A stretch of 64,000 bases of DNA from Trichormus sp. ATA11-4-KO1 (GTDB taxonomy: Bacteria > Cyanobacteriota > Cyanobacteriia > Cyanobacteriales > Nostocaceae). A program made the position numbers and the translations under genes. Under the pieces are notes generated by a model that saw nothing but the letters and a program-made list of their open reading frames with translations, searched no databases and was not told the origin of the DNA. The number at the start of each line of letters is the position of its first letter. Position 1 is the first letter of the stretch. The DNA is taken from contig JAHHIM010000004.1 in NCBI GenBank assembly GCA_019358915.1, positions 1 to 64,000 of the forward strand. Reading direction: 5' to 3'. This document shows, piece by piece, positions 1 to 64,000 of this stretch.

Positions 1-20
1 AATTACGAATTACGAATTAG
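1..20. repeat. End of a short tandem heptamer repeat (AATTACG)n, STRR type
   Basis: aattacg aattacg aattag at the window start. Confidence 0.6.
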
Positions 21-31
21 TAATTATTTGG

Positions 32-509
32 TCAAGATGTAGGTTTTGATTCAGGTAAGAAAATTAAAGGGCGTAAGCGATTTATCACAGTCGATACCTT
101 GGGATTAGTGCTACGAGTCTTGGTTACGGCTGCCAATGTGGGTGAGCGCGCTGGTGGTCAACAAGTTCTCAAACGAGTTAAACAATCTCAAGCCAAAGAT
201 CGCTTAACCACCATTTGGGTTGATGGTGGGTTTGATGGAGAGCCTTTCATGCAATGGGTGATGAATTTTTGTCGCTGGATTGTTCAGGTGGTGCTGCGAC
301 CAGAGCAAACTAAGGGCTTTGTTTTGCTCAAAAAACGTTGGGTGGTGGAACGCACTTTTGGTTGGTTCATGGGATGTCGCCGATTGGCCAGAGATTATGA
401 ATTATTGCCCGAAACTTCAGAAACCTTTCTCTACCTTGCAATGATCCGTATTATGGTGAAGCGATTGGCTTAATTTTTGACTCCCTAAAACTTTTCAAAC
501 ATCCTCTAA
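32..509 (+). mobile_element. 5'-truncated IS5-family (IS1031-like) element: transposase C-terminal half plus right terminal repeat
   Basis: Frame reads GFDSGKKIKGRKRFITVDTLG...WVDGGF...KRWVVERTFGW...RDYE and stops at 473; it is followed by a cttttcaaacatcctc end (491-506) and TAA; the N-terminal half is absent. Confidence 0.85.
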
Positions 510-548
510 GATGGGGAGTCGGATTTTTGTTGAATGCAATCCTCAGTC

Positions 549-643
549 ATTCATAAAAATCTATTGTTAGATTGATATCTATAGATAAAATTCAATGATT
601 TGTCTCAGTTAAACTTAAAGATTATCCATAGACTAAAATCTAT
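549..643 (+). promoter_or_regulatory. NdhR/CcmR-type LysR operator boxes upstream of ndhF3
   Basis: Exact ATAG-N8-CTAT at 628-643; near matches TTAG-N8-CTAT 567-582, ATAG-N8-CAAT 581-596 and ATTC-N8-CTAT 549-564. Confidence 0.7.
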
Positions 644-860
644 AGCTAAAATCAGTAAATAATTATATAAGAATTAATTAGAATAGACATCATCGATTTA
701 TTTTGTTAAGTAATTCCTTTTTAGGAAATATAACGGTAAGCTAAGAACAATATTAAGCAAAAAGAAATTTCTGCTATCTACCATAATTAGCTGACTGGAA
801 GCAAGGTTAAGTTTGCTCCCGGAATGGCTAATTTTTGCTACCAATCCAGAGGTTAATTTC

Positions 861-2720
861 ATGGCTCAGTTTCTCCTAGAGACTGTTTGGCTGGTTCCTT
901 GCTATGCTTTAATAGGTGGACTTTTGGCAATTCCTTGGTCACCGGGTATCATTCGCAAAACAGGGCCCAGACCAGCAGGTTATGTCAATTTAATCATGAC
1001 ATTTTTGGCACTAGTTCATAGTGTCTTGGCTTTTCCATCAATTTGGAATCAACCACCCCAAGAAATATTTATCCCTTGGTTATCTACCGCAGGTTTAAAC
1101 CTTACCATTGCTTTAGAAATTTCTGCGGTAAGTGTGGGTGCAATGGTAGTAATAACTGGCTTAAATTTTCTAGCACAAATTTATGCCATTGGTTACATGG
1201 AAATGGATTGGGGTTGGGGGCGCTTCTATTCTTTATTAGGATTATTTGAAGCGGGATTATGTGGCTTGGCGTTGTGCAATAATTTGTTTTTTAGCTATGT
1301 AATTTTGGAAGTTCTAACGTTAGGAACCTATCTATTAGTAGGCTTATGGTTTAGTCAACCTTTGGTAGTCACTGGTGCTAGAGATGCTTTCTTAACCAAG
1401 CGGGTAGGGGACTTATTCTTACTGATGGGAGTCTTGGGTTTATGGACTTTATCAGGAACTTGGGATTACACAGAGTTAGCAGCATGGGCCGCTAATACTC
1501 AAGTGGATCAAACAGTGATGACATTAGTAGGTTTAGCGTTGGTTGCTGGGCCGATGGGTAAATGCGCTCAATTCCCTTTGCACTTGTGGTTAGATGAAGC
1601 GATGGAAGGCCCTGTTCCCAGCACAATTTTGCGGAACTCGGTAGTAGTTGCTAGTGGTGCATGGGTACTAATTAAACTGCAACCTGTATTAACTTTATCA
1701 CCTTTAGTTTCATCATTTATCGTTGCCATCGGTGCAGTGACGGCTGTCGGCGCATCTTTAATTGCGATCGCCCAAATTGATGTGAAACGCTGTTTATCTT
1801 ATTCTGTTAGTGCTTACATGGGCTTAGTGTTTATTGCTGTAGGCACACAACAAGACGATGCAGCTTTATTGTTGGTACTCACCCACGCTTTAGCAGCTGC
1901 ACTACTAGTCATGAGTACTGGCGGTATTATCTGGAATAGCATCACCCAAGATGTAACTCAACTTGGTGGCTTATGGACTCGTCGCCCCATATCTGGGTTA
2001 GCCTTTATCGTCGGTACATTGGGGTTAATTGGCTTTCCCCCGTTAGGTAGCTTTTGGGCTTTGCTGAAATTAGCTGATGGACTGTGGGGAACTTACCCTT
2101 GGTTAGTGGCAATTATCATCGCAGTTAACGTCTTAACAGCCGTGAGTTTAACTAGAGAATTCGGCTTAATTTTCGGTGGTCAAGCCAAACAAATGAGTGA
2201 GCGATCGCCTGAAGTGCATTGGCCAATGGTACTGCCGATGATGATTTTATTTGGCTTTGTGTTGCATTTGCCCTTAGTGTTACAAAGCTTATCACTATTA
2301 CCTGATTGGGCTAGTCTGAATAAAGATGCGGCACTATTACTCATTTGGTCAAGTATTTTTGGTTGTAGCATTAGCGGTGTAATTTATTTAGGCAATATTC
2401 CCAAACCAATCCGCCTACCTTGGAAATTTTTACAAGATTTCTTGGCTTACGATTTTTACACCGCCAAACTTTATCGTATGACAATCATTTTCAGCGTTGC
2501 CCAACTTTCTAAATTTGCTGATATGATTGACCGCTTTGTAGTTGATGGCATCGTCAATTTAGTGGGGTTATTTTCGTTATTAGGTGGCGAAGGTTTGAAA
2601 TACAGTAACACCGGACAAACCCAATTTTATGCTTTCACGGTACTTTTGGGAGTAGGCGTTTTTTGTGCCTGGGTAACTTGGCCATTTTGGGGAATACAGT
2701 TTTTAGATTTGATGTTTTAG
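861..2720 (+). CDS. ndhF3: NDH-1 subunit F3 (inducible CO2 uptake)
   Basis: MAQFLLETVWLVPCY start, AQFPLHLWLDEAMEGP motif, order with ndhD and cupA. Confidence 0.93.
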   Translation: MAQFLLETVWLVPCYALIGGLLAIPWSPGIIRKTGPRPAGYVNLIMTFLALVHSVLAFPSIWNQPPQEIFIPWLSTAGLNLTIALEISAVSVGAMVVITGLNFLAQIYAIGYMEMDWGWGRFYSLLGLFEAGLCGLALCNNLFFSYVILEVLTLGTYLLVGLWFSQPLVVTGARDAFLTKRVGDLFLLMGVLGLWTLSGTWDYTELAAWAANTQVDQTVMTLVGLALVAGPMGKCAQFPLHLWLDEAMEGPVPSTILRNSVVVASGAWVLIKLQPVLTLSPLVSSFIVAIGAVTAVGASLIAIAQIDVKRCLSYSVSAYMGLVFIAVGTQQDDAALLLVLTHALAAALLVMSTGGIIWNSITQDVTQLGGLWTRRPISGLAFIVGTLGLIGFPPLGSFWALLKLADGLWGTYPWLVAIIIAVNVLTAVSLTREFGLIFGGQAKQMSERSPEVHWPMVLPMMILFGFVLHLPLVLQSLSLLPDWASLNKDAALLLIWSSIFGCSISGVIYLGNIPKPIRLPWKFLQDFLAYDFYTAKLYRMTIIFSVAQLSKFADMIDRFVVDGIVNLVGLFSLLGGEGLKYSNTGQTQFYAFTVLLGVGVFCAWVTWPFWGIQFLDLMF

Positions 2721-2990
2721 TTCTGAGAATCAAAACACACAAGGTTTTTTTCACTTTAACTCTGTGATCTCTGTGTCTCTGTGGTTATTTATTCTAACCA
2801 ATCAGCATTAGACCTCTTGTATAAATACTTTGGTGTCGCCAAAAATACTCTTGAAAAGCTCACGCAAAGGCGCAAAGACGCAAAGAAGAATTTGAAAATC
2901 ACGACTTTTGCAAGAAGTTTATTAATGAGAAAAACCATCACTCCCTAATCCCTATCTACACAAATCAACTCATAAACCAAACCAGAATAT

Positions 2991-4493
2991 ATGTTGAGTG
3001 TTCTCATTTGGATACCAATCATCAGTGCGATAATCATCGGTTTTTTACCCGGTAAACTTGTCCCAGCCAGACGCATTCGCTTAGTATCTTTAACCATCGC
3101 AGGTATAGTTTTACTCTGGAATTTCTTTATTTTGCTGAAATTCGACATCAGCAACCCAGGGATGCAATTTGAAGAATATTTGCCTTGGAATGACACTTTA
3201 GGGTTGAGTTATCAACTAGGTGTTGATGGGTTATCAATATTGATGTTGATACTTAATAGTTTGCTCACTTGGATTGCTATTTACAGCAGTGATAAAGAAA
3301 CTGAACGTCCACGACTATTCTATTCACTAATTTTATTGATTAGTGGTGGCGTTGCTGGGGCTTTCTTAGCAGAGAACCTGCTGTTATTCTTTTTGTTTTA
3401 CGAACTAGAATTAATTCCCTTTTATTTATTAATTTGCATTTGGGGAGGAGAAAAACGAGCTTATGCCGGCATCAAATTCTTAATTTACACTGCGGTTTCT
3501 GGTGCTTTGATTTTGGCAACCTTCTTAGGCATGGTATTCCTCACAGGTTCTACTAGTTTTGCTTTTGATGCCATATCTACACAAACCCTATCCGCAGGTT
3601 TGCAATTTGTCCTTTTAGCAGGAATTATCTTAGGCTTTGGTATTAAAATCCCGCTAGTTCCCTTCCATACTTGGCTACCTGATGCTTATGTGGAAGCTTC
3701 CGCCCCCATTGCCATTTTGTTGGGTGGTGTGTTGGCAAAGTTGGGAACTTATGGACTGTTGCGGTTTGGTATGGGGATGTTTCCCCAAGCTTGGAGTGTA
3801 TTTGCACCCACCTTAGCAATTTGGGGGGCTATTAGCGCAATTTATGGGGCGGTAATTGCGATCGCTCAACAAGATATCAAGCGCATGGTAGCATACAGTT
3901 CTATTGGTCACATGGGTTATGTCTTGCTGGCTAGCGCTTCTAGTACATCTTTAGCGCTGGTGGGTGCAGTTGCACAAATGTTCAGCCACGGTTTAATTCT
4001 GGCAATTCTCTTTCATTTAGTTGGGATCATAGAAGCAAAAGTAGGCACACGTGAATTAGCCAAACTCAATGGCTTAATGAGTCCTATTCGTGGTTTACCC
4101 TTTATTAGTGCCTTACTAGTTCTCAGTGGCATGGCTAGTGCGGGAATTCCCGGTTTAACAGGATTTGTGGCAGAATTTATTGTATTTCAGGGTAGTTTCT
4201 CGGTTTTTCCCTTACCCACACTGTTATGTGTCGCCTCTAGTGGCTTAACAGCCGTTTATTTTGTCATCCTCCTCAACCGCACTTGTTTTGGCAAGTTAGA
4301 TAACAATTTAGCTTACTACCCCAAAGTTTTCTGGTCAGAAAAAATGCCTGCTATCGTCTTGGCATTTTTGATTATCTTTTTGGGCATACAACCAACTTGG
4401 TTAGTGCGCTGGAGTGAAAGTACAACTACAGCAATGGTGGCGACAATTGCACCTACAGAAAAAACCATAGTTGCTCAAGTAGCGCTCAAGTAA
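2991..4493 (+). CDS. ndhD3: NDH-1 subunit D3 (NuoM family)
   Basis: KIPLVPFHTWLPDAY and KLGTYGLLRF motifs; operon context. Confidence 0.92.
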   Translation: MLSVLIWIPIISAIIIGFLPGKLVPARRIRLVSLTIAGIVLLWNFFILLKFDISNPGMQFEEYLPWNDTLGLSYQLGVDGLSILMLILNSLLTWIAIYSSDKETERPRLFYSLILLISGGVAGAFLAENLLLFFLFYELELIPFYLLICIWGGEKRAYAGIKFLIYTAVSGALILATFLGMVFLTGSTSFAFDAISTQTLSAGLQFVLLAGIILGFGIKIPLVPFHTWLPDAYVEASAPIAILLGGVLAKLGTYGLLRFGMGMFPQAWSVFAPTLAIWGAISAIYGAVIAIAQQDIKRMVAYSSIGHMGYVLLASASSTSLALVGAVAQMFSHGLILAILFHLVGIIEAKVGTRELAKLNGLMSPIRGLPFISALLVLSGMASAGIPGLTGFVAEFIVFQGSFSVFPLPTLLCVASSGLTAVYFVILLNRTCFGKLDNNLAYYPKVFWSEKMPAIVLAFLIIFLGIQPTWLVRWSESTTTAMVATIAPTEKTIVAQVALK

Positions 4494-4533
4494 TTCACAT
4501 CATTTAATAAACCAGATTTGAGAGGCGATCGCC

Positions 4534-5844
4534 ATGGTACAGACTCCAGAGTATACTACTAAATTACCTCCTTCCCGACATGAATTTGCTGATGTCATTC
4601 ATCGGCTAGAAGCAGGCGGTTCCATGTTGCCAGATACGCCAGAAAATTTAATGCAAATTATCGGTATTTATAAAGCTTATGCCGTACCGATGGATTTTTA
4701 TTGGCGTAACTTGCTGTATATTGCTGAACGAGTATTTTTAAATCCATTGCCTTTGTTTAAATACTTCCTTCCCCAAGAATATTTAGAACGGCACAATCAT
4801 TATGCAGGTGATGATGCAGATTTGAGAGTGTGGCGTGGTGAAGCAACAGCCCATCCAGAACTTTTAGCATTTATAGAAAAGGGTGAAACCTTAAAAATGC
4901 CCAAATTATTGCATCACTTATTCCATGACCGAATTAATATGGAATTTGCCGAAGCTTGTATGCGGGCAATGCTTTGGCATAGAGGTATGGGTGGAAAATT
5001 TGACCCTTACTTAGATAGCGAAGAATATAAAGCCAACGCAGATAGAGCCATTAAAGCTTATTTTCAAGGTAACCCAGTGATGTTGGGGCTTTATAAGCTT
5101 TTCCCAGATATGTTTATCGAACAGTGCCGCCAAATGTCTTACTACGCTAATTTGGGGTTATTCTGGGAAGTCATGGCACCTGTATTTTTTGAAATGTCAG
5201 ATTTGTATGATGAAGGGAAAATTACCACTGTCCCAGAAGCAATGAATTTTTTAGTAAATGGGATTTTTGCAGTTGCCAATCGTCCGATTTACCATAATGT
5301 TTATATCCGTGGTACATGCTACGAAATTGTACCTAAGTCTCAAGGTTTTGTTTGGCTTTATGAAGCTGCATTACCTTATGTAGAAGCTGTTTTTTATCGT
5401 ACAGCACCTTTTCGGGGGACAAAATCGTACAACGCCCAAGTCAGCCAAGTACCAACAGATCAAAAAGACTTCCACTATGGGATTCTTTATGCAGATGTGT
5501 TTCCAGTAGGTACTGCGGGTATTCCCCCGACATTATTAATGCAAGATATGTTGCACTTCTTGCCAAAATATCTTGTTGATTACTACAAAAAACATTGTCG
5601 CGGTGAAGAAGACACATTGATTCAGCTAGGAATTAGTTTCCAACGGTCAATGTATAATGTCACCTCTGCGGTAATTCAAGCATTAAGGACTGCACTACAC
5701 CATCCTTTAGATGACTCCAACCCTGAACATTTACAAGCTAATCGAGACTTTTTTGAAGCGCAGTTAAATCGCTTCACTCGTTCTGAATATAATATTCGAG
5801 ATGCTGCCCGTTTACGGGATATTCAAAGACAAGATTATCGATAA
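4534..5844 (+). CDS. cupA: CO2 hydration protein CupA/ChpY
   Basis: LPDTPENLMQIIG, HDRINMEFAEAC, PFRGTKSYNAQ; 436 aa, the longer CupA type. Confidence 0.93.
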   Translation: MVQTPEYTTKLPPSRHEFADVIHRLEAGGSMLPDTPENLMQIIGIYKAYAVPMDFYWRNLLYIAERVFLNPLPLFKYFLPQEYLERHNHYAGDDADLRVWRGEATAHPELLAFIEKGETLKMPKLLHHLFHDRINMEFAEACMRAMLWHRGMGGKFDPYLDSEEYKANADRAIKAYFQGNPVMLGLYKLFPDMFIEQCRQMSYYANLGLFWEVMAPVFFEMSDLYDEGKITTVPEAMNFLVNGIFAVANRPIYHNVYIRGTCYEIVPKSQGFVWLYEAALPYVEAVFYRTAPFRGTKSYNAQVSQVPTDQKDFHYGILYADVFPVGTAGIPPTLLMQDMLHFLPKYLVDYYKKHCRGEEDTLIQLGISFQRSMYNVTSAVIQALRTALHHPLDDSNPEHLQANRDFFEAQLNRFTRSEYNIRDAARLRDIQRQDYR

Positions 5845-5961
5845 GCTTGTAATAAGGCTTGTAGTAAGCGGCTCAAGCCCTTTTTTGTAAAGGGCATAAC
5901 TGCGCTTACCGTGAAGCGTCTCTGACAGGAGATATAGAGGACTAAAGTCCTCACTACAAAC

Positions 5962-7512
5962 TCAAGAAACAGCACCAAATCCTCCTCCCCCTGGCGTTGC
6001 AATCACAAAAATATCCCCTGGTTGCATCTCTACGGTTGCAGTACTACTTAACTCCTCTTGGGTTTCGTTCTGACGTTCTACCCAATTGCGTCCTACCTGT
6101 CCTGGTTCCCCACCATTTAACCCAAAGGGAGGAACCACGCGATGACTAGAGAGAATATTTGCTGTCATCAGTTCTAAAAACTTGATGCGCCGGATAACTC
6201 CATTACCACCACTATATTTACCTTTACCCCCACTCTCAGGACGCAGACTAAAACTTTCCACCAATACAGGATAACGAATTTCTAAAACTTCTGGATCAGT
6301 TAAGCGAGAATTAGTCATGTGAGTATGCACAGCATCAGTACCATCAAAGTTAGCCCCTGCACCAGAACCACCACAGATAGTCTCATAATATTGATAATGC
6401 TCATTACCAAAAGTGAAATTATTCATGGTTCCCTGAGAACCAGCCATAACACCCAACGCACCATATAAAGCATCGACTATGGTTTGCGAAGTTTCCACAT
6501 TACCTGCTACCACTGCGGCTGGATAAGTTGGGTTCAGCATACAGCCAATCGGCACAATAATTTCTAACGGTGTCAAACAGCCGGCATTTAGGGGAATATT
6601 ATCATCAACCAAAGTCCGAAAGACATATAAGACTGCTGCTTGAGTTACGGCTTTGGGAGCATTAAAGTTGCTATTTAATTGTCCAGATGTGCCAGTAAAA
6701 TCAATAATGGCACTACGATTTTCTTGGTCAATAGTGACTTTAACTTGAATTTTTGCTCCATTATCCATTTCATAACTAAATGAGCCATCTTTGAGCAGAT
6801 TTATCGCCTTTCTAACTGACTCTTCCGCATTAGCTTGGACAAATTTCATGTAAGCTTGAACTGTTTCCAGTCCATATTGAGCTACCATTTTCAGAAGTTC
6901 TTGCACTCCCCTTTCATTGGCAGCAATTTGTGCTTTAAAATCAGCAATATTTTGGTCAGGGTTACGCGCTGGATAAGGATGATTTAAAAGTACATTTCGT
7001 ACTTGAGTTTCTTGAAAATTGCCTTGTTCAACTAAGAGAAAATTATCAAATAAAATGCCTTCTGCTTCTACTGTGGTGCTGTGGGGAGGCATGGAACCGG
7101 GTGTAATTCCACCAATATCAGCTTGGTGTCCACGGGAAGCAACGTAGAAGAAGGGAGTTGGGGTGTTTTCTAGGAAGACGGGGGTGATAGCGGTAACGTC
7201 GGGGAGGTGGGTTCCTCCGTTATAAGGATTATTTGATAGATATACGTTTCCTGGTTTGATAGTGTCGCCTTTATCGTTAATTAAACTGCGGACACTTTCG
7301 CTCATTGAACCTAAATGTACAGGAATGTGAGGAGCGTTGGCAACTAATAATCCAGAAGAGTCAAAAATAGCGCAGGAGAAATCTAGGCGTTCTTTAATAT
7401 TTACCGATGCAGCAGTGTTTTGCAGAACAATACCCATTTGTTCTGCAATAAATTGATAAAGGTTTTTGAATATTTCTAAGCGGACGGGATCGGGTTGAGA
7501 TGTTGTATACAT
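5962..7512 (-). CDS. Hydantoinase B / 5-oxoprolinase beta-type subunit
   Basis: NIKERLDFSCAIF, PHIPVHLGSM, PYNGGTHLPD, TPGGGGFG; start moved to ATG at 7512. Confidence 0.9.
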   Translation of the reverse strand: MYTTSQPDPVRLEIFKNLYQFIAEQMGIVLQNTAASVNIKERLDFSCAIFDSSGLLVANAPHIPVHLGSMSESVRSLINDKGDTIKPGNVYLSNNPYNGGTHLPDVTAITPVFLENTPTPFFYVASRGHQADIGGITPGSMPPHSTTVEAEGILFDNFLLVEQGNFQETQVRNVLLNHPYPARNPDQNIADFKAQIAANERGVQELLKMVAQYGLETVQAYMKFVQANAEESVRKAINLLKDGSFSYEMDNGAKIQVKVTIDQENRSAIIDFTGTSGQLNSNFNAPKAVTQAAVLYVFRTLVDDNIPLNAGCLTPLEIIVPIGCMLNPTYPAAVVAGNVETSQTIVDALYGALGVMAGSQGTMNNFTFGNEHYQYYETICGGSGAGANFDGTDAVHTHMTNSRLTDPEVLEIRYPVLVESFSLRPESGGKGKYSGGNGVIRRIKFLELMTANILSSHRVVPPFGLNGGEPGQVGRNWVERQNETQEELSSTATVEMQPGDIFVIATPGGGGFGAVS

Positions 7513-7699
7513 TTTTAATTTGTGTTTATAGCAAAGTGCTGAGTATAAAGCCAGTTGCTTCATTGCTCTAAGTGATCAATAATGTCCTCACCTATGTGAA
7601 CGTGAGTTCGACGAACCTCTCCTGCAAGGAAAGAGAGGAGCAACGGCATGAATAAATATAAAATTCAATATCATCAGGTTTGAATGTGTTTATAACATG

Positions 7700-7740
7700 T
7701 TAGCTAGTAGAGACGCAATACTCGCGTTTCTACTAGCTAA
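7700..7740. terminator. Long inverted repeat just downstream of murE (terminator-like / dispersed palindrome)
   Basis: ttagctagtagagacgc...gcgtttctactagctaa. Confidence 0.6.
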
Positions 7741-7752
7741 AGCAATGCAGTA

Positions 7753-9243
7753 TTAACTTTGGAGATTCAGCCTAGCTTGCAGGGCATCTCGTGCATGTTC
7801 TCGGTCGTCAAAGTGGATTTTTTCTGTACCAAGAATTTGGTAGTCTTCGTGACCTTTGCCAGCCAATAACACCCCATCACCGGGTTGTGCTTGTAAGATG
7901 GCAGTACGAATAGCGGTAGCCCGATCGCAGATTACCATTGGTGTAACTGTGTCAGGAATTCCCGCCAAAACATCTTGTAAAATTCGTTCCGGGTCTTCAG
8001 TCCGGGGATTATCCGAAGTCACCACCGCTACATCAGCTAACTCAGCCGCGATTTTACCCATTTTTGGACGTTTAGTGCGATCGCGATCGCCTCCACAGCC
8101 AAATACACAAATCATTTTACCAGGAATAAATGGACGTGCAGCTTTGAGCAAATTCTCCAAACTATCTGGCGTGTGGGCATAATCTACAATGACACTGATT
8201 TCTGGCTCAGAATTAATCTGCACCCGTTCCATCCGTCCGGGAACGCCTGGAAACTCTGGGATCACAGAAGCCAATAACGGTAAATCTAGTCCTAAATGTA
8301 AAACTGCTCCGATTGCTGCCAAGAGATTTTCTAAATTGTATTGTCCAACGAGAGGTGATTGAAAAGCCGCATCACCTTTTGGTGTATGCAACATACCGCT
8401 AACACCATGAGGCTGATAACTTAAGTCACTCATCCACAAATCAGCACTGTTATTGTTGACACTGTAACTCCAAACTCGTTCTGGATTCAACGATGCAATT
8501 AGGCGCTTACCATAGGGGTCATCATTATTGATGATTGCTCGTCCTTTGAGATAATCAGAATTAAACAACAGCGCTTTCGCAGCAAAGTAATCTTCCATAT
8601 CGCTGTGATAATCCAAATGGTCTTGAGTAAGATTACTAAAAACCCCTACCTCAAAGGCACAACCCAAAACTCGACCTTGTGCCAAAGCGTGGGAACTTAC
8701 TTCCATCACCCCAAACTCACAACCAGCATTCACAGCTGCTGCTAACTGCTGTTGCAATTCCACCGCAAACGGCGTAGTGTGGACAGCCGTTTCCTCAAAA
8801 CCAGGCCAACGAGTGTAAAGAGTTCCCATCAAAGCCGTAGGCAGATTCGCCTTCTCCAACAGAAATTCAATCAGGTGAGTAGTCGTAGTTTTGCCATTAG
8901 TACCAGTCACACCCACCAGCTTCAGCTTTTGTCCTGGATACCCATAAAAAGCACCTGCTATTTGGGCACAAGCTTTAGTCATATCCGCCGCACTGATGAC
9001 AACAGCCTCAGGCGGCGGCGGATTTTTCTGTAACGCTTCTGGAGAGACGATCGCCGCCACAGCACCCGATGCGATCGCACTCGGCCAAAAATCTCCACCA
9101 TCTACCCGCGTTCCCGGCATTCCAATAAACAAATCCCCCACACCGCAAGCATGGGAATTTGTCTTGAGACCATTGATTTGTGCATCTACCACAGCCGAAT
9201 GGTTAATACAATCTACTGCTGCTAGTAATTCCCGCAATTTCAT
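7753..9243 (-). CDS. murE: UDP-MurNAc-dipeptide meso-DAP ligase
   Basis: GVTGTNGKTTT, MEVSSH, DHLDYH, DYAHTPD, DNPR, AGKGHE. Confidence 0.96.
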   Translation of the reverse strand: MKLRELLAAVDCINHSAVVDAQINGLKTNSHACGVGDLFIGMPGTRVDGGDFWPSAIASGAVAAIVSPEALQKNPPPPEAVVISAADMTKACAQIAGAFYGYPGQKLKLVGVTGTNGKTTTTHLIEFLLEKANLPTALMGTLYTRWPGFEETAVHTTPFAVELQQQLAAAVNAGCEFGVMEVSSHALAQGRVLGCAFEVGVFSNLTQDHLDYHSDMEDYFAAKALLFNSDYLKGRAIINNDDPYGKRLIASLNPERVWSYSVNNNSADLWMSDLSYQPHGVSGMLHTPKGDAAFQSPLVGQYNLENLLAAIGAVLHLGLDLPLLASVIPEFPGVPGRMERVQINSEPEISVIVDYAHTPDSLENLLKAARPFIPGKMICVFGCGGDRDRTKRPKMGKIAAELADVAVVTSDNPRTEDPERILQDVLAGIPDTVTPMVICDRATAIRTAILQAQPGDGVLLAGKGHEDYQILGTEKIHFDDREHARDALQARLNLQS

Positions 9244-9296
9244 CTGGTGAACCTCGTCACACAATTCTCTTGCGCTTATTCTGCATTATTTTTTTT

Positions 9297-9656
9297 CTAA
9301 TTGGATAAATACTTCCTCAGCATTTGCTCCAATTGCTGCACACTAGCACGCGGAGAAGGACGCGGCAAGCGTTCCTCAATCACATCTTTTTCCTTCTCTG
9401 CTTCTTCTACGCACGCTACTTGCTTCTCTTCGAGACGCTTCGCGAACAAGTCGGGAAACCCGCAGGGCGCAGTGGCTTCTCTGTAGTTTGATAAATAAAG
9501 TACTGGCACTTCATACTGATATGCACCAAACCAATCTTCACGAGTTGAAATATCCCGGACTTCCAACTCGAAACTGAGATTTTGGATTTGTTCAAGCTTT
9601 TCCTGCAAGCCCTCACACAAATGACATCCCGGCTTACTGTATAAAATTAGTCGCAT
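9297..9656 (-). CDS. Glutaredoxin-like (DUF836) protein with an in-frame repeat insertion
   Basis: LYSKPGCHLCE CxxC motif, YQYEVPVL, LPRPSPR. Confidence 0.85.
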   Translation of the reverse strand: MRLILYSKPGCHLCEGLQEKLEQIQNLSFELEVRDISTREDWFGAYQYEVPVLYLSNYREATAPCGFPDLFAKRLEEKQVACVEEAEKEKDVIEERLPRPSPRASVQQLEQMLRKYLSN

Positions 9657-9853
9657 TTGCTGAATAATCTGATGTCATGTTGGGAATACATTGCTCACCG
9701 TTTATTCCCACACTACTGGATAAACTATTAAATCAAGGCGATTTGGTGAGTGGCATCGCCATATCCAGAATAAAAGAAATCACTACTACATTGCAACTCG
9801 AATGCTGATTAGCATAGCTTACCGCAGGTATCACCTGATTTTTCTTAGCTAAC

Positions 9854-12800
9854 TCAGCGTTTGAGGGGAATTTCTATCCAGAACTCACAACCGTTACCCG
9901 GTTCAGAAACACACTTGATCTTACCACTGTGTTTTTCCACAATAATTTGATAGCTAATAGATAACCCTAGACCAGATCCTTGACCAGGTTGCTTGGTAGT
10001 AAAGAAAGGTTCAAAAATACGCGATCGCACATTTTCTGGAATACCACAACCATTATCAGCAATACAAATCAGAATAATATTATCTTTAATGATATCTGTA
10101 GAAATATGAATATGAGGATTTTCAGGAATTTTTCTCGTCTTTACTGAGTATTCCAGTGCATCAATGGCATTATTCAGAATATTCATAAATACTTGATTCA
10201 TTTGGGCTGCATAACAGACTACCGGAGGTAAATCACCATATTTCTTAACTACTTCAATAGCAAAAGAATTAGCCTGTGCTTGCAGACGATTTTGTAAAAT
10301 TAAGAGCGTACTATCGAGGCCTTCATGAAGGTCAACGGGCTTCATTCCTGCTTCATCAAGCCGAGAAAAACTGCGTAATGATAAAACTAATTGAGAGATC
10401 CGCTCTGTCCCCATCATCATGGAAGTAAGAATTTTCGGCAAGTCATCACTAATGAAATCTAAGTCTAACTCTGCTACTTGCTGTTGAATTTCTCTTGTGG
10501 CTTTGGGATAACGTTTTTGGTAAAGACGCAATAATTTAAATAAATTTTCAGTGTGTTCATTAAGGTAAGTTATATTACCGTATATGAAGCTAATCGGGTT
10601 GTTAATTTCATGTGCTATCCCGGCCACTAATTGTCCTAAACCTGCCATTTTCTCACTTTGAATCAACTGACTTTGAGTTTGTCGTAATTCTTGGAGAGTT
10701 TGCGTAAGTTCTTCTTTTTGACGCTGAGTTTGTTCAAGTAATTCTGCTTGCTGGAGTCCCACACCTAATTGAGAGCCAATCTGCACCAATAAATCTATTT
10801 CATCTTCTTGCCAATCACGGGGTTTGATATTTTGATACGCTGCTAGTAATCCCCAGAGTTGATTACCCTGAAAAATCGGCACAATCATAAATGCCCTAGC
10901 TAATCTTGACTCTATTAAGGCAACGTGATGTATTGCATCTTCCGTACTGTTATCTTTAACGATCAGAATTTTACCATTAGCAAAGTCTGCCCCTTGAGTT
11001 TTTTGCAAGTAGTCATCTGCAATTACAGGCAAAAGTTCCTGTACTGATGTCAAGTTTTGGGCTAATGATTCAGCCACAAAGTCACCACTCCAATCTGGAT
11101 TGAAGCGATAGATTGTTACGCGATCAACCTCCAATAGTCGTTGGACTTCTTGAGTAGTAGCTTTAAAAATGGTGTCAATATCCAGCGACTGGCGAATTTT
11201 TTCCACCGTTGCAGCTAATGTCTTCTCTCTTTGTGTGGCTTTGCGTTCTCGTTCGGCGGCTTGAGCCAGTTTTTCGGCTTGCATTTGCACTTGTTGTAAA
11301 GATTCAGCTTGCCGTAATGCCACTCCCAGTTGTACACCAACTTGTGCCAGCAAATTGATTTCCTCATCTTGCCAATAACGGGATTGAGAGTTTTGATAAG
11401 CTACTAACAATCCCCACAGTTTCTCGCCTTGGGAAATTGGCACAAAAACTTCATTGCGCGCGTATTTATCTGCTTGCTTACCTGGCGAAAAAACACGTTC
11501 TGTTACAGGTTGTGGCGTAAACATTGGTTTCCAGCCATCAACAATAGAATCAGCGACAAATTCACCACTCCAGTCAGGGTAAAAGCGATAAATTGCCACT
11601 CGCTCTACTTTTAATAGCCGCAGTACTTCTTGAGTAGTGGTTTTAAAGATGGTGTCTATATCCAACGACTGACGAATTTTTTCTACAGTGTTCGCCAGCG
11701 CCTTTTGCCGTTCTGCAGCTTTGCTGATTTCTGCGGCTTGGGTTTGCATTTGTTGCAAAAATTCTGCTTGCTGCAAAGCTACACCGAGTTGAGTTCCCAC
11801 TTGGGTGAGCAAATAGACCTCATCTTCTTGCCAGTTGCGGGTTCCTGTGTTTTGGTATACTGCTAACAAGCCCCAGAGTCGTTGACCGTAGTAAATAGCC
11901 ATGATTACGTAGGCTTTTGCTTGATAGCTTTCTAGGACTTTAATGTAGCAGTCGCTAAAGTCAGCTTTGTAAATATCATGACAAATGCGGTATACTTCGC
12001 CCTTAGCGAAGCGACCACCCCCTGTATCTTGTAAGTAAGTATCAATTACTGGGATTCGAGCTAAATCTTTGGCACTACATTCACTGATGTTTTCACGCAA
12101 TTCTGGTCGCTGTAATTGCTCATCCATCAGGGAAGACCAGCCCTCGGCCACAGATTCAAACGCGAATTCACCACTCCAATCTGGATTGAAGCGATAGATA
12201 GCCACGCGGTCTGCATTCAGTAGCCGCCTGAGTTCTACTGTGCTTGTGCGGAAAATGCTCTCCAAGTCTAAGGTTTGACGAATTTTTTCCACAGTTATGG
12301 CTATAGTTTTCTGCCATTCTGCGGCTTTTTCTCTGGCTTTGGCTTCTGCCAGTTGGGCTGATTTTACTGTTACTTGTTCCAAGTAATCTGCCTGCTGCAA
12401 GGCCACACCAAGATGTTCGGCAATTAATTGCACAAACTCAATTTCTGATGTATCCCATTGTCGCGGGCTGCTACACTGATGAATACACAGTAATCCCCAT
12501 AAATTTTTACCTTTCATTAGGGGAGAAGCTATGTTGGCGCGTACTTGGAATTTTTCTAACATCTGGATGTGACAGTCACTGACATCGGCTTGATAGATAT
12601 CAGTCATGACTTTGATCCGACCTTGCTGATACAGTCCAGCAAACTCCGCAGCAAAGCAGTGGTCACGCAATTTAGCTGTTAATGCCGAACTCCATTGTGC
12701 TGCCACATCTTCATAGATAAATTCTCCTTCCCATCCCAATTCAGGATAAAAACGAAACACTCCCACCCGGTCAGTATTCAGAAGTTGGCGAACTTCTGTG

Positions 12801-12967
12801 ACTGTAATTTTGAAAATAACGTCTATATCCAGAGACTCCCGAATCCGGGCAATTACGCCAGATAAAGCTTTTTGTTTCTCACTTTGATACAGAGAAAATG
12901 TCATGTCAGGCTGATGTTGTTGGTCAGAATTCGTTTGTATGGGTTGCATGGTAGGAGAGTTTTCCAT
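9854..12967 (-). CDS. Four-GAF cyanobacteriochrome histidine kinase
   Basis: GAF1 has DHCF plus CH; GAF2 has an extra Cys (ECS), DTYLQ and CY; H-box AHEINNP; N, G1, F and G2 boxes. Confidence 0.9.
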   Translation of the reverse strand: MENSPTMQPIQTNSDQQHQPDMTFSLYQSEKQKALSGVIARIRESLDIDVIFKITVTEVRQLLNTDRVGVFRFYPELGWEGEFIYEDVAAQWSSALTAKLRDHCFAAEFAGLYQQGRIKVMTDIYQADVSDCHIQMLEKFQVRANIASPLMKGKNLWGLLCIHQCSSPRQWDTSEIEFVQLIAEHLGVALQQADYLEQVTVKSAQLAEAKAREKAAEWQKTIAITVEKIRQTLDLESIFRTSTVELRRLLNADRVAIYRFNPDWSGEFAFESVAEGWSSLMDEQLQRPELRENISECSAKDLARIPVIDTYLQDTGGGRFAKGEVYRICHDIYKADFSDCYIKVLESYQAKAYVIMAIYYGQRLWGLLAVYQNTGTRNWQEDEVYLLTQVGTQLGVALQQAEFLQQMQTQAAEISKAAERQKALANTVEKIRQSLDIDTIFKTTTQEVLRLLKVERVAIYRFYPDWSGEFVADSIVDGWKPMFTPQPVTERVFSPGKQADKYARNEVFVPISQGEKLWGLLVAYQNSQSRYWQDEEINLLAQVGVQLGVALRQAESLQQVQMQAEKLAQAAERERKATQREKTLAATVEKIRQSLDIDTIFKATTQEVQRLLEVDRVTIYRFNPDWSGDFVAESLAQNLTSVQELLPVIADDYLQKTQGADFANGKILIVKDNSTEDAIHHVALIESRLARAFMIVPIFQGNQLWGLLAAYQNIKPRDWQEDEIDLLVQIGSQLGVGLQQAELLEQTQRQKEELTQTLQELRQTQSQLIQSEKMAGLGQLVAGIAHEINNPISFIYGNITYLNEHTENLFKLLRLYQKRYPKATREIQQQVAELDLDFISDDLPKILTSMMMGTERISQLVLSLRSFSRLDEAGMKPVDLHEGLDSTLLILQNRLQAQANSFAIEVVKKYGDLPPVVCYAAQMNQVFMNILNNAIDALEYSVKTRKIPENPHIHISTDIIKDNIILICIADNGCGIPENVRSRIFEPFFTTKQPGQGSGLGLSISYQIIVEKHSGKIKCVSEPGNGCEFWIEIPLKR

Positions 12968-13063
12968 TCCCAGTGCGAGTTTGAGTATCGAGGGTCTTCT
13001 ATCTTAGAATTCCCTGAGTGACTGGAAATTTAACATTTAGTAATATCTTTCTCTCATAAACAG

Positions 13064-13094
13064 TGTAGGGACATGATAATATCATGTCCCTACA
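13064..13094. repeat. Palindromic dispersed repeat
   Basis: tgtagggacatgat-aat-atcatgtccctaca. Confidence 0.7.
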
Positions 13095-13114
13095 AAAACA
13101 TTGTGCCAGATGAA

Positions 13115-13433
13115 GAGTGCTGAGTTGAAAGTGCTGAGTGCTGAGTTAAAAGACCACCCACTAGGGGGAGCCACTGCGGTGGAAGGGTTTCCCGGCATAT
13201 AGGAGCCAGCCGCGTGGGCGGGTTTCCCGGCTTGAGCGGACTGGCGTCAAGTGGCGTTGGGGTATCGACCTTCTCCCGATCAGAAGATTCCGCTTGACTT
13301 CGGGCGGGGCTTTTACCATAGTGCAGAAGTACTTCCTTCATCTTCTTGTTACTCAGTACTCAGCACTCAGACGTTCGGCGAAGCTACTTCGACAAGGCTC
13401 AGTACAAGTCAGTCGAGCCGCACTCAGCACTGA
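13115..13433. repeat. Composite of inverted STRR arrays (AGTGCTG / CAGCACT) and nested small dispersed repeats
   Basis: Heptamers on both flanks; two nested agcca...gggtttcccggc...ggcgt units; a 52-bp unit at 13370-13421 shared with 46208-46259. Confidence 0.75.
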
Positions 13434-13442
13434 GTAGGTAAA

Positions 13443-13604
13443 TTATCGCCGTTTGGGAGAGCTGCGTCGGAGTTCGCGTTTTTCGTCTTCTCGACGACGG
13501 CGATCGCGCCAATCTGCCAAGGTTAAATAACCAACGCCGCCAGTGACTGCTACTAGTAGCAACAAGGCAAGTAAAGCCAAAATACTTAGGAATGGACTTT
13601 CCAC
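13443..13604 (-). CDS. 53-aa single-TM protein directly downstream of petN
   Basis: GTG start; MESPFLSILALLALLLLVAVTGGVGYLTLADWRDRRRREDEKRELRRSSPKRR; begins 7 nt after the petN stop; missing from the ORF track. Confidence 0.75.
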   Translation of the reverse strand: MESPFLSILALLALLLLVAVTGGVGYLTLADWRDRRRREDEKRELRRSSPKRR

Positions 13605-13611
13605 GATTCCC

Positions 13612-13701
13612 CTATAGTCCGTTACGTCCCCAAACTACCATTGCAATTGACCAAGTAAACACAACCAAGAGTGATACCCAACCCAGTGTCAAAGTTGCCA
13701 T
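13612..13701 (-). CDS. petN: Cytochrome b6f subunit PetN
   Basis: [29 protein letters not shown], translated by hand; below the ORF track cutoff. Confidence 0.97.
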
Positions 13702-13840
13702 AGTCCTACTTTTTAAATAATTACAAAACGTTTCTAATATTTATCATACTGGGAAAAGGCAGTTGATTCTTCCATGGCATTGGTGAGTCGTTGCCCAATT
13801 ATGTGATGATTTTCCTTTTAATTTCACACATAGAGGTAAA

Positions 13841-14108
13841 GTGAACAAAAATTTAGATACTCAATTGATGGCGGAACGTATAGAATCCCTCAAAGCCGGA
13901 ATGGTTGGGGTTTTTCCTTGTGTCTGAGTTTTCTGACCACCAGGTTACTAAATACTCTAGTGCTGGCAAAGTATTTTCCTATACTTGCAAGTCTGCAAAT
14001 AAATCTGAATTGGCAATGGTGGCTAAGCGGAGGAATTGCTGCCTTCGCTGGCTTGCTGTTTGGTGTCACCTATCGCTATATCATGCGTACAGATCAAAAT
14101 CCGCAAAC
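13841..14108 (+). pseudogene. Frameshifted, 3'-truncated conserved cyanobacterial membrane protein
   Basis: MAERIESLKAG... frame shifts at the G run near 13907 into ...LFGVTYRYIMRTDQNPQ, then runs into the 3' end of the thioredoxin gene. Confidence 0.65.
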
Positions 14109-14111
14109 AAG

Positions 14112-14438
14112 CTATAGTAGCTTTTGCACAGCGTTGCTGAACTGCTCGTAAGGAGAAACTCCTATAATGGTTTCTGCCAATTCACCATCCTGGAAAATTA
14201 AAACTGCCGGAATACTACGAAGACCGAATTTCTTGAAAATCGGTTTATTATTGTCGATGTCTACCTTAACAACCTTGGCTTGACCTTTGTATTCTTGGGC
14301 GAGTTGATCCATTAACGGACTGACAAGGCGACAGGGGCCACACCAAGTTGCAGTAAAATCAACAATAACAACTTTCTCTGCACTCAAAAGAGTATCAAAT
14401 TCATTTTCTTCAACATAAACAACTAAATCTGTAGACAT
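14112..14438 (-). CDS. Thioredoxin
   Basis: WCGPC active site, SIPA cis-Pro motif. Confidence 0.95.
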   Translation of the reverse strand: MSTDLVVYVEENEFDTLLSAEKVVIVDFTATWCGPCRLVSPLMDQLAQEYKGQAKVVKVDIDNNKPIFKKFGLRSIPAVLIFQDGELAETIIGVSPYEQFSNAVQKLL

Positions 14439-14694
14439 TAATTTAATTCTCCATTATCAAACTATCAATTACAGTAAAAAGCTGACTGTAAAAACTATAC
14501 TCCTTTCTGTGCGTCGAGAAACCAGCACTGTATGGGACTGAAATTTCTTGTGGGTTCTAGGCGGACTAGAAGCCCACCCTCTCAATAATTATGTTTTATG
14601 ATCAGTTTATGTTATCAGCTACATAGCAAATGCTATACCTGATGAGGCAACAGTAATGACGCACTAAGCCTTTATCTATATTGAAATTTTAATT

Positions 14695-16191
14695 ATGAAA
14701 ACTCCGTTAACTTGCCGCAATTATATCGACGGTCAATGGTTGAATGCCTCAGAGGGAAGTATTCTGGAAAGCCGCAACCCCGCTTTAGTAGATGAAGTTG
14801 TTGCCACTTTCCCCCGTTCTCAAGCTAATGATATAGATCCAGCAGTAACCGCCGCTCGTCAAGCTTACCGCAGTTGGCGAAAAGTGCCTGCCCCAGCTAG
14901 AGCAGAATACGTGTTTCGGGTGGGGGAAATATTACTCCAGCACAAAGAAGAACTGGCCCAATTAATCAGTCAGGAAATGGGTAAACCCTTGACAGAAGCA
15001 AGGGGAGATGTGCAAGAAGGCATTGATTGTGCTTTTTACAGTGCTGGTGAAGGAAGGCGGCTATTTGGGCAAACTACACCTTCGGAAATGCCCAATAAAT
15101 TTGCTATGACGGTACGAATGCCTATAGGAGTCTGTGCTTTAATTACTCCTTGGAATTTCCCGGTAGCAATTCCTTGTTGGAAAGCTATGCCGGCTTTAGT
15201 ATGTGGTAATACGGTCATCCTCAAACCTGCTGAAGATACCCCCGCTTGTGCAACTAAATTAATAGAAATTTTTGCCGCCGCAGGTTTTCCAGATGGAGTG
15301 ATTAACTTGGTGCATGGGTTGGGTGAAGAAGCAGGGAAAGCTTTAGTTGAACATCCCCATATTGATTTAGTTTCCTTTACTGGGTCTTCGGAAACTGGTG
15401 CTTTTGTCGGTGCTACTTGCGGCCGCACTCACAAGCGTGTCTGTTTGGAGATGGGTGGCAAAAATGCCCAAGTAGTGATGGAAGATGCAGACTTGGAACT
15501 AGCCCTTGATGGTGCAGTTTGGGGTGCTTTTGGTACGACTGGTCAACGGTGTACAGCCACTAGTCGCCTGATTTTACATCGTGACATCAAAGAGAAATTT
15601 ACGGCGATGCTGCGTGAACGTACTAGTAAGTTACGCTTGGGTGCTGGTACTGACCCTGACACAGAAGTCGGGCCAATAATCAACGAAAAGCAACTGCAAC
15701 GAGTCAGCCAGTATATGGATATTGCTCGTGAGGAAGGAGCAAAGGTGTTAATTGGTGGGGAAATTGCCAACGCAGGCTCATTAAAAAACGGTTACTTTTT
15801 TGAGCCAACTATTTTAGATAATGTTACTCCCAATATGCGCGTTGCCCGTGAGGAGATATTTGGCCCAGTGGTGGTATTAATTGAGGTGACTGATTTTGAG
15901 GAAGCGATCGCTATTCTTAATGATACCAATTACGGCCTTTCCTCTTCAGTTTATACCCGCGATATCAATCGAGCTTTTACTGCCATGCGCGACATCGAAG
16001 CAGGTATCACTTATATTAATGGCCCTACTATTGGTGCTGAGGTACACTTGCCCTTCGGTGGTGTTAAACAAACTGGTAACGGACACCGGGAAGCTGGAAC
16101 TACTGCTTTGGATGTGTTCACAGAATGGAAGAGTGTTTATGTTGACTTTTCTGGCAGTTTGCAACGCGCTCAGATAGATAATCGGGGATGA
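14695..16191 (+). CDS. NAD(P)-dependent aldehyde dehydrogenase
   Basis: PWNFP, FTGS, LEMGGKN, GQRC, EEIFGP, PFGG. Confidence 0.95.
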
Positions 16192-16333
16192 GTGGGGAGT
16201 GGGGAACAAGAGATAAAATAAAGAAACTACACTAACTTCATCTGTAGTTATTTTTTCGGTTTATTTTGAATTTTGAATTGATTCATACGGTTGTTTGCCA
16301 GAATAACATCCAAATGAAAAGGGACGGTGTGAT

Positions 16334-16699
16334 ATGACAATTACCCTAGATCATACTATAGTGCCTGCACACGATAAGGAAGCATCAGCACGCTTTTTTG
16401 CCCAAATTTTTGGCTTAAAAGTTGATACTTCTGTTGGGCACTTTGCTGCTGTGCATGTCAATGATACGTTGACACTTGACTTTGCTGATAGAGAAAATTT
16501 TGACTCTCACCATTATGCTTTCCATGTCAGTGATGAGGAATATGATGCTATCTTCGCACGGATTAAAGACATGGGTCGGGAATACAGTAGTGACCCCATG
16601 CATCAGAACAAAGGACAAATTAACCATAGGATGGGAGGCCGTGGTTTCTATTTCTATGACCTGGATGGTCATAATTTAGAATTATTAACCCGTACTTAA
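16334..16699 (+). CDS. VOC/glyoxalase family protein
   Basis: LDHTIV, HYAFHV, YFYDLDGHNLE. Confidence 0.88.
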   Translation: MTITLDHTIVPAHDKEASARFFAQIFGLKVDTSVGHFAAVHVNDTLTLDFADRENFDSHHYAFHVSDEEYDAIFARIKDMGREYSSDPMHQNKGQINHRMGGRGFYFYDLDGHNLELLTRT

Positions 16700-16740
16700 T
16701 TCGTAATTCGTTTGTGGGCTGTGTTTTAACTCAATACGCA

Positions 16741-18072
16741 TCACTTTTTCACAAGAAAATAGGCTGTAGCATACTCAGGTAATTGCCTGATATGCTGCCT
16801 AAATTCTTGCTGATTACGAAAAGTCCCAGCCAAATAATCAAGTTGATAAAGATTAGGTAAAAAAGCTCCGCCTGTATCTCCTATAACTCCCATTTGTAAG
16901 TGTTTACGTCCGTTTTTAGTATGTTCAATTGCCACCACTCTACCTAAACCAATATTTAAAACATCTCCGGCAAAAGTTACTCCTGGTTTGATGGAAATTT
17001 TGGCATCTATGTTATGTCCATAACCTTTAATAGCATCGACTTGTCTAAAGTACCAATATCGCTTTTGTGCTGTTGCTTTTAATCCCCGCACGTAAGAAAT
17101 GCCGTTATTTCTATCTACATTAAAAAATGCCTGGGAGCCATCTGTAAAATTAATCAGTATTGTTCCCTGCATCAGTGCTTCTTCTAAGCCATTGCGGGTG
17201 AGATAAGCTAGGGGTTGAACTCTACCATGTTCCTTCCCACCTGGTTCATAAATACCCGATAAAACATCTTGTTTTGTATATCTAGTATAAAACTTATCAG
17301 CAATATTATCTGCTTTTAAACTGTAAATAGGGGTGTTAAAAGTAGAGGTTTTTGTGCGAGAACCGGGATGAGTAAAAACAGCGTATTTTGTAATTCGTAA
17401 TTGATGCTGCTTTTGGTTGCTAGAATTATAAGCAGACCATTTGATTACTCGAAAATGGGTGTTAATAAAATTAGTATTTTGTAACCGAGTAGCTCGATTG
17501 TTGGCAATATCCTCCCTTAAAACTGTAATCATGAAATCCAAGGTTTTGAGGATATCTTGTACAGTAACTCCTTGAGTACCTAGCAGCCCTTTACGGAGAA
17601 TATTGGGGTCTTCTGAAGAATAATCTTGAAAATATTTTCTAGTATTTATAAGAACGCTTAATAAGTCTGAGTGATTAAAGTTAAGCTTAGTATTTGGCAG
17701 TTTTGCTGAAGTTAAAATTTGACTACCGTTAACATTGAACTTGTATTTCTGCCACTCGTCAATGACTGGATAAGTTACAGGTATTGAGGCTACAGATTGC
17801 CTAGAGTTAGGTGATATTTGTTGAGTAATAAAAGAAGTCTGGAAAATCGGGAAAAATCTTTGAGCAAATTGAGGATAAGCCGAAGCCAGCTGTGTTTGTG
17901 TTAGGGCAGAATTTTCCTGCTGAGTAAATGATAAATTTTTTTCAGCCTGGTTTTTTGGTACTTGCTGTTGATTTTTGGTATGAGTATACAAACGGCTACT
18001 GGCTAAACTCACAAATAACAAAGCAGCAAAACCTAATGTGAAGCGGAGTTTTTGGCTGAATAGGGTACGCAT
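16741..18072 (-). CDS. Exported MltA/3D-domain-like protein (putative lytic transglycosylase)
   Basis: Signal-like N-terminus; QGT...NNG.SY, RYWYF and C-terminal GDTGGAF...QLDYLAG resemble the MltA/3D motif. Confidence 0.6.
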   Translation of the reverse strand: MRTLFSQKLRFTLGFAALLFVSLASSRLYTHTKNQQQVPKNQAEKNLSFTQQENSALTQTQLASAYPQFAQRFFPIFQTSFITQQISPNSRQSVASIPVTYPVIDEWQKYKFNVNGSQILTSAKLPNTKLNFNHSDLLSVLINTRKYFQDYSSEDPNILRKGLLGTQGVTVQDILKTLDFMITVLREDIANNRATRLQNTNFINTHFRVIKWSAYNSSNQKQHQLRITKYAVFTHPGSRTKTSTFNTPIYSLKADNIADKFYTRYTKQDVLSGIYEPGGKEHGRVQPLAYLTRNGLEEALMQGTILINFTDGSQAFFNVDRNNGISYVRGLKATAQKRYWYFRQVDAIKGYGHNIDAKISIKPGVTFAGDVLNIGLGRVVAIEHTKNGRKHLQMGVIGDTGGAFLPNLYQLDYLAGTFRNQQEFRQHIRQLPEYATAYFLVKK

Positions 18073-18416
18073 AAGTTGAAAAATTACTACTCATTTATTA
18101 ATAATAGTTGCATTTGCCCCAATATTTGCTGAATTTTAACTTGACAATGAACTACCCATAGATACAATTGGGGCATCATACCTCTTTTAGGTTTAAAGAG
18201 CAACTACTTTGTGAGGGCGGGGAAAAAGCTACGAAGTTTTTTCTGGAAATCTTTCTTAAGATTCATGAAAGATTGTCTAAATTTTTTCAAGATCACTGAC
18301 ACATATTCTAGTTTTTCTGTCAATGCGTAAATTTTATACAAATGGCATCAAATACTACTGTCATAAATCGCACTTCGCAGTTTAATTATCAATAATTCTC
18401 AAGAAATTTTCAAAAA

Positions 18417-19739
18417 ATGTTAAGTATACCAATTAACCGACCTTTACCTAGTGAGCCTCGCTTGGTAACTTCCTTGCCTGGATCTCGGGCTAAAGCAATT
18501 ATAGAACGCGATCGCGCCGTAACTTCCCCTTCCTACACCCGCGATTATCCCCTAGTGGTAGCTCGCGGTGAAGGCTGTATGGTGGAAGATGTAGATGGTA
18601 ACGTATTTCTAGATATGACGGCTGGTATTGCTGTTACCGCTACCGGACACGCTCACCCGCAAGTCGTCGGGGCAATACAAGAACAATCAGCGCTTCTGTT
18701 GCATATGTCGGGGACTGATTTTTATTATGAGCCGATGGTGGAACTAGCGGAACAATTAGCTGTACGCGCCCCTTTTCCTAAACCTCAAAATGGTAAAACT
18801 TCGTTACCAGCAAAAGTATTTTTCACCAATTCCGGGGCAGAATCCAACGAAGGAGCTATTAAACTAGCTCGATATTACACCAAGCGATCGCTAATTGTAG
18901 CCTTCCTGGGAGCATTCCACGGACGCACCTATGGGGCAATGTCTTTAACTGGTTCCAAAACAGTACAACGCGCACACTTTGGCCCTTTAGTTCCAGGGGT
19001 AACTCATATTCCCTACGGTACTCACGCTAGCTTGGATCATTTAGAACAACAGCTATTTGCGACAATCCTCCCACCCCAAGAAGTAGCAGCAATTGTGGTG
19101 GAACCAATTCAAGGAGAGGGAGGTTACATCGTCCCTGAAGATGGTTTCTTACAAAGAATTCGGGAAATATGCGATCGCTATGGCATTCTGATGGTAGTTG
19201 ATGAAGTCCAATCCGGCATGGGGCGTACTGGTCGTTTGTTTGCCATCGAGCATTGGCATGTCATGCCTGATATCATTACTACTGCCAAAGGTATCGCCAG
19301 TGGAATGCCTTTAGGGGCCATTCTCTCACGACCTGAGTTAATGACTTGGCCTCCTGGTTCCCACGCCACCACATTCGGCGGAAATCCTGTAGCTTGTGCT
19401 GCTGGTATTGCTACTCTCCAACTACTGGAAAGTGGCTTAATGGCCAACGCTACCCAAATGGGAGAAGTATTACAAGCTGCTCTTACCCAGTTACATGAAA
19501 GATTTCCCAAAATTTCCCCACCACGCGGCAAAGGTTTGATGGTAGCAGTGGATTTATCCGATAAAGAGGGCAATCTTGATCATAAATTGCGCGATCGCAT
19601 TATTCAAGAAGCTTTCTTGCGCGGACTGTTATTACTTGGTTGCGGTAAAGCTGCAATTCGTTTTTGTCCACCTTTAGTTATCAACAAAGACCAAATTCAT
19701 ATTGCCTTAGATATTCTCGCAAATATTTTCAACAGCTAA
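18417..19739 (+). CDS. Class III PLP aminotransferase (ArgD/GabT/lysine aminotransferase superfamily)
   Basis: FHGRT, EPIQGEGG, DEVQSGMGRTG, AKG, TTFGGNP. Confidence 0.93.
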   Translation: MLSIPINRPLPSEPRLVTSLPGSRAKAIIERDRAVTSPSYTRDYPLVVARGEGCMVEDVDGNVFLDMTAGIAVTATGHAHPQVVGAIQEQSALLLHMSGTDFYYEPMVELAEQLAVRAPFPKPQNGKTSLPAKVFFTNSGAESNEGAIKLARYYTKRSLIVAFLGAFHGRTYGAMSLTGSKTVQRAHFGPLVPGVTHIPYGTHASLDHLEQQLFATILPPQEVAAIVVEPIQGEGGYIVPEDGFLQRIREICDRYGILMVVDEVQSGMGRTGRLFAIEHWHVMPDIITTAKGIASGMPLGAILSRPELMTWPPGSHATTFGGNPVACAAGIATLQLLESGLMANATQMGEVLQAALTQLHERFPKISPPRGKGLMVAVDLSDKEGNLDHKLRDRIIQEAFLRGLLLLGCGKAAIRFCPPLVINKDQIHIALDILANIFNS

Positions 19740-19804
19740 TTATCATCCTCCTTTGTGTACTTTGCGGTTTGTCAAAATAATTATTCTCATATCAAAAATC
19801 ATTT

Positions 19805-20698
19805 ATGAACCCCGAAATTGCCCTTCATTTATACTCATTACTTTGGCAAGAGTACACCGCCAGAGTTAGTTATGCCCGCACATACCAACAAATGATTACC
19901 TCTGCGGGTGGAACTGTTGCCAACGACCATATCGCCTTTCGGTCTTTGCGTCTATTTGTCGATAGCCCCCAAGGTCAAATTAACTTGGGTATTGACTACC
20001 TAGGTCAACTAGCTGAAGCCTTGGGTTACGTGATAGGTGGAGAATACAATTTTGTAGACACTCATCTTTACGCCCGTTACTATCATCATCCTCAGCAAGC
20101 AGAATTCAACTTACCCAAGTTATTTATTAGTGAGTTAGTTGTAAATGAATTGCCTGCTAATATTACCCAACTAATTCAGCAAACAGTAGTTAATGCAACA
20201 TCAAATCTGCTAAATCCTTTCTCTACCAGCATCAAAGAATTATCTGCCCCACAACTCCAAAAAATCTTTACTCGCCCTTGGCAACCCCCCCGGCGTTCAG
20301 TTGTAGAAGCAGTTAATCAAGTAAGTCAATATGGTGCTTGGGTGCTATTGCATGGTTACGCTGTGAATCACTTTACAGGTTATGTTAACCACCAAAACAC
20401 AGATGCATACCCAGATATAGATACCACAGCCCGTGGTTTAGCTAATTTAGGTGTACCCATGAAACCAGAAATAGAAGGTAATATTACTTGTGGTTTGCGT
20501 CAAACAGCAACTCAAGCAGTCACAGAGATGGTAACAGTACTAGATGATGCCAGTAATACAGAAATCCAAATTCCCTGGACTTATGCCTATTATGAAATTG
20601 CCCAGCGCTACATGGTAGAAGCAGATGGAAAGCCAGCGCTTTTTGATGCTTTCTTAGGAAAGAATGCCCAACAATTATTTGAAATGACTCGACGGTAA
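19805..20698 (+). CDS. DUF1338 protein (HglS/YdcJ-like 2-oxoadipate dioxygenase/decarboxylase family)
   Basis: NDHIAFRS, PKLFISEL, SQYGAW...NHFT, LRQTA, YYE metal-ligand pattern. Confidence 0.8.
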   Translation: MNPEIALHLYSLLWQEYTARVSYARTYQQMITSAGGTVANDHIAFRSLRLFVDSPQGQINLGIDYLGQLAEALGYVIGGEYNFVDTHLYARYYHHPQQAEFNLPKLFISELVVNELPANITQLIQQTVVNATSNLLNPFSTSIKELSAPQLQKIFTRPWQPPRRSVVEAVNQVSQYGAWVLLHGYAVNHFTGYVNHQNTDAYPDIDTTARGLANLGVPMKPEIEGNITCGLRQTATQAVTEMVTVLDDASNTEIQIPWTYAYYEIAQRYMVEADGKPALFDAFLGKNAQQLFEMTRR

Positions 20699-20888
20699 AG
20701 GCTACCCTTCCTCCACTTTTCTCAAATGTTACTCTGGGAAGAAAACATCCAAAAATTTAAGAAATTAACCTCACAATACTTTGAAACTTTCTTTTCTTAG
20801 TGTCTTCTTAGTTCTTTTTTATTCTCGGAGATGAGTTAAAATCCCGTATAGACCAGATTTCTGACAAATTAGAAATCCGGGCTAAAAA

Positions 20889-22781
20889 CTATGCAGATTT
20901 AAATTCTGTTTTTTCTACCTTGGCTTTAAGAGAAGCAAAATGCTTTCCACCTAACTCTATTTGCCCCTCGGCACATCCGGCTTTTAATCTTTCCACAAGA
21001 TACTCTAAATCATGAGCTATAAAATTTGTACCATGATCTGGCTCTATTAGACCAACCAATGAAACATTTTTCGTCGGTTGATTTGCCAAGCTAGAAATAC
21101 CCAAAAAATTGAATACCCCAGATTCATAAGTACCACAAGGGACTGAAGGGTTGTGAACTCCAACACAATATTCGTTCGGTTTAAACCAATCAAATGCTGG
21201 GTAGCCATGAAAATGAACAATTGGCGCACCATCTTTAATTAATTCTGGTGCATACAAAGCAGCTGCAAGACTAATAGCCAGCATCACATAGATATCATAA
21301 GAAGGTTTGATATCTCCTAAATCTGTATGAATATCCTGAGGTAATTCAAGATATAGCTTTTCTTTCAAACCGATTCTAATGACATCCCTAGCAATATTCA
21401 AGTCAGTCTTATTTGCTCCTGAACGAGAACTAACGAGCCAAATATCAGGGATTTGCTTAAATACATCCTCTCCTTTGATCTGAGTTTTCAGATAACGTCG
21501 ACCTTGTTCATTTTGACGTAGTTCGTTACTGCTAAATCTTGCAACAGCAGACAAGCTTTCCCATTCATGAGCCGTAATTTCTGGCGCACCAAAATATTGT
21601 GGAGGTTCAGCATAAGCTACAAAGCCATAAGAAACACCTGTTCTCCCATTTACGATGACATTGACAATATCTCTGTGAGACTTCCTTTTAATGACTTCAC
21701 TAAGTTTAAACCCAGGAGGAAATAGACCTGTTGATGCCAATTCTTGACCCAATTTCACCAACTTCTTAGCATAGCTAGATTTTTCTGGTTGATACTGCCC
21801 TAATTCAAATCTGTTCAATAAAAGTGGAGCAATTGGCACAAAAATTTTCGGAATTAGTGATTTTAGAACAAATTCTCCTAGTTCTTTTTTGGCAAAAATA
21901 GAGTCTGAAAGATTCATATTTAAAATAGAAATCTTATCAGGAGCAACTCCAATTACAATTTCCGAAAAAGTTCTAACTAGAGTATTCAACCCAATATTTA
22001 TCTTTTGCGTATATGGTGTTTCAGGATTAATGAAATCATGATCTATTTCAGTTAAAACTATTACCTGAGTATTAGTAGGATCTTGGATATATTTGGCTGC
22101 ATGGTCTTCAGCCCAACTACTAAGTCTGGCTATTTTCAAAACTGACATTTTTTGAGTTTTCAATATAAAATTGGAATAATATTTATACCAATTTTCGGCT
22201 AGAAAAATTCCTATTTTTTTGATACAAGAAGGAGGAATCTCTATATTAATAACAGCATTAATTTCGGACATAACTCCCATAAGGTAAAAAGTTTTTTTCC
22301 GGTTAATTATAGGTAATGAAATGTCATACCGAAACTCTGTAATTGCATCATTCCAAGGAATGATGTTGACACCATATTCCCTCATCTGATTTTCTAATTC
22401 TTGGCGGAATTTCAATATTTCTTGATTTTTATAGCTCTTAGGTACAGGTTTAAATGTAACTGTTAACTTTTGAGCCATCATTTTAGGGTCAATGACAGGG
22501 GGCTTATATTCCTTACTTTTTTGACCACAAAATCCTCCAATTAAACATCCAATAGTTTGTAGATTTAGCCCCTGACTCAGAGGTAAAAATGTAGGAACTT
22601 GAGTTTCAGTAATATTCATTTCGCGAATAAAAGATAGAATTTCTGTTTTGTAAGCCATGAGATTTGCCTGAACTTCTGGTGTAATAATTCCCTTGGGAGA
22701 ATGAATATTGAGTTTGTCATTATCAACCCAAAAATTAACACCTTGTTCCATGAGGTTGGTCACGATTTCTGATGCGTTCAT
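20889..22781 (-). CDS. TubC-type N-terminal docking domain fused to an unknown region and a class II aldolase-like C-terminal domain
   Basis: N-terminal GVNFWVDNDKLNIHSPKGIIT...YKTEIL; C-terminal SRSGANK, KPSYD, HFHG, PCGT, DHG. Confidence 0.65.
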   Translation of the reverse strand: MNASEIVTNLMEQGVNFWVDNDKLNIHSPKGIITPEVQANLMAYKTEILSFIREMNITETQVPTFLPLSQGLNLQTIGCLIGGFCGQKSKEYKPPVIDPKMMAQKLTVTFKPVPKSYKNQEILKFRQELENQMREYGVNIIPWNDAITEFRYDISLPIINRKKTFYLMGVMSEINAVINIEIPPSCIKKIGIFLAENWYKYYSNFILKTQKMSVLKIARLSSWAEDHAAKYIQDPTNTQVIVLTEIDHDFINPETPYTQKINIGLNTLVRTFSEIVIGVAPDKISILNMNLSDSIFAKKELGEFVLKSLIPKIFVPIAPLLLNRFELGQYQPEKSSYAKKLVKLGQELASTGLFPPGFKLSEVIKRKSHRDIVNVIVNGRTGVSYGFVAYAEPPQYFGAPEITAHEWESLSAVARFSSNELRQNEQGRRYLKTQIKGEDVFKQIPDIWLVSSRSGANKTDLNIARDVIRIGLKEKLYLELPQDIHTDLGDIKPSYDIYVMLAISLAAALYAPELIKDGAPIVHFHGYPAFDWFKPNEYCVGVHNPSVPCGTYESGVFNFLGISSLANQPTKNVSLVGLIEPDHGTNFIAHDLEYLVERLKAGCAEGQIELGGKHFASLKAKVEKTEFKSA

Positions 22782-22974
22782 ACTTTCAAAATTACCTAAT
22801 TGTTGTAAAGTTTTTGTTTGTTATTCTGTTAAAAATAGTGACATTTAGTAGTGCTGAGTTACCATTTCTTTGGCGTTTCCCCTTAGGAGAAGTTTGCCTG
22901 GAGGTCTCTCGCTCCTTGCTGAAATTACCGGAATGCCTTACCAATGCACTGTTTCCTCCGCACTTTTTTGGTGA

Positions 22975-23280
22975 TTAAATCTGAAATACCTCTGAATCTG
23001 AAGTTTCCAATTCTTCAACTAAACGCTTAGCTAGTAATGCAATGGTGGGATAATGCCACAGCAGCATAGGAGATAGCTTAAATCCCAGCAATTTCTCGGC
23101 TTTATTTGCTAGTAAAATAGCTTGTACTGAATCCAGTCCGTAGCTATCTAAAGGTTCTTTAACATCTATTTCATCGGGTTCAACACTCAACTGTTCAGCA
23201 ATGCAAGAGACTAGCCAAGCTTGAATTTCTTCTACGGTATAAGACTGATTAATGCTTGAATTGGGCATAGATTGATTCAT
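22975..23280 (-). CDS. Free-standing acyl carrier protein
   Basis: YGLDSV phosphopantetheine site, YPTI..LA; acidic tail ETSDSEVFQI. Confidence 0.92.
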   Translation of the reverse strand: MNQSMPNSSINQSYTVEEIQAWLVSCIAEQLSVEPDEIDVKEPLDSYGLDSVQAILLANKAEKLLGFKLSPMLLWHYPTIALLAKRLVEELETSDSEVFQI

Positions 23281-23438
23281 TTATTTACCTCTGGGATAAA
23301 AGTGACTAAATTCTACTGACAGTAGTAAAGTGATATTTAGACTTTCTAGATTTTAATAATGACAAAATGCAACTACTGTCCTTGTATACTTAGCAAAATA
23401 TGCTCATTTAGCTAAGGTATCAATAATATTTTCATAAG

Positions 23439-24788
23439 TTAAATATTTGTTAATTTCCTCTGAATTTTTAACTTACAAAGTTGATAAATTTGGTGCATAA
23501 AATTGTTTACAAGTTCTTCCATCGTATCGCGACTAATTGAAGGCTCAGAAAACACGAAGTTTAACAACATTTTTCCTTGAAAAGTTGAGGCATGGGTAAT
23601 AAACATACCTGCGTACAAAGCATGAGAGCCAACAAAACTGATTTCTTCTAGTGCAAATTCACCGTAAACGCTGGGAATATTGACTTTGCCGACATTAGAT
23701 ACAGATACTGTTGCAGTTACTTGCTGATGGTAAGTTAAATAAAAATTTATGAGATGTTTAGCAACTAAAATCATCTTAAATATATCACCATGTTTGATAC
23801 TAACTTCAACTCTTTGTTTCACCTCTCGTGCTAATTCCCAGAACGATTTATTTATTTGTATGCTATGAAATCCTACAATAGATGAACTCAGTACAGCCAT
23901 ATGCTCATTACTAATTTTCGGTTCTAAATGTCTCCGCAAATCAATATAAGATAGGCAGTTTACTCTAATATTTTTTTTATTATCTTTAGCTATTTCGCTT
24001 GCTACTGTAAACATCATGGCCGCACATAAAGCACTATTGACAGTTGTATTTTCCTGCCGACAACAATTAACGAATTGTTGGGTTAGCTCTTCGTTAAGTT
24101 GCTTATGAATAATATCGCAACTACGCTGTGCAATAGGTTTATACTTTTCAAAACCTAATGTTTTTGGTCGATTCCAGATTTTTTGCAACCCAAGTTGTAA
24201 CAAAAATAATGTGCTAACTATCTTACCTTTCAACCCTTTTGTCCATATAGGTAGTAGTTCCTCTACAGGTGGTAATGGAAGTAAACTAGTAACTGGGTTA
24301 ATGAGGTCACCAGAAACAATTTGCTGACAGTAAGTCAAGATTTCTGCATGAAGTTGGATGGATGATAACCCATCGCCTACGGCATGGTGTCCCGTGGTAA
24401 TCAGGTAATTTACACGGCTGTTACTCTGGAGATGAACCAGAACCGCTCGCATTAAACATTTACTACTATCAATTTCCTGATTCATCTCTTCACGAACGAC
24501 TTCTTGCCACTGCTCATCATCCGACTTTTTTACAACACGCAAAGCAATCTTTGCTGTTCTTTCAGTTTGAAAACCGAGACTATTTCCAGAACGAACAATC
24601 CGAGAATTAAGTCGCGGATGACGACGTTGAATCATGTCTAGAGCCGGTCTAAGAATATCTGCATTGAGGGGTCCTTTGATACGGCTAATAGTTACTATAT
24701 TCCAGGTTTTAGCACGCCTATTTAAGGTTTCCATCACCTGCTCAATACATCCCAGGTTTCTGTTATTAATCATATTTTCCTTCTCCAA
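23439..24788 (-). CDS. Stand-alone condensation-domain / PapA-like acyltransferase
   Basis: RHPRL, HHAVGDG (HHxxxDG), DLRR, SNVG. Confidence 0.88.
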   Translation of the reverse strand: MEKENMINNRNLGCIEQVMETLNRRAKTWNIVTISRIKGPLNADILRPALDMIQRRHPRLNSRIVRSGNSLGFQTERTAKIALRVVKKSDDEQWQEVVREEMNQEIDSSKCLMRAVLVHLQSNSRVNYLITTGHHAVGDGLSSIQLHAEILTYCQQIVSGDLINPVTSLLPLPPVEELLPIWTKGLKGKIVSTLFLLQLGLQKIWNRPKTLGFEKYKPIAQRSCDIIHKQLNEELTQQFVNCCRQENTTVNSALCAAMMFTVASEIAKDNKKNIRVNCLSYIDLRRHLEPKISNEHMAVLSSSIVGFHSIQINKSFWELAREVKQRVEVSIKHGDIFKMILVAKHLINFYLTYHQQVTATVSVSNVGKVNIPSVYGEFALEEISFVGSHALYAGMFITHASTFQGKMLLNFVFSEPSISRDTMEELVNNFMHQIYQLCKLKIQRKLTNI

Positions 24789-24895
24789 ATAATCCTCAGT
24801 TGGAACCTATTAAAAAACTCAAATCAACACTAACTTATGAGTTTTTAATTAAATTGTGCAATGAGATGCTGTAACGAATAAGCGCAATTTGAAGC

Positions 24896-26563
24896 TTAAA
24901 AATTCTTAGAAATCACTGGATGATATTGATGATAAAAATCGGGAAATTGTAAGCCTTGAATTTTCAAGCTTTGTAATCGATATAGAAATGCTGCCCCTGT
25001 CATAATATGATGTGCGACATCAACTACTTTACGATTATTTAAGTCTGCTAAATAGGAACCTTTGATCCAGTTATTGAAGCTGCCCATTGCGGGACCACAC
25101 CAAATTTGATAATCAATTTCCCGACCTTTTTCACCAGAGTTAGACCAACGAGAAGATAATCCAAGATACCAGCGAAAAATTAGCGCCATTTTCAACTTGG
25201 GATTTTTGGCTGCTTGGTTTAATTTATCGGGATTACGTTGAGATAGGTAATTAACTGTTTCCTGCCAAACCGCTTCTAGTCCAGTTCTGAAAACTTGTTT
25301 TTCTAGTTTCTCTCTTTCTGCAACAGGAATGTCTTCAATTGAATCATAGTTTTTGTATAACTCAAACAATTTTTGTGCCCGTAGCGGAAAAAGAGTTCCT
25401 CTTTTAAGAACTTGCAATTTTACTCCCATTTCAAACATATCTGCGGCTGGAGCCATCATCACATCAGCCATCTCTGCTTGAGCCAGTAATTCTTTAGTAT
25501 GTTGTGAAGTTCCAGCCTCAATACAGGATTGGTTAATAGAGCCAGTCACAACATAAGCAGCGCCCATCATAAAAGCACCTAAAGCTGATTGTGGAGTGGC
25601 AATTCCTCCGGCAACTCCAATTCTAACTGGTGTTGCGTAACTATATTTGCTTTGAATTTGGTCTCGTAATTCCAGAATGGATGGCAACAGACAAATCAGA
25701 GGACGATTATCTGTGTGACCACCAGAATCTGCTTCCACAGTAATATCATCAGCCATAGGAATTTTCTCGGCTAAAGTTGCCTGTGATTCACTGATGAGTC
25801 CTTGTTCTACTAATTGTTTCAGAATTTTAGTGGGAGCAGGTTGTAAAAATTTTGTGGCAACTTCTCTTCTAGAAACTTTGGCAATGACTTTATTTTTGAT
25901 TTCGATTTGATTGCCTGAATTCAAATTTAGCCCAGCAGCTCGGTAATAAACAATGTTGTCAGTCAAATCCAAGAAGGCAGATGCTTCTATTGTTCTAACT
26001 TGATACTTAAGATATAAGTCAACAACACCGCGTTCAACAGCAGGTTCACTAGGATTGTGGAGTAAGTTAAAAGCATAAGGGCCTTGAGGTAGGGCTTGCT
26101 GAATACGGTTAATGGCTGCTGCAACACGGGAAGGAGATAAACCCCCAGCACCAAATGAACTCAAAATTTTCTCTTTTCCGAGAGCAATTACTAGTTCTTC
26201 AGAAGCAATACCATGAGCCATTGCACCAGTGGTATAGGCATATTTCACGTTATGAAAATCTAGGAAATTGGGGTCACCTAGCTGTTGTATTTTCATAGAT
26301 GGAACTGCTATAAGCAGTTCCATCTGTCCTATTTTGCCATTATTAACATGAATCCAATGGCCTTCTTGGGTGACACCAATATGTCCTTGATATCTGATAA
26401 TATAGCAAGGTTTACTTAAGTTATTTAACTTGGCTTTAATACCCTCTTCATCAAAAGATACAGTATCTAAATCACCTTGCCAAACCTGATAAGGCATAAC
26501 ACAAAAATCTGATATTTTTAGGCGATTAGTATGTTGATTATTCAGAATATTATTTGTGATCAT
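24896..26563 (-). CDS. pfaD: PfaD/HglA-type FMN enoyl reductase
   Basis: GAMAHGIAS, EADSGGHTDNRP, MAPAADMFEMG, DYQIWCGPAMG. Confidence 0.93.
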   Translation of the reverse strand: MITNNILNNQHTNRLKISDFCVMPYQVWQGDLDTVSFDEEGIKAKLNNLSKPCYIIRYQGHIGVTQEGHWIHVNNGKIGQMELLIAVPSMKIQQLGDPNFLDFHNVKYAYTTGAMAHGIASEELVIALGKEKILSSFGAGGLSPSRVAAAINRIQQALPQGPYAFNLLHNPSEPAVERGVVDLYLKYQVRTIEASAFLDLTDNIVYYRAAGLNLNSGNQIEIKNKVIAKVSRREVATKFLQPAPTKILKQLVEQGLISESQATLAEKIPMADDITVEADSGGHTDNRPLICLLPSILELRDQIQSKYSYATPVRIGVAGGIATPQSALGAFMMGAAYVVTGSINQSCIEAGTSQHTKELLAQAEMADVMMAPAADMFEMGVKLQVLKRGTLFPLRAQKLFELYKNYDSIEDIPVAEREKLEKQVFRTGLEAVWQETVNYLSQRNPDKLNQAAKNPKLKMALIFRWYLGLSSRWSNSGEKGREIDYQIWCGPAMGSFNNWIKGSYLADLNNRKVVDVAHHIMTGAAFLYRLQSLKIQGLQFPDFYHQYHPVISKNF

Positions 26564-26613
26564 CAGAATTTTAGCCTTTTAATTACAAGAAATTTTTCTA
26601 GCGATCGCATCAC

Positions 26614-29600
26614 TTAATTACACTCATCAGTTAAGTTATTTGCCTCATCAAATAATTTGTGGTACAACGCTAGCTGTTGCTGAATTATGGCGCTGATTTG
26701 ATATAGTGATTCTTGTCGTGCCTGCAATAAAACACCGTGAGCTTTAGTCATTCGGGAAACATTCTCATTCAGTTTTTGATAGTAAAGACTACGTAAATTA
26801 GGTAGCTGATATTCGGGAGCAAAGCTGTCATCTTGCTCATCAGCAGATAATACGTCTGGATAACTTTCTTGCTCTGTAATTGAAATATTATCTGGTGATT
26901 TTTCTTGAGGTGTATTAATGCGATCGCGCAGCATAACTGTAGAAGATTTATGATGATCATTCAGACAAATATTTTCTGGTGAATTTTCGGTGATTAAGTT
27001 ACTCATAAAATCTTTTGCTTCACTTGTAATTAGGTTTTGACTTACAGAATATATTGGTTCTTCAAATTCACTAAATTCAAGTAGCTCATACTGCTGATTA
27101 ACTAATGAATTGGTAAATATATCTTGGTGAATTGCCGATTTTTGTTCATGCACAAATATATCATTACTTTTGTTACCACCTAAAGTGATAGTTTTCAGTA
27201 ATACTTGACTCTGCCCAGAACTTTCAGGCAAAGAAGCATACAGAGGCGATAAATCTATCTCAACTCGATGACTTAAAAGCTTCGCAAAAGCTCTGATAAT
27301 AGAAGTATGATCTTCTACGCCTCTTCTATTTAGAGATATGGCGACATGTTCTTTGTCTTGGAGAACTTTACTAATCCATCGTGAACAATTACTGCCAACA
27401 CCTACTTCGATAAATATTCTGAAGCCATCGTTGTAGACACGGTTTACTAACTGAGGAAAATTAAGTTCTTGGCAAAGAGTTTGGGCAATATTGTGACCAA
27501 TAGAATAACTGTCGAGGGTAATAGGTTGATATTCTGCTGCGGAATAAAAAATAGTTTCTGGCAGGTTTTGAATAGGTAAGGTGTTGATTTTAGCGAGTTC
27601 ATCATACTCAGAGCGCATTGGTTCACAATGAATTACATGATTGATGGGGGTATGGTAAGCATGACAGTTGAGAGTCTCAATCACTCGCTGACAAGCTTGT
27701 GTGTCACCAGCAATTACAACTTCTTCAGGCGTATTGATCAGAGTTATATAGACGCGCTTTTCTTGTTTGATAGCTTCCCTAATCTGGGAAAGTGGACACA
27801 AGAGAACATAGTTACTCCAAAACTTTTCATCTTGGTCATCCGGCTTGGCTGGTAATTTCCAATACTCACGCACGGCGTGTTTAGGTCCAGACAGTCGTGT
27901 TTTAAACAAAGGTGATGAATTTAAGCCTTCACTGCTGTGCTTAAAACCAGTCCAGACTCCCTGAGCAAACATCATACTAATTTCGCCCAGACTATATCCA
28001 AAAGCACAATTGGGTTTTACTTGAAAGTAATCTCTGAGAATTGCAGTCATGAATCCGGCAATACCCACTTCAGCTTCGAGCATTGTTAATGGATCATTAA
28101 TCAATTGCTGTTCTAATACTTCTAGTTGCTTTGTGGAGAGTTTTTTCAAGCTTCTAGGATAGAGAAGTTTCTCAATATTAGCAACACGGGTGTAAACACT
28201 CTTAATTACTAAGTCATCATAAATTTGCGGAAACAAGCGGAAAAGATTTCGCGCTATGCCAATATAAGAATTGAAAGAACCAGGGTAAACGAAGGCAACA
28301 TTATTTTGTTTACCTAGTGGTTTAGCTGTGAAATAGCTACCTACTGGCGTTTGCCAGTCTTTACCTGTTTTAAAAGCAACATTCACACCTGGGATAGCGC
28401 GCTGAATTTCCCGTGTTAATTCATCTTGATTGCGTCCGAGAATAGCTAGTGCGTAAGTTGCCTTTTGACGCTTTTGAAAAGCTGTAAAAGTTTGATTGGC
28501 AGCAACAGCCAGAGAAGGGCAATCAATGATAGTTTGTTGTAGAGCCTGAATCTGCTCTAATAAACTAGAGCGATCATCAGCTGCGATCGCAAATAGATAA
28601 TAAGGAATTTGCTGTAGATAGTTGTTGCCATAACGTTTCTGACCTGATTCCTCTGACAAAATTAAATGTGCATAACTCCCATCTACCTCCATACCGTTAA
28701 TAGCAGCAATTCTTTTAGTGGCTCCTGGTTCTAAAAACCAAGGTTTTGATTCACCGATGACGTAAAAGGGACTATCCTGCCAAATCTCTGGCATTTTGGG
28801 ACTAGACCACTGGGGAACACCGGGTAGATAGCGATGATATAGACAGAGTGCTGTTTTAATTAAACTAACCAACCCCGATACCGCATAGGTATGACCGATA
28901 TTAGCTTTGGCACTGCCAATAGCACAACTGAGATTTGGTTCATGAGTTCGGTAAGCCTGGAGCAAACCCTGAATTTCTGACTCATCTTGTGATTGAATAC
29001 CACTACCAATAACTTCTAAATAGTTAACATCTGTTGGTTTGATATCTGCCAACACAAACGCCTGTTGACAAGCTTGCGTTACCGTTTCCGCGTTGAGGGC
29101 GGTAGGAATTGAGTAAATTTGAGATTTGGGATTTTCTACAAGACTCAGGGCTTCAATTACTGCATAGATGCGACTGTTATCTTGTTTTGCTGTTTCGTGG
29201 AGCTTCAAAACCACAGCACCTGCACCCTCACCTATCATCCAGCCATTGACATTTTGGTCATAACTGAGAGTATTCACACCTGTGTTGATGGCTGACTTTT
29301 GATTTCGCAGTAAAACACTTGCACTATCTCCAGCTAGTTCAACTGCACCAACCAAAACAGCATCGACTTCTTTGATAGCAAGTAGCTTTTGTGCCAGATC
29401 CAAAGCTTTGAAAACAGAATTTTGTTCAGCAGTTAGTGTTAATGTCAGTCCAGCGAAATTCCACAATCTAGAAACATAATTAGCTAGTCTGTTTTCAATA
29501 TTTGGGTAATCAAATTGCGTACTTCCCTGAAATGTAGGAAAAGTAAGTTCTGTAGCACTAACAATGACCACTGCAATTCTTGACCCTGGATGAAGACCCG

Positions 29601-29940
29601 CATCTTGCAAAGCATTATCAGCCACCTGAAGCATCAAAAGTTCTTGAGGATTAAATTTGTCCACTACCTCTGGTGGAATTTGTAATCGTAAAGCATCAAT
29701 TGTAAATTCTTTGATATATGCTCCTAATGGTGATTTACCACTGGTAAAACCATATTGAGTAAGTAAATGCTCTTGTTTTTCTATTCCTTGCCATCGCTGC
29801 TCAGGCAGAGAAATAAAGTGTTGAGTTCCTTCATAAATACTATTTTCAAAACTAGCTAATCCGTTACAGTCACCACCTAAATAGCAATCCATACCTACAA
29901 TCGCTATTTTTGGTACTTTATTTTCTGGGTTCTTTTCCAT
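26614..29940 (-). CDS. HglC/PfaB-like protein: inactive KS (chain length factor) plus AT
   Basis: KS fold with TAEQNS (no Cys) and EVIGSG (no HGTG); AT with GYSLG. Confidence 0.85.
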   Translation of the reverse strand: MEKNPENKVPKIAIVGMDCYLGGDCNGLASFENSIYEGTQHFISLPEQRWQGIEKQEHLLTQYGFTSGKSPLGAYIKEFTIDALRLQIPPEVVDKFNPQELLMLQVADNALQDAGLHPGSRIAVVIVSATELTFPTFQGSTQFDYPNIENRLANYVSRLWNFAGLTLTLTAEQNSVFKALDLAQKLLAIKEVDAVLVGAVELAGDSASVLLRNQKSAINTGVNTLSYDQNVNGWMIGEGAGAVVLKLHETAKQDNSRIYAVIEALSLVENPKSQIYSIPTALNAETVTQACQQAFVLADIKPTDVNYLEVIGSGIQSQDESEIQGLLQAYRTHEPNLSCAIGSAKANIGHTYAVSGLVSLIKTALCLYHRYLPGVPQWSSPKMPEIWQDSPFYVIGESKPWFLEPGATKRIAAINGMEVDGSYAHLILSEESGQKRYGNNYLQQIPYYLFAIAADDRSSLLEQIQALQQTIIDCPSLAVAANQTFTAFQKRQKATYALAILGRNQDELTREIQRAIPGVNVAFKTGKDWQTPVGSYFTAKPLGKQNNVAFVYPGSFNSYIGIARNLFRLFPQIYDDLVIKSVYTRVANIEKLLYPRSLKKLSTKQLEVLEQQLINDPLTMLEAEVGIAGFMTAILRDYFQVKPNCAFGYSLGEISMMFAQGVWTGFKHSSEGLNSSPLFKTRLSGPKHAVREYWKLPAKPDDQDEKFWSNYVLLCPLSQIREAIKQEKRVYITLINTPEEVVIAGDTQACQRVIETLNCHAYHTPINHVIHCEPMRSEYDELAKINTLPIQNLPETIFYSAAEYQPITLDSYSIGHNIAQTLCQELNFPQLVNRVYNDGFRIFIEVGVGSNCSRWISKVLQDKEHVAISLNRRGVEDHTSIIRAFAKLLSHRVEIDLSPLYASLPESSGQSQVLLKTITLGGNKSNDIFVHEQKSAIHQDIFTNSLVNQQYELLEFSEFEEPIYSVSQNLITSEAKDFMSNLITENSPENICLNDHHKSSTVMLRDRINTPQEKSPDNISITEQESYPDVLSADEQDDSFAPEYQLPNLRSLYYQKLNENVSRMTKAHGVLLQARQESLYQISAIIQQQLALYHKLFDEANNLTDECN

Positions 29941-29986
29941 GATGCACCTTCTAAAACTGTGGGGTATTTTTTTGGCAGAGATATAT

Positions 29987-32900
29987 TTAAATCTCTCCTA
30001 CTTGCTTGTGCAAAATAATTCCTCTAGCTCCGAGCATTTGTGAATATACTTTTCCTTGCTGATCATGGATGATGAAGTCTGCAATCACACTACTTACTGT
30101 TTTTGCTTTTATTTCACAAGAAACGTAAAAAGGTTGATTATGTGGAGTCGGGGCAAACTGTTCATATTTATCTAGTTTGCCGGGTAAACAACCTTCTTGA
30201 TAAAAATGCTGCATCCAAATCCACAATGCATGCATGTTCAAGTCAGTCATGTAAGGATTTACCCATTGAACAGGAAATTGTCCTTGTTCTTTTTCGCTAA
30301 GTTTTTGCCACAAACATTCTGTGGTAATTTTTTCAGGCGTAATATTTAAGACTTGTTTAACTGACTGGAATGAAGCTCCATGAAATAATGAGGTTCCTCC
30401 ATTTTGATAGAAATCTTTGCCTGTGATGGTAATAACATGGTCTGGAGTTAGATTGATTGCTTCATAAATAGGCGCAGGAGGAATTGTTCGCAGCAGATTA
30501 AGTTGAGTACTAAAATGGTAATGAATTTTTCCTGCTGGATTTTTACTCCAAATTTTAGCTTTTATTTCTACTTGCTCCGATTTAGTTTTAGCGACTTCTT
30601 CGATTTCTAAAACATATTCTTTAGCTAAGTTTTCATTAAAGGTAATACCCTTCAAAATCTTGAAATCTGTGTAACTAAATAATCGATAACCTGGATACAT
30701 TTGTTCGCAGGAATTGATGATCCATGTAATGGCACAAGTAGCTGGCAATACTGGTAAACCAGCGATTTTATGATCATATAAAAATGGATTGGCTTCTAGT
30801 GTAATTTGGCGACGGAGGTGATAAGTTCGCAGTTCAGAATCCAATTCTGTAGGTAGTGGAACCAATGGACTACCAATCACAACTTGTGTAGTATGTTTAT
30901 GGGCTGGATGCAGTTCATTGACTAGCATCTGTGCCCCAATTTCCAGGGGAATTGTCTCGATATTGCGTTCAGCAAAAGCTTTTTTTAATTCTGGAGATAC
31001 CATCCCACTATCCCAAGGGCCCCAATTAATTGCTACTACATGACAATGAGGATGATTGAGTTTGAAGAGATGGGCTGATTTGTTGAGAATTTCGTTAGCG
31101 ATCGCATAATCTGACTGTCCCACATTTCCGTAGAAACCAGCCACAGAGGAAAATAGAACTAAACATTGCAGTTGGCTGGGTGGTACACATTGCAGCAGGT
31201 TTTCTAAGCCTTTAACTTTAGCAGCGTAAACCGTTTCAAAATCTTTGACTGATTTTCTCTCAATCCGCTTATCAGCTAGATTCCCCGCTCCGTGAATAAT
31301 GCCTGTAATTGCGCCTAAACGCTCAACTGCACTAGCAACTTGCTCAACCAGCGTCATCGTATCGGTGACATCCACACTCAAGTATTCGGCTTGTCCACCC
31401 GCCTGCTCAATAGCTTGTAAGGTAGCAGCAATTTCCCGCCTAGATGCAATAGCCTGAAACTTTTTCTGCACCATTGCAGGTGTGGGCTTGTCTCCTTTAG
31501 CGACAAAATCCTCCATAATTCGCTTTTTCAATTCCGCTTCACCAACATAGCCTTCAGCCCACACAGGCTCTGGCTCGGCGGCGGAACGACCTAGGAGAAT
31601 AAATTTGCATTGATAACGCTGTGCTAGTTTAATCACACACTCAGCCGTTATCCCTTTTGCACCACCACTAACAAGAAATACTTGGGATTGGGGATGGGGG
31701 ATTGAGGATTGAAAACTAAAAATTTCCCCTAATTCTGGTTCACATACTAACGTTGTGCGTCCTTGTGAACTGTATCCCACTTCCACAACTAATTTATTAG
31801 GGTCGTGAAGTTCAGCGAGGATATGCTGTACCGAGGTTTGAGCATCTAAATCGGGACTGAGGTCAAGCGCTCGACAAAATACGGGTTCCCATTCCTGGTT
31901 TAAAGTTTTAGTGAGTCCGAACAGTCCACTACTAATGGTACCAAAGTTAGTTTTTTGTCCTAATCCGAATTCGCCATCAAGACGAGCCACTGTGAGAAAA
32001 CAACTACGTCCTTGATTAGCTGCTTGATTCAGGGACTCTTTGAGATATTTAGCGAGCAGAAAGACGTGGCGCAAAATAGCTTTTTCGCTTTCTAGAAAGC
32101 AGACACCATGACTTGTCTCTTCGATGCTGGGAGGATTCAGGTGGATAAAGGCGGCGATCGCCCCATATTCAGTCGCGATCGCGGCTAACTGTTGTTGCAA
32201 ATGCTCCTCGCTCAAATCTGCCAACACCACACGATTGATGTCTCCCGGTAAAGGTGACTGTTGACCAATCAAGCTTGGGGGAAAACTCAAAACCACGATT
32301 TTCCAGCCGCACTTAATTAAAGTTTCCGCTAATTTCGTGGTGGTGAGGGTACCATCATCGGTCAGCAAGGCAATATGCTGTGCAGGTAAGGTGAAATCTA
32401 AAATATCGGGTTCAGGAAGAAACTTGAGTCTGATAAGACTGCGGCGAATTAAGGATTGGGGGAGAGGAAAATCCTCCCCCTGCTCTTGTTTGGTTTCAGG
32501 TGGCTGATTTTGTAGAGACGTTACTTGTGGTGTCTCTATGAATAGCATTTTTTTTTCTGCCACTTCCGTTTGCTGTTGAATGTACTCAACTATTTGTCCC
32601 AGGGTACGCTGTTGAGCCAGTTCCTCAGGATTCGGCTGGGGTAAGTTGGGATAGATTTCTAATAATGCTCCCAAAATCTCCACACGTTTAATGGAATCAA
32701 TCCCCAAATCAGCTTCAATATCCATCGACAGCTCTAACATTTCGCTGGGGTAGCCTGTTTTATCACTGACAACGGAGAGCAAAGTTTGACTGAGGTTGCT
32801 CAAATCAATGGAGCGAACTGGAGAAGATGTAGACGCGATCGCGGCTGACTCTGGGGTGGGAGATGTTGAGCTTTCTTCTTCCTGGTCTTCTTCTAATACT

Positions 32901-35900
32901 TCATTTATGATTGCGGGTACTGCTGAGTTTTCTGGAGCCAAAGTCTTGATATACTCAATTATTTGCTCAAGGGTGCGTAGCTGCCCCAGTTCTTCGGGAT
33001 TCGGCTGGGGTAAGTTGGGATAGATTTCTAATAATGCTCCCAAAATCTCCACACGTTTAATGGAATCAATCCCCAAATCAGCTTCAATATCCATCGACAG
33101 CTCTAACATTTCGCTGGGGTAGCCTGTTTTATCACTGACAACAGTGAGCAGGGTTTGACTGAGGTCGTTTAAATCAATGGCTACTGGTGGCGCAGATACT
33201 ATCGTTGCAGTTGCAGAATGATTCTCTTTTGGCGTCATCATCTCAACAACTGGTTTTATTTGATGATTGGCGTCATTACCGTTGCCGTTACCATTTCCGT
33301 TACTATGACCATTAGTGCCATTCAACTCAGATGTAGTAGCGATCGCATCGGTTGTGGCTGCAACAGGCTGATCTGCTGAAGTCAAACTCTCTTGCTCATT
33401 GAACAGTGGTATCAGACTGTTTTGAGCGACATTATCAGAGGTAGGCAGTTGATGCTGCTGGAGTAATTGGAAAAAGTGGTTAGTGTATTCCTGTTGATAG
33501 AGCAAATACTGCTCATGGATGCGGAGGCTGTCAGCTTGATGATCATGAAACCGCATGATGCTACGTTCTGAACTGGAAATTGCCAGTTGCCGGGTTGACG
33601 TTTGTTGCTCAGTGAATTTACCATTTCCCCACAACAAATGCTGTTGTTGCATGAGTTGGAAGAAGGTTTTGGTGTATTCTGTTTGATGCTTTAAAGATTG
33701 TTCATGAACCTGCAAAATATTGCGTTGATGGCGATTGAACTCGATCAGGGTGTACTCTAAGTTATCTATAGCTCTTTGGTAACTCAAAGATGCTTCTGAA
33801 TTGGTTGACATAGACTTGATATCCAGTCCGTCTAGTCCATCTGATTGACCGTTTTTCATACCATTGACTGCTACCCTCTTTGTAGGCAAGCTATCAGGTG
33901 GGAAAAGGTTTGGTGTGGCTAAGTCCTCATTGGCCACTGCGGCTGATTGATTACCGTTGCTAACGGGCAACTTTGCTTGATGCCCATTTTGTAGAGCTTT
34001 TGCAAACGATTGCTGCGTTTTTTCCGAGACATAGTTAGTGCTATTTAAGCGGACATTCAAGACCTGATTTTTCGGAACTGCGGGGATTTTGCTCTCTAGT
34101 TGGTAGGGATCTAGGTTGAGCAAAGGCAAGCCAGCAACACGTAATTGCACAACAGCTTCTCGCAAGGCGCGATCGCTATCCTTGTGCGGATTAGCATTGA
34201 GAGCGAGAGCTATATGCGGGTGATCGCTCAGAATATCTTTAACTAAATTGGTGAGTGTGTTACGCGGCCCAAATTCAATGAAGCAATAACCGCCATTAGC
34301 ATAAATGTTTTCAATCTCCTGCTGAAACAGCACCTGATTCCCTAGATGTTCTTGGAGGATTTTTTGAATAATTTTTGGTTCAGTTGGGTAAGGCTGCCCT
34401 GTAACGTTGGTGTAAACCGGAATTTGTGGCTGGTTGAAAGTAACTTTTTCGATGGCTTTGGCAAAGGGTTTCTGTGCATGAGCCACTAAAGATGTGTGAA
34501 AAGCTGCCGAAACTTTCAGCAATACGGTATGGAATCCTTGAGCTGTCAAAGCCCCTGCCACTTTGGCAATTTCTGCTTTTGCTCCTGCCAGCACTACCTG
34601 CTGAGGGGAATTTAAGTTAGCAATATTCACTAAAGGAAAATTTTGGATCAGTTCTTTAACCTGATTCACATCCCCTTTCACCGCCAGCATCGCTCCGGCA
34701 TCAAACTGGGGGTCTTTTGGTGCAGCCATAGCTTCACCCCTAGCTTTGACCAAGAAGCAATAATCTTTCTCACTCAAAACGCCCGCAGCCCACAGCGCAG
34801 TCAGCTCTCCAAAGCTATGTCCGGCAACAAAATCTGGTTTAAATCCAGCTTGTTGGAGGATTTTGTACAAACCAACGCTAAAAGCCCCAATCGCCGGCTG
34901 TGCATATTCTGTCATCTGCAAAGCTTCTATCTGGGCTGCTTTTTGTTCTGGATTGAACACGGGAGCCGGGAAAACGACCTCTGATAAGGTCTTTAAACCG
35001 TCTTGGAAAAGACTGTCCATCTCAGCATAAGCCTGCCGTAGACAAGGAAAGTTAATGGCCAATTCCCGACCCATTTCCAAGTATTGCGAGCCTTGTCCGG
35101 AAAATAAAGCAACTACTTTCCCTTCTGTGGTGATGCCAGTTTTGCGGTAGTAAATTCCTTGGGGATGTTCCCAAGATTCTTCTTGTGGCTGGTTTCTTAG
35201 CAGGTCAATAGTTTTTTGTAACAAGTCGCCAGCTTGCGTTAGAGAATCAACCACAAACCCCACTCTGGCATCTGTGACCGGCATTTCTAAAGATTTACTA
35301 GCCGCTATCAGTTCTGCATAATGCTGTTCTCTTGCATCGGATTGTAATTGCTGTTGGATTTCTTCACAGCGCGATAACAACTGCTCCGGTGTTGTTGCTG
35401 ATAAAACTACCGCCGGGGAACTATGATGTATGCGATAAGAACTGTCGTGTTCGCTGTTGTATTCTTCCAAAACCACGTGATAGTTGGTGCCACCAAAACC
35501 AAAAGCACTGACTCCCGCACGCCTTGGCTGGTCATCGGTGGTAATCCAAGGTCTGGTTTCCGTATTTAAATAAAACGGGGAATTATCAATGTTGAGTTTA
35601 GGGTTGGGTCGGGTGACATTAATCGTGGGTGGCAATACTTTGTGATGCAGAGCCAAAGCAGTTTTAATTAAACTTGCTGCACCCGCAGCCGCTTTGGTAT
35701 GTCCAATCTGTGATTTAACGCTTCCCAGGGCAATATGTTGTTTTTTAGGGTTATTTTCGCCAAAAACTTCTTTAATAGAGGCAAATTCGGTGGGGTCTCC
35801 CACCATAGTGCCAGTACCATGTGCTTCAACTAAACCGACACTGGTAGGCGACAATCCTGCATCTTCATAAGCACGGCGTAAGGCTCTGATTTGACCTTCT

Positions 35901-37072
35901 GGACGAGGGGCATAAATGCTCTTATAACGACCATCACTAGAAGTGCCAATACCTTTAATAACCGCATAAATACGGTCATGATCGCGCTGGGCATCCTCCA
36001 GGCGTTTTAGCACTAACATCCCTATACCTTCACCCAACATCATGCCATCAGAGTCGGCATCGAAAGGTTTAACATTTTCACCTGGGGAAACAGCAGGGGT
36101 TTTGCTGAAGCCCATATAGGCAAAAATGGAGTTGTCGGTATCAACCCCACCTGTGATCATCATGTCAGCATGACCTGCAATTAGCTCACTAATTGCTACT
36201 TTGAGCGCACCTAATGAACTAGCACAGGCAGCATCTATTACACAGTTTGTACCCCCTAAATCTAGGCGGTTAGCAATTCGTCCGGCAACTACATTAGCTA
36301 GTATTCCCGGAAAGGCGTTCTCATTCCATTGCACATATGCGCTTTTGATTTTCTCAACTATGTTTTGTGTATCTTCATCAGATAAGCCACTGCTTTTGAG
36401 AGCTTTTTCCCAGATGGGATACTGCAATCTAGCACTTAGCGGCATCGCCAATTGCCTACCTATGGCCACACCCAAAACTATGCCAGTGCGTTGGCGAAGC
36501 TGATCATAGATATCGCTATTAAACTTTTGAGATTCGCCATAACCGGCATCTTCTATCGCAGCTTTAGCAACGACTAAACTTAGTAATTGAGATATATCTG
36601 TGACTTCTAATATATTGGGAGGTAGCCCAAATTCCATCGGATTAAAATCGATGTCTGGGATAAATCCACCCCGTTTACAGTAAGTTTTATCAGGCGTTTT
36701 GGGGTCAGGATCGTAATAATCATCTACGTTCCAACGGGAAGGCGGAACATCAGTAATACAATCAACTTTATGAATAATATTTTCCCAATATTCTTGTAAG
36801 TTTTTGGATTGGGGAAATAGAGAAGCCATGCCGATAATAGCAATGTTTATCTTTTGCAGTTGTGTATTTATTTCGTTAGTAGTTAACGGTACCGTTCTCA
36901 CCATAATTTTTTTACCCTGTATAAGCTTAAGCAGAGATTTTTCACAATTGCTTATTTCATCTTGCAACTGTTCTAATTCAGCTTCAATTCTAGAAGCAGC
37001 CATGACTTCATCTTCACTATTGTGCTTGCGAAATGTAGGTATGTAGATAAATTTGTTGACACTATCGATCAA
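29987..37072 (-). CDS. PfaA/HglE-like iterative PKS: KS-AT-ACP-ACP-KR-DH (HglE+F+G-like fusion)
   Basis: DAACASS, HGTGT, GH; AT GHSFG and AFH; two LGIDSIK; KR GGAKGI and YAIAN; DH HKIAGLPVLP. Confidence 0.93.
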   Translation of the reverse strand: MIDSVNKFIYIPTFRKHNSEDEVMAASRIEAELEQLQDEISNCEKSLLKLIQGKKIMVRTVPLTTNEINTQLQKINIAIIGMASLFPQSKNLQEYWENIIHKVDCITDVPPSRWNVDDYYDPDPKTPDKTYCKRGGFIPDIDFNPMEFGLPPNILEVTDISQLLSLVVAKAAIEDAGYGESQKFNSDIYDQLRQRTGIVLGVAIGRQLAMPLSARLQYPIWEKALKSSGLSDEDTQNIVEKIKSAYVQWNENAFPGILANVVAGRIANRLDLGGTNCVIDAACASSLGALKVAISELIAGHADMMITGGVDTDNSIFAYMGFSKTPAVSPGENVKPFDADSDGMMLGEGIGMLVLKRLEDAQRDHDRIYAVIKGIGTSSDGRYKSIYAPRPEGQIRALRRAYEDAGLSPTSVGLVEAHGTGTMVGDPTEFASIKEVFGENNPKKQHIALGSVKSQIGHTKAAAGAASLIKTALALHHKVLPPTINVTRPNPKLNIDNSPFYLNTETRPWITTDDQPRRAGVSAFGFGGTNYHVVLEEYNSEHDSSYRIHHSSPAVVLSATTPEQLLSRCEEIQQQLQSDAREQHYAELIAASKSLEMPVTDARVGFVVDSLTQAGDLLQKTIDLLRNQPQEESWEHPQGIYYRKTGITTEGKVVALFSGQGSQYLEMGRELAINFPCLRQAYAEMDSLFQDGLKTLSEVVFPAPVFNPEQKAAQIEALQMTEYAQPAIGAFSVGLYKILQQAGFKPDFVAGHSFGELTALWAAGVLSEKDYCFLVKARGEAMAAPKDPQFDAGAMLAVKGDVNQVKELIQNFPLVNIANLNSPQQVVLAGAKAEIAKVAGALTAQGFHTVLLKVSAAFHTSLVAHAQKPFAKAIEKVTFNQPQIPVYTNVTGQPYPTEPKIIQKILQEHLGNQVLFQQEIENIYANGGYCFIEFGPRNTLTNLVKDILSDHPHIALALNANPHKDSDRALREAVVQLRVAGLPLLNLDPYQLESKIPAVPKNQVLNVRLNSTNYVSEKTQQSFAKALQNGHQAKLPVSNGNQSAAVANEDLATPNLFPPDSLPTKRVAVNGMKNGQSDGLDGLDIKSMSTNSEASLSYQRAIDNLEYTLIEFNRHQRNILQVHEQSLKHQTEYTKTFFQLMQQQHLLWGNGKFTEQQTSTRQLAISSSERSIMRFHDHQADSLRIHEQYLLYQQEYTNHFFQLLQQHQLPTSDNVAQNSLIPLFNEQESLTSADQPVAATTDAIATTSELNGTNGHSNGNGNGNGNDANHQIKPVVEMMTPKENHSATATIVSAPPVAIDLNDLSQTLLTVVSDKTGYPSEMLELSMDIEADLGIDSIKRVEILGALLEIYPNLPQPNPEELGQLRTLEQIIEYIKTLAPENSAVPAIINEVLEEDQEEESSTSPTPESAAIASTSSPVRSIDLSNLSQTLLSVVSDKTGYPSEMLELSMDIEADLGIDSIKRVEILGALLEIYPNLPQPNPEELAQQRTLGQIVEYIQQQTEVAEKKMLFIETPQVTSLQNQPPETKQEQGEDFPLPQSLIRRSLIRLKFLPEPDILDFTLPAQHIALLTDDGTLTTTKLAETLIKCGWKIVVLSFPPSLIGQQSPLPGDINRVVLADLSEEHLQQQLAAIATEYGAIAAFIHLNPPSIEETSHGVCFLESEKAILRHVFLLAKYLKESLNQAANQGRSCFLTVARLDGEFGLGQKTNFGTISSGLFGLTKTLNQEWEPVFCRALDLSPDLDAQTSVQHILAELHDPNKLVVEVGYSSQGRTTLVCEPELGEIFSFQSSIPHPQSQVFLVSGGAKGITAECVIKLAQRYQCKFILLGRSAAEPEPVWAEGYVGEAELKKRIMEDFVAKGDKPTPAMVQKKFQAIASRREIAATLQAIEQAGGQAEYLSVDVTDTMTLVEQVASAVERLGAITGIIHGAGNLADKRIERKSVKDFETVYAAKVKGLENLLQCVPPSQLQCLVLFSSVAGFYGNVGQSDYAIANEILNKSAHLFKLNHPHCHVVAINWGPWDSGMVSPELKKAFAERNIETIPLEIGAQMLVNELHPAHKHTTQVVIGSPLVPLPTELDSELRTYHLRRQITLEANPFLYDHKIAGLPVLPATCAITWIINSCEQMYPGYRLFSYTDFKILKGITFNENLAKEYVLEIEEVAKTKSEQVEIKAKIWSKNPAGKIHYHFSTQLNLLRTIPPAPIYEAINLTPDHVITITGKDFYQNGGTSLFHGASFQSVKQVLNITPEKITTECLWQKLSEKEQGQFPVQWVNPYMTDLNMHALWIWMQHFYQEGCLPGKLDKYEQFAPTPHNQPFYVSCEIKAKTVSSVIADFIIHDQQGKVYSQMLGARGIILHKQVGEI
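32628..33142. repeat. Identical 146-bp direct repeat encoding the two ACP cores
   Basis: 32628-32773 matches 32997-33142, offset 369 bp. Confidence 0.85.
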
Positions 37073-37234
37073 AAAAATCGAAATTAGCTGTTAGGGAAAA
37101 CATTTATTTTGGCAAATAGATTGTGGATACATTTAAAGTTGCAATGTAAGTTATTTGGCAACCTTATCTTTAATAGTTTGATGTGGAAACCTGTTCCTAA
37201 TGCATATCATCCTATTAATTTGCCAATTGCAGTT

Positions 37235-37275
37235 ATATTAGACTGGTTGATTCTCGATTGCAACTCATATGCAAC
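37235..37275 (-). promoter_or_regulatory. Putative promoter/operator for the PKS arm
   Basis: On the minus strand: GTTGCA-N5-GTTGCA with TTGCAA (-35), 17 nt, TAATAT (-10); 27/30 identical to 38380-38409. Confidence 0.65.
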
Positions 37276-37371
37276 TTATGATCAACTCGATATGAATCAC
37301 TAGAGAAAATGCTGATGGTGTAGGAGTAGTTGAGCATATCATTTGTTGTGGAGTACTTTGATACAAAGTTA

Positions 37372-37647
37372 TCAAGAATTAGTCTCGGAATCATCATCTT
37401 TTTTTCTCGTTTTTGCCTGTTGCTGAGTAGCAGCTAATAGCTTCTGCTCTAGCTCACTAGTACTCATACCAAGTTCAGAAGCTGTTTTATTTTTCCACTC
37501 TTCTAGCTCCATATCATGTTGATTTAGCCATTCATGCACTGCCAGGCGTGCCATCTCTGCTTTGCGAAGAGTCTGGCGAGATGCATGAAAAATTAGCCTC
37601 TTATTATCAAAACTTGGTAATGAGAGCATGAATCGCTGTAATCTCAT
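37372..37647 (-). CDS. Small protein, ribbon-helix-helix-like regulator
   Basis: MRLQRFMLSLP beta-strand pattern followed by helices (KAEMARLAVHEWL); start moved to ATG 37647. Confidence 0.55.
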   Translation of the reverse strand: MRLQRFMLSLPSFDNKRLIFHASRQTLRKAEMARLAVHEWLNQHDMELEEWKNKTASELGMSTSELEQKLLAATQQQAKTRKKDDDSETNS

Positions 37648-38379
37648 TTTCTCTATGCTCTTTAGAGGGCAATAACTATCAGTTCTGCATTTATTCAAAA
37701 TCTGATTTATTAGTATCCCATACTGTAAAGTTTAATTTAATAAAATTGCACAAAAATTGCATATATGCAATTTTCGATGTTTTTATTACAGCTAAAGATT
37801 GCATATTAGTAATAGAGTTTTCAGTGTTTATTCTACTTGTTGTTGTTATATCTTTTTACGTATAAATACTTTGAACTTTGATATATTGAATTATCTAATT
37901 GGCTTTAACATCTGTCCAAGGATTGATTCTATTTGAGGGAATATTTTAAAAGTTAACAATTACTGTAAACAAATCAATAATACTTAAAGCTAAAGTTGTA
38001 GAAATCAGCACTTCGTGAGTGAATTAATATAGCATATGTTAGTAATTTGAGATGTTAACAGCGAGAATTAATAGCATACTTGTTCTTCATTAAAACAAGT
38101 ATTTAGCCTGGTATCGTGACTTTTAAAACATTTATCTAAAATTATTTGTACATCCATCTATCTATTAGTTGATTTATTCAAAAAAATATTGTAATAAATG
38201 AATTATTTATATGAAATGTAAACTTAGTTACTAATAGCTCTGTCTAAAGAGAGAAAAAATAGAGGTAATTAATCATGTATCAAAATGTTCATCAACTAAA
38301 ATATTTAAAAGCAGTCACTTATGAGATTTATTGCCAAAATTAACATGTGCCATATTGCCAATTATTTATTCTTAAATAT

Positions 38380-38420
38380 GTTGCATATGGGTTGCAATTG
38401 AGTATCAACATGTTTATTGT
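38380..38420 (+). promoter_or_regulatory. Putative promoter/operator for the regulator-devBCA arm
   Basis: GTTGCA-N5-GTTGCA with TTGCAA (-35), 17 nt, TATTGT (-10). Confidence 0.65.
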
Positions 38421-38631
38421 ATGTGATGGAAAATGTAATTAACTACTGTTTGTTTACCAACTGGGAGAGATGTAGAGAAACATAAAAATATAAATTGACT
38501 CAATTATCTCATATCTCTCTTCATGGGAAATTCCACAGTATGACAGTGCAATTTAAATTATGATGCATCCGTGTTGCTTGAAGCATTCTACATAAATTTA
38601 GACTGACACGAAACTATAAGGGTTTGCTGGC

Positions 38632-38955
38632 ATGAGACTATCTGCGTTAGATCCACTCATACCGCTAAATGAGTTAAGAGAAGAACTTCTGAAGCTGCCG
38701 AAAGGCTACTCATTTTATGAACAAGAGATCATAGATTTCTTATCCCGACGAAGATGGGGTGAGAGCAATCGCCGCATTGATCGAACAACTTTCTGGCGGT
38801 GGAGGAATGATAACGGAATTGAGCATAAAAAAGTATTCAGCCGATTGGATCTTTTGAAACTTTGCCAAATTTGCGACCATTACAGAATAGATGGAACTCG
38901 TAGTGAATACTTAGCGATGATGAAAAATAAGAAAAAGGTAGCACTGAACAAGTAA
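38632..38955 (+). CDS. Small basic protein, putative HTH (MerR/excisionase-like) DNA-binding protein
   Basis: IDRTTFWRWR...FSRLDLLKL pattern. Confidence 0.6.
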   Translation: MRLSALDPLIPLNELREELLKLPKGYSFYEQEIIDFLSRRRWGESNRRIDRTTFWRWRNDNGIEHKKVFSRLDLLKLCQICDHYRIDGTRSEYLAMMKNKKKVALNK

Positions 38956-39080
38956 GAATACATGTTGCAAAATAGTTCTACTGAAAGCCAATACTGCTAA
39001 TGAGTTGATGGATACTTATTGATAGTTTCATCCTCAACATCCACCAGTGGTGCAGATGCCAAGGCAGTCTGTAGAGTTTT

Positions 39081-39110
39081 TTACGGCAACCTCACAAGGG
39101 TTGCCGTAGA
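39081..39110 (+). terminator. Stem-loop between the HTH gene and devB
   Basis: tacggcaacc-tcacaag-ggttgccgta. Confidence 0.5.
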
Positions 39111-39147
39111 TACTCACACAGTACAGTAGACATCACAAACTTCGGGA

Positions 39148-40377
39148 ATGACCAAAAAAGTGTTGAGTAATAAAAAGAGTATGGTACCCAAACAAAGGCA
39201 GTCATTCACAAAACCTGTAAATCCAGGGTCAATAATTTTGGCAATTAGTATAGCTGTAGCCACTGGTACAGTTTCTTTTTACAGCTTTTTACGATTTCGT
39301 TCAACTTCTAATTTGGAGCCTCCAACTGCTACACCAAGCAGTTCTCCTGCGATTAATGCTGTTGCGGCTTTAGGACGTTTAGAGCCTCAAGGCGAAGTTA
39401 TTCGTTTGTCTGCGGCCAATTCCCAAACGGGCGTTCGGGTGGCAAAACTTTTGGTTAACAAAGGCGACTGGGTATCTCAAGGACAAGTGGTGGCAATTCT
39501 TGACAATTACTATACTCGGCTTGCAGCCTTAGAAAAAGCTCAAAAACAAGTTTTAGTGGCTCAAGCTAATCTCAATCAGGTAAAAGCGGGAGCAAAAGCC
39601 GGAGATATTTCGGCACAACAAGCGACAATTGCTCGTTTAGAAGCTGAGTTACGGGGAGAAATTTCCGCACAACAAGCGACAATTGCTCGTTTAGAAGCTG
39701 AGTTGCAAAATGCTAACAGCGAAAATCGTCGATATCAACAGTTGTACAGAGAAGGTGCTATTTCAGCTTCTGAGTCAGAAGCTAGGCTTTTGCGAGTTGA
39801 TACTGTGCGACAGCAGCTCAATGAAGCCAAAGCTGCTCTTAATCGTACAGTAGAAACTCTGCAAAAGCAGTTAAACGAGGCTGAAGCTAGACTCAATAGT
39901 ATTGCTGAGGTTCGGCCTACCGATATACAAGCAGCACAAACTGACATTGAAAGTGCGATCGCCTCAGTCAAACAAGCTCAGGCTGACTGGGATTTGAGTT
40001 CTGTGCGATCGCCTATAGATGGTCAAGTACTCAAAATTAATACTCGTCCAGGAGAACTTATTGGCAATACAGGAATAGCTGACTTAGGACGCACACAACA
40101 AATGTACGTAGTTGCAGAAGTTTATGAAACTGATATTCAAAATGTGCGTCTGGGTCAGTCAGCGATTATTACTAGCAATGCTTTTTCTGGAGAATTACGC
40201 GGAAAAGTTACAGATATTGGTTTGCAGGTTAATAGACAAAATATCTTTGATAATAATCCACAAGCCAATACAGATAACAAAGTAGTTGATGTCAAAATCC
40301 GTATCGATCAACCAGCAGATAACCCACAAATTACCACTCTGACTGATTTACAGGTGCAGGTACTCATTAATATATAA
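39148..40377 (+). CDS. devB: DevB-family membrane fusion protein
   Basis: ALGRLEPQGE, coiled coil, SPIDGQVL, AEVYETDI; a paralog rather than necessarily the devB ortholog. Confidence 0.9.
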   Translation: MTKKVLSNKKSMVPKQRQSFTKPVNPGSIILAISIAVATGTVSFYSFLRFRSTSNLEPPTATPSSSPAINAVAALGRLEPQGEVIRLSAANSQTGVRVAKLLVNKGDWVSQGQVVAILDNYYTRLAALEKAQKQVLVAQANLNQVKAGAKAGDISAQQATIARLEAELRGEISAQQATIARLEAELQNANSENRRYQQLYREGAISASESEARLLRVDTVRQQLNEAKAALNRTVETLQKQLNEAEARLNSIAEVRPTDIQAAQTDIESAIASVKQAQADWDLSSVRSPIDGQVLKINTRPGELIGNTGIADLGRTQQMYVVAEVYETDIQNVRLGQSAIITSNAFSGELRGKVTDIGLQVNRQNIFDNNPQANTDNKVVDVKIRIDQPADNPQITTLTDLQVQVLINI

Positions 40378-40531
40378 ACTCTCAAAGAGCTAGTTGAAAT
40401 TTAAACGCAAAGATACGCAAAGAATTCGGTACGAATTAATGAAATGTGTACTTAGCATTTTTTCAAGTTTATTTACGCCACTTCTTAGCTGTTACTTATC
40501 ACCTGTCACCTATTCCCTATGAGGTTACTAA

Positions 40532-41704
40532 ATGATTCTCAATATACCTCTAGCTTGGTTACAATTAGTCCGACAACGAGCTCGTTTTCTTGTTGCTTTA
40601 GCTGGAATCGCTTTTGTTTCTGTTTTAATGTTTATGCAAATTGGTTTTCAGGATGCACTCTATGCAAGTGCTACACAATTGCATAATAACTTGCAAGGAG
40701 ACTTATTTCTAATAAGTATCCAATATCAATCTTTAACATCCAATCAAAGCTTTCCTCGTCAGCGTTTGTTCCAGACTTTAGGTTTTAATGAAGTTGAATC
40801 CGTTAGACCTTTGTATGTACAATTTGCTAAACTAAAGAACCAAGATACTGGCATCAAATACCCAATATATGTACTCGGATTTGATCCAGTAGAATCAATT
40901 TTTCAATTGCCAAATATTCAGGAAAATCTTCATTTACTACAACTCCCTAACAAGGTGTTATTTGATAGTGCTTCTCGAAAAGAGTTTGGGCCAATTGCTC
41001 AAAGTTTTTCCCAGGGAAATAATGTAGGATTAGAGATATTTAGCTATACTGCTTTAGTTGGTTATAAGGTGGAAATTGGCGGCTTATTTAGTTTAGGTCC
41101 TTCTTTTGGAGTTGATGGAAATTTAATTGTTAGTACCTCAACTTTTCTGCGAATATTTCAAGATCGCTCTGTTCAAAATATAGATATAGGTTTAATTAAG
41201 CTTAAACCTGGTACTAACCCTCAGAAAGTTTTGCGGGATTTGTTAGCCAAGTTACCTAAAGATGTAACAGTAATGACTCAGCAGGACTTTATTACTCTAG
41301 AAAAAAATTATTGGACTTTAAGAACACCTATTGGGTTTGTATTTGACCTCATGGTGATTATGGGTTTTGTTGTTGGCGTTATCGTTGTTTATCAGATTTT
41401 ATACAGCAATATTTCTACTCATTTAGCTGAATATGCAACGCTAAAAGCAATGGGATTTAAAAACAAATATTTATTAAGTGTAGTTTTTCAACAAGCTTTA
41501 ATTCTAGCATCTCTGGGTTATATTCCAGGTTTTGCTATATCTATAGGTCTATATGATGTGGCCAAAAATGCTACTGGATTACCTATCTTCATGAATCTAC
41601 AAAGGTCAATCATAGTGTTAATTTTTGCTGTTTCCATGTGCTTGATTTCTGGTTTCTTATCTACAAATAAATTACGAAAAGTAGATCCAGCAGATATTTT
41701 TTAA
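40532..41704 (+). CDS. devC: DevC-family ABC permease
   Basis: IPLAWLQL, EYATLKAMG, DPADIF. Confidence 0.92.
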   Translation: MILNIPLAWLQLVRQRARFLVALAGIAFVSVLMFMQIGFQDALYASATQLHNNLQGDLFLISIQYQSLTSNQSFPRQRLFQTLGFNEVESVRPLYVQFAKLKNQDTGIKYPIYVLGFDPVESIFQLPNIQENLHLLQLPNKVLFDSASRKEFGPIAQSFSQGNNVGLEIFSYTALVGYKVEIGGLFSLGPSFGVDGNLIVSTSTFLRIFQDRSVQNIDIGLIKLKPGTNPQKVLRDLLAKLPKDVTVMTQQDFITLEKNYWTLRTPIGFVFDLMVIMGFVVGVIVVYQILYSNISTHLAEYATLKAMGFKNKYLLSVVFQQALILASLGYIPGFAISIGLYDVAKNATGLPIFMNLQRSIIVLIFAVSMCLISGFLSTNKLRKVDPADIF

Positions 41705-41735
41705 TCGTTAACAAGGAACATTGGTTTATTTCAAT

Positions 41736-42521
41736 ATGAAAGCAAAATCTATTATTGAGATTGAAAGCCTTAATCAATATTTTGGTAATAAAAAACTAAA
41801 AAGCCAAATATTGTTTGATATTAATTTGATGATTAAACCTGGTGAAATTGTGATTATGACTGGACCTTCAGGTTCAGGAAAAACAACTTTACTAACTTTG
41901 ATTGGTGGCTTACGTTCCATTCAAGAGGGAAGTCTCAAATTTTTAGGACAAGAACTTTATGGAGCCAGCAATGAAAAATTAGTACAAGTCCGTCGTCATA
42001 TTGGCTATATTTTTCAAGCTCATAACTTATTGGATTTTTTAACGGCTCGACAGAACGTCCAAATGACACTGGAGTTACACAAAAATATTCCCGAATGGGA
42101 AGCTCGTCGTAAATCAGAAGCGATGCTTCACGCTGTTAAATTAGAAAATCGAGTAAATTACTACCCATCTGATCTCTCAGGAGGACAAAAGCAACGGGTA
42201 GCGATCGCTCGTGCTTTAGTCGGTTCTCCCAAATTAGTCTTAGCCGACGAACCCACAGCCGCCTTAGATAGTAAATCTGGACGAGATATCGTCAACCTAA
42301 TGCAAGAGTTGGCTATAGAACATAATTGTGCCATCTTAATAGTCACTCACGACAACCGTATTTTAGATGTTGCAGACCGAATAATTTATATGGAGGATGG
42401 CCGACTAATCAAAGAAGTTATCTGCAATCCTGACAGGGAGACATCAGGAGAGCTTATATGTCAGAAGACAGAGGACACTTTGACTAGGCTCAGTGACTAC
42501 ACACTTCGACAAGCTCAGTGA
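41736..42521 (+). CDS. devA: DevA-family ABC ATPase
   Basis: GPSGSGKT, LSGGQ, DEPT; tail extended by repeat-derived sequence. Confidence 0.92.
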   Translation: MKAKSIIEIESLNQYFGNKKLKSQILFDINLMIKPGEIVIMTGPSGSGKTTLLTLIGGLRSIQEGSLKFLGQELYGASNEKLVQVRRHIGYIFQAHNLLDFLTARQNVQMTLELHKNIPEWEARRKSEAMLHAVKLENRVNYYPSDLSGGQKQRVAIARALVGSPKLVLADEPTAALDSKSGRDIVNLMQELAIEHNCAILIVTHDNRILDVADRIIYMEDGRLIKEVICNPDRETSGELICQKTEDTLTRLSDYTLRQAQ

Positions 42522-42896
42522 CCACAGGTGACAGGTTGTAATTAGTTTATGTCCTCAACTATGTGGTAATAGCTATACCTTCGTAGGACAGGATGAGTTG
42601 AGTTTTTCAGTAGTCCTGAGTAAAGTAAAAAAATCAAAGATATTCTTTGACAAACAAAGCTAGTCTCGATGAAACTCGTTTCATCAGGACTGCCTTTTTG
42701 AATTAATTAATAGTTTTAAGTATAAAATAAAATTAAATATACGGTTTTTACTTTTTTAGTAAAAAATCAACATCTTCGAGTGCCAACGTAAATCATAATA
42801 TTTAATTTTAATCTAGTAACGCCCAAACCTGAATGGGCTTGCATAGATTGCTTGTCAAGTTGAAAATAAATAGGCGAAGCACACGGGGAAACTAAC

Positions 42897-44324
42897 GTGA
42901 GTCATGGATTTGATTACGATTTAGTCATTATCGGCGCGGGTGTAGGCGGACATGGCGCAGCCCTACACGCCGTCAGCTGCGGTCTGAAAACAGCGATTAT
43001 TGAAGCAGCTGACATGGGAGGAACCTGTGTCAATCGAGGTTGCATTCCTTCTAAAGCGCTGCTGGCAGCATCTGGACGTGTGCGGGAGTTACGCAATGCC
43101 CACCACCTCAAGTCGCTGGGAATTCAAGTTGGTAATGTGGAGTTTGATCGACAAGCGATCGCCGATCATGCCGGCAATCTCGTCTCAAAAATTCAAGGCG
43201 ACTTAACCAACAGCCTCAAACGTCTGGGAGTAGATATTATTAGGGGTTGGGGGAAAATTGCGGGAACACAAAAAGTTACCATAACTGGGGATGGCAGTGA
43301 CAAAACAATTACAGCTAAAGACATTATCCTTTCCCCTGGTTCAGTACCCTTCGTGCCTCCAGGTATTGAAGTAGACGGAAAAACCGTCTTTACCAGCGAT
43401 CAAGGCGTGAAACTGGCATCTCTACCAGAATGGGTAGCGATTATTGGCAGTGGTTACATCGGCTTAGAATTTTCCGATGTTTACTCAGCTTTGGGCTGTG
43501 AAATCACTATGATTGAAGCCCTAGACCAATTAATGCCAGGATTTGACCGCGATATTGCCAAACTTGCAGAACGCGTACTAATTACTCCCCGCGACATTGA
43601 AACCAAAGTAGGGATATACGCGAAAAAAATTATCCCCGGTTCACCCGTGGTAATTGAATTAGCAGATTTCAAAACCAAAGAAGATATTGATGTCATCGAG
43701 GTAGATGCTTGCCTAGTCGCCACAGGACGCATCCCCGCGACAAAAAACCTCGGTTTAGAATCTGTGGGTGTGGAATTAGACAGACGGAACTTTATTCCCG
43801 TTGACGATCGCATGGCAGTGCTATCAGCCGGAGAAGTAGTTCCCCATGTGTGGGCAATTGGCGATGCTACTGGCAAAATGATGCTGGCACACGCCGCTTC
43901 TGCTCAAGGCATCGTCGCCGTAGAAAATATCATCGGACGAACGCGTGTGGTAGACTATCGCAGCATCCCCGCAGCTGCATTCACCCACCCAGAAGTCAGC
44001 TATGTCGGCTTAACAGAAACAGCCGCCAAAGAATTGGGACAAACTGAAGGCTTTGAAATAGCTACCAGTAGAAGTTACTTCAAAGGTAATTCCAAAGCCT
44101 TAGCAGAAAACGAAGCCGACGGTATAGCCAAGGTAGTATATCGCCAAGACACAGGCGAAGTCTTAGGTGTACATATTTTTGGCATGCACGCCGCCGACTT
44201 AATTCACGAAGCCTCAGCCGCGATCGCCAACCGTCAATCAGTCCAAAACCTCGCCCATTTAGTACACGCCCATCCCACACTTTCAGAAGTGTTAGATGAA
44301 GCGTATAAACGAGCCGTTGTTTAG
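42897..44324 (+). CDS. lpdA: Dihydrolipoyl dehydrogenase
   Basis: [21 protein letters not shown]. Confidence 0.96.
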
Positions 44325-44433
44325 GGAATAGGGAATAGAGAGTGAGGCCAAGAACAAATATACTCCCTCACTCCCTCACTCCTTCACTCAGCACTCAGCA
44401 CTCAGCACTCAGCACTCAGCACTCAGCACTCAG
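44324..44433. repeat. STRR arrays (AGGGAAT, CACTCCCT, ACTCAGC)
   Basis: Tandem heptamers/octamers between lpdA and trpC. Confidence 0.85.
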
Positions 44434-44437
44434 AATG

Positions 44438-45349
44438 ATGCAAATCCGCCGCCGTTCACCGAACACAGCTATTAATGTCTCTTTTTTGCGCTATCAGTCT
44501 GCCTTGCCAGATGCAGAACCCAATAACATCTTGGAGGAAATTGTCTGGCATAAGGAAATTGAAGTTGAGCAAATGCGGGAAAAGCGGCCTTTACGGGAAT
44601 TACAAAAACAAGTATTGACAGCACCGCCAACTCGTGATTTTATCGCCGCTCTACACCCAGGCAAAACTCATCCAGCGTTGATTGCTGAAGTCAAAAAAGC
44701 TTCACCCAGTAAAGGCGTTTTACGGTCAGATTTTGACCCAGTAGCGATCGCCTTATCCTATCAACAAGGTGGTGCTAGTTGTCTTTCTGTTTTGACTGAT
44801 GTCAAGTTTTTTCAAGGTGGCTTTGATAACTTAGCTAAAGTTCGCAGCACAGTAGATTTACCATTATTATGTAAGGACTTTATTATCTATCCTTACCAAA
44901 TGTACTTAGCTCGGATTCAGGGTGCAGATGCGGTTTTGTTAATTGCGGCGATCCTCAGTGACCAAGATTTACAATACTTCCTCAAAATTGCCAATGCCCT
45001 GAAGATGACAGCTTTAATTGAAGTTCATAGTTTGGCAGAACTTGACCGTGTATTAGCTTTAGATGGTGTGTTTTTAGTAGGAATAAATAATCGCAATTTG
45101 GCAGATTTTACTGTTGATCTCCAAACGACTTGCCAACTATTAGCGGCACGAGGTAGTCAATTACAAGAACGGAATATTTTAGTTGTTAGTGAATCGGGAT
45201 TACATACCCCAAATGATTTAAATGTAGTTACACAAGCAGGGGCTGCTGCTGTACTGATCGGAGAATCTTTAGTTAAACAACCAGATCCCCAGTTAGCGAT
45301 CGCTAGTCTCTTTGCTGAATCTTCATCTCCAGGTACATCAAGGACATAA
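44438..45349 (+). CDS. trpC: Indole-3-glycerol phosphate synthase
   Basis: [28 protein letters not shown]; start moved to MQIRRR. Confidence 0.95.
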
Positions 45350-45440
45350 CCAAATATTTGTTTCTTGTGTAACAATTTTGGCATAGAGATAAAACTCTGA
45401 TTAACACAAAATCCCCAATTTAAAGTTTTACATCAACTAC

Positions 45441-45692
45441 ATGGAGCAAATTCCTTTACCTTCACCTATCCATTACGAACTTTTACTTCAACTCTTAGAA
45501 AGACAAACCATGTCAGCCGTCAGTCAAAACCCCGATTTGCGGCATCAGGTAAATCAACTAATTATTACCTTGCGTAAAGCCGCAGTGCAACAAAAGCAGC
45601 TAGAAGAAATTTGCCAGTTTTCTTCTGTAGGCATAGACCACCGTTGGTCAATTAACCATCATAGTGGTGGTCGAGTTGTTGCCCCCGATTGA
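45441..45692 (+). CDS. Conserved cyanobacterial small protein (DUF5340-like)
   Basis: PLPSPIHYELLLQLLE...LIITLRKA...HRWS. Confidence 0.75.
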   Translation: MEQIPLPSPIHYELLLQLLERQTMSAVSQNPDLRHQVNQLIITLRKAAVQQKQLEEICQFSSVGIDHRWSINHHSGGRVVAPD

Positions 45693-46049
45693 TATGGGCA
45701 GGTTATGCCATAATGAAGTTTTCTCCCGCTAATCCTTCGGGTATAACGGGAGCCTCTAAATTTTACAATAAAGATTTTACAAACTACCAAATCATAGAAA
45801 GGCTTCACGCTTCAACGAAGTCAGAACCTATCCATTAGTCACATCTTTCTTTACAATATTGAAACCCTAGTTTCATAGGTATCTCAGAGACTAAGGGGTC
45901 AAACATACTTGACAAAATTGCGCTTAATATTCTCGCTAAAACTGCATTTTCATTGAGAATTAGCAACGAAGGAATCAGTATTATCAAAAATGTGAGTTAA
46001 TACTCTCGCAAATGTTGAGAAAGATCCGGGTAATGGATAGCCGCGTCGG

Positions 46050-46310
46050 AGAGGGTTTGGGGTGATTCACCTCTTGCACCAAGCGACTGAAGTCGCGGCT
46101 ACACGAACAAAACCCGCACTTCGACAAGGCTCAGTACAAGTCACTCGAGCCGCTCAGTAACCACCTGCGCGGGTTCCAAATCCTTGATTTTACATTAGTC
46201 CGCGTAGGACGTTCGGCGAAGCTACTTCGACAAGGCTCAGTACAAGTCACTCGAGCCGCGGACTTCGTTTGTATAGCCACGAATTTCATTCGTTGGGGCT
46301 AGGTGCAAGA
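46050..46310. repeat. MITE-like composite with nested small dispersed repeats
   Basis: Ends tcttgcacc...ggtgcaaga; two ttcgacaaggctcagtacaagtcactcgagccgc copies; internal hairpins. Confidence 0.7.
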
Positions 46311-46460
46311 TATGTGGTGAGGTTTATCGAATTCACGTAAATTCATCCTTCGCGCTTTGGTACCTCTACCTAAAAAAACTCTTTGTTCTCTGCGTACCAG
46401 CATTTTGATAAGTTAGTACATAGTTTGAAACAATTACAGTTAAAACAAGAGGGGATTACA

Positions 46461-47639
46461 TTGAGTCACCATCCAGATGCCATTGCCCCCCACGGTGGAC
46501 AATTGATTAACCGGATCGCCACAGCTGAACAAAAGGCAGAGTTTCTCTCAAAAGCCGACTTTTTACCGCGAGTACAACTGGATGAGCGGGCGGTTTCTGA
46601 TTTAGAGATGATTGCCATCGGTGGCTTTAGTCCACTCACGGGTTTTATGAACCAGGAAGACTACGATCGCGTGGTCACCCAAATGCGGCTAGCCAATGGT
46701 CTGGCGTGGTCAATACCGATTACACTTTCAGTCACAGAAGAAGTAGCATCCCCACTCAAGGAAGGCGGCTTGATCCGCCTGGATAACCCCAGTGGTGAGT
46801 TTATCGGCGTTTTGCAACTCGCGCAAAAGTATCTTTATAACAAGACCCGTGAGGCTATTAACGTCTACCGCACTGATGACGCTAAACATCCAGGTGTGCA
46901 GGTAGTCTATAACCAAGGTTCTGTAAATCTCGCAGGTGACATTTGGTTATTACAACGCGATCGCCATCCCCAGTTTCCTAAATACCAAATCGATCCAGCT
47001 GCTTCACGGCAGATGTTTAGAGACAAGGGTTGGAAAACCATTGTCGGTTTTCAAACTCGCAACCCCATCCACCGCGCTCATGAATACATCCAAAAGTGTG
47101 CTTTAGAAACCGTTGATGGTTTATTTTTGCATCCCTTGGTAGGGGCGACAAAAGAAGATGATATTCCCGCCGATGTGCGGATGCGCTGCTATGAAATTTT
47201 GCTAGAACACCACTATCCCTTAGACCGAGTTATTTTAGCCATCAATCCGGCGGCAATGCGTTATGCTGGACCTCGGGAGGCCATCTTCCATGCCTTAGTT
47301 CGGAAAAATTACGGTTGTACTCACTTTATTGTCGGACGGGATCATGCAGGTGTGGGTGATTATTACGGCACTTATGATGCTCAACATATCTTTGACGAGT
47401 TTGAGCCAACTGAATTGGGCATTGTGCCGATGAAATTTGAACACGCTTTCTACTGCACACGCACCAAACAAATGGCCACAACTAAAACCAGCCCCAGTAA
47501 GCCAGAAGAGCGCGTTCATCTGTCGGGAACCAAAGTCAGAGAAATGCTGCGCCGGGGTGAATTACCCCCACCAGAATTTTCCCGTCCCGAAGTGGCGGCA
47601 GAATTGGCTAGAGCAATGCAATTACAAACATTGGCTTAA
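46461..47639 (+). CDS. sat: Sulfate adenylyltransferase
   Basis: [24 protein letters not shown] start at 46461 after a GGGGA RBS. Confidence 0.96.
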
Positions 47640-47739
47640 GTCAATCTATCAATTGACAAACAGTATAAACTTTAACTTTACACTACAGACTTCAGCCCCT
47701 TAAGCTGTTAGCTGACGGGCTGAGGACTGATGGCTAATT

Positions 47740-49881
47740 ATGAAGCGTCGGACTTTTGTACAACGGATTGGTTCAATACTCGCAGTGTTGGGTATAACTG
47801 AAGTTGAGTGGTTGACTTTGAGCGATCGCTACTCCCAAGCTTTAGCACAACCTAGTACGCGGAAATTGGCATTATTGATCGGCATTAATCAATACCAAAA
47901 AAGTCCCTCTTTGAGTGGTTGTCTTACCGATGTAGAACTGCAAAAAGAACTGTTAATTCATCGGTTTGGCTTCCAAAGTTCAGATATCCTGACCTTAACT
48001 GACGAACAAGCTACCAGGAAATCCATTGAGGCGGCTTTTGAGGAACACCTCGGTAAGCAAGCTAAAGCTGATGATGTGGTGGTATTCCACTTTAGTGGCT
48101 ATGGTACCCGAATTAAATCGGGACAATTTATCGATACAGTACAAAATGCTTTAGTTCCAGCTCATGAACATCAAGACACACAAGATAAGAAAATAGTCAA
48201 CTATATATTGGCAGAAACCGTACAGCTATTGTTGCGATCGCTGCCCACAAACCACGTTACAGCTGTATTGGATACCAGTTATTATGCGCCGACAAAAGTC
48301 CAGCCAACAGCCTGGCGAATTCGTGCTCGCCATGAATTACCAGATGCACAGCTAGTAACAGCCGAACTTGAGTTTTTACAACAACTCAAAAGTCAAAACT
48401 CAGCCCTCAATAGTGGTGTTGTGTTATCCGCTACTTCAGATCCCCAACAATTGGCGATGGAAGCGCTCTTTTCTGGTTTTAGTGCGGGGTTATTTACCTA
48501 TGCATTGACACAATACCTGTGGGAAACCACACCAGCAACGACAATTCAATTTAGCCTCTCCCATGTGGGAAGTTCCATACACCAGCTGGGTAGCAAACAG
48601 CAACCAGGATTATTGAGTGAGCCGAAAACTCAACAGGGAGCATTAACTATTGAAAATCTCCTCCCAGAACCCAAAGTGAGCGCCGAGGGAGCAATCAAAG
48701 CCATGGAAGACGAGGGTAAAACAACTCATCTGTGGTTAGCAGGAATACCTCCACAAGTACTGGAATACTATGGAGTTAATTCCCGACTCACTTTATCAAC
48801 TGGAGAACAGTTAATATTGCGATCGCGTACTGGGTTAACAGCAAAAGCCCAAATTTCTAAAGTTAAAGGAGAAAGTTCCCTAAAAGTAGGACAACTTTGC
48901 CAAGAAGTAGTTAGGGTGCTACCCCGGAGTGTTAGTTTAACAGTTGCCCTGGATACGGGACTAGAAAGAATTGAGCGGGTAGATGCCACAAGTGCCTTTG
49001 CCGCAGTCAATCATATATCCACTGTCGTGGCAGGAGAACAACCAGCCGATTGTGTATTTGGTAAACTATTGGAAACTCCTAGTCGCTACGGTTTATTTAC
49101 TCCAGGCGGCGAGCTAATTTCCAACACAGCTGGAGAAGTTGGGGAAGCGGTAAAATTGGCAGTGCAGAGATTAGTACCAAAATTACCAACACTGTTAGCA
49201 GCAAAGTTATGGCGACTCACAGAAAATGAAGGTTCTTCCCGCTTACCCATCAAGGCAACCCTGGAGATTATCAACGGCTTGTCATCACGGGTAGTCATGC
49301 AACGCGAAACAACACGAACTCTGGAGGCGGAAAAACGCCACGGCAAATCACTGCTAACAGTACTCAGTAATCCTACTGTGCCTATTGGTAGTCGAATGCA
49401 ATACAAATTACAAAATAAGGGCGATCGCCCGGTATATTTAATGCTGCTGGGATTAAAAAATGATCGAACTGCGATCGCTTTTTATCCCTGGCAATCCCCC
49501 CAAGAATCAACCAGTATTGACTCTAAATCTTTGTTCCAACAAGTTGCGATCGCCCCAGGTCAAACCCTCACATTACCAAAAAGTATTACTGCCTCGGAAT
49601 GGGTAATTCCCGGGCCAGCTTATGAATGTGAACACCAATTGATCCTCAGTACTGCCCCTTTCCGTGAAACCCTAGCACACTTAGAAACTTCTAAGTATCC
49701 CATCACAGACCAACGACCCTTTGGTGCATTATTAAATTCTTTAGAAATTGCCCAAGCACTTCTACAAGACTTGCATAATGCCAGTGCGGTCAAGTCAGAC
49801 ATCAATAGTATATCTGCTGACTCCTATGTATTAGATGTTAACAATTGGGCTAGTTTGAACTTTGATTTTCAAGTGGTGTAA
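47740..49881 (+). CDS. Caspase-like (C14) pseudo-orthocaspase with Tat-like signal and DUF4384-like C-terminus
   Basis: ALLIGINQY, LSGCLTD, FSGYG (His to Tyr), LDTSY (Cys to Ser); KRRTF N-terminus. Confidence 0.85.
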   Translation: MKRRTFVQRIGSILAVLGITEVEWLTLSDRYSQALAQPSTRKLALLIGINQYQKSPSLSGCLTDVELQKELLIHRFGFQSSDILTLTDEQATRKSIEAAFEEHLGKQAKADDVVVFHFSGYGTRIKSGQFIDTVQNALVPAHEHQDTQDKKIVNYILAETVQLLLRSLPTNHVTAVLDTSYYAPTKVQPTAWRIRARHELPDAQLVTAELEFLQQLKSQNSALNSGVVLSATSDPQQLAMEALFSGFSAGLFTYALTQYLWETTPATTIQFSLSHVGSSIHQLGSKQQPGLLSEPKTQQGALTIENLLPEPKVSAEGAIKAMEDEGKTTHLWLAGIPPQVLEYYGVNSRLTLSTGEQLILRSRTGLTAKAQISKVKGESSLKVGQLCQEVVRVLPRSVSLTVALDTGLERIERVDATSAFAAVNHISTVVAGEQPADCVFGKLLETPSRYGLFTPGGELISNTAGEVGEAVKLAVQRLVPKLPTLLAAKLWRLTENEGSSRLPIKATLEIINGLSSRVVMQRETTRTLEAEKRHGKSLLTVLSNPTVPIGSRMQYKLQNKGDRPVYLMLLGLKNDRTAIAFYPWQSPQESTSIDSKSLFQQVAIAPGQTLTLPKSITASEWVIPGPAYECEHQLILSTAPFRETLAHLETSKYPITDQRPFGALLNSLEIAQALLQDLHNASAVKSDINSISADSYVLDVNNWASLNFDFQVV

Positions 49882-49888
49882 ACCCGTA

Positions 49889-49924
49889 CAGATACCCAAC
49901 TTCTTGAAGAAGTCGGGGATCTGG
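49889..49924. terminator. Palindromic repeat between convergent genes, likely a bidirectional terminator
   Basis: cagatacccaacttc-ttgaa-gaagtcggggatctg. Confidence 0.6.
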
Positions 49925-49927
49925 GTA

Positions 49928-50800
49928 CTATAAATACTTTTGCAACAACAAACCCAACTTTTCTTTCGTCGCCGTTGGTGCTTGCTGCAAATTCGTCAAA
50001 ATCGCATACTTTAAAGCTGAATGAGCATCACTAATTGGCGGATTTTCACTCAAACGTCGCACAGTTTCTTGAATTACCTTTTGAGCATTAACTGCATTGC
50101 GTTGCAAATTACCAATTACCATCTCTACCGTCACACTATCGTGATCCGGATGCCAGCAATCATAATCCGTCACCAGCGCTAAAGTTGCATAGGCAATTTC
50201 TGCTTCCCTTGCCAACTTGGCCTCTGGTAAATTCGTCATGCCAATTACTGTTGCACCCCAACTGCGGTAAAGATTTGATTCCGCCTTGGTGGAAAATGCC
50301 GGGCCTTCCATGCACACATAAGTACCACCACGATGCAGAGTCACATCTGGTAAATCCAAAGAGGCGATCGCATCCGCCAACACCCCAGCCAAATTTTGAC
50401 AAATCGGATCGCCAAAGGCAATGTGAGCCACAATTCCTTCGCCAAAAAACGTTGAAATCCGATTTTTTGTCCTGTCAATAAATTGATCTGGTACTACCAT
50501 ATCTACTGGTTTCGCTTCTGCTTTTAAGGAACCAACCGCGCTAGCTGAGATTAAATACTCTACACCCAGTTGCTTCATCGCATAGATATTGGCACGAAAC
50601 GGCAACTCAGAAGGCAGTAGAGTATGATTACGTCCGTGACGTGCCAAAAAGGCTACCTGTGTTCCTGCCAATGTCCCCAAAATCAAAGCATCAGAAGGCG
50701 AACCAAAAGGCGTCTGGATTTGTACCTCTTCCACGTCCTTGAGGGCTGCCATTTTGTATAGACCACTACCACCAATAATTCCAATACTAACTTTAGTCAT
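49928..50800 (-). CDS. mtnP: S-methyl-5'-thioadenosine phosphorylase
   Basis: GIIGGSG, RHG, EGPAFST, GMT, TDYDCW. Confidence 0.95.
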
Positions 50801-51229
50801 TACATGTTCCTTGCTGAGTTGCCCAGTTATTTTACCGAAAAGGGGACTAGTACCGTTGCACGGAAGTCAAAAGACTGATATTTTTTATCAGCTACCAACT
50901 CATATTCAGCCAGCAACAGTGTTCGCTAGCTGAATATGAGTGATTGATTATTACTTATTTATTGGTGGAAATTGTGGTGATCAAAATTTGTATAAAAAAG
51001 CTTGATTTACACATCTGATAAATCTACTTTTTATACTTAGATAATCTTTAAAATGCATATTCTTAAAAAATATCAAAAACTTCTAAAAATAAATCATACA
51101 TTTTTGCTTAGGCTATGATAGAACGATTTTCAAGTATATAAAGAATTTGCAAACTTATTGAAAACTATGTTAATAACACTCAAGTAATCATATATTTAAA
51201 ATTAGCTTTCTCAAAAGTACTGTTTAAAC

Positions 51230-52126
51230 ATGCTCAGTGTAAACTCCAAACTTTTAGCCCTGCGTCAATTTATTGCTAAGGATGCTAATGTGGATTGGCA
51301 AACTGGAAGTATTCCTACTTGCCAAATGAGCAATTTTACTCCAGCAATGAAAGCAAACCAATATTATTACGATCATCCTGAATGGGCAAAAGGCTACTTT
51401 AAAGCCTGTCATCGAGATCAAGTATTTCAAGAACGCTGGCAGTCAGCAATAGATAGTTGGGATGATAAAATTGTCGTTGATATTGGTTGCGGCCCTGGTA
51501 ATTTGTTTGCAACATTAGGTGGTTCACCAAGACTGATGATTGGTGTAGATATCTCCCGTACATCTTTGGAAATGGCGCAAACTGTGGGCTATACACCTAT
51601 TTTGGCAGATGCCCAAAATTTACCATTTATTGACTCTTTTGCAGATATCGTTGCAGTCAATGCTACATTACACCATTGCGACGATATGACTAAAACTTTG
51701 CTTCAAGCTGCACGTCTAGTTCGTCCTGGCGGATTGTTAATTACTGATCATGATCCGCAACAAACTGCTTGGAACTGGAAAGGTTTAGGTATGCTTTTGT
51801 ATAAAATACGAGTACCAATTTATCGATTACTGAGCGGTGGTAATTTCATGTCGCCAGAAGAACATAATGCTATGCTCGCGACTGAAACTTACCACAAACC
51901 TGGTTATGGTTTAACGCCACAATTTTATTATCAAGTTTTAGAACCTAGGGGTTTTACAGTAAAAGTTTATCCCCACAATCACACTCTGGGAGCGGAAGTT
52001 TTACAGGGAAATTATGGTCGCTCAGTGAGCAAATATCGCCTAAGTCAATGGTTATCTGGGATTAATTCTGATTTACCAGAGGCGGCGTTATCTTTGATGT
52101 GTATTGCTAAACGCAATCTAAGATAA
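51230..52126 (+). CDS. Class I SAM-dependent methyltransferase
   Basis: VDIGCGPG, LHH, LVRPGG. Confidence 0.88.
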   Translation: MLSVNSKLLALRQFIAKDANVDWQTGSIPTCQMSNFTPAMKANQYYYDHPEWAKGYFKACHRDQVFQERWQSAIDSWDDKIVVDIGCGPGNLFATLGGSPRLMIGVDISRTSLEMAQTVGYTPILADAQNLPFIDSFADIVAVNATLHHCDDMTKTLLQAARLVRPGGLLITDHDPQQTAWNWKGLGMLLYKIRVPIYRLLSGGNFMSPEEHNAMLATETYHKPGYGLTPQFYYQVLEPRGFTVKVYPHNHTLGAEVLQGNYGRSVSKYRLSQWLSGINSDLPEAALSLMCIAKRNLR

Positions 52127-52283
52127 TCGCGATCGCCCTAATTATGCTCGAAGCTAGGGGTTTATTTGACAGGCGATCGCCTCTGGCTCTGTGCGCAATT
52201 GCTCATCGGTAGTTTACAGGTTTTTTCCTGAAGCTCTTGCAAATACAGCCGAAAACGCTTCACCAAAGGTTGACATATCAATT

Positions 52284-52667
52284 TCAGACCAATGATATAT
52301 GCCCATTATCAAAGTTAATCGTCAAAGTCAGTCCTCGGAAGAAGTCAAGACCCAAAAGACCATCAACACCCGCACTCGGTGGTAATGTGTGACCCAATAC
52401 TGCAAAATCCGTGCGTTCTTGACCCAGTGCTGCAATTTTCTGCAACTTGATCTGAGGAGCAAATTCAACGCTACTACCCGTTGTTACTTGAACTCGATTC
52501 GGAACTAAAGCTGGATCGTAACCGATGGCAACCAACATTGCTATGTTGATCACAGTGTAAGTCGCACCTGTATCTAGGGCTAATCTCAACACGTTACTAC
52601 CAGAAGCACCAAATAACTCTGCACGAACAACAACTAACCCACGTCTAGGATTGAACGAGAAATTCAT
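52284..52667 (-). CDS. Retropepsin-like (clan AA) aspartyl protease
   Basis: ALDTGAT and GLLGLDFF. Confidence 0.85.
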   Translation of the reverse strand: MNFSFNPRRGLVVVRAELFGASGSNVLRLALDTGATYTVINIAMLVAIGYDPALVPNRVQVTTGSSVEFAPQIKLQKIAALGQERTDFAVLGHTLPPSAGVDGLLGLDFFRGLTLTINFDNGHISLV

Positions 52668-52900
52668 AGCGCGATCGCTGTATTTTCAGGGATCTGGCCA
52701 GTGTAAAGCATTGCAAATCTTTTGGGACGTAATTCTACAGCTTTCCGATAAACCTCATCTCGATCCTTACTGTGCCACAGTACCTTTCCGCTTTGAATAT
52801 CTAAAGCTTCATTAGTTTGTGGGTCTTCCACTAGTATCCATTCTGATTCAAACTGCTCTTCTATCTGAGCAATGGTCATTATTTTTTCCATAACAGTCAC
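52664..52900 (-). CDS. DUF5678-like small protein translationally coupled to the protease
   Basis: EWILV...GKVLWHSKDRDEVY; 4-bp overlap. Confidence 0.7.
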   Translation of the reverse strand: MTVMEKIMTIAQIEEQFESEWILVEDPQTNEALDIQSGKVLWHSKDRDEVYRKAVELRPKRFAMLYTGQIPENTAIAL

Positions 52901-53219
52901 CTTTTGTGAAACTTATGTAGTTTCACCTCTAATTTTACTGTTAACCAAGGGTAGATATTACTGAAAAGCCGTGTTATCAAACGTGACTCGCATAGTTTGT
53001 CTTTCGTTGGACAATTCTAGAGGAGCGATCGCACTGTATTGTGATCAAATCTGAGGGTTGATTTTTAAGGCGATCGCTTGCTCAAAGCTAACATGGGCAA
53101 AATACTTTAGAAACACTTCCAGTCTATCCTCAGCTTTTCGACAAAGATTATATTATGTACGATGTCCTATAGTGGGCGTAAATTGTGATTGCTTTGAATG
53201 GCAGAAGCAAGCAAGTAAA

Positions 53220-53520
53220 TCAAATTCTAGCAGGAGGAACAGCCATCTCAAATATCTTTGTGTAATCGTAAAAAATGTGTCGATGTAACCTGCTAATTTT
53301 TTCTAAGCTGGTTAACAGCGAAGAAATAAAAAATAAGTCTGTGGTGCTGATTAAGCAAGTCAAGAAAAATGTGTTCTTTAATTTGTCCATTATCAGTTGG
53401 GTTAGGGAATATACTAGAAACCACAGCCCGAGATTGCATGACCTGGGTAAGATGTATTAGGTACTTGCGGAATCTTTCAACAAAGGGCTTTGGCATACTT
53501 TGACCTAAATTTTTAGGCAT
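53220..53520 (-). pseudogene. Internally deleted gene remnant, possibly DUF6602-like
   Basis: N-terminal FPNPTDNGQIKEHIFLDLLNQH is joined to an out-of-frame tail (...LEKISRLHRHIFYDYTKIFE...). Confidence 0.35.
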
Positions 53521-53615
53521 AAATTTTTTACATCACATTTCTATAAAAGCATTATATATAGTTTTACGTATATTTACCCTATTTGAGTTTGACATATTAC
53601 AGTATTAAACGACTG

Positions 53616-53996
53616 TTAACGTGTGTATGGTTGTTCTATGACTAGACCTGGAATAACACGGTAATGTTTGACATTAAATGTACAAAGTGTTGCATATCTG
53701 CCAACAGCACAAGCAGCAATCAAGGCATCTAACAAGCCTAAACTATCTGACAAATGGTAGGTTGCAAAGTCTGACAAGGCGCGATTTAAATCAGTCTCAG
53801 TCGGCCAAACTACAGGTAGCGGTGCAACCAGTTTTAAGGCATTACGCAGTTTTTGCTTGTTTTGAGAATCCTGAATTAATTCCATAACCACAAAGCCAGG
53901 TACACTAGGCAAATCTGATAGGCTGGCAAACCAATTTATTGCAGCAGTATGACCTCGTTGAATATCAATCAAAATGTCCGTATCTAGCAAATACAT
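53616..53996 (-). CDS. PIN-domain (VapC-like) toxin
   Basis: YLLDTDILID, MEL, DALIAA, TFNVKHY. Confidence 0.9.
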   Translation of the reverse strand: MYLLDTDILIDIQRGHTAAINWFASLSDLPSVPGFVVMELIQDSQNKQKLRNALKLVAPLPVVWPTETDLNRALSDFATYHLSDSLGLLDALIAACAVGRYATLCTFNVKHYRVIPGLVIEQPYTR

Positions 53997-54006
53997 TAAA
54001 CTTCAC

Positions 54007-54267
54007 CTATGTTCGCTCACGAGTTTCAGCCTTGTGACGTAACTGACGAGCGTAGGCTTGACTATCTGTAATATCGGGTCTTGAATTGATTAAACCTTCA
54101 TTCTGCCAAAAAGCTACAAGCTCGGCTCCTGTCTTGGGTAGATTTGCGAGAATCTGTCTTACAGAAAGAAGATGAAGAATGTATTCAGAAAGCGTTAAGT
54201 TAAGCTGAGAAGCTTCATTACAAAGCTCTTTTTCTAAATCTGGGGGTAAATCAAGATTAATATTCAC
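54007..54267 (-). CDS. Putative antitoxin for the PIN toxin
   Basis: INLDLPPDLEKEL RHH-like N-terminus; SRPDITDS...LR; directly upstream of the PIN gene. Confidence 0.75.
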   Translation of the reverse strand: MNINLDLPPDLEKELCNEASQLNLTLSEYILHLLSVRQILANLPKTGAELVAFWQNEGLINSRPDITDSQAYARQLRHKAETRERT

Positions 54268-54297
54268 TTTGGCTCTCCTATTTAGCTTTGGTTTTAG

Positions 54298-54705
54298 TTA
54301 TTGATTGGTATGAACTTGGGCAATATCAAGAGAATCAATATCTAAAAGCCAATTTTCATCAACAAATTCCAGATTCTCATCATATACAAGAACTAATTCA
54401 CCCAATTTTTGAGAGTTATTACTTGGCTGATGAGTAATATCAATACCAGCATTTATTAGGGAAAACTTTAGTTGTATAAAGCGTTTTTTATTAGTAACTC
54501 CGATAGAACTGCTGACTAATGAGGTTTCTAGATTACGAGGTAAAGTAATTGTTTCATAATATTCATCTTGCTCATCCCAATAGCCACATACTTTATAATC
54601 ACATAATTCAAGGTGTTCTTTAACAAGAATATCAGGATCTAAAGTTTCTAATATTTCGGTTAAAACTCTCCAGACTTGGTGATTTCTTAGTTCAACTTTT
54701 GTCAT
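54298..54705 (-). CDS. Acidic hypothetical protein (possible immunity/antitoxin)
   Basis: 135 aa with an AGGAG RBS; D/E-rich; ends DENW. Confidence 0.6.
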   Translation of the reverse strand: MTKVELRNHQVWRVLTEILETLDPDILVKEHLELCDYKVCGYWDEQDEYYETITLPRNLETSLVSSSIGVTNKKRFIQLKFSLINAGIDITHQPSNNSQKLGELVLVYDENLEFVDENWLLDIDSLDIAQVHTNQ

Positions 54706-54721
54706 ACATACTTACTCCTGT

Positions 54722-55030
54722 TTAATGTTCTGTTATCCAACCGGGGAAGTGCAACACACCATCAATAAATTTTGCATGAAATCGGCGATTGCCACCTTTA
54801 CCTAATACTTTGGATTTCAACTCATAGTCTTCTTCTTGGGAAGGAACCAGCCCAACATTACCGCGTGTGGGTACTTGTCCCTTCTCAATTGCTTTTAAAT
54901 GCTTGCCATTTTGATCATATTTTATTCCTAACTTTATTTGCTCGCTGGCAAATGAAATTAACAGCCCATTCGTGGCAATATATACAGTATCTGGTTGTAT
55001 ATCAGCCCAACTATTGGGTAAATTTTCCAT
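54722..55030 (-). CDS. Hypothetical protein, possible BECR/RelE-like RNase
   Basis: AIEKG...YELKSKVLGKGGNRRFHAK...TEH. Confidence 0.5.
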   Translation of the reverse strand: MENLPNSWADIQPDTVYIATNGLLISFASEQIKLGIKYDQNGKHLKAIEKGQVPTRGNVGLVPSQEEDYELKSKVLGKGGNRRFHAKFIDGVLHFPGWITEH

Positions 55031-55112
55031 TTTTGATATCTAGTACCAGGATAAACCAGTCTGAAAAAACAATGATTAAAGAGGGTTAGGTTTGCTTGTG
55101 CTGGTAGTTGCT

Positions 55113-55753
55113 TTAGTGTTTCCTACCCCTACCTACCTGAAAAATCTGCTCGGCTGTCAAATTTAAATTTGGGAATGTGGGTAATTGAATGAGTGAGCCG
55201 TGACGAAACTGACTGACTTGATATGATACTCACCTTCAATTAACTCGTAAACAGAGACAGTCGGCTGTTTGGGGTTACCGATTAGCGCTCGACCGCCTAA
55301 GGCGGCGTAATCTACAATCCAGTATTCGGGGATGCTCATCTCCTCATAGTCAGCCAGTTTTTTGTGATAATCATCACGCCAATTAGTGCTGACCACTTCA
55401 ACAATTAACTTCACGCTGGTAGCATTCTCAATGATTGACTCACGCTCCCAACGAGGTTCGCTACCTAAAGCTTGCTGATCTAAAACAATGATATCCGGCT
55501 CATAGCCAGATTTTTCATTGCTGGTCTTGACAATCGATTCTCTGGGAATTGTCCAAATACCACGCTTATTCATCTGGATGATGGTTAGGAGCAATTCTTC
55601 TATCAGGAAACCAGTCACAGTGGAATGCTTTCCCGTCGGTTTTGGCATTTCGACAATCACTCCATCATGCAGTTCATAGCGTACCTCTGAGTTTTCTGGT
55701 AGCCACTCGATAAATTCATCAAAAGTTACTTGTTTGGTTAAGGCTTGAGCCAT
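55113..55753 (-). pseudogene. Uma2-family endonuclease with a C-terminal frameshift
   Basis: YEPD, VEVVS, IPEYWIVD; a 5-bp duplication at 55219-55228 displaces the typical PTFPNLNLTAEQIF tail. Confidence 0.8.
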
Positions 55754-55821
55754 AAATTTACACTCGTGCGCTGTAAATTTTTTTTAATTCAAGATTTATC
55801 ATGCTTATTCCTGATCATTAT

Positions 55822-58800
55822 TCACACAACAACCGCCTCTGCCACAGCACCTTGCATTTTAACGAAAGCATCAATTAAACTTTGCAATTGTTGGTCGGCT
55901 TTCAGCACTGCTAAACCCCTTACTGTCACCTTACCAGGAGAATAAACAAAACGCGTTTTGAGATGTTCCGGTAAGTTCGCCGCTAATAAATTCCAAGCAG
56001 GTTCTTCCATTGGCGTTTCTAAAATAATGTGCTGTTTATTTTCTGGTTTAATGCGGCTAAATCCTAATTTTTTCGCTAGTTGTTTGAGTTCCATTACGCG
56101 TAAAAGTTGATTCGCTGGCACGGGTAAAGTACCATAGCGATCGCCCCACTCAGCCGCAATCATTTTTAGTTCTTCTGGAGATTTCGCCGCCGCTACTGCA
56201 CGGTAAGCACTCATCTTTTGATCGACATCGGGAATGTAATCTGCGGGAATAAAGGCTGTGAGGTTGAGGTCAATCTGTGTCTCATCAACTTTGGGTATTT
56301 CTTGACCGCGAATTTCTCGAATCGCCTCTTCCAACATTTCCATATACAAATCAAAGCCGATGGCTTCCATTTGACCGGATTGTTCAGCACCTAGTAAGTT
56401 ACCCACACCCCTAATTTCCATGTCACGCATGGCTAGTTGATAGCCAGAACCAAGCTGGGTGAATTCTTGAATTGCCCGCAGTCTTTGCCGTGCGGCATCC
56501 GATAATGCCCGTTGTTTGGGGTAAAATAACCATGCATGGGCTTGTATCCCTGCACGTCCCACCCTTCCCCTTAATTGGTATAGTTGCGATAAACCAAATC
56601 GATGAGCGTCTTCAATTAAGATGGTGTTGACGCGGGGAATATCTAAACCAGATTCAATAATTGTCGTGCAAACAAGAATATCCGCATCACCATTACTGAA
56701 AGTCAGCATGGTAGATTCTAACTCGCTTTCATCCATTTGACCGTGAGCGATCGCAAATCTTCCCCCCGGGATCATTTCTCGCAAATTGGCTGTGATCTCT
56801 TCAATGCCCTCAACTCGTGGTACTACGTAGAATACTTGTCCCCCCCTGTCTAATTCTTGACGAATGGCACTGCGGACGCTTTCCGGGTTGAGGGGTGCTA
56901 AATGAGTTTTGATTGGTCTTCTGGTAGGCGGTGGTGTGGTAATTAAACTCATTTCCCGAATCCCCGATAAAGACATATATAAGGTACGGGGAATGGGAGT
57001 AGCCGAAAGTGTCAGCACATCAACTTGAGTTTTCAGGCTTTTAATTTTCTCTTTTTGGTTCACCCCAAATCTTTGTTCTTCATCCACCACCAACAGTCCT
57101 AAATCATGGAATATCACACCTTTACCTAAAAGTTGGTGTGTCCCGACAACAATATCTAATTCTCCCGTTGCTAAACGCTTTTGAATATTGCGGCGTTCTT
57201 CCGCACTGCGAAAACGATTAAGTAAGCCGACATTTACCGGGTAAGGGGCAAAGCGTTCTTTGAGGGTGTGGTAATGTTGCTGGGTAAGAATGGTAGTAGG
57301 TGCTAATAGTGCGACTTGTTTACCGGCGGTAACGGCTTTGAAAATGGCGCGAATAGCTACTTCCGTTTTCCCGAAACCCACATCACCACATACTAACCGA
57401 TCCATTGGGCGATCGCTTTCCATGTCCCGTTTGACATCTTGCACTGCTTTTAGCTGGTCTGTTGTCGGTTGGTAGGGGAAAGAATCTTCCATTTCCTCTT
57501 GCCAAGGCATATCTTGAGGATAAGTAAAGCCTTGTTGTTTTGACCTGGCTGCATACAGTTTCAATAAGTCCACCGCTAATTTTTTGATGGCTTTACGGAC
57601 ACGGTTTTTGGTATTGTCCCAAGCCTTACCCGTCATCTTGTGCAGTTCTGGTGCTTTATCTCCTGTGCGGCGAAACCGAGATAAAGAACCTACTTGATCG
57701 GCGGCAACTCTCAAGATACCATCAGCATACTGCACCACTATGTAATCACGGGTTTCGTGATTAATCGTTAAGCTTTCTAGCTTGACAAATTTACCAATCC
57801 CATGACTTCTATGAACCACATAATCACCCTGACGCAGCTTGTTGGGGTCTACTTGCTTGGAACTCGCTTGGCGACGCTTGCGAATGTAGCCTGGTGTCGC
57901 CAAAGAATGCTGTCCATAAAATTCGCGGTCGGTGACGACTACCAACCGATATGTAGGCAGGATAAAACCTTCGAGTTCCGCTAGTCCAGAGTATTTGAGA
58001 GCTACAGGTGTATGGTTAATTTGCAGCTTGTCGATCGCTTGATAGTCGCGGGGATTAGGGATAAACTGAGCCGGACAATCGTGTTCTTGGAGTAGAGAAA
58101 CAGAACGCGAAGGCTGGGCAGAAATTAGCCAAATCGAGAAATTGCGATCGCGCTCTTGTCTCAGTGTTTGTGCTAGTTTACCAAACTGATGTGGTGTCAC
58201 AGGTAACGACCGACTAGCCAGATTTATCCCACTATTTTCTTCCGCCAGTTCTGATAAATATACAGTGGGATATTTATTCACATCCGCCAAACATTCATCA
58301 AAAGACCGATGAATTTTCGGCAATGTCACAGAAGATTCCTCCCCAATCTCTACACTCCATTGTTCCTCAGCATTTTCCACCCAGCGATCGCTATGAGCAT
58401 GACACTGTTCTAGTTCATCAACAGCAATCAAGGTGTTTTCTGGCAAGTAATCTAATAGTGAGGCTGGTTTTTCAAAGGCTAACCCCAAAAACCGACGGCT
58501 ACCTTCTAAAAGTGCTGAGTCCTGAGTGCTGAGTGCTGAGTGCTGAGTGCTGAGTGCTGAGTCCTGAGTCCTGAGTCCTGAGTCCTGAGTGCTGAGTGCT
58601 GAGTCCTGAGTGCTGAGTCCTGAGTGCTGAGTGCTGAGTCCTGAGTTTAAATCAGCAGTGAGGGCTTGAAATTTTTCATTATTTGCCAGTTTTGTTAAGA
58701 CAATAGGCGCAAAACTAGTGGGAGTCAGTATCAGCTGCTCAATTTTGTCAAGGGCAGAACGTTGAGTTGCTGCATCAAATTCACGGATTTTCTCGATTTC

Positions 58801-59421
58801 GTCGCCAAACCACTCCAGTCTGACTGGCATTTCTGAAGAAACAGGGAAAACGTCGACAATATCACCGCGCCGGCTCCATTGTCCCTCTGTTTCCACCAGT
58901 GGCACTCGTTCATACCCCAAAGTGGTGATTTTTTCGCCGAAGCTATCCAAGTCAAATTCCATCCCCCGCTTCAGAGTGAGACAATAAGGCGTAAAGACCT
59001 CTGGTGGTGGTAAATGAGGTTGCAGTGCCCCAGCCGTGGCAACAATTGCTAAGGATTGCTTTGCTCCGGGATGGGAGTTTTCCCCGCTCACCAAATCCGA
59101 CAAAACTTGCATCTGTCCCCAAGTCATTTCAGTTTCGGGGTCAAACGGTTCATAAGGCGATGCTTCGGAGGTGGGGTAAAAATGTACTGTTTGCCATCCC
59201 ATCATTTCTAACTGGGCATAAGCGCGTCCGGCTTCCTCCAAAGTGGCACAGACTACCAACAAATTTCTTCCTGAGTGTTGTGCTAATGCCGAAGTTACCA
59301 GACCTTTGGGTAGCCGAGAGATGCCATTTAACCGCAAATCCTGTTGGCGATTGAGTTTGGAAAGTAATTCAGTGCTGAGAGGCGATCGCGCCAATGCACG
59401 CACAATAGAAGAAAATGCCAT
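55822..59421 (-). CDS. mfd: Transcription-repair coupling factor
   Basis: [23 protein letters not shown], CarD-like GDYVVH; contains an in-frame STRR. Confidence 0.97.
58511..58646. repeat. ~19 x AGTSCTG heptamer STRR inside mfd
   Basis: Mixed agtgctg/agtcctg units encoding (S-A/G-L-S-T-Q-H/D)n. Confidence 0.95.
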
Positions 59422-59501
59422 AAGTTTTACTACAGGAGGAAGTCGTTAAAGATAAGAAAATCTAGAGTCAGTGTATGTTCACTATTTTAAAAGTGTTGAG
59501 T

Positions 59502-59541
59502 AGGGGAATGGGGCATTGGGCATTGGGTATTGGGCATTGGG
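59502..59541. repeat. STRR (GGGCATT)n
   Basis: gggcatt gggcatt gggtatt gggcatt. Confidence 0.8.
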
Positions 59542-59734
59542 AAGAAACTTCCCCTCTGCCTCTTCTCGTCACGCTAATTATTTCTGTGAAAAAATAATAT
59601 CTAACTACTGATTTATATAGACTTAAAAATTAAACTACTCCTTTATGTAAGGTTAAAGCATTTATGCCGGCACCTTTAATACTAGATACTAAGAGTTGAG
59701 CTACGTTCGCTCTGATAAGCGACAATTCTAAAAC

Positions 59735-61054
59735 ATGTTCTCCATCACTTTTGAAGTTTTCATCATCTTGATCTTAGTTATTGCCAACGGTGTATTTTCT
59801 ATGTCTGAGATGGCAGTTGTCTCGGCACGCAAAGTAAGACTACAACAGCTTGCCAATCAAGGGGATGCCAAGGCACAGGCAGCATTGAAACTAGCGGAGT
59901 CTCCAAATCATTTCCTGTCTACAATTCAAATTGGGATTACCCTCATCGGTATCCTTACTGGTGCTTTCGGAGGAGCAACAATTGCCTCGCGATTAGCTGT
60001 CTATGTGCGGTTGATCCCCTTTTTAGCTCCTTATAGCGAACCAATCTCCTTTGGGATAGTGGTTTTGCTCATTACCTATTTGTCGTTAATTGTCGGCGAA
60101 CTGGTGCCGAAACGTTTGGCATTAAATAACCCGGAACGGATTGCATCAATTGTTGCTATTCCCATGCGAGCTTTAGCGGCTCTGGCGGCACCAGTGGTGT
60201 ATCTCTTAAGTGCTTCTACAGATATGATACTGCGAGGATTGGGCATTACACCCTCTATTGAACCGCAAGTTACTGAGGAAGAAATTAAAATTTTAATTGA
60301 ACAAGGTACGGAGGCGGGAACCTTTGAGGAAGCAGAGCAAGATATGGTTGAGCGAGTTTTTCGTTTAGGCGATCGCCCTGTTAGCTACTTGATGACACCC
60401 CGTCCCGATATAGTTTGGCTGGATTTAGAAGACTCTCCCGAAGAAAACCGCCAGAAGATGGTTGAAAGTGCTTATTCCCGGTATCCAGTTTGTCAGGGAG
60501 GACTCGATAATGTATTAGGCGTTATCCCGGTTACCGACTTACTAGCCCGGAGTTTCCGCAATGAACCCCTGGACTTAACAATCGGATTGCGACAGCCCGT
60601 CTTTGTGCCTGAAAGTACCCGTGGTTTAAAAGTTTTGGAGTTGTTCAAGCAAACTATTACTCACATGGCCTTGGTTGTAGATGAATACGGTGTCATTCAA
60701 GGATTAGTCACGCTTAACGACATTATGAGTGAAATCGTTGGTGATGTTCCTGAAGGGCCTGGAGAGGACGAACCACAAGCCGTGCAACGAGAAGATGGTT
60801 CCTGGCTTTTAGATGGGATGTTACCTGTAGAAGAGTTTTATGAACTTTTCGATTTAGAAGAGTGGGAAGTAGAGGAGCGAGGTAGTTATCAAACATTAGG
60901 TGGTTTTGTGATCAACCATCTTGGTCGCATCCCTACAGCAGCCGATCATTTTGAATGGCATGGTATGCGGATTGAAGTGATGGATATGGATGGTAACCGT
61001 GTTGATAAAGTGCTGGTAATACCAATGCTAGATGAGGTCATAGGTGATGGGTGA
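59735..61054 (+). CDS. TlyC/CorB-family (DUF21-CBS-CorC) membrane protein
   Basis: SMSEMA, GELVPK, MTPR, VDEYG, LGRIP. Confidence 0.93.
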   Translation: MFSITFEVFIILILVIANGVFSMSEMAVVSARKVRLQQLANQGDAKAQAALKLAESPNHFLSTIQIGITLIGILTGAFGGATIASRLAVYVRLIPFLAPYSEPISFGIVVLLITYLSLIVGELVPKRLALNNPERIASIVAIPMRALAALAAPVVYLLSASTDMILRGLGITPSIEPQVTEEEIKILIEQGTEAGTFEEAEQDMVERVFRLGDRPVSYLMTPRPDIVWLDLEDSPEENRQKMVESAYSRYPVCQGGLDNVLGVIPVTDLLARSFRNEPLDLTIGLRQPVFVPESTRGLKVLELFKQTITHMALVVDEYGVIQGLVTLNDIMSEIVGDVPEGPGEDEPQAVQREDGSWLLDGMLPVEEFYELFDLEEWEVEERGSYQTLGGFVINHLGRIPTAADHFEWHGMRIEVMDMDGNRVDKVLVIPMLDEVIGDG

Positions 61055-61323
61055 CAGGGGACAGGGCAGGGCTGATTCGTTCCCTAAAAGGGTTAAAATT
61101 GCAAGGGCAAATCCACAATTAAGACCGAAAATTTTGGCATCTTCAGTCCGAAATACCTGATTTTTCTTTGCGTCTTTGCGCCTTTGCGTGAGATTATCCT
61201 CTTGACAAATCTCCAACACAAGCGAATGAAACAGCCCTGGGGGACAAGGTGACAAGGTGACAAGAAAAATTATTTCTACCTTTCTACCTTCCTATTTCCC
61301 CATCTCTACCTACGCTCTATTTC

Positions 61324-62505
61324 TTAGGTCTTGGATAAACGTTTAACTTCAGCACCAGCTAACATTTGATGGGCTTTTGCCAACATCTGGGGAATTTTAT
61401 CAGCGTGAGGACTGCTGGCAAGAGCTGGCCGCAGGTCTAGTTCGTCTAGCCGATCTGCTTTATTACCAGGGAACCAGTGACTGCCATTACCTAGCAGGTT
61501 ATAGCGCATTTTGGCATAGTCTACCAAATCGTAGGCGATCGCTAAATTTAATAACCACAAAATCACGGGAATATTTACCTGTCCTGGCGTTTCTTCAAAT
61601 GTGGGTAAGTTAGTTTCCCAAGATTTTACCCAGTCTGCTCCTAAAGTAGCGATCGCTTCTTGTTCTAATCTATGCAAAATTGCTGGTAAGATTTCATCTG
61701 ACTGATTCAGCAATGCTAAAGTTTTTAGGTGTTCATCAAAATCTTCGGGTCTTGCTGCTCCTAAACTCAAGGTATGCACTTCTGGATGACTTAGACAAAA
61801 TAAGTCATTAAACACCATTGGACTCAAGGGAGCGCAAAGATTAACTAATTTTTGCGGTGGTTTATATAGCATCCCTCCTTTATCGGAAGGACTAATAATA
61901 AATACTCCCATATCATGACGGGTAGCTGCTTTAATTGCCTGCCAATTCCATTGATTAATGTAGTACCAATGCAGATTAACGTAATCAAATTGGTTAGTAT
62001 TAATAGCCTGGACAATCAAATCTTTAGATCCGTGGGTAGAAAAGCCAATAAATCTGACTTTTCCCTCTGCTTGTAACTGTTGTGCCACTTCTAAACAGCC
62101 ACCGGGACGCATACTGTAATCTAATGATTCAGCATGATTGATGCCGTGTAAACCCAATAAATCAACATAATCTAGCTGGAGATTTTGCAATGATTGTGTA
62201 AATTTTTGCCGAAATTCCTTCGCATCTGCAACCAATCCAACTTTTGTCTGCACAATTAATTGGTCGCGAGGAAACTGAGGCAATATTCTCCCCAACTGCA
62301 TTTCCGAAGTACCATAACCGCGAGCAGTTTCAATATGATTAATACCCACCTCAACTGCTCGTCGAATAGTTGCTTCCAGATTAGCCTGACTATCCGCAGG
62401 AATTTCCGACTGAGGAACATCTTGCCATTTAAACTGGTATCTCATACCACCGCAGGAAAACACTGGCATCTGTAATTCTGTACGGCCAAATCTTCTATAT
62501 AGCAT
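61324..62505 (-). CDS. Aldo/keto reductase family protein
   Basis: YRRFGRT, HIETARGYG.SE, DLLGLHG, GFSTHG. Confidence 0.9.
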   Translation of the reverse strand: MLYRRFGRTELQMPVFSCGGMRYQFKWQDVPQSEIPADSQANLEATIRRAVEVGINHIETARGYGTSEMQLGRILPQFPRDQLIVQTKVGLVADAKEFRQKFTQSLQNLQLDYVDLLGLHGINHAESLDYSMRPGGCLEVAQQLQAEGKVRFIGFSTHGSKDLIVQAINTNQFDYVNLHWYYINQWNWQAIKAATRHDMGVFIISPSDKGGMLYKPPQKLVNLCAPLSPMVFNDLFCLSHPEVHTLSLGAARPEDFDEHLKTLALLNQSDEILPAILHRLEQEAIATLGADWVKSWETNLPTFEETPGQVNIPVILWLLNLAIAYDLVDYAKMRYNLLGNGSHWFPGNKADRLDELDLRPALASSPHADKIPQMLAKAHQMLAGAEVKRLSKT

Positions 62506-62634
62506 TAGTGGATTTTGGAGTCACTGCTAATCTCAAATCTACAAAAATTTAGGGATATACCTCTCTGTGTTCTCTGTGCCTCTGTGGTTTAAAAGTAATC
62601 TCTTTAACCGTAACTTAAAAATAGCAGCAATTAT

Positions 62635-63525
62635 TTATTCTTTGTGATGATGAAATCTAATTCCTACAAAAATGTCATAAACAAATTCAAAAAAGTCTTT
62701 TTTTTGTAATAAACCAGAAGTTTGATAACATTCTTTTTCATCTAAAAGTGGCTTCATCACATAATATGCAGGTTGGTAGTTATACCAAGGAATAGAAGGC
62801 CACAAATGATGTATTAAGTGGTAGTTTTGTCCCAAAATCAAAATATTCAGGATTTTACCAGGATAAACGCGGGCATTTTTCCAGCGATCGCTTTCCACAA
62901 AGGGGCGATGGGGTAAATAATCAAAAAATAATCCCAAGGCTATCCCCACCAAGAAGGCTGGAATAAACCAAAAATTGAGAATGTAACCCAAAAAATGATA
63001 TTGAATTGAAATATAAAAAATTGCCCCGACAATTAAGCGGCTGATGAACCATTCTAACAGTTCATATTTGCGCCACAGTTGCCGTTGAAAGAAAAATACT
63101 TCGTGGTACAAAAACCTTACTGCAATTAACCATAACGGCCCCCCGGTAGAAACATAATGATCTGGGTCATCTTTAGGATGATTTACATGGGCATGATGCT
63201 GTAAATGCACCCGTGTAAAGACTGGAAAGGCAAAAGCTAATATTAGGGCGCTACCATGACCTAACATGGCATTAATTACTCGGTTGCGATGGGCTGATTG
63301 GTGACAGGCATCGTGAATTACTGTGCCAGCGCAATGTAAGGCTAGAGTATTAATGCTAAAGCACAGCCAATCTGGCCATTGCCAAAGCCAGTAACCAAAG
63401 TTAGATAACACCAGCATTGCTACCGTTGCCAAAAACAGCAGCAGTGTGGGATTGAAATCACCAGGAGGCGCTAAAAATTCCTTAGGTGGGACTTTCAGTG
63501 ACTTCTGTGCCTCCAATGTGAGCAT
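62635..63525 (-). CDS. crtR: Beta-carotene hydroxylase
   Basis: His boxes HDACH, HLQHH and HLIHH; DPDH; FFDYLPHRP. Confidence 0.92.
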   Translation of the reverse strand: MLTLEAQKSLKVPPKEFLAPPGDFNPTLLLFLATVAMLVLSNFGYWLWQWPDWLCFSINTLALHCAGTVIHDACHQSAHRNRVINAMLGHGSALILAFAFPVFTRVHLQHHAHVNHPKDDPDHYVSTGGPLWLIAVRFLYHEVFFFQRQLWRKYELLEWFISRLIVGAIFYISIQYHFLGYILNFWFIPAFLVGIALGLFFDYLPHRPFVESDRWKNARVYPGKILNILILGQNYHLIHHLWPSIPWYNYQPAYYVMKPLLDEKECYQTSGLLQKKDFFEFVYDIFVGIRFHHHKE

Positions 63526-63964
63526 TCGTAACTCCTTTCTGATTCAAACATTACGAATATACGACAAAGATGAGGAAATAATAAACTTTTGTAAGCTTTT
63601 GTTTAGCAAGATTTATCTTCATCTTTGCTGATTAGTAGATGAATAGCGCTATGATTCCAGACGAGAGCTAAGTTTTTGCTGACTCAGTAGGGTATGCCAG
63701 CCAATTACCAAAGAGTTGATTTAAAAAAATCTCTCTTCGGAAGGATGGAACCAAGATTGGTGTACGATATCTACTCTATCCCACAACTCTCAGGGAGTGA
63801 TGCGGAAGAGAGAATAAATAATTTCTCCTTTCAGATCAAAGTTACTCCCACAGCCCTATTCGTCTTCTGCCTCTCTTGTCATGGATATAGCAGTGACTGA
63901 AACCGCAATGCCCCTTAATTTACTATGACTCTCTAGACAGAGATAGCCCACTAGAATCAGCCCT

Positions 63965-64000
63965 ATGCAATTAAGAGATTCTCTACGCCGGACAAAAATT
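63965..64000 (+). CDS. pyk: Pyruvate kinase, N-terminal 12 codons (runs off the window)
   Basis: MQLRDSLRRTKI matches the RRTKI start of pyruvate kinases. Confidence 0.7.
   Translation, partial: MQLRDSLRRTKI

Follow-up and report, generated by a model that had tools for sequence, protein, structure and literature searches.

What does a second hgl-like lipid synthase make in a genome that also carries a canonical hgl island, and how is its chain released? This question is raised by a locus at positions 20889 to 42521 of the window, the whole analyzed stretch of 64,000 nucleotides from Trichormus sp. ATA11-4-KO1 (contig JAHHIM010000004.1). The coordinates of every open reading frame (ORF) of the locus were confirmed. 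Pfam and NCBIfam agreed with a preliminary description in which one arm encodes KS-AT-ACP2-KR-DH, CLF-AT, PfaD, an HHxxxDG acyltransferase, a free ACP, and a docking-domain enzyme (Table 1). The devBCA genes named there for the other arm were likewise recovered, DevB, DevC, and DevA each being called by its own NCBIfam cut-off and following a 107-aa ORF in that order. All catalytic motifs of the 2361-aa synthase were intact on motif inspection, and its start is probably the ATG at 37003, because the homology of relatives begins near residue 24. No thioester reductase, stand-alone SDR, PPTase, or glycosyltransferase was found among the 45 window ORFs scanned, and an HglD-type KS is not present in the CLF-AT protein. 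The locus had been described as free of hglD, hglB, and hglT; this was correct for the HglD KS, the thioester reductase, and the glycosyltransferase, but the free ACP and the ACP domain of the HglB encoded on contig C29 of this genome share 60% identity, so half of hglB counts as present. Like Pfa synthases of polyunsaturated fatty acids, the window encodes PfaA-, PfaB-, and PfaD-type proteins; unlike them, it lacks the FabA-like dehydratase domains of PfaC. Since a Pfam scan of the window ORFs detected none of these FabA-type dehydratase/isomerase domains, a PfaC hallmark, a polyunsaturated product is not expected.

Table 1. Features of the locus, with positions counted from the first nucleotide of the window
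Feature	Position	Strand	Remark
NglG-like protein, 630 aa, candidate chain-release enzyme	20889..22781	-	TubC_N + class II aldolase-like C-terminal half
Free ACP, 101 aa, HglB-type	22975..23280	-	Pfam PP-binding
PapA5-like HHxxxDG acyltransferase, 449 aa	23439..24788	-	Pfam PapA_C, Condensation
PfaD/HglA enoyl reductase	24896..26563	-	TIGR02814, 664 bits vs cut-off 449
HglC-like CLF-AT, 1108 aa, without partner KS (no HglD)	26614..29940	-	PfaB family, above cut-off
HglE-F-G fused iterative synthase KS-AT-ACP-ACP-KR-DH, 2361 aa	29987..37072	-	PfaA model TIGR02813, E 0
Perfect palindrome TTGCA-N7-TGCAA	37258..37274	.	255 bp upstream of probable synthase start
Small conserved ORF	37372..37698	-	Homologs 64-71% identical; true start probably a later ATG
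TTGCA-N7-TGCAA site, one mismatch	37746..37762	.	Just upstream of small ORF
Perfect TTGCA-N7-TGCAA + overlapping weaker site 11 bp on	38381..38408	.	251 bp before 107-aa gene
107-aa conserved protein, mostly helical, candidate regulator of box	38632..38955	+	AF2 pLDDT 89.5
DevB/HgdB membrane fusion protein	39148..40377	+	TIGR02971, above cut-off
DevC/HgdC permease	40532..41704	+	TIGR01185, above cut-off
DevA ATPase	41721..42521	+	TIGR02982, above cut-off

The genome contains nifH and hetR, and a search for a separate hgl island, as the preliminary description had proposed, recovered the canonical set on contigs C29 and C33. The window proteins share 70 to 77% identity with its canonical counterparts for KS-AT, KR-DH, and PfaD (71% for PfaD, against the copy on C29) and 55% for CLF-AT. 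In a FastTree phylogeny of 28 rows and four domains, the window fell into one clade (support, 0.999) and six canonical islands into another (support, 1.0). The two synthases of the genome belong to separate clades, and the view that the locus is not the heterocyst glycolipid (HG) island was thereby borne out. The canonical island of Anabaena PCC 7120 comprises hglT, hgdACB, hglEFGDCAB, hetN, and hetI. Synthase domains, DevBCA-type export genes, and an HglB-type ACP are common to both; unlike the canonical island, the window cluster is devoid of the HglD KS, thioester reductase, HetN, and glycosyltransferase (HglT) and ends in an ACP and an NglG-like enzyme, with a PapA5-like acyltransferase.

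The locus had been called noncanonical, which is right, but the type is not new. An hgl-like island with hgdCB and hglEAFGCA in five ORFs has been published (Perez Gallego et al. 2025, PMC11804610). The window matches it in its homologs of hgdC, hgdB, hglE, F, G, C, and A, the five ORFs corresponding to DevB, DevC, the 2361-aa synthase (which spans the genome's HglE/F and HglG), CLF-AT, and PfaD. In both cases, an additional, smaller island of a heterocystous genome branches apart from the extended islands, although the sequences of PMC11804610 themselves were outside our tree. Because the locus fits this island and branches apart from the canonical ones, the cluster type counts as known. The main text of PMC11804610 is silent on the ACP, the acyltransferase, the docking-domain enzyme, and the small genes, which its SI Appendix may cover. 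Our literature search on the end genes or the product of the cluster returned nothing beyond this paper and PMC10849952.

The latter describes the ngl (pks3) cluster for nostochlorosides (Glasser et al. 2024), and its supplement proposes NglG (Npun_F3362) as the terminator that, with a reductase acting afterward, turns a C20 chain into the C21 vicinal 1,2-diol of nostochlorosides; this role is itself a hypothesis there. NglG has a TubC docking domain and aldolase templates at 437 to 607 (Supplementary Table 10), and the window protein has the same layout: a beta-hairpin docking domain (Pfam TubC_N, residues 5 to 54), a middle domain, and an aldolase-like C-terminal half. In both clusters such a terminal protein follows the last ACP, there is no known termination domain, and a DevC is encoded. 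The window protein shares 53 to 62% identity with terminal proteins from 29 cyanobacterial ngl-like loci, 19 of which show the H-to-Q ketosynthase of the ngl type, and we place it with NglG on architecture and these clusters rather than on NglG's own sequence. The clusters differ in that ngl has a FAAL, a halogenase, a modular PKS acting on a C16 starter, and glycosylation, whereas the present locus pairs an acyltransferase with an iterative synthase of the Pfa type and encodes neither a reductase nor a glycosyltransferase. The ngl host N. punctiforme also carries a window-type locus: Npun_R1287 lies in the 90% cluster of P0015, a protein 74% identical to that of the window.

Structural prediction suggested a class II aldolase-like fold for the 630-aa protein. 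Foldseek with its AF2 model (pLDDT 92) gave 17 matches at an E of ≤0.001, all 17 from the class II aldolase family, with low TM-scores (about 0.5 of the target; rmsd, 7 to 13 Å). When the core was searched by sequence and by profile in PDB and Pfam, only the docking domain came up. An hhalign comparison with 13 cyanobacterial aldolase II proteins fell short of significance (E 0.44, not better than that of 14 controls), and an ESM Atlas search with the core gave no usable match. An alignment of 79 sequences showed invariant S454-G455, S494-x-D496, H523-x-H525, C549, and E580-x-x-H583. Counterparts of the aldolase motifs GNxS, ITxSG, PSSE, HxH, and NHG occur in the same order and are invariant in 78 or 79 of the 79 homologs; H523, H525, and H583 would correspond to the three-His metal site of the class II aldolase/adducin superfamily.

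The NglG-like gene is present in a single copy in the genome, and such genes were found in 73 of the 151 Nostocaceae family genomes sampled. An ACP directly precedes the gene in all 27 loci compared, which, like the other counts over relatives' loci, include kin and are not independent. One of these ACPs is a FAAL-ACP fusion; the 26 with a separate partner all have an acidic docking-type tail, which was not found on five starter ACPs compared. The window ACP ends in SDSEVFQI, likely such a docking motif. The neighbors scanned in pfa-type loci included no adjoining thioesterase, and one nested member of the clade (G284) carries HglB in place of both the NglG-like enzyme and the acyltransferase, which also speaks for a terminating role. 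Against such a role, 6 of the 27 loci retain HglB as well. Since the NglG-like enzyme stands directly after the ACP in all 27 loci and also in unrelated PKS clusters, it appears to be a likelier terminator than the acyltransferase. The preliminary description had favored the latter, with release onto an alcohol or amine by the HHxxxDG enzyme and an acceptor modified or supplied by the docking-domain protein. PapA5-like enzymes do draw acyl chains from carrier proteins; the acyltransferase lies within 6 kb of the NglG-like gene in 57 of 89 NglG-like loci and in 57 of the 151 family genomes, and 10 genomes have it without an NglG-like match. However, 10 of the 21 pfa-type synthase loci lack it while keeping the ACP and the docking-domain enzyme, the modular clusters examined have none, it often occurs in two or three copies, like tailoring genes, and the docking domain is on the other protein. 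Release by acyl transfer was therefore not supported and seems improbable to us. The enzyme, with HHAVGDG at residue 134, resembles the PapA5 structure 8s6l (E 8e-24) but scores 84 against the 396-bit NCBIfam PapA5 cut-off, below subfamily membership. Its presence in 11 of 21 synthase loci marks it as optional, and so it more likely esterifies the chain than releases it.

The fold leaves room for a different terminal chemistry, since the iron oxygenases NovR, TqaM, and POD share it (Foldseek, E 0.003 to 0.007). An iron/O2 oxygenase could hydroxylate a 3-oxoacyl chain at C2 and remove C1, which would yield a 1-hydroxy-2-ketone that is one carbon shorter and still odd-chain. A 3-keto group is described for HG chains (PMC6692557), and in one relative (G201) an apparently active, intact terminal KS-AT-ACP ahead of the enzyme suits a beta-keto substrate. 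The N. punctiforme copy of the locus includes a ferredoxin gene, which also counts in favor of this reading. On the other hand, the last KS of ngl-type clusters has lost its first His (Q in 19 of 30 loci), the domain is fused in another relative (G266) to a FAAL-ACP with no KS, and the residues that match the aldolase phosphate pocket are invariant. We regard an oxygenase as unlikely.

We therefore weigh most heavily a second, iterative lipid synthase of the hgl-like type that has a DevBCA of its own and whose chain would be released by the aldolase-like docking protein as an odd-chain 1-hydroxy-2-ketone or 1,2-diol, esterified to a wax ester, and exported; our confidence in this scheme is evenly balanced. 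HglEFG, HglC, and HglA would build a reduced chain in the C24 to C30 range, as in HG synthesis, and the chain would move to the free ACP, whose acidic tail would dock on the beta-hairpin domain. The metal site could then form the enediolate of a phosphorylated ketose, e.g., DHAP; acylation of this enediolate, possibly via C549, which is invariant, followed by cleavage would lengthen the chain by one CH2OH carbon. The ketone might be kept, or the HgdA-type enzyme encoded elsewhere in the genome might reduce it in trans; the cluster itself contains no reductase gene. A ketoreductase-type gene follows the NglG-like gene in 13 of the 27 loci, in 8 of them HgdA-like (63 to 71% identity to the C33 copy), and loss of hgdA is described as giving more of the keto form of HG (PMC6692557). 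The acyltransferase would attach a second chain, DevBCA would carry the ester to the cell surface, and the 107-aa protein would govern both arms via TTGCA-N7-TGCAA boxes.

The esterification step is modeled on the mycobacterial PDIM pathway, in which PapA5 acylates phthiocerol, so that a long diol ends up as a wax ester. PDIM shares with the window the grouping of an HHxxxDG acyltransferase with PKS and exporter genes; it differs in synthase type, release chemistry, and exporter.

Could the island supplement the envelope glycolipids of heterocysts or akinetes through HglB, HglT, and HgdA in trans, or make rare odd-chain HGs? The ACP is HglB-like, the G284 copy ends in HglB, and the odd HG27 and HG29 exist. 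Against this, the main text of PMC11804610 ties no HG to hgl-like islands, reports one as the only island in non-heterocyst Raphidiopsis, and concludes, as the preliminary description did, that the product is other than an HG. HG27 was also rejected as a candidate product, as it does not track the island: A. variabilis has the HG27 diol listed but no island, and the diol is not given in the columns for A. cylindrica, Umezakia, and N. spumigena, where the NglG-like protein occurs. An envelope glycolipid thus appears very unlikely.

The box between the two arms is a new finding here. It precedes both the synthase and the 107-aa gene in 17 of 18 loci, and only the N7 palindrome is enriched, plain TTGCAW falling below chance in the window (124 versus 151). 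Strings of the NtcA type (GTA-N8-TAC) occur in the control region of the window as well as in the canonical regions, and DIF1 occurs in neither, so these signals do not discriminate between the islands. The small ORF matched no family in Pfam, NCBIfam, or PHROG; its divergent pairing with the 107-aa gene recurs next to a different PKS cluster in three genomes of another family. The 107-aa protein has homologs in 21 of 301 genomes (18 strong). An HTH protein had been described here: the ORF is present, but searches of Pfam and NCBIfam (no family), PHROG (none useful), PDB profiles (best E 0.069), and Foldseek (no match at E 0.001) did not confirm an HTH, and a MerR row at 0.84 in the Atlas is a lead only. 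Of the claim that the locus has its own regulators, the conserved operator-like box is indirect support, while the fold is unconfirmed. The box might be bound by another regulator, LysR-type or metal-responsive, with the 107-aa protein as only one target. Tandem sites spaced 11 bp apart, as before the 107-aa gene, are typical of LysR sites; Foldseek matched no DNA-binding fold to the 107-aa protein, and one 107-aa locus (L141) has no site. The only paper returned by a literature search on the box describes the identical string before Streptomyces sodF as a nickel-responsive motif (PMC3219662). The sites nevertheless move with the 107-aa gene to unrelated loci in three genomes and beside another PKS cluster in three more, and they are absent at all six synthase loci of genomes without a 107-aa match. 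Another regulator is quite conceivable, though not the reading to which we lean.

The product of the second hgl island is a question raised in 2025 (PMC11804610), and for bacterial long-chain 1,2-diol lipid synthesis there is so far one hypothesis, NglG. Joining both yields a product to look for, namely esters of an odd-chain hydroxyketone or 1,2-diol, which HG-targeted screens would miss, and a small soluble enzyme with named candidate catalytic residues; N. punctiforme Npun_R1287-F1299 offers a tractable model locus, and the box offers a route to learning when the cluster is switched on. With NglG-like genes in nearly half of the family genomes, the lipid would be common among cyanobacteria and might serve as a biomarker. 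More broadly, and only tentatively, about half of the Nostocaceae family genomes sampled may hold an unrecognized pathway to a surface lipid, with chain termination on a Pfa-type synthase by an enzyme of a new class, a metal-dependent acyl-ACP:ketose-phosphate C-acyltransferase/lyase, building 1,2-diol lipid backbones. In Dadabacteria and other uncultured lineages, the same enzyme family would supply the backbones of diol phospholipids, and the cluster would be controlled by a new family of regulators acting via the TTGCA-N7-TGCAA operator. In 49 noncyanobacterial loci, homologs without the docking domain lie together with genes for a DAG-kinase-like protein (42), PlsC (32), and a histidine phosphatase (in 21 loci); this setting points to lipid backbones and is counted here in favor of the proposed release scheme. 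Thermomicrobia and Roseiflexus are known producers of 1,2-diols. Distant NglG-like homologs with names came from a Thermoplasmatales archaeon, Moranbacteria, Rubrivirga, Bacteroidota, and Pseudomonas.

The gene inventory of the preliminary description, both ORFs and domains, was borne out by ORF, Pfam and NCBIfam scans of the window. The catalytic motifs of the synthase are intact (KS Cys-His-His, AT GHSFG, two ACPs, KR and DH). In the scan of 45 window ORFs, nothing matched a FabA-type dehydratase, thioester reductase, stand-alone SDR, PPTase or glycosyltransferase. GC content at the cluster ends is 32-36% versus 42% genome-wide, a modest dip that falls mostly in intergenic DNA. In the excerpted text of Perez Gallego et al. 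2025 (PMC11804610), hgl-like islands are defined by the presence of hgdCB and hglEAFGCA across five ORFs and described as widespread second islands with no associated heterocyst glycolipid (HG); the window locus satisfies this definition. A tree of KS-AT, KR-DH, CLF-AT and PfaD from 28 loci (7 of 35 were left out for want of the four domains) placed the window in a clade (support, 0.999) together with its family's second islands; a separate clade (support, 1.0) held the six canonical islands, among them the one on contig C29 of the source genome. The cluster is real, conserved and of a published kind. To this we add a link to NglG that predicts a product class, evidence for an accessory role of the acyltransferase, and an operator-like box.

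Coordinates of features in the window and in compared loci
Feature	Position	Strand	Remarks
CO2-uptake operon ndhF-ndhD-chp	window 813-5844		adjoins transposase fragment at contig start
443-aa protein	window 16741-18072		signal-like N-terminus; no Pfam or NCBIfam family match
Class III aminotransferase and HGLS-family dioxygenase	window 18417-20698		convergent on cluster end; relatives do not conserve them next to the cluster; probably catabolism of lysine or amines
Cluster	window 20889..42521
630-aa terminal enzyme	window 20889..22781	minus
PapA5-like acyltransferase	window 23439..24788	minus
Small ORF	window 37372..37698	minus	divergent from 107-aa gene
TTGCA-N7-TGCAA boxes	window 37258, 37746, 38381		in spacer; spotted by eye
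Small-ORF run	window 52284-55753		aspartyl-protease-like gene, PIN domain, Uma2 nuclease; toxin-antitoxin-like
Canonical fused genes, source genome	L001:10348-15087		hglD with hglC; hglE with hglF likewise
hgl-like island ending in HglB, genome G284 (L176)	G284:C23:23000-36100		one of two PfaD islands of G284, both with thioester reductase
FAAL-ACP-NglG-like triple fusion	L055:4806-8660		1284 aa, followed by sulfotransferase
107-aa/small-ORF pair, another family	L143:6977-14316

The possibility that the window holds the only hglE locus of the genome, raised in the preliminary description, does not apply. Whole-genome BLAST and Pfam searches located hglE/F, hglG, a fused hglD-hglC, hglA, hglB (ACP plus thioester reductase) and a HetN-like SDR on C29; a GT4 gene, three GT2 genes, hgdA, hgdC, hgdB and a ParB-like gene lie at the end of contig C33. 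From its family, size and position, the GT4 gene is probably hglT. The genome also carries nifH (two copies over the cut-off) and hetR, seven DevB and DevC paralog sets beyond the window's own, and further modular PKS genes (three on C20 and two on C15). That the island supplements HG appears very unlikely, as odd-chain HG27 does not track it. G284 gave no nifH match at E 1e-100; G094 and G043, too, gave no nifH match, and each has a canonical-type island.

An AlphaFold2 model of the 630-aa protein, built on 79 homologs, reached a pLDDT of 92. All 17 Foldseek matches at E<=0.001 were class II aldolase family members (rhamnulose- and fuculose-1-phosphate aldolases and ribulose-5-phosphate epimerase), with TM-scores kept modest by insertions, and the AerJ beta-hairpin docking domain matched the N-terminus. 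In the homolog alignment, motifs follow the aldolase order, with invariant S454-G455, S494, D496, H523, H525, H583 and C549; in FucA, the Ser/Gly residues form the phosphate pocket and the acid is catalytic. The aldolase link was not detected by hhalign, and Pfam Aldolase_II had no match in the source genome. Excerpts of Glasser et al. 2024 (PMC10849952) describe nostochlorosides as carrying a 1,2-diol on a C21 chain, which arises from C16 by two rounds of extension. The terminator proposed there is NglG, a docking-plus-aldolase protein that has several hundred homologs and would act ahead of a reductase. Against the terminal proteins of 29 cyanobacterial loci, many of ngl layout and 19 with an H-to-Q ketosynthase, the window protein shows 53-62% identity; it is through these loci and the shared architecture that the link to NglG is drawn. 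The RNA-seq table of the same source, as excerpted, includes a window-type locus of N. punctiforme (TubC protein Npun_R1287, condensation protein R1288, ACP R1289, PfaD R1292 and devBCA F1297-F1299) with base means of about 50-780 versus about 6100 for nglG. Dock-less homologs in 49 Dadabacteria-type loci (L086 and L088-L135) adjoin DAG-kinase-like, PlsC and phosphatase genes, a context consistent with a diol analogue of phosphatidic acid. The gene also adjoins the rpsB-tsf-pyrH-frr block there, and this placement suggests a core membrane-lipid role. Long-chain diol membrane lipids occur in Thermomicrobia.

Full-length matches to the enzyme numbered 28 in 301 genomes of the order, window counted, and all 27 other loci were fetched for gene-order comparison. 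PfaD was present in 21 and HglB was retained in 6; 5 were modular PKS clusters that start with FAAL and also hold desaturase, halogenase-like, glycosyltransferase and reductase genes, and 1 is the L055 fusion of FAAL, ACP and enzyme with a sulfotransferase gene behind it. This triple fusion is the simplest system for assaying the enzyme, and its sulfotransferase makes a sulfated diol lipid possible. An acidic tail (e.g., SESEIFEI) ends the ACP preceding the enzyme in 26/26 loci with a separate partner and also 28/28 preceding PKS proteins in a second set of loci; it is absent from five starter ACPs. An island of G284 is nested in the window's clade yet ends in HglB, without enzyme or acyltransferase; the terminal module can therefore be swapped for a thioester reductase, an argument that both do the same job, chain release. 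Six non-Nostocaceae islands (L036, L040, L042, L044, L047 and L024) carry HglB plus an ACP/NglG-like pair, frequently alongside genes for a sulfotransferase and GT2, and may have two release routes on one synthase. The preliminary description had the chain released by acyl transfer. We regard this as improbable, since only 11 of the 21 PfaD loci have the PapA5-like gene, which thus looks accessory. Of 151 family genomes, 73 had the enzyme, 71 the acyltransferase and 61 both (<=6 kb apart in 57), counts that are not independent among kin.

We give roughly even odds to the whole scheme of release by the NglG-like enzyme with a one-carbon gain, esterification and DevBCA export. The synthase would build a long reduced chain, which would move to the free ACP and dock on the terminal enzyme, where a ketose phosphate would supply one added carbon; that the chain is instead shortened oxidatively seems unlikely. 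In the one-carbon-gain scheme, the ketone could then be reduced. A reductase directly follows the enzyme in 13/27 relatives (HgdA-like in 8), and the only HgdA-like gene of the source genome is on C33; loss of hgdA raises keto HG, according to excerpts of PMC6692557. The PapA5-like enzyme would esterify the product and DevBCA would export it. A chain arriving as 3-oxoacyl would give a 1,2,4-oxygenated product.

The window spacer holds three TTGCA-N7-TGCAA sites with <=1 mismatch versus 0.19 in shuffles (0/300 reached three), a figure flattered by choosing the motif from the same sequence. Between devB and the synthase, 12/12 family genomes have 1-4 sites, a count reached by 0/300 shuffles for 10 of them, 4/300 for G149 and 36/300 for G198. 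The scan of relatives, which left out three loci of another layout, found no site in the 6/6 loci of genomes lacking a match to the 107-aa protein. In 17/18 loci, the 107-aa gene is preceded within 600 bp by a site, mostly at 170-290 bp, even where the gene has moved off the cluster; the sole exception, G094, carries a single PfaD and gave no NglG-like match. Upstream of canonical hglE, the search turned up no site. This pattern suggests that the 107-aa protein may be an autoregulated regulator; profile and fold searches recognized no DNA-binding fold in it. An identical string appears as a nickel-responsive motif in Streptomyces in the excerpted PMC3219662. In three genomes of another family (L143, L144 and L145), the 107-aa/small-ORF pair stands divergent ahead of a beta-propeller gene and a lipid PKS cluster of another kind (KS, GT4 and KR-ACP-thioester reductase); three boxes in tandem, with an 11-bp period, accompany it.

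Follow-up and report, generated by a model that had tools for sequence, protein, structure and literature searches.

A docking-domain protein with a predicted class II aldolase fold is a probable chain-release enzyme of an hgl-like lipid island in Trichormus sp. ATA11-4-KO1

The window analyzed in this study is a 64,000-nt stretch of the Trichormus sp. ATA11-4-KO1 genome. It contains a co-directional run of PKS-type genes with gaps of 46-193 bases; the run and all features given below are on the minus strand unless stated otherwise. The run consists of a PfaA/HglE-type iterative PKS with the domain order KS-AT-ACP-ACP-KR-DH (29987..37072; Pfam, NCBIfam), a PfaB/C-like KS-AT protein (26614..29940; Pfam, NCBIfam), a PfaD/HglA-type enoyl reductase (24896..26563; TIGR02814 over cut-off), a PapA5-like acyltransferase with HHxxxDG at aa 134-140 (23439..24788; Pfam, with NCBIfam below cut-off), a lone ACP of 101 aa (22975..23280; Pfam, homology, and tail comparison), and the gene of a 630-aa protein (20889..22781). 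The 630-aa gene closes the run, in agreement with the original prediction, which had placed it at the end of a PKS operon. The KS of the KS-AT protein has no Cys motif and is likely a chain-length factor. The PfaA/HglE-type PKS itself includes neither a thioesterase nor a reductive release domain. A divergent DevB-DevC-DevA type ABC exporter of three genes (39148..42521, plus strand; TIGR02971, TIGR01185, and TIGR02982 over cut-off) is oriented opposite to the PKS run. One RNA run contained only pieces of the PapA5-like gene, which says nothing on expression.

With hgdCB and hglEAFGCA homologs in five ORFs, the gene names being mapped from domain content, this island is of the hgl-like type and is the second in the genome beside a canonical island. 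Hgl-like islands have been described as devB, devC, PKS, KS-AT, and PfaD homologs in five ORFs; in the part of that report available, no glycolipid is tied to them and their product is an open question (Perez Gallego et al., 2025; PMC11804610). In the available part of the same account, neither the ACP nor the PapA5-like gene nor the aldolase-fold gene is discussed. Within 10 kb of the 630-aa gene in the 80 best GTDB loci, some of them incomplete, an ACP homolog was found in 78, PfaD in 74, KS-AT in 70, and the PapA5-like gene in 68.

The 630-aa ORF (P0001; 20889-22781) encodes an NglG-family protein with a docking domain, a predicted CoaB-like domain, and a predicted class II aldolase-fold domain. 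The five motifs on which the aldolase proposal was built were all found in the claimed order and within one base of the claimed places, in the last 270 codons of the ORF: VSSRSGANKTDL (aa 450-461, nt 21399-21434), KPSYD (aa 492-496, nt 21294-21308), IVHFHG (aa 521-526, nt 21204-21221), PCGT (aa 548-551, nt 21129-21140), and EPDHG (aa 580-584, nt 21030-21044). The spaced motif pattern had no match in 20,000 shuffles and a single one in 4,147 genome frames, figures that overstate its significance because the pattern was fitted post hoc to this protein and does not match FucA, AraD, or RhaD. A Pfam scan of the protein returned nothing beyond the TubC_N docking domain, and searches of NCBIfam, the PDB (sequence or profile), and the ESM Atlas returned nothing credible outside it. 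A flavodoxin match at aa 545-622 (E 1e-4 to 4e-4) was dismissed, since the model puts that stretch inside the aldolase fold.

The full-length AlphaFold2 model, built with 111 sequences, had a pLDDT of 92.5 and a pTM of 0.89. Its C-terminal part (aa ~330-630; 20892..21794; Foldseek and VIA) is predicted to adopt the class II aldolase fold, as had been proposed: all 15 Foldseek matches at E<=0.001 were class II aldolases or epimerases. VIA-align superposed aa 331-628 of the predicted model on rhamnulose-1-phosphate aldolase with Z 14.0 and rmsd 3.6 A over 191 aligned residues, and scored FucA, AraD, YgbL, NovR, POD, TqaM, and adducin at Z 10-14. The domain had been placed at aa ~370-630; its end stands, but its start moves, as the aldolase-like part begins near 330 by VIA. 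Profile-profile comparison with the E. coli FucA, AraD, and RhaD families gave a weak match (probability <=4%, E 0.01-0.07, against E 0.7-0.8 for controls). A Pfam check against PF00596 was negative: the protein had no match to this profile, let alone one at the gathering score, and one faint match (E 0.2) was obtained among 65 relatives. The protein resembles the class II aldolase/adducin superfamily (RhaD, FucA, AraD, YgbL/OtnC, NovR, POD, TqaM; Pfam PF00596) in its predicted fold, the HxH...H spacing, the S/T-G loop, and the P-S-x-D/E motif, and differs from it by an identity of 10-18%, long insertions, two additional domains, and an extra invariant Cys, Glu, and Arg.

Residue conservation was assessed in relatives. 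A search with aa 70-630 against 1.84 billion representatives gave 131 matches, and an alignment of 67 rows was made of the query and 66 of these 131 representatives with 400-700 aa, most of them 25-45% identical. H523 was kept in 64 rows, H525 in 63, H583 in 63, D496 in 65, C549 in 64, E580 in 63, and R380 in 63-65; the misses came mostly from four rows, of which two are truncated, one is degenerate, and one is probably spurious. Thus the three His, Asp496, and the family-specific Cys are near-invariant down to ~25% identity. H523, H525, D496, and C549 were also kept in 80/80 cyanobacterial and 80/80 distant metagenome loci, in which the conservation of R380, G386, F387, E580, and H583 counts less because the retrieval patterns contained R380, G386, F387, and partly E580 and H583. 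The expectation that the three His are conserved in homologs was confirmed, with HxH...H in register with FucA H92/H94/H155 and AraD H95/H97/H171 in the weak profile alignment. On the basis of fold and register, H523-x-H525 (21207..21215) and H583 are predicted metal ligands that would meet at one metal site; H583 lies in E580-P-x-H583 (21033..21044), together with the invariant Glu. Such conservation of His, Asp, Cys, and Glu at ~25% overall identity makes it scarcely credible that the aldolase domain is a non-catalytic, adducin-like scaffold and the protein an adaptor between the ACP and tailoring enzymes, even though adducin shares the fold (Z 10.8) and no activity is known for the family.

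By alignment and weak profile alignment, the S454-G455-x-x-K458 loop (21408..21422) is in register with FucA T43-G44, and D496 (21294..21296) is aligned to FucA E73 and AraD D76. FucA E73 is taken here to be the catalytic Glu, and Asn/Thr/Ser/Ser to be the FucA phosphate pocket. The predicted replacement of the catalytic Glu by Asp is therefore present at this position, but it has no special status, because AraD carries Asp there too (PSSD 73-76). The protein departs from FucA/RhaD-type DHAP aldolases in having Asp496 instead of Glu and an altered phosphate pocket. Ser454 and Ser494 of this pocket are retained; Tyr495 is at the position of FucA S72, which is Tyr/Phe in the family, and Phe387 is by eye at that of N29. 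The donor is uncertain because the pocket is partly aromatic at these two positions. The near-invariant C549 (21135..21137; alignment conservation) is specific to the family, is by eye in register with FucA F131 (CGTYE versus FGTRE), and is a candidate acyl-accepting residue.

The middle domain (aa ~100-319; 21825..22484) was folded on its own, with a pLDDT of 80, and used for a structure search. The six best of 48,161 chains were CoaB-type (Z 8.6-10.3, rmsd 3.6-4.4), only modestly above the generic Rossmann-like folds, which score Z 8.5 and below. Foldseek gave no match at E<=0.001, and the best CoaB-type match had E 0.009. CoaB, or phosphopantothenoylcysteine synthetase, is the best structural neighbor of this domain, yet the identity is 7-10%. 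The domain is tentatively predicted to be CoaB-like, the Z scores being moderate. M289 N290, P311 K312, and P319 are conserved in it, and it might, speculatively, bind pantetheine or a nucleotide. Neither this domain nor the docking domain was in the original prediction; both are added by the present analysis.

The N terminus carries a TubC_N beta-hairpin docking domain (aa 5-54; 22620..22769; Pfam PF18563, E 1.6e-14), whose predicted model matches the AerJ domain 8aqq with Z 8.9 and rmsd 1.6. Acidic-hydrophobic C-terminal tails are described as binding partners of beta-hairpin domains in the available part of an earlier report (PMC9113145). The neighboring lone ACP ends in a docking-type tail of this sort (22978-22995). 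All 77 short ACPs in the 80 loci end in S-E-x-[FIL]-[EQ]-[IL] or a close variant, with Glu or Asp at -5 in 77/77 and a final Ile or Leu in 74/77. The same tail was found in the KS-ACP proteins, unrelated to the lone ACP, that precede the homolog in modular clusters (3/3); the starter ACPs of these clusters have no docking-type tail (0/3). The locus therefore has both parts of a SLiM/beta-hairpin pair, an N-terminal beta-hairpin domain and an acidic-hydrophobic carrier tail. His27 occupies a position in the docking strand where 80/80 homologous loci carry Arg. As judged from these sequences, the 630-aa protein likely docks on the tail of the neighboring ACP. The proposed action on an ACP-bound chain is thereby supported, and the carrier tails are the best independent sign of a substrate borne by a carrier protein. 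Pfam detected the docking domain in only 5/65 representatives scanned.

The combination of a docking domain and a putative aldolase is known from NglG (Npun_F3362) of the ngl/pks3 cluster, which was proposed in 2024 as a terminator that converts a C20 to a C21 chain (Glasser et al., PMC10849952). According to the part of that paper available, nostochlorosides have a C21 chain with a 1,2-diol made from palmitate (C16 starter) and two extensions, the line is proposed to end by C-C cleavage following sugar addition, and several hundred NglG homologs occur in clusters without release domains (PMC10849952, Supplementary Note 3, Table 10). The formation of an odd-chain 1,2-diol by NglG is hypothetical. 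The original prediction did not know such an activity from pfa/hgl clusters; for the family the idea is not new, as the docking and aldolase reading has been published for NglG, which belongs to a modular PKS cluster (PMC10849952). In the literature searched, we found no docking-plus-aldolase statement for hgl-like islands, no test of NglG, no later work or locus tags, and no measured activity, metal, or product for any family member; the words TubC and aldolase are absent from the main text of PMC8406957.

The 630-aa protein was compared with NglG through genome G419, which carries one copy of each type. The ngl-type copy is ~58-59% and the hgl-like copy 76% identical to the 630-aa protein, and the latter adjoins ACP and PapA5-like genes. 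In G419, the ngl-type cluster matches the published gene order, carries Gln344 in its third KS, and includes two SDRs. Its NglG counterpart (L169:3243-5102) is 58% identical to the 630-aa protein over 620 aa (E 0.0), has TubC_N and the same domain order, and likewise has His at the docking-strand Arg position. Like NglG, the 630-aa protein comes directly after the terminal carrier protein of a PKS cluster without a release domain. Unlike NglG, it follows an iterative PfaA-type synthase and a lone ACP rather than a modular PKS, and its island has no reductase, halogenase, or glycosyltransferase. Two trees of chosen rows, a quick one of 34 and a careful one of 21, placed the protein among the hgl-like copies and separated these from the ngl-type copies; support was uneven, at 99 in the quick tree and, for the ngl group, 93/65 in the careful one. 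Given this separate grouping, it is a paralog of the ngl-type copies and may differ from them in function.

In 3/3 modular clusters, the KS before the homolog has Gln in place of the HGT His, so this KS likely hands on an unextended chain. This feature bears on a rather improbable reading in which the predicted His3 site holds Fe(II) and, with O2, cleaves or hydroxylates a 3-oxoacyl-ACP to yield an odd-chain hydroxy-ketone or oxo-aldehyde with loss of CO2. The non-heme iron oxygenases NovR, POD, and TqaM share the fold (Z 10-12), two SDRs are present in the ngl-type cluster, and, by our own arithmetic, a third extension followed by C1 loss would account equally for the positions of the nostochloroside oxygens. 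However, no 3-oxo chain is expected in the modular clusters, because their last KS has Gln for His and the AT is missing or covers ~105/319 model positions (3/3). The residues are also conserved in a protein named for Prosthecochloris, a strict anaerobe. Hydrolysis of a 3-oxoacyl or 2-hydroxy-3-oxoacyl chain with metal-assisted decarboxylation, yielding a methyl or hydroxymethyl ketone, appears decidedly improbable: the non-extending KS at the end of the modular clusters argues against it, a methyl ketone leaves the 1,2-diol unexplained, and no hydroxymalonyl-supply genes were noted among the annotated neighbors of the representatives scanned. In its favor are the decarboxylases with the same fold (YgbL, 2z7b), the fusion of one member (P0134) with a thioesterase, and the ability of an iterative PfaA-type synthase to supply 3-oxo chains.

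The canonical island provides a further comparison. In this island (contig C29, same genome), PfaD is followed by an ACP fused to a thioester reductase (HglB-like), and the lone ACP shares 60% identity with the ACP part of this protein. HglB/HetM thus has the same place after PfaD as the lone ACP and the 630-aa protein, but its fold is unrelated to that of the 630-aa protein. HglB releases the chain by reduction and leaves its length unchanged. Release queries (HglB reductase and NglR thioesterase) had no match within the window and matched 4/80 related loci. The replacement of the ACP-thioester reductase by a lone ACP and the 630-aa protein supports a release role. We consider that the 630-aa protein probably serves the hgl-like lipid island as its chain-release enzyme.

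More tentatively, the chain may be released with the gain of one hydroxymethyl carbon as a 1-hydroxy-2-ketone. This explanation draws on sequence for the domain order, residues, context, ACP tails, and NglG homology, and on modeling for the two folds; all of its chemical steps are inferred. The lone ACP would receive a long acyl chain from the PfaA-type synthase, and its tail would be gripped by the beta-hairpin domain of the 630-aa protein. The acyl chain would then move, perhaps via C549, to the His3 metal site, where a predicted metal-bound enediolate from a ketose or ketose phosphate would attack the thioester. Subsequent C-C cleavage would leave R-CO-CH2OH, one carbon longer. An NAD(P)H reductase encoded outside the source island could convert it to the 1,2-diol, which the PapA5-like enzyme would esterify and DevBCA would export as the ester. 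Points in favor are the C21 1,2-diol of nostochlorosides, for which NglG is the proposed terminator, and the reductases beside the gene: in the 45 genomes with the gene, an NAD(P)-dependent reductase directly follows 24 of 55 gene copies by hand count (16 NglH-like, 8 extended SDR).

Several observations count against one-carbon release. No reductase or glycosyltransferase is present in the hgl-like island of the source organism, and no NglH-like match at E<=1e-70 was found in its genome. A locus on contig C33 (exporter, extended SDR, and glycosyltransferases) was considered as a detached half of the hgl-like island and rejected; its SDR was assigned to the canonical island because it is present in 88/91 genomes and in close relatives is separated from the canonical PfaD by ~19 kb. 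An HglB-type thioester reductase is retained beside the gene in 3/80 loci, one of them that of Gloeocapsopsis crepidinum, for which even-chain C24 1,3-diols are reported and no odd-chain 1,2-diols are named in the available part of the paper (PMC11804610). Other possible exits are a type-III-like synthase pair, additionally present in 9/80 loci, and the thioesterase fusion in P0134; the PapA5-like enzyme itself could also unload the ACP. His27 in place of the conserved Arg, the altered phosphate pocket, the weak profile match, the grouping apart from ngl-type copies, and relatives without a PKS are further points against one-carbon release.

These alternative exits also lend weight to the view that the 630-aa protein makes or tailors the acceptor or head group, as a sugar-phosphate aldolase or epimerase or by acyl transfer onto a triose, and leaves the unloading of the ACP to the PapA5-like enzyme, HglB, or a type III synthase. 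Sugar-phosphate aldolases and epimerases are the closest folds, the Asp is as in AraD, and Chlorobi-like relatives occur without a PKS. We nevertheless regard this as unlikely, given the docking domain and the matching tails on two unrelated carrier types. In addition, a scan of 17 ORFs of the ngl-type cluster in G419 detected neither an acyltransferase nor a reductive release protein, although in the published product, according to the part of the paper available (PMC10849952), a C-C bond attaches an additional carbon.

The NglG family has already been proposed in print, and the central idea is not new. New here are the structural support, the CoaB-like domain, the carrier tails, the HglB-reductase swap, and the wide PKS-free distribution. 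The tie of the last gene of the island to NglG gives concrete targets, namely odd-chain 1,2-diols or hydroxy-ketones and their esters, which could be missed by screens aimed at even-chain heterocyst glycolipids. If one-carbon release is true, polyketide release would here involve the joining of a sugar-derived carbon through a C-C bond, carried out by a small soluble enzyme assayable with the 101-aa ACP.

The distribution of the family was examined in several collections. A word-indexed search in which 7,996 candidates were scored gave 578 relatives; the best 120 of the 578 were all at least 64% identical, and those named were cyanobacterial. In GTDB species genomes, 451 stretches encode a relative. 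Plasmid searches returned two cyanobacterial records only, and a scan of viral sequences returned no match. The gene is present in 45/91 genomes sampled from the family of the source organism. It was carried by 33/39 genomes with two or more PfaD matches versus 12/52 with one or none, a comparison in which kin are not independent. Distant members named among the matches listed belong to Pseudomonas, Woesearchaeota, Thermoplasmatales, Balneolaceae, Rhodothermales, Prosthecochloris, and Patescibacteria. Known 1,2-diol producers include Thermomicrobium, Roseiflexus, Thermus, and Nitrolancea (PMC3504966); these names do not occur among the matches listed (best 120 or ten clusters, most rows being unnamed).

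Little probability is attached to a broader conjecture that makes the family a general 'acyl plus one carbon' synthase, producing alkane-1,2-diol lipids that lack glycerol. The CoaB-like domain would then bind or activate the acyl donor, and a hydroxymethyl carbon derived from sugar would be added by the aldolase domain. Cyanobacteria would have joined the family to PKS lines via the docking domain, with hgl-like islands exporting hidden odd-chain diol esters, and stand-alone forms would serve envelope lipids in Chlorobi, Balneolaceae, Rhodothermales, Patescibacteria, and some archaea. In the distant metagenome loci, of which part of the genes was scanned, no PKS was found near Chlorobi-like and other distant relatives, and no acyltransferase recurred among the neighbors in the 80 loci. 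The Chlorobi-like relatives adjoin NAD kinase and DAHP/KdsA-family synthase genes. An SDR lies directly upstream of the gene in 12/80 distant loci, and the SDRs near distant relatives are only 32-36% identical (median) to NglH-like proteins.

The canonical hgl island of the source genome seems to be divided between two contig ends, with its pieces at C33:39067-48425 and C29:3087-19891. Close paralogues (59-84%) of the extended SDR of this island adjoin NglG-like genes in 29 of the 80 related loci. Several of the related islands carried extra genes. In 23 loci (L005-L023, L032, L055, L073, and L075), genes for a 432-aa protein, for which no Pfam family was found, and a 2Fe-2S ferredoxin were inserted between those of PfaD and the ACP. 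A type-III-like synthase pair (DarA/DarB) was additionally present in islands L021, L027, L028, L030, L031, L034, L037, L040, and L055, some of which also contained beta-propeller and halogenase genes.

Two modular clusters were plasmid-borne (L161:4736-25334 and L162:7775-31551). Both encode FAAL, ACP, PKS, a non-extending KS-ACP, an NglG-like protein, and a reductase, and they end with either a sulfotransferase or glycosyltransferases. The products of these clusters are likely new lipids of the nostochloroside type.

Genes at 14695-20698 of the window encode an aldehyde dehydrogenase, a glyoxalase-like protein, a class III aminotransferase, and a 2-oxoadipate dioxygenase/decarboxylase (HGLS), and look like a group for lysine degradation. 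Three of them were checked as neighbours of the NglG-family gene, and none (0/3) recurred in the 80 related loci. The 443-aa ORF at 16741-18072 (minus strand) matched no Pfam or NCBIfam family above threshold. A search of the whole source genome for the class II aldolase/adducin family (PF00596) gave no match above the cut-off, unlike 104 of the 121 sampled genomes of the phylum; its methionine-salvage dehydratase may be absent or unassembled.

Among the distant relatives, the Chlorobi-like ones (35 loci within L109-L160) lie in a constant gene row, following prephenate dehydrogenase and NAD kinase; on the facing side are genes for a synthase of the DAHP/KdsA family and for what is probably KdsC. 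The Patescibacteria branch of the NglG family (P0177 and its relatives) is large, with 12 hits bearing a Patescibacteria name in the top 120, which is noteworthy because these bacteria are not known to synthesize fatty acids. In another sampled genome, G314, the gene copy is spread over two frames (C2:4046382-4048060) and is possibly frameshifted.
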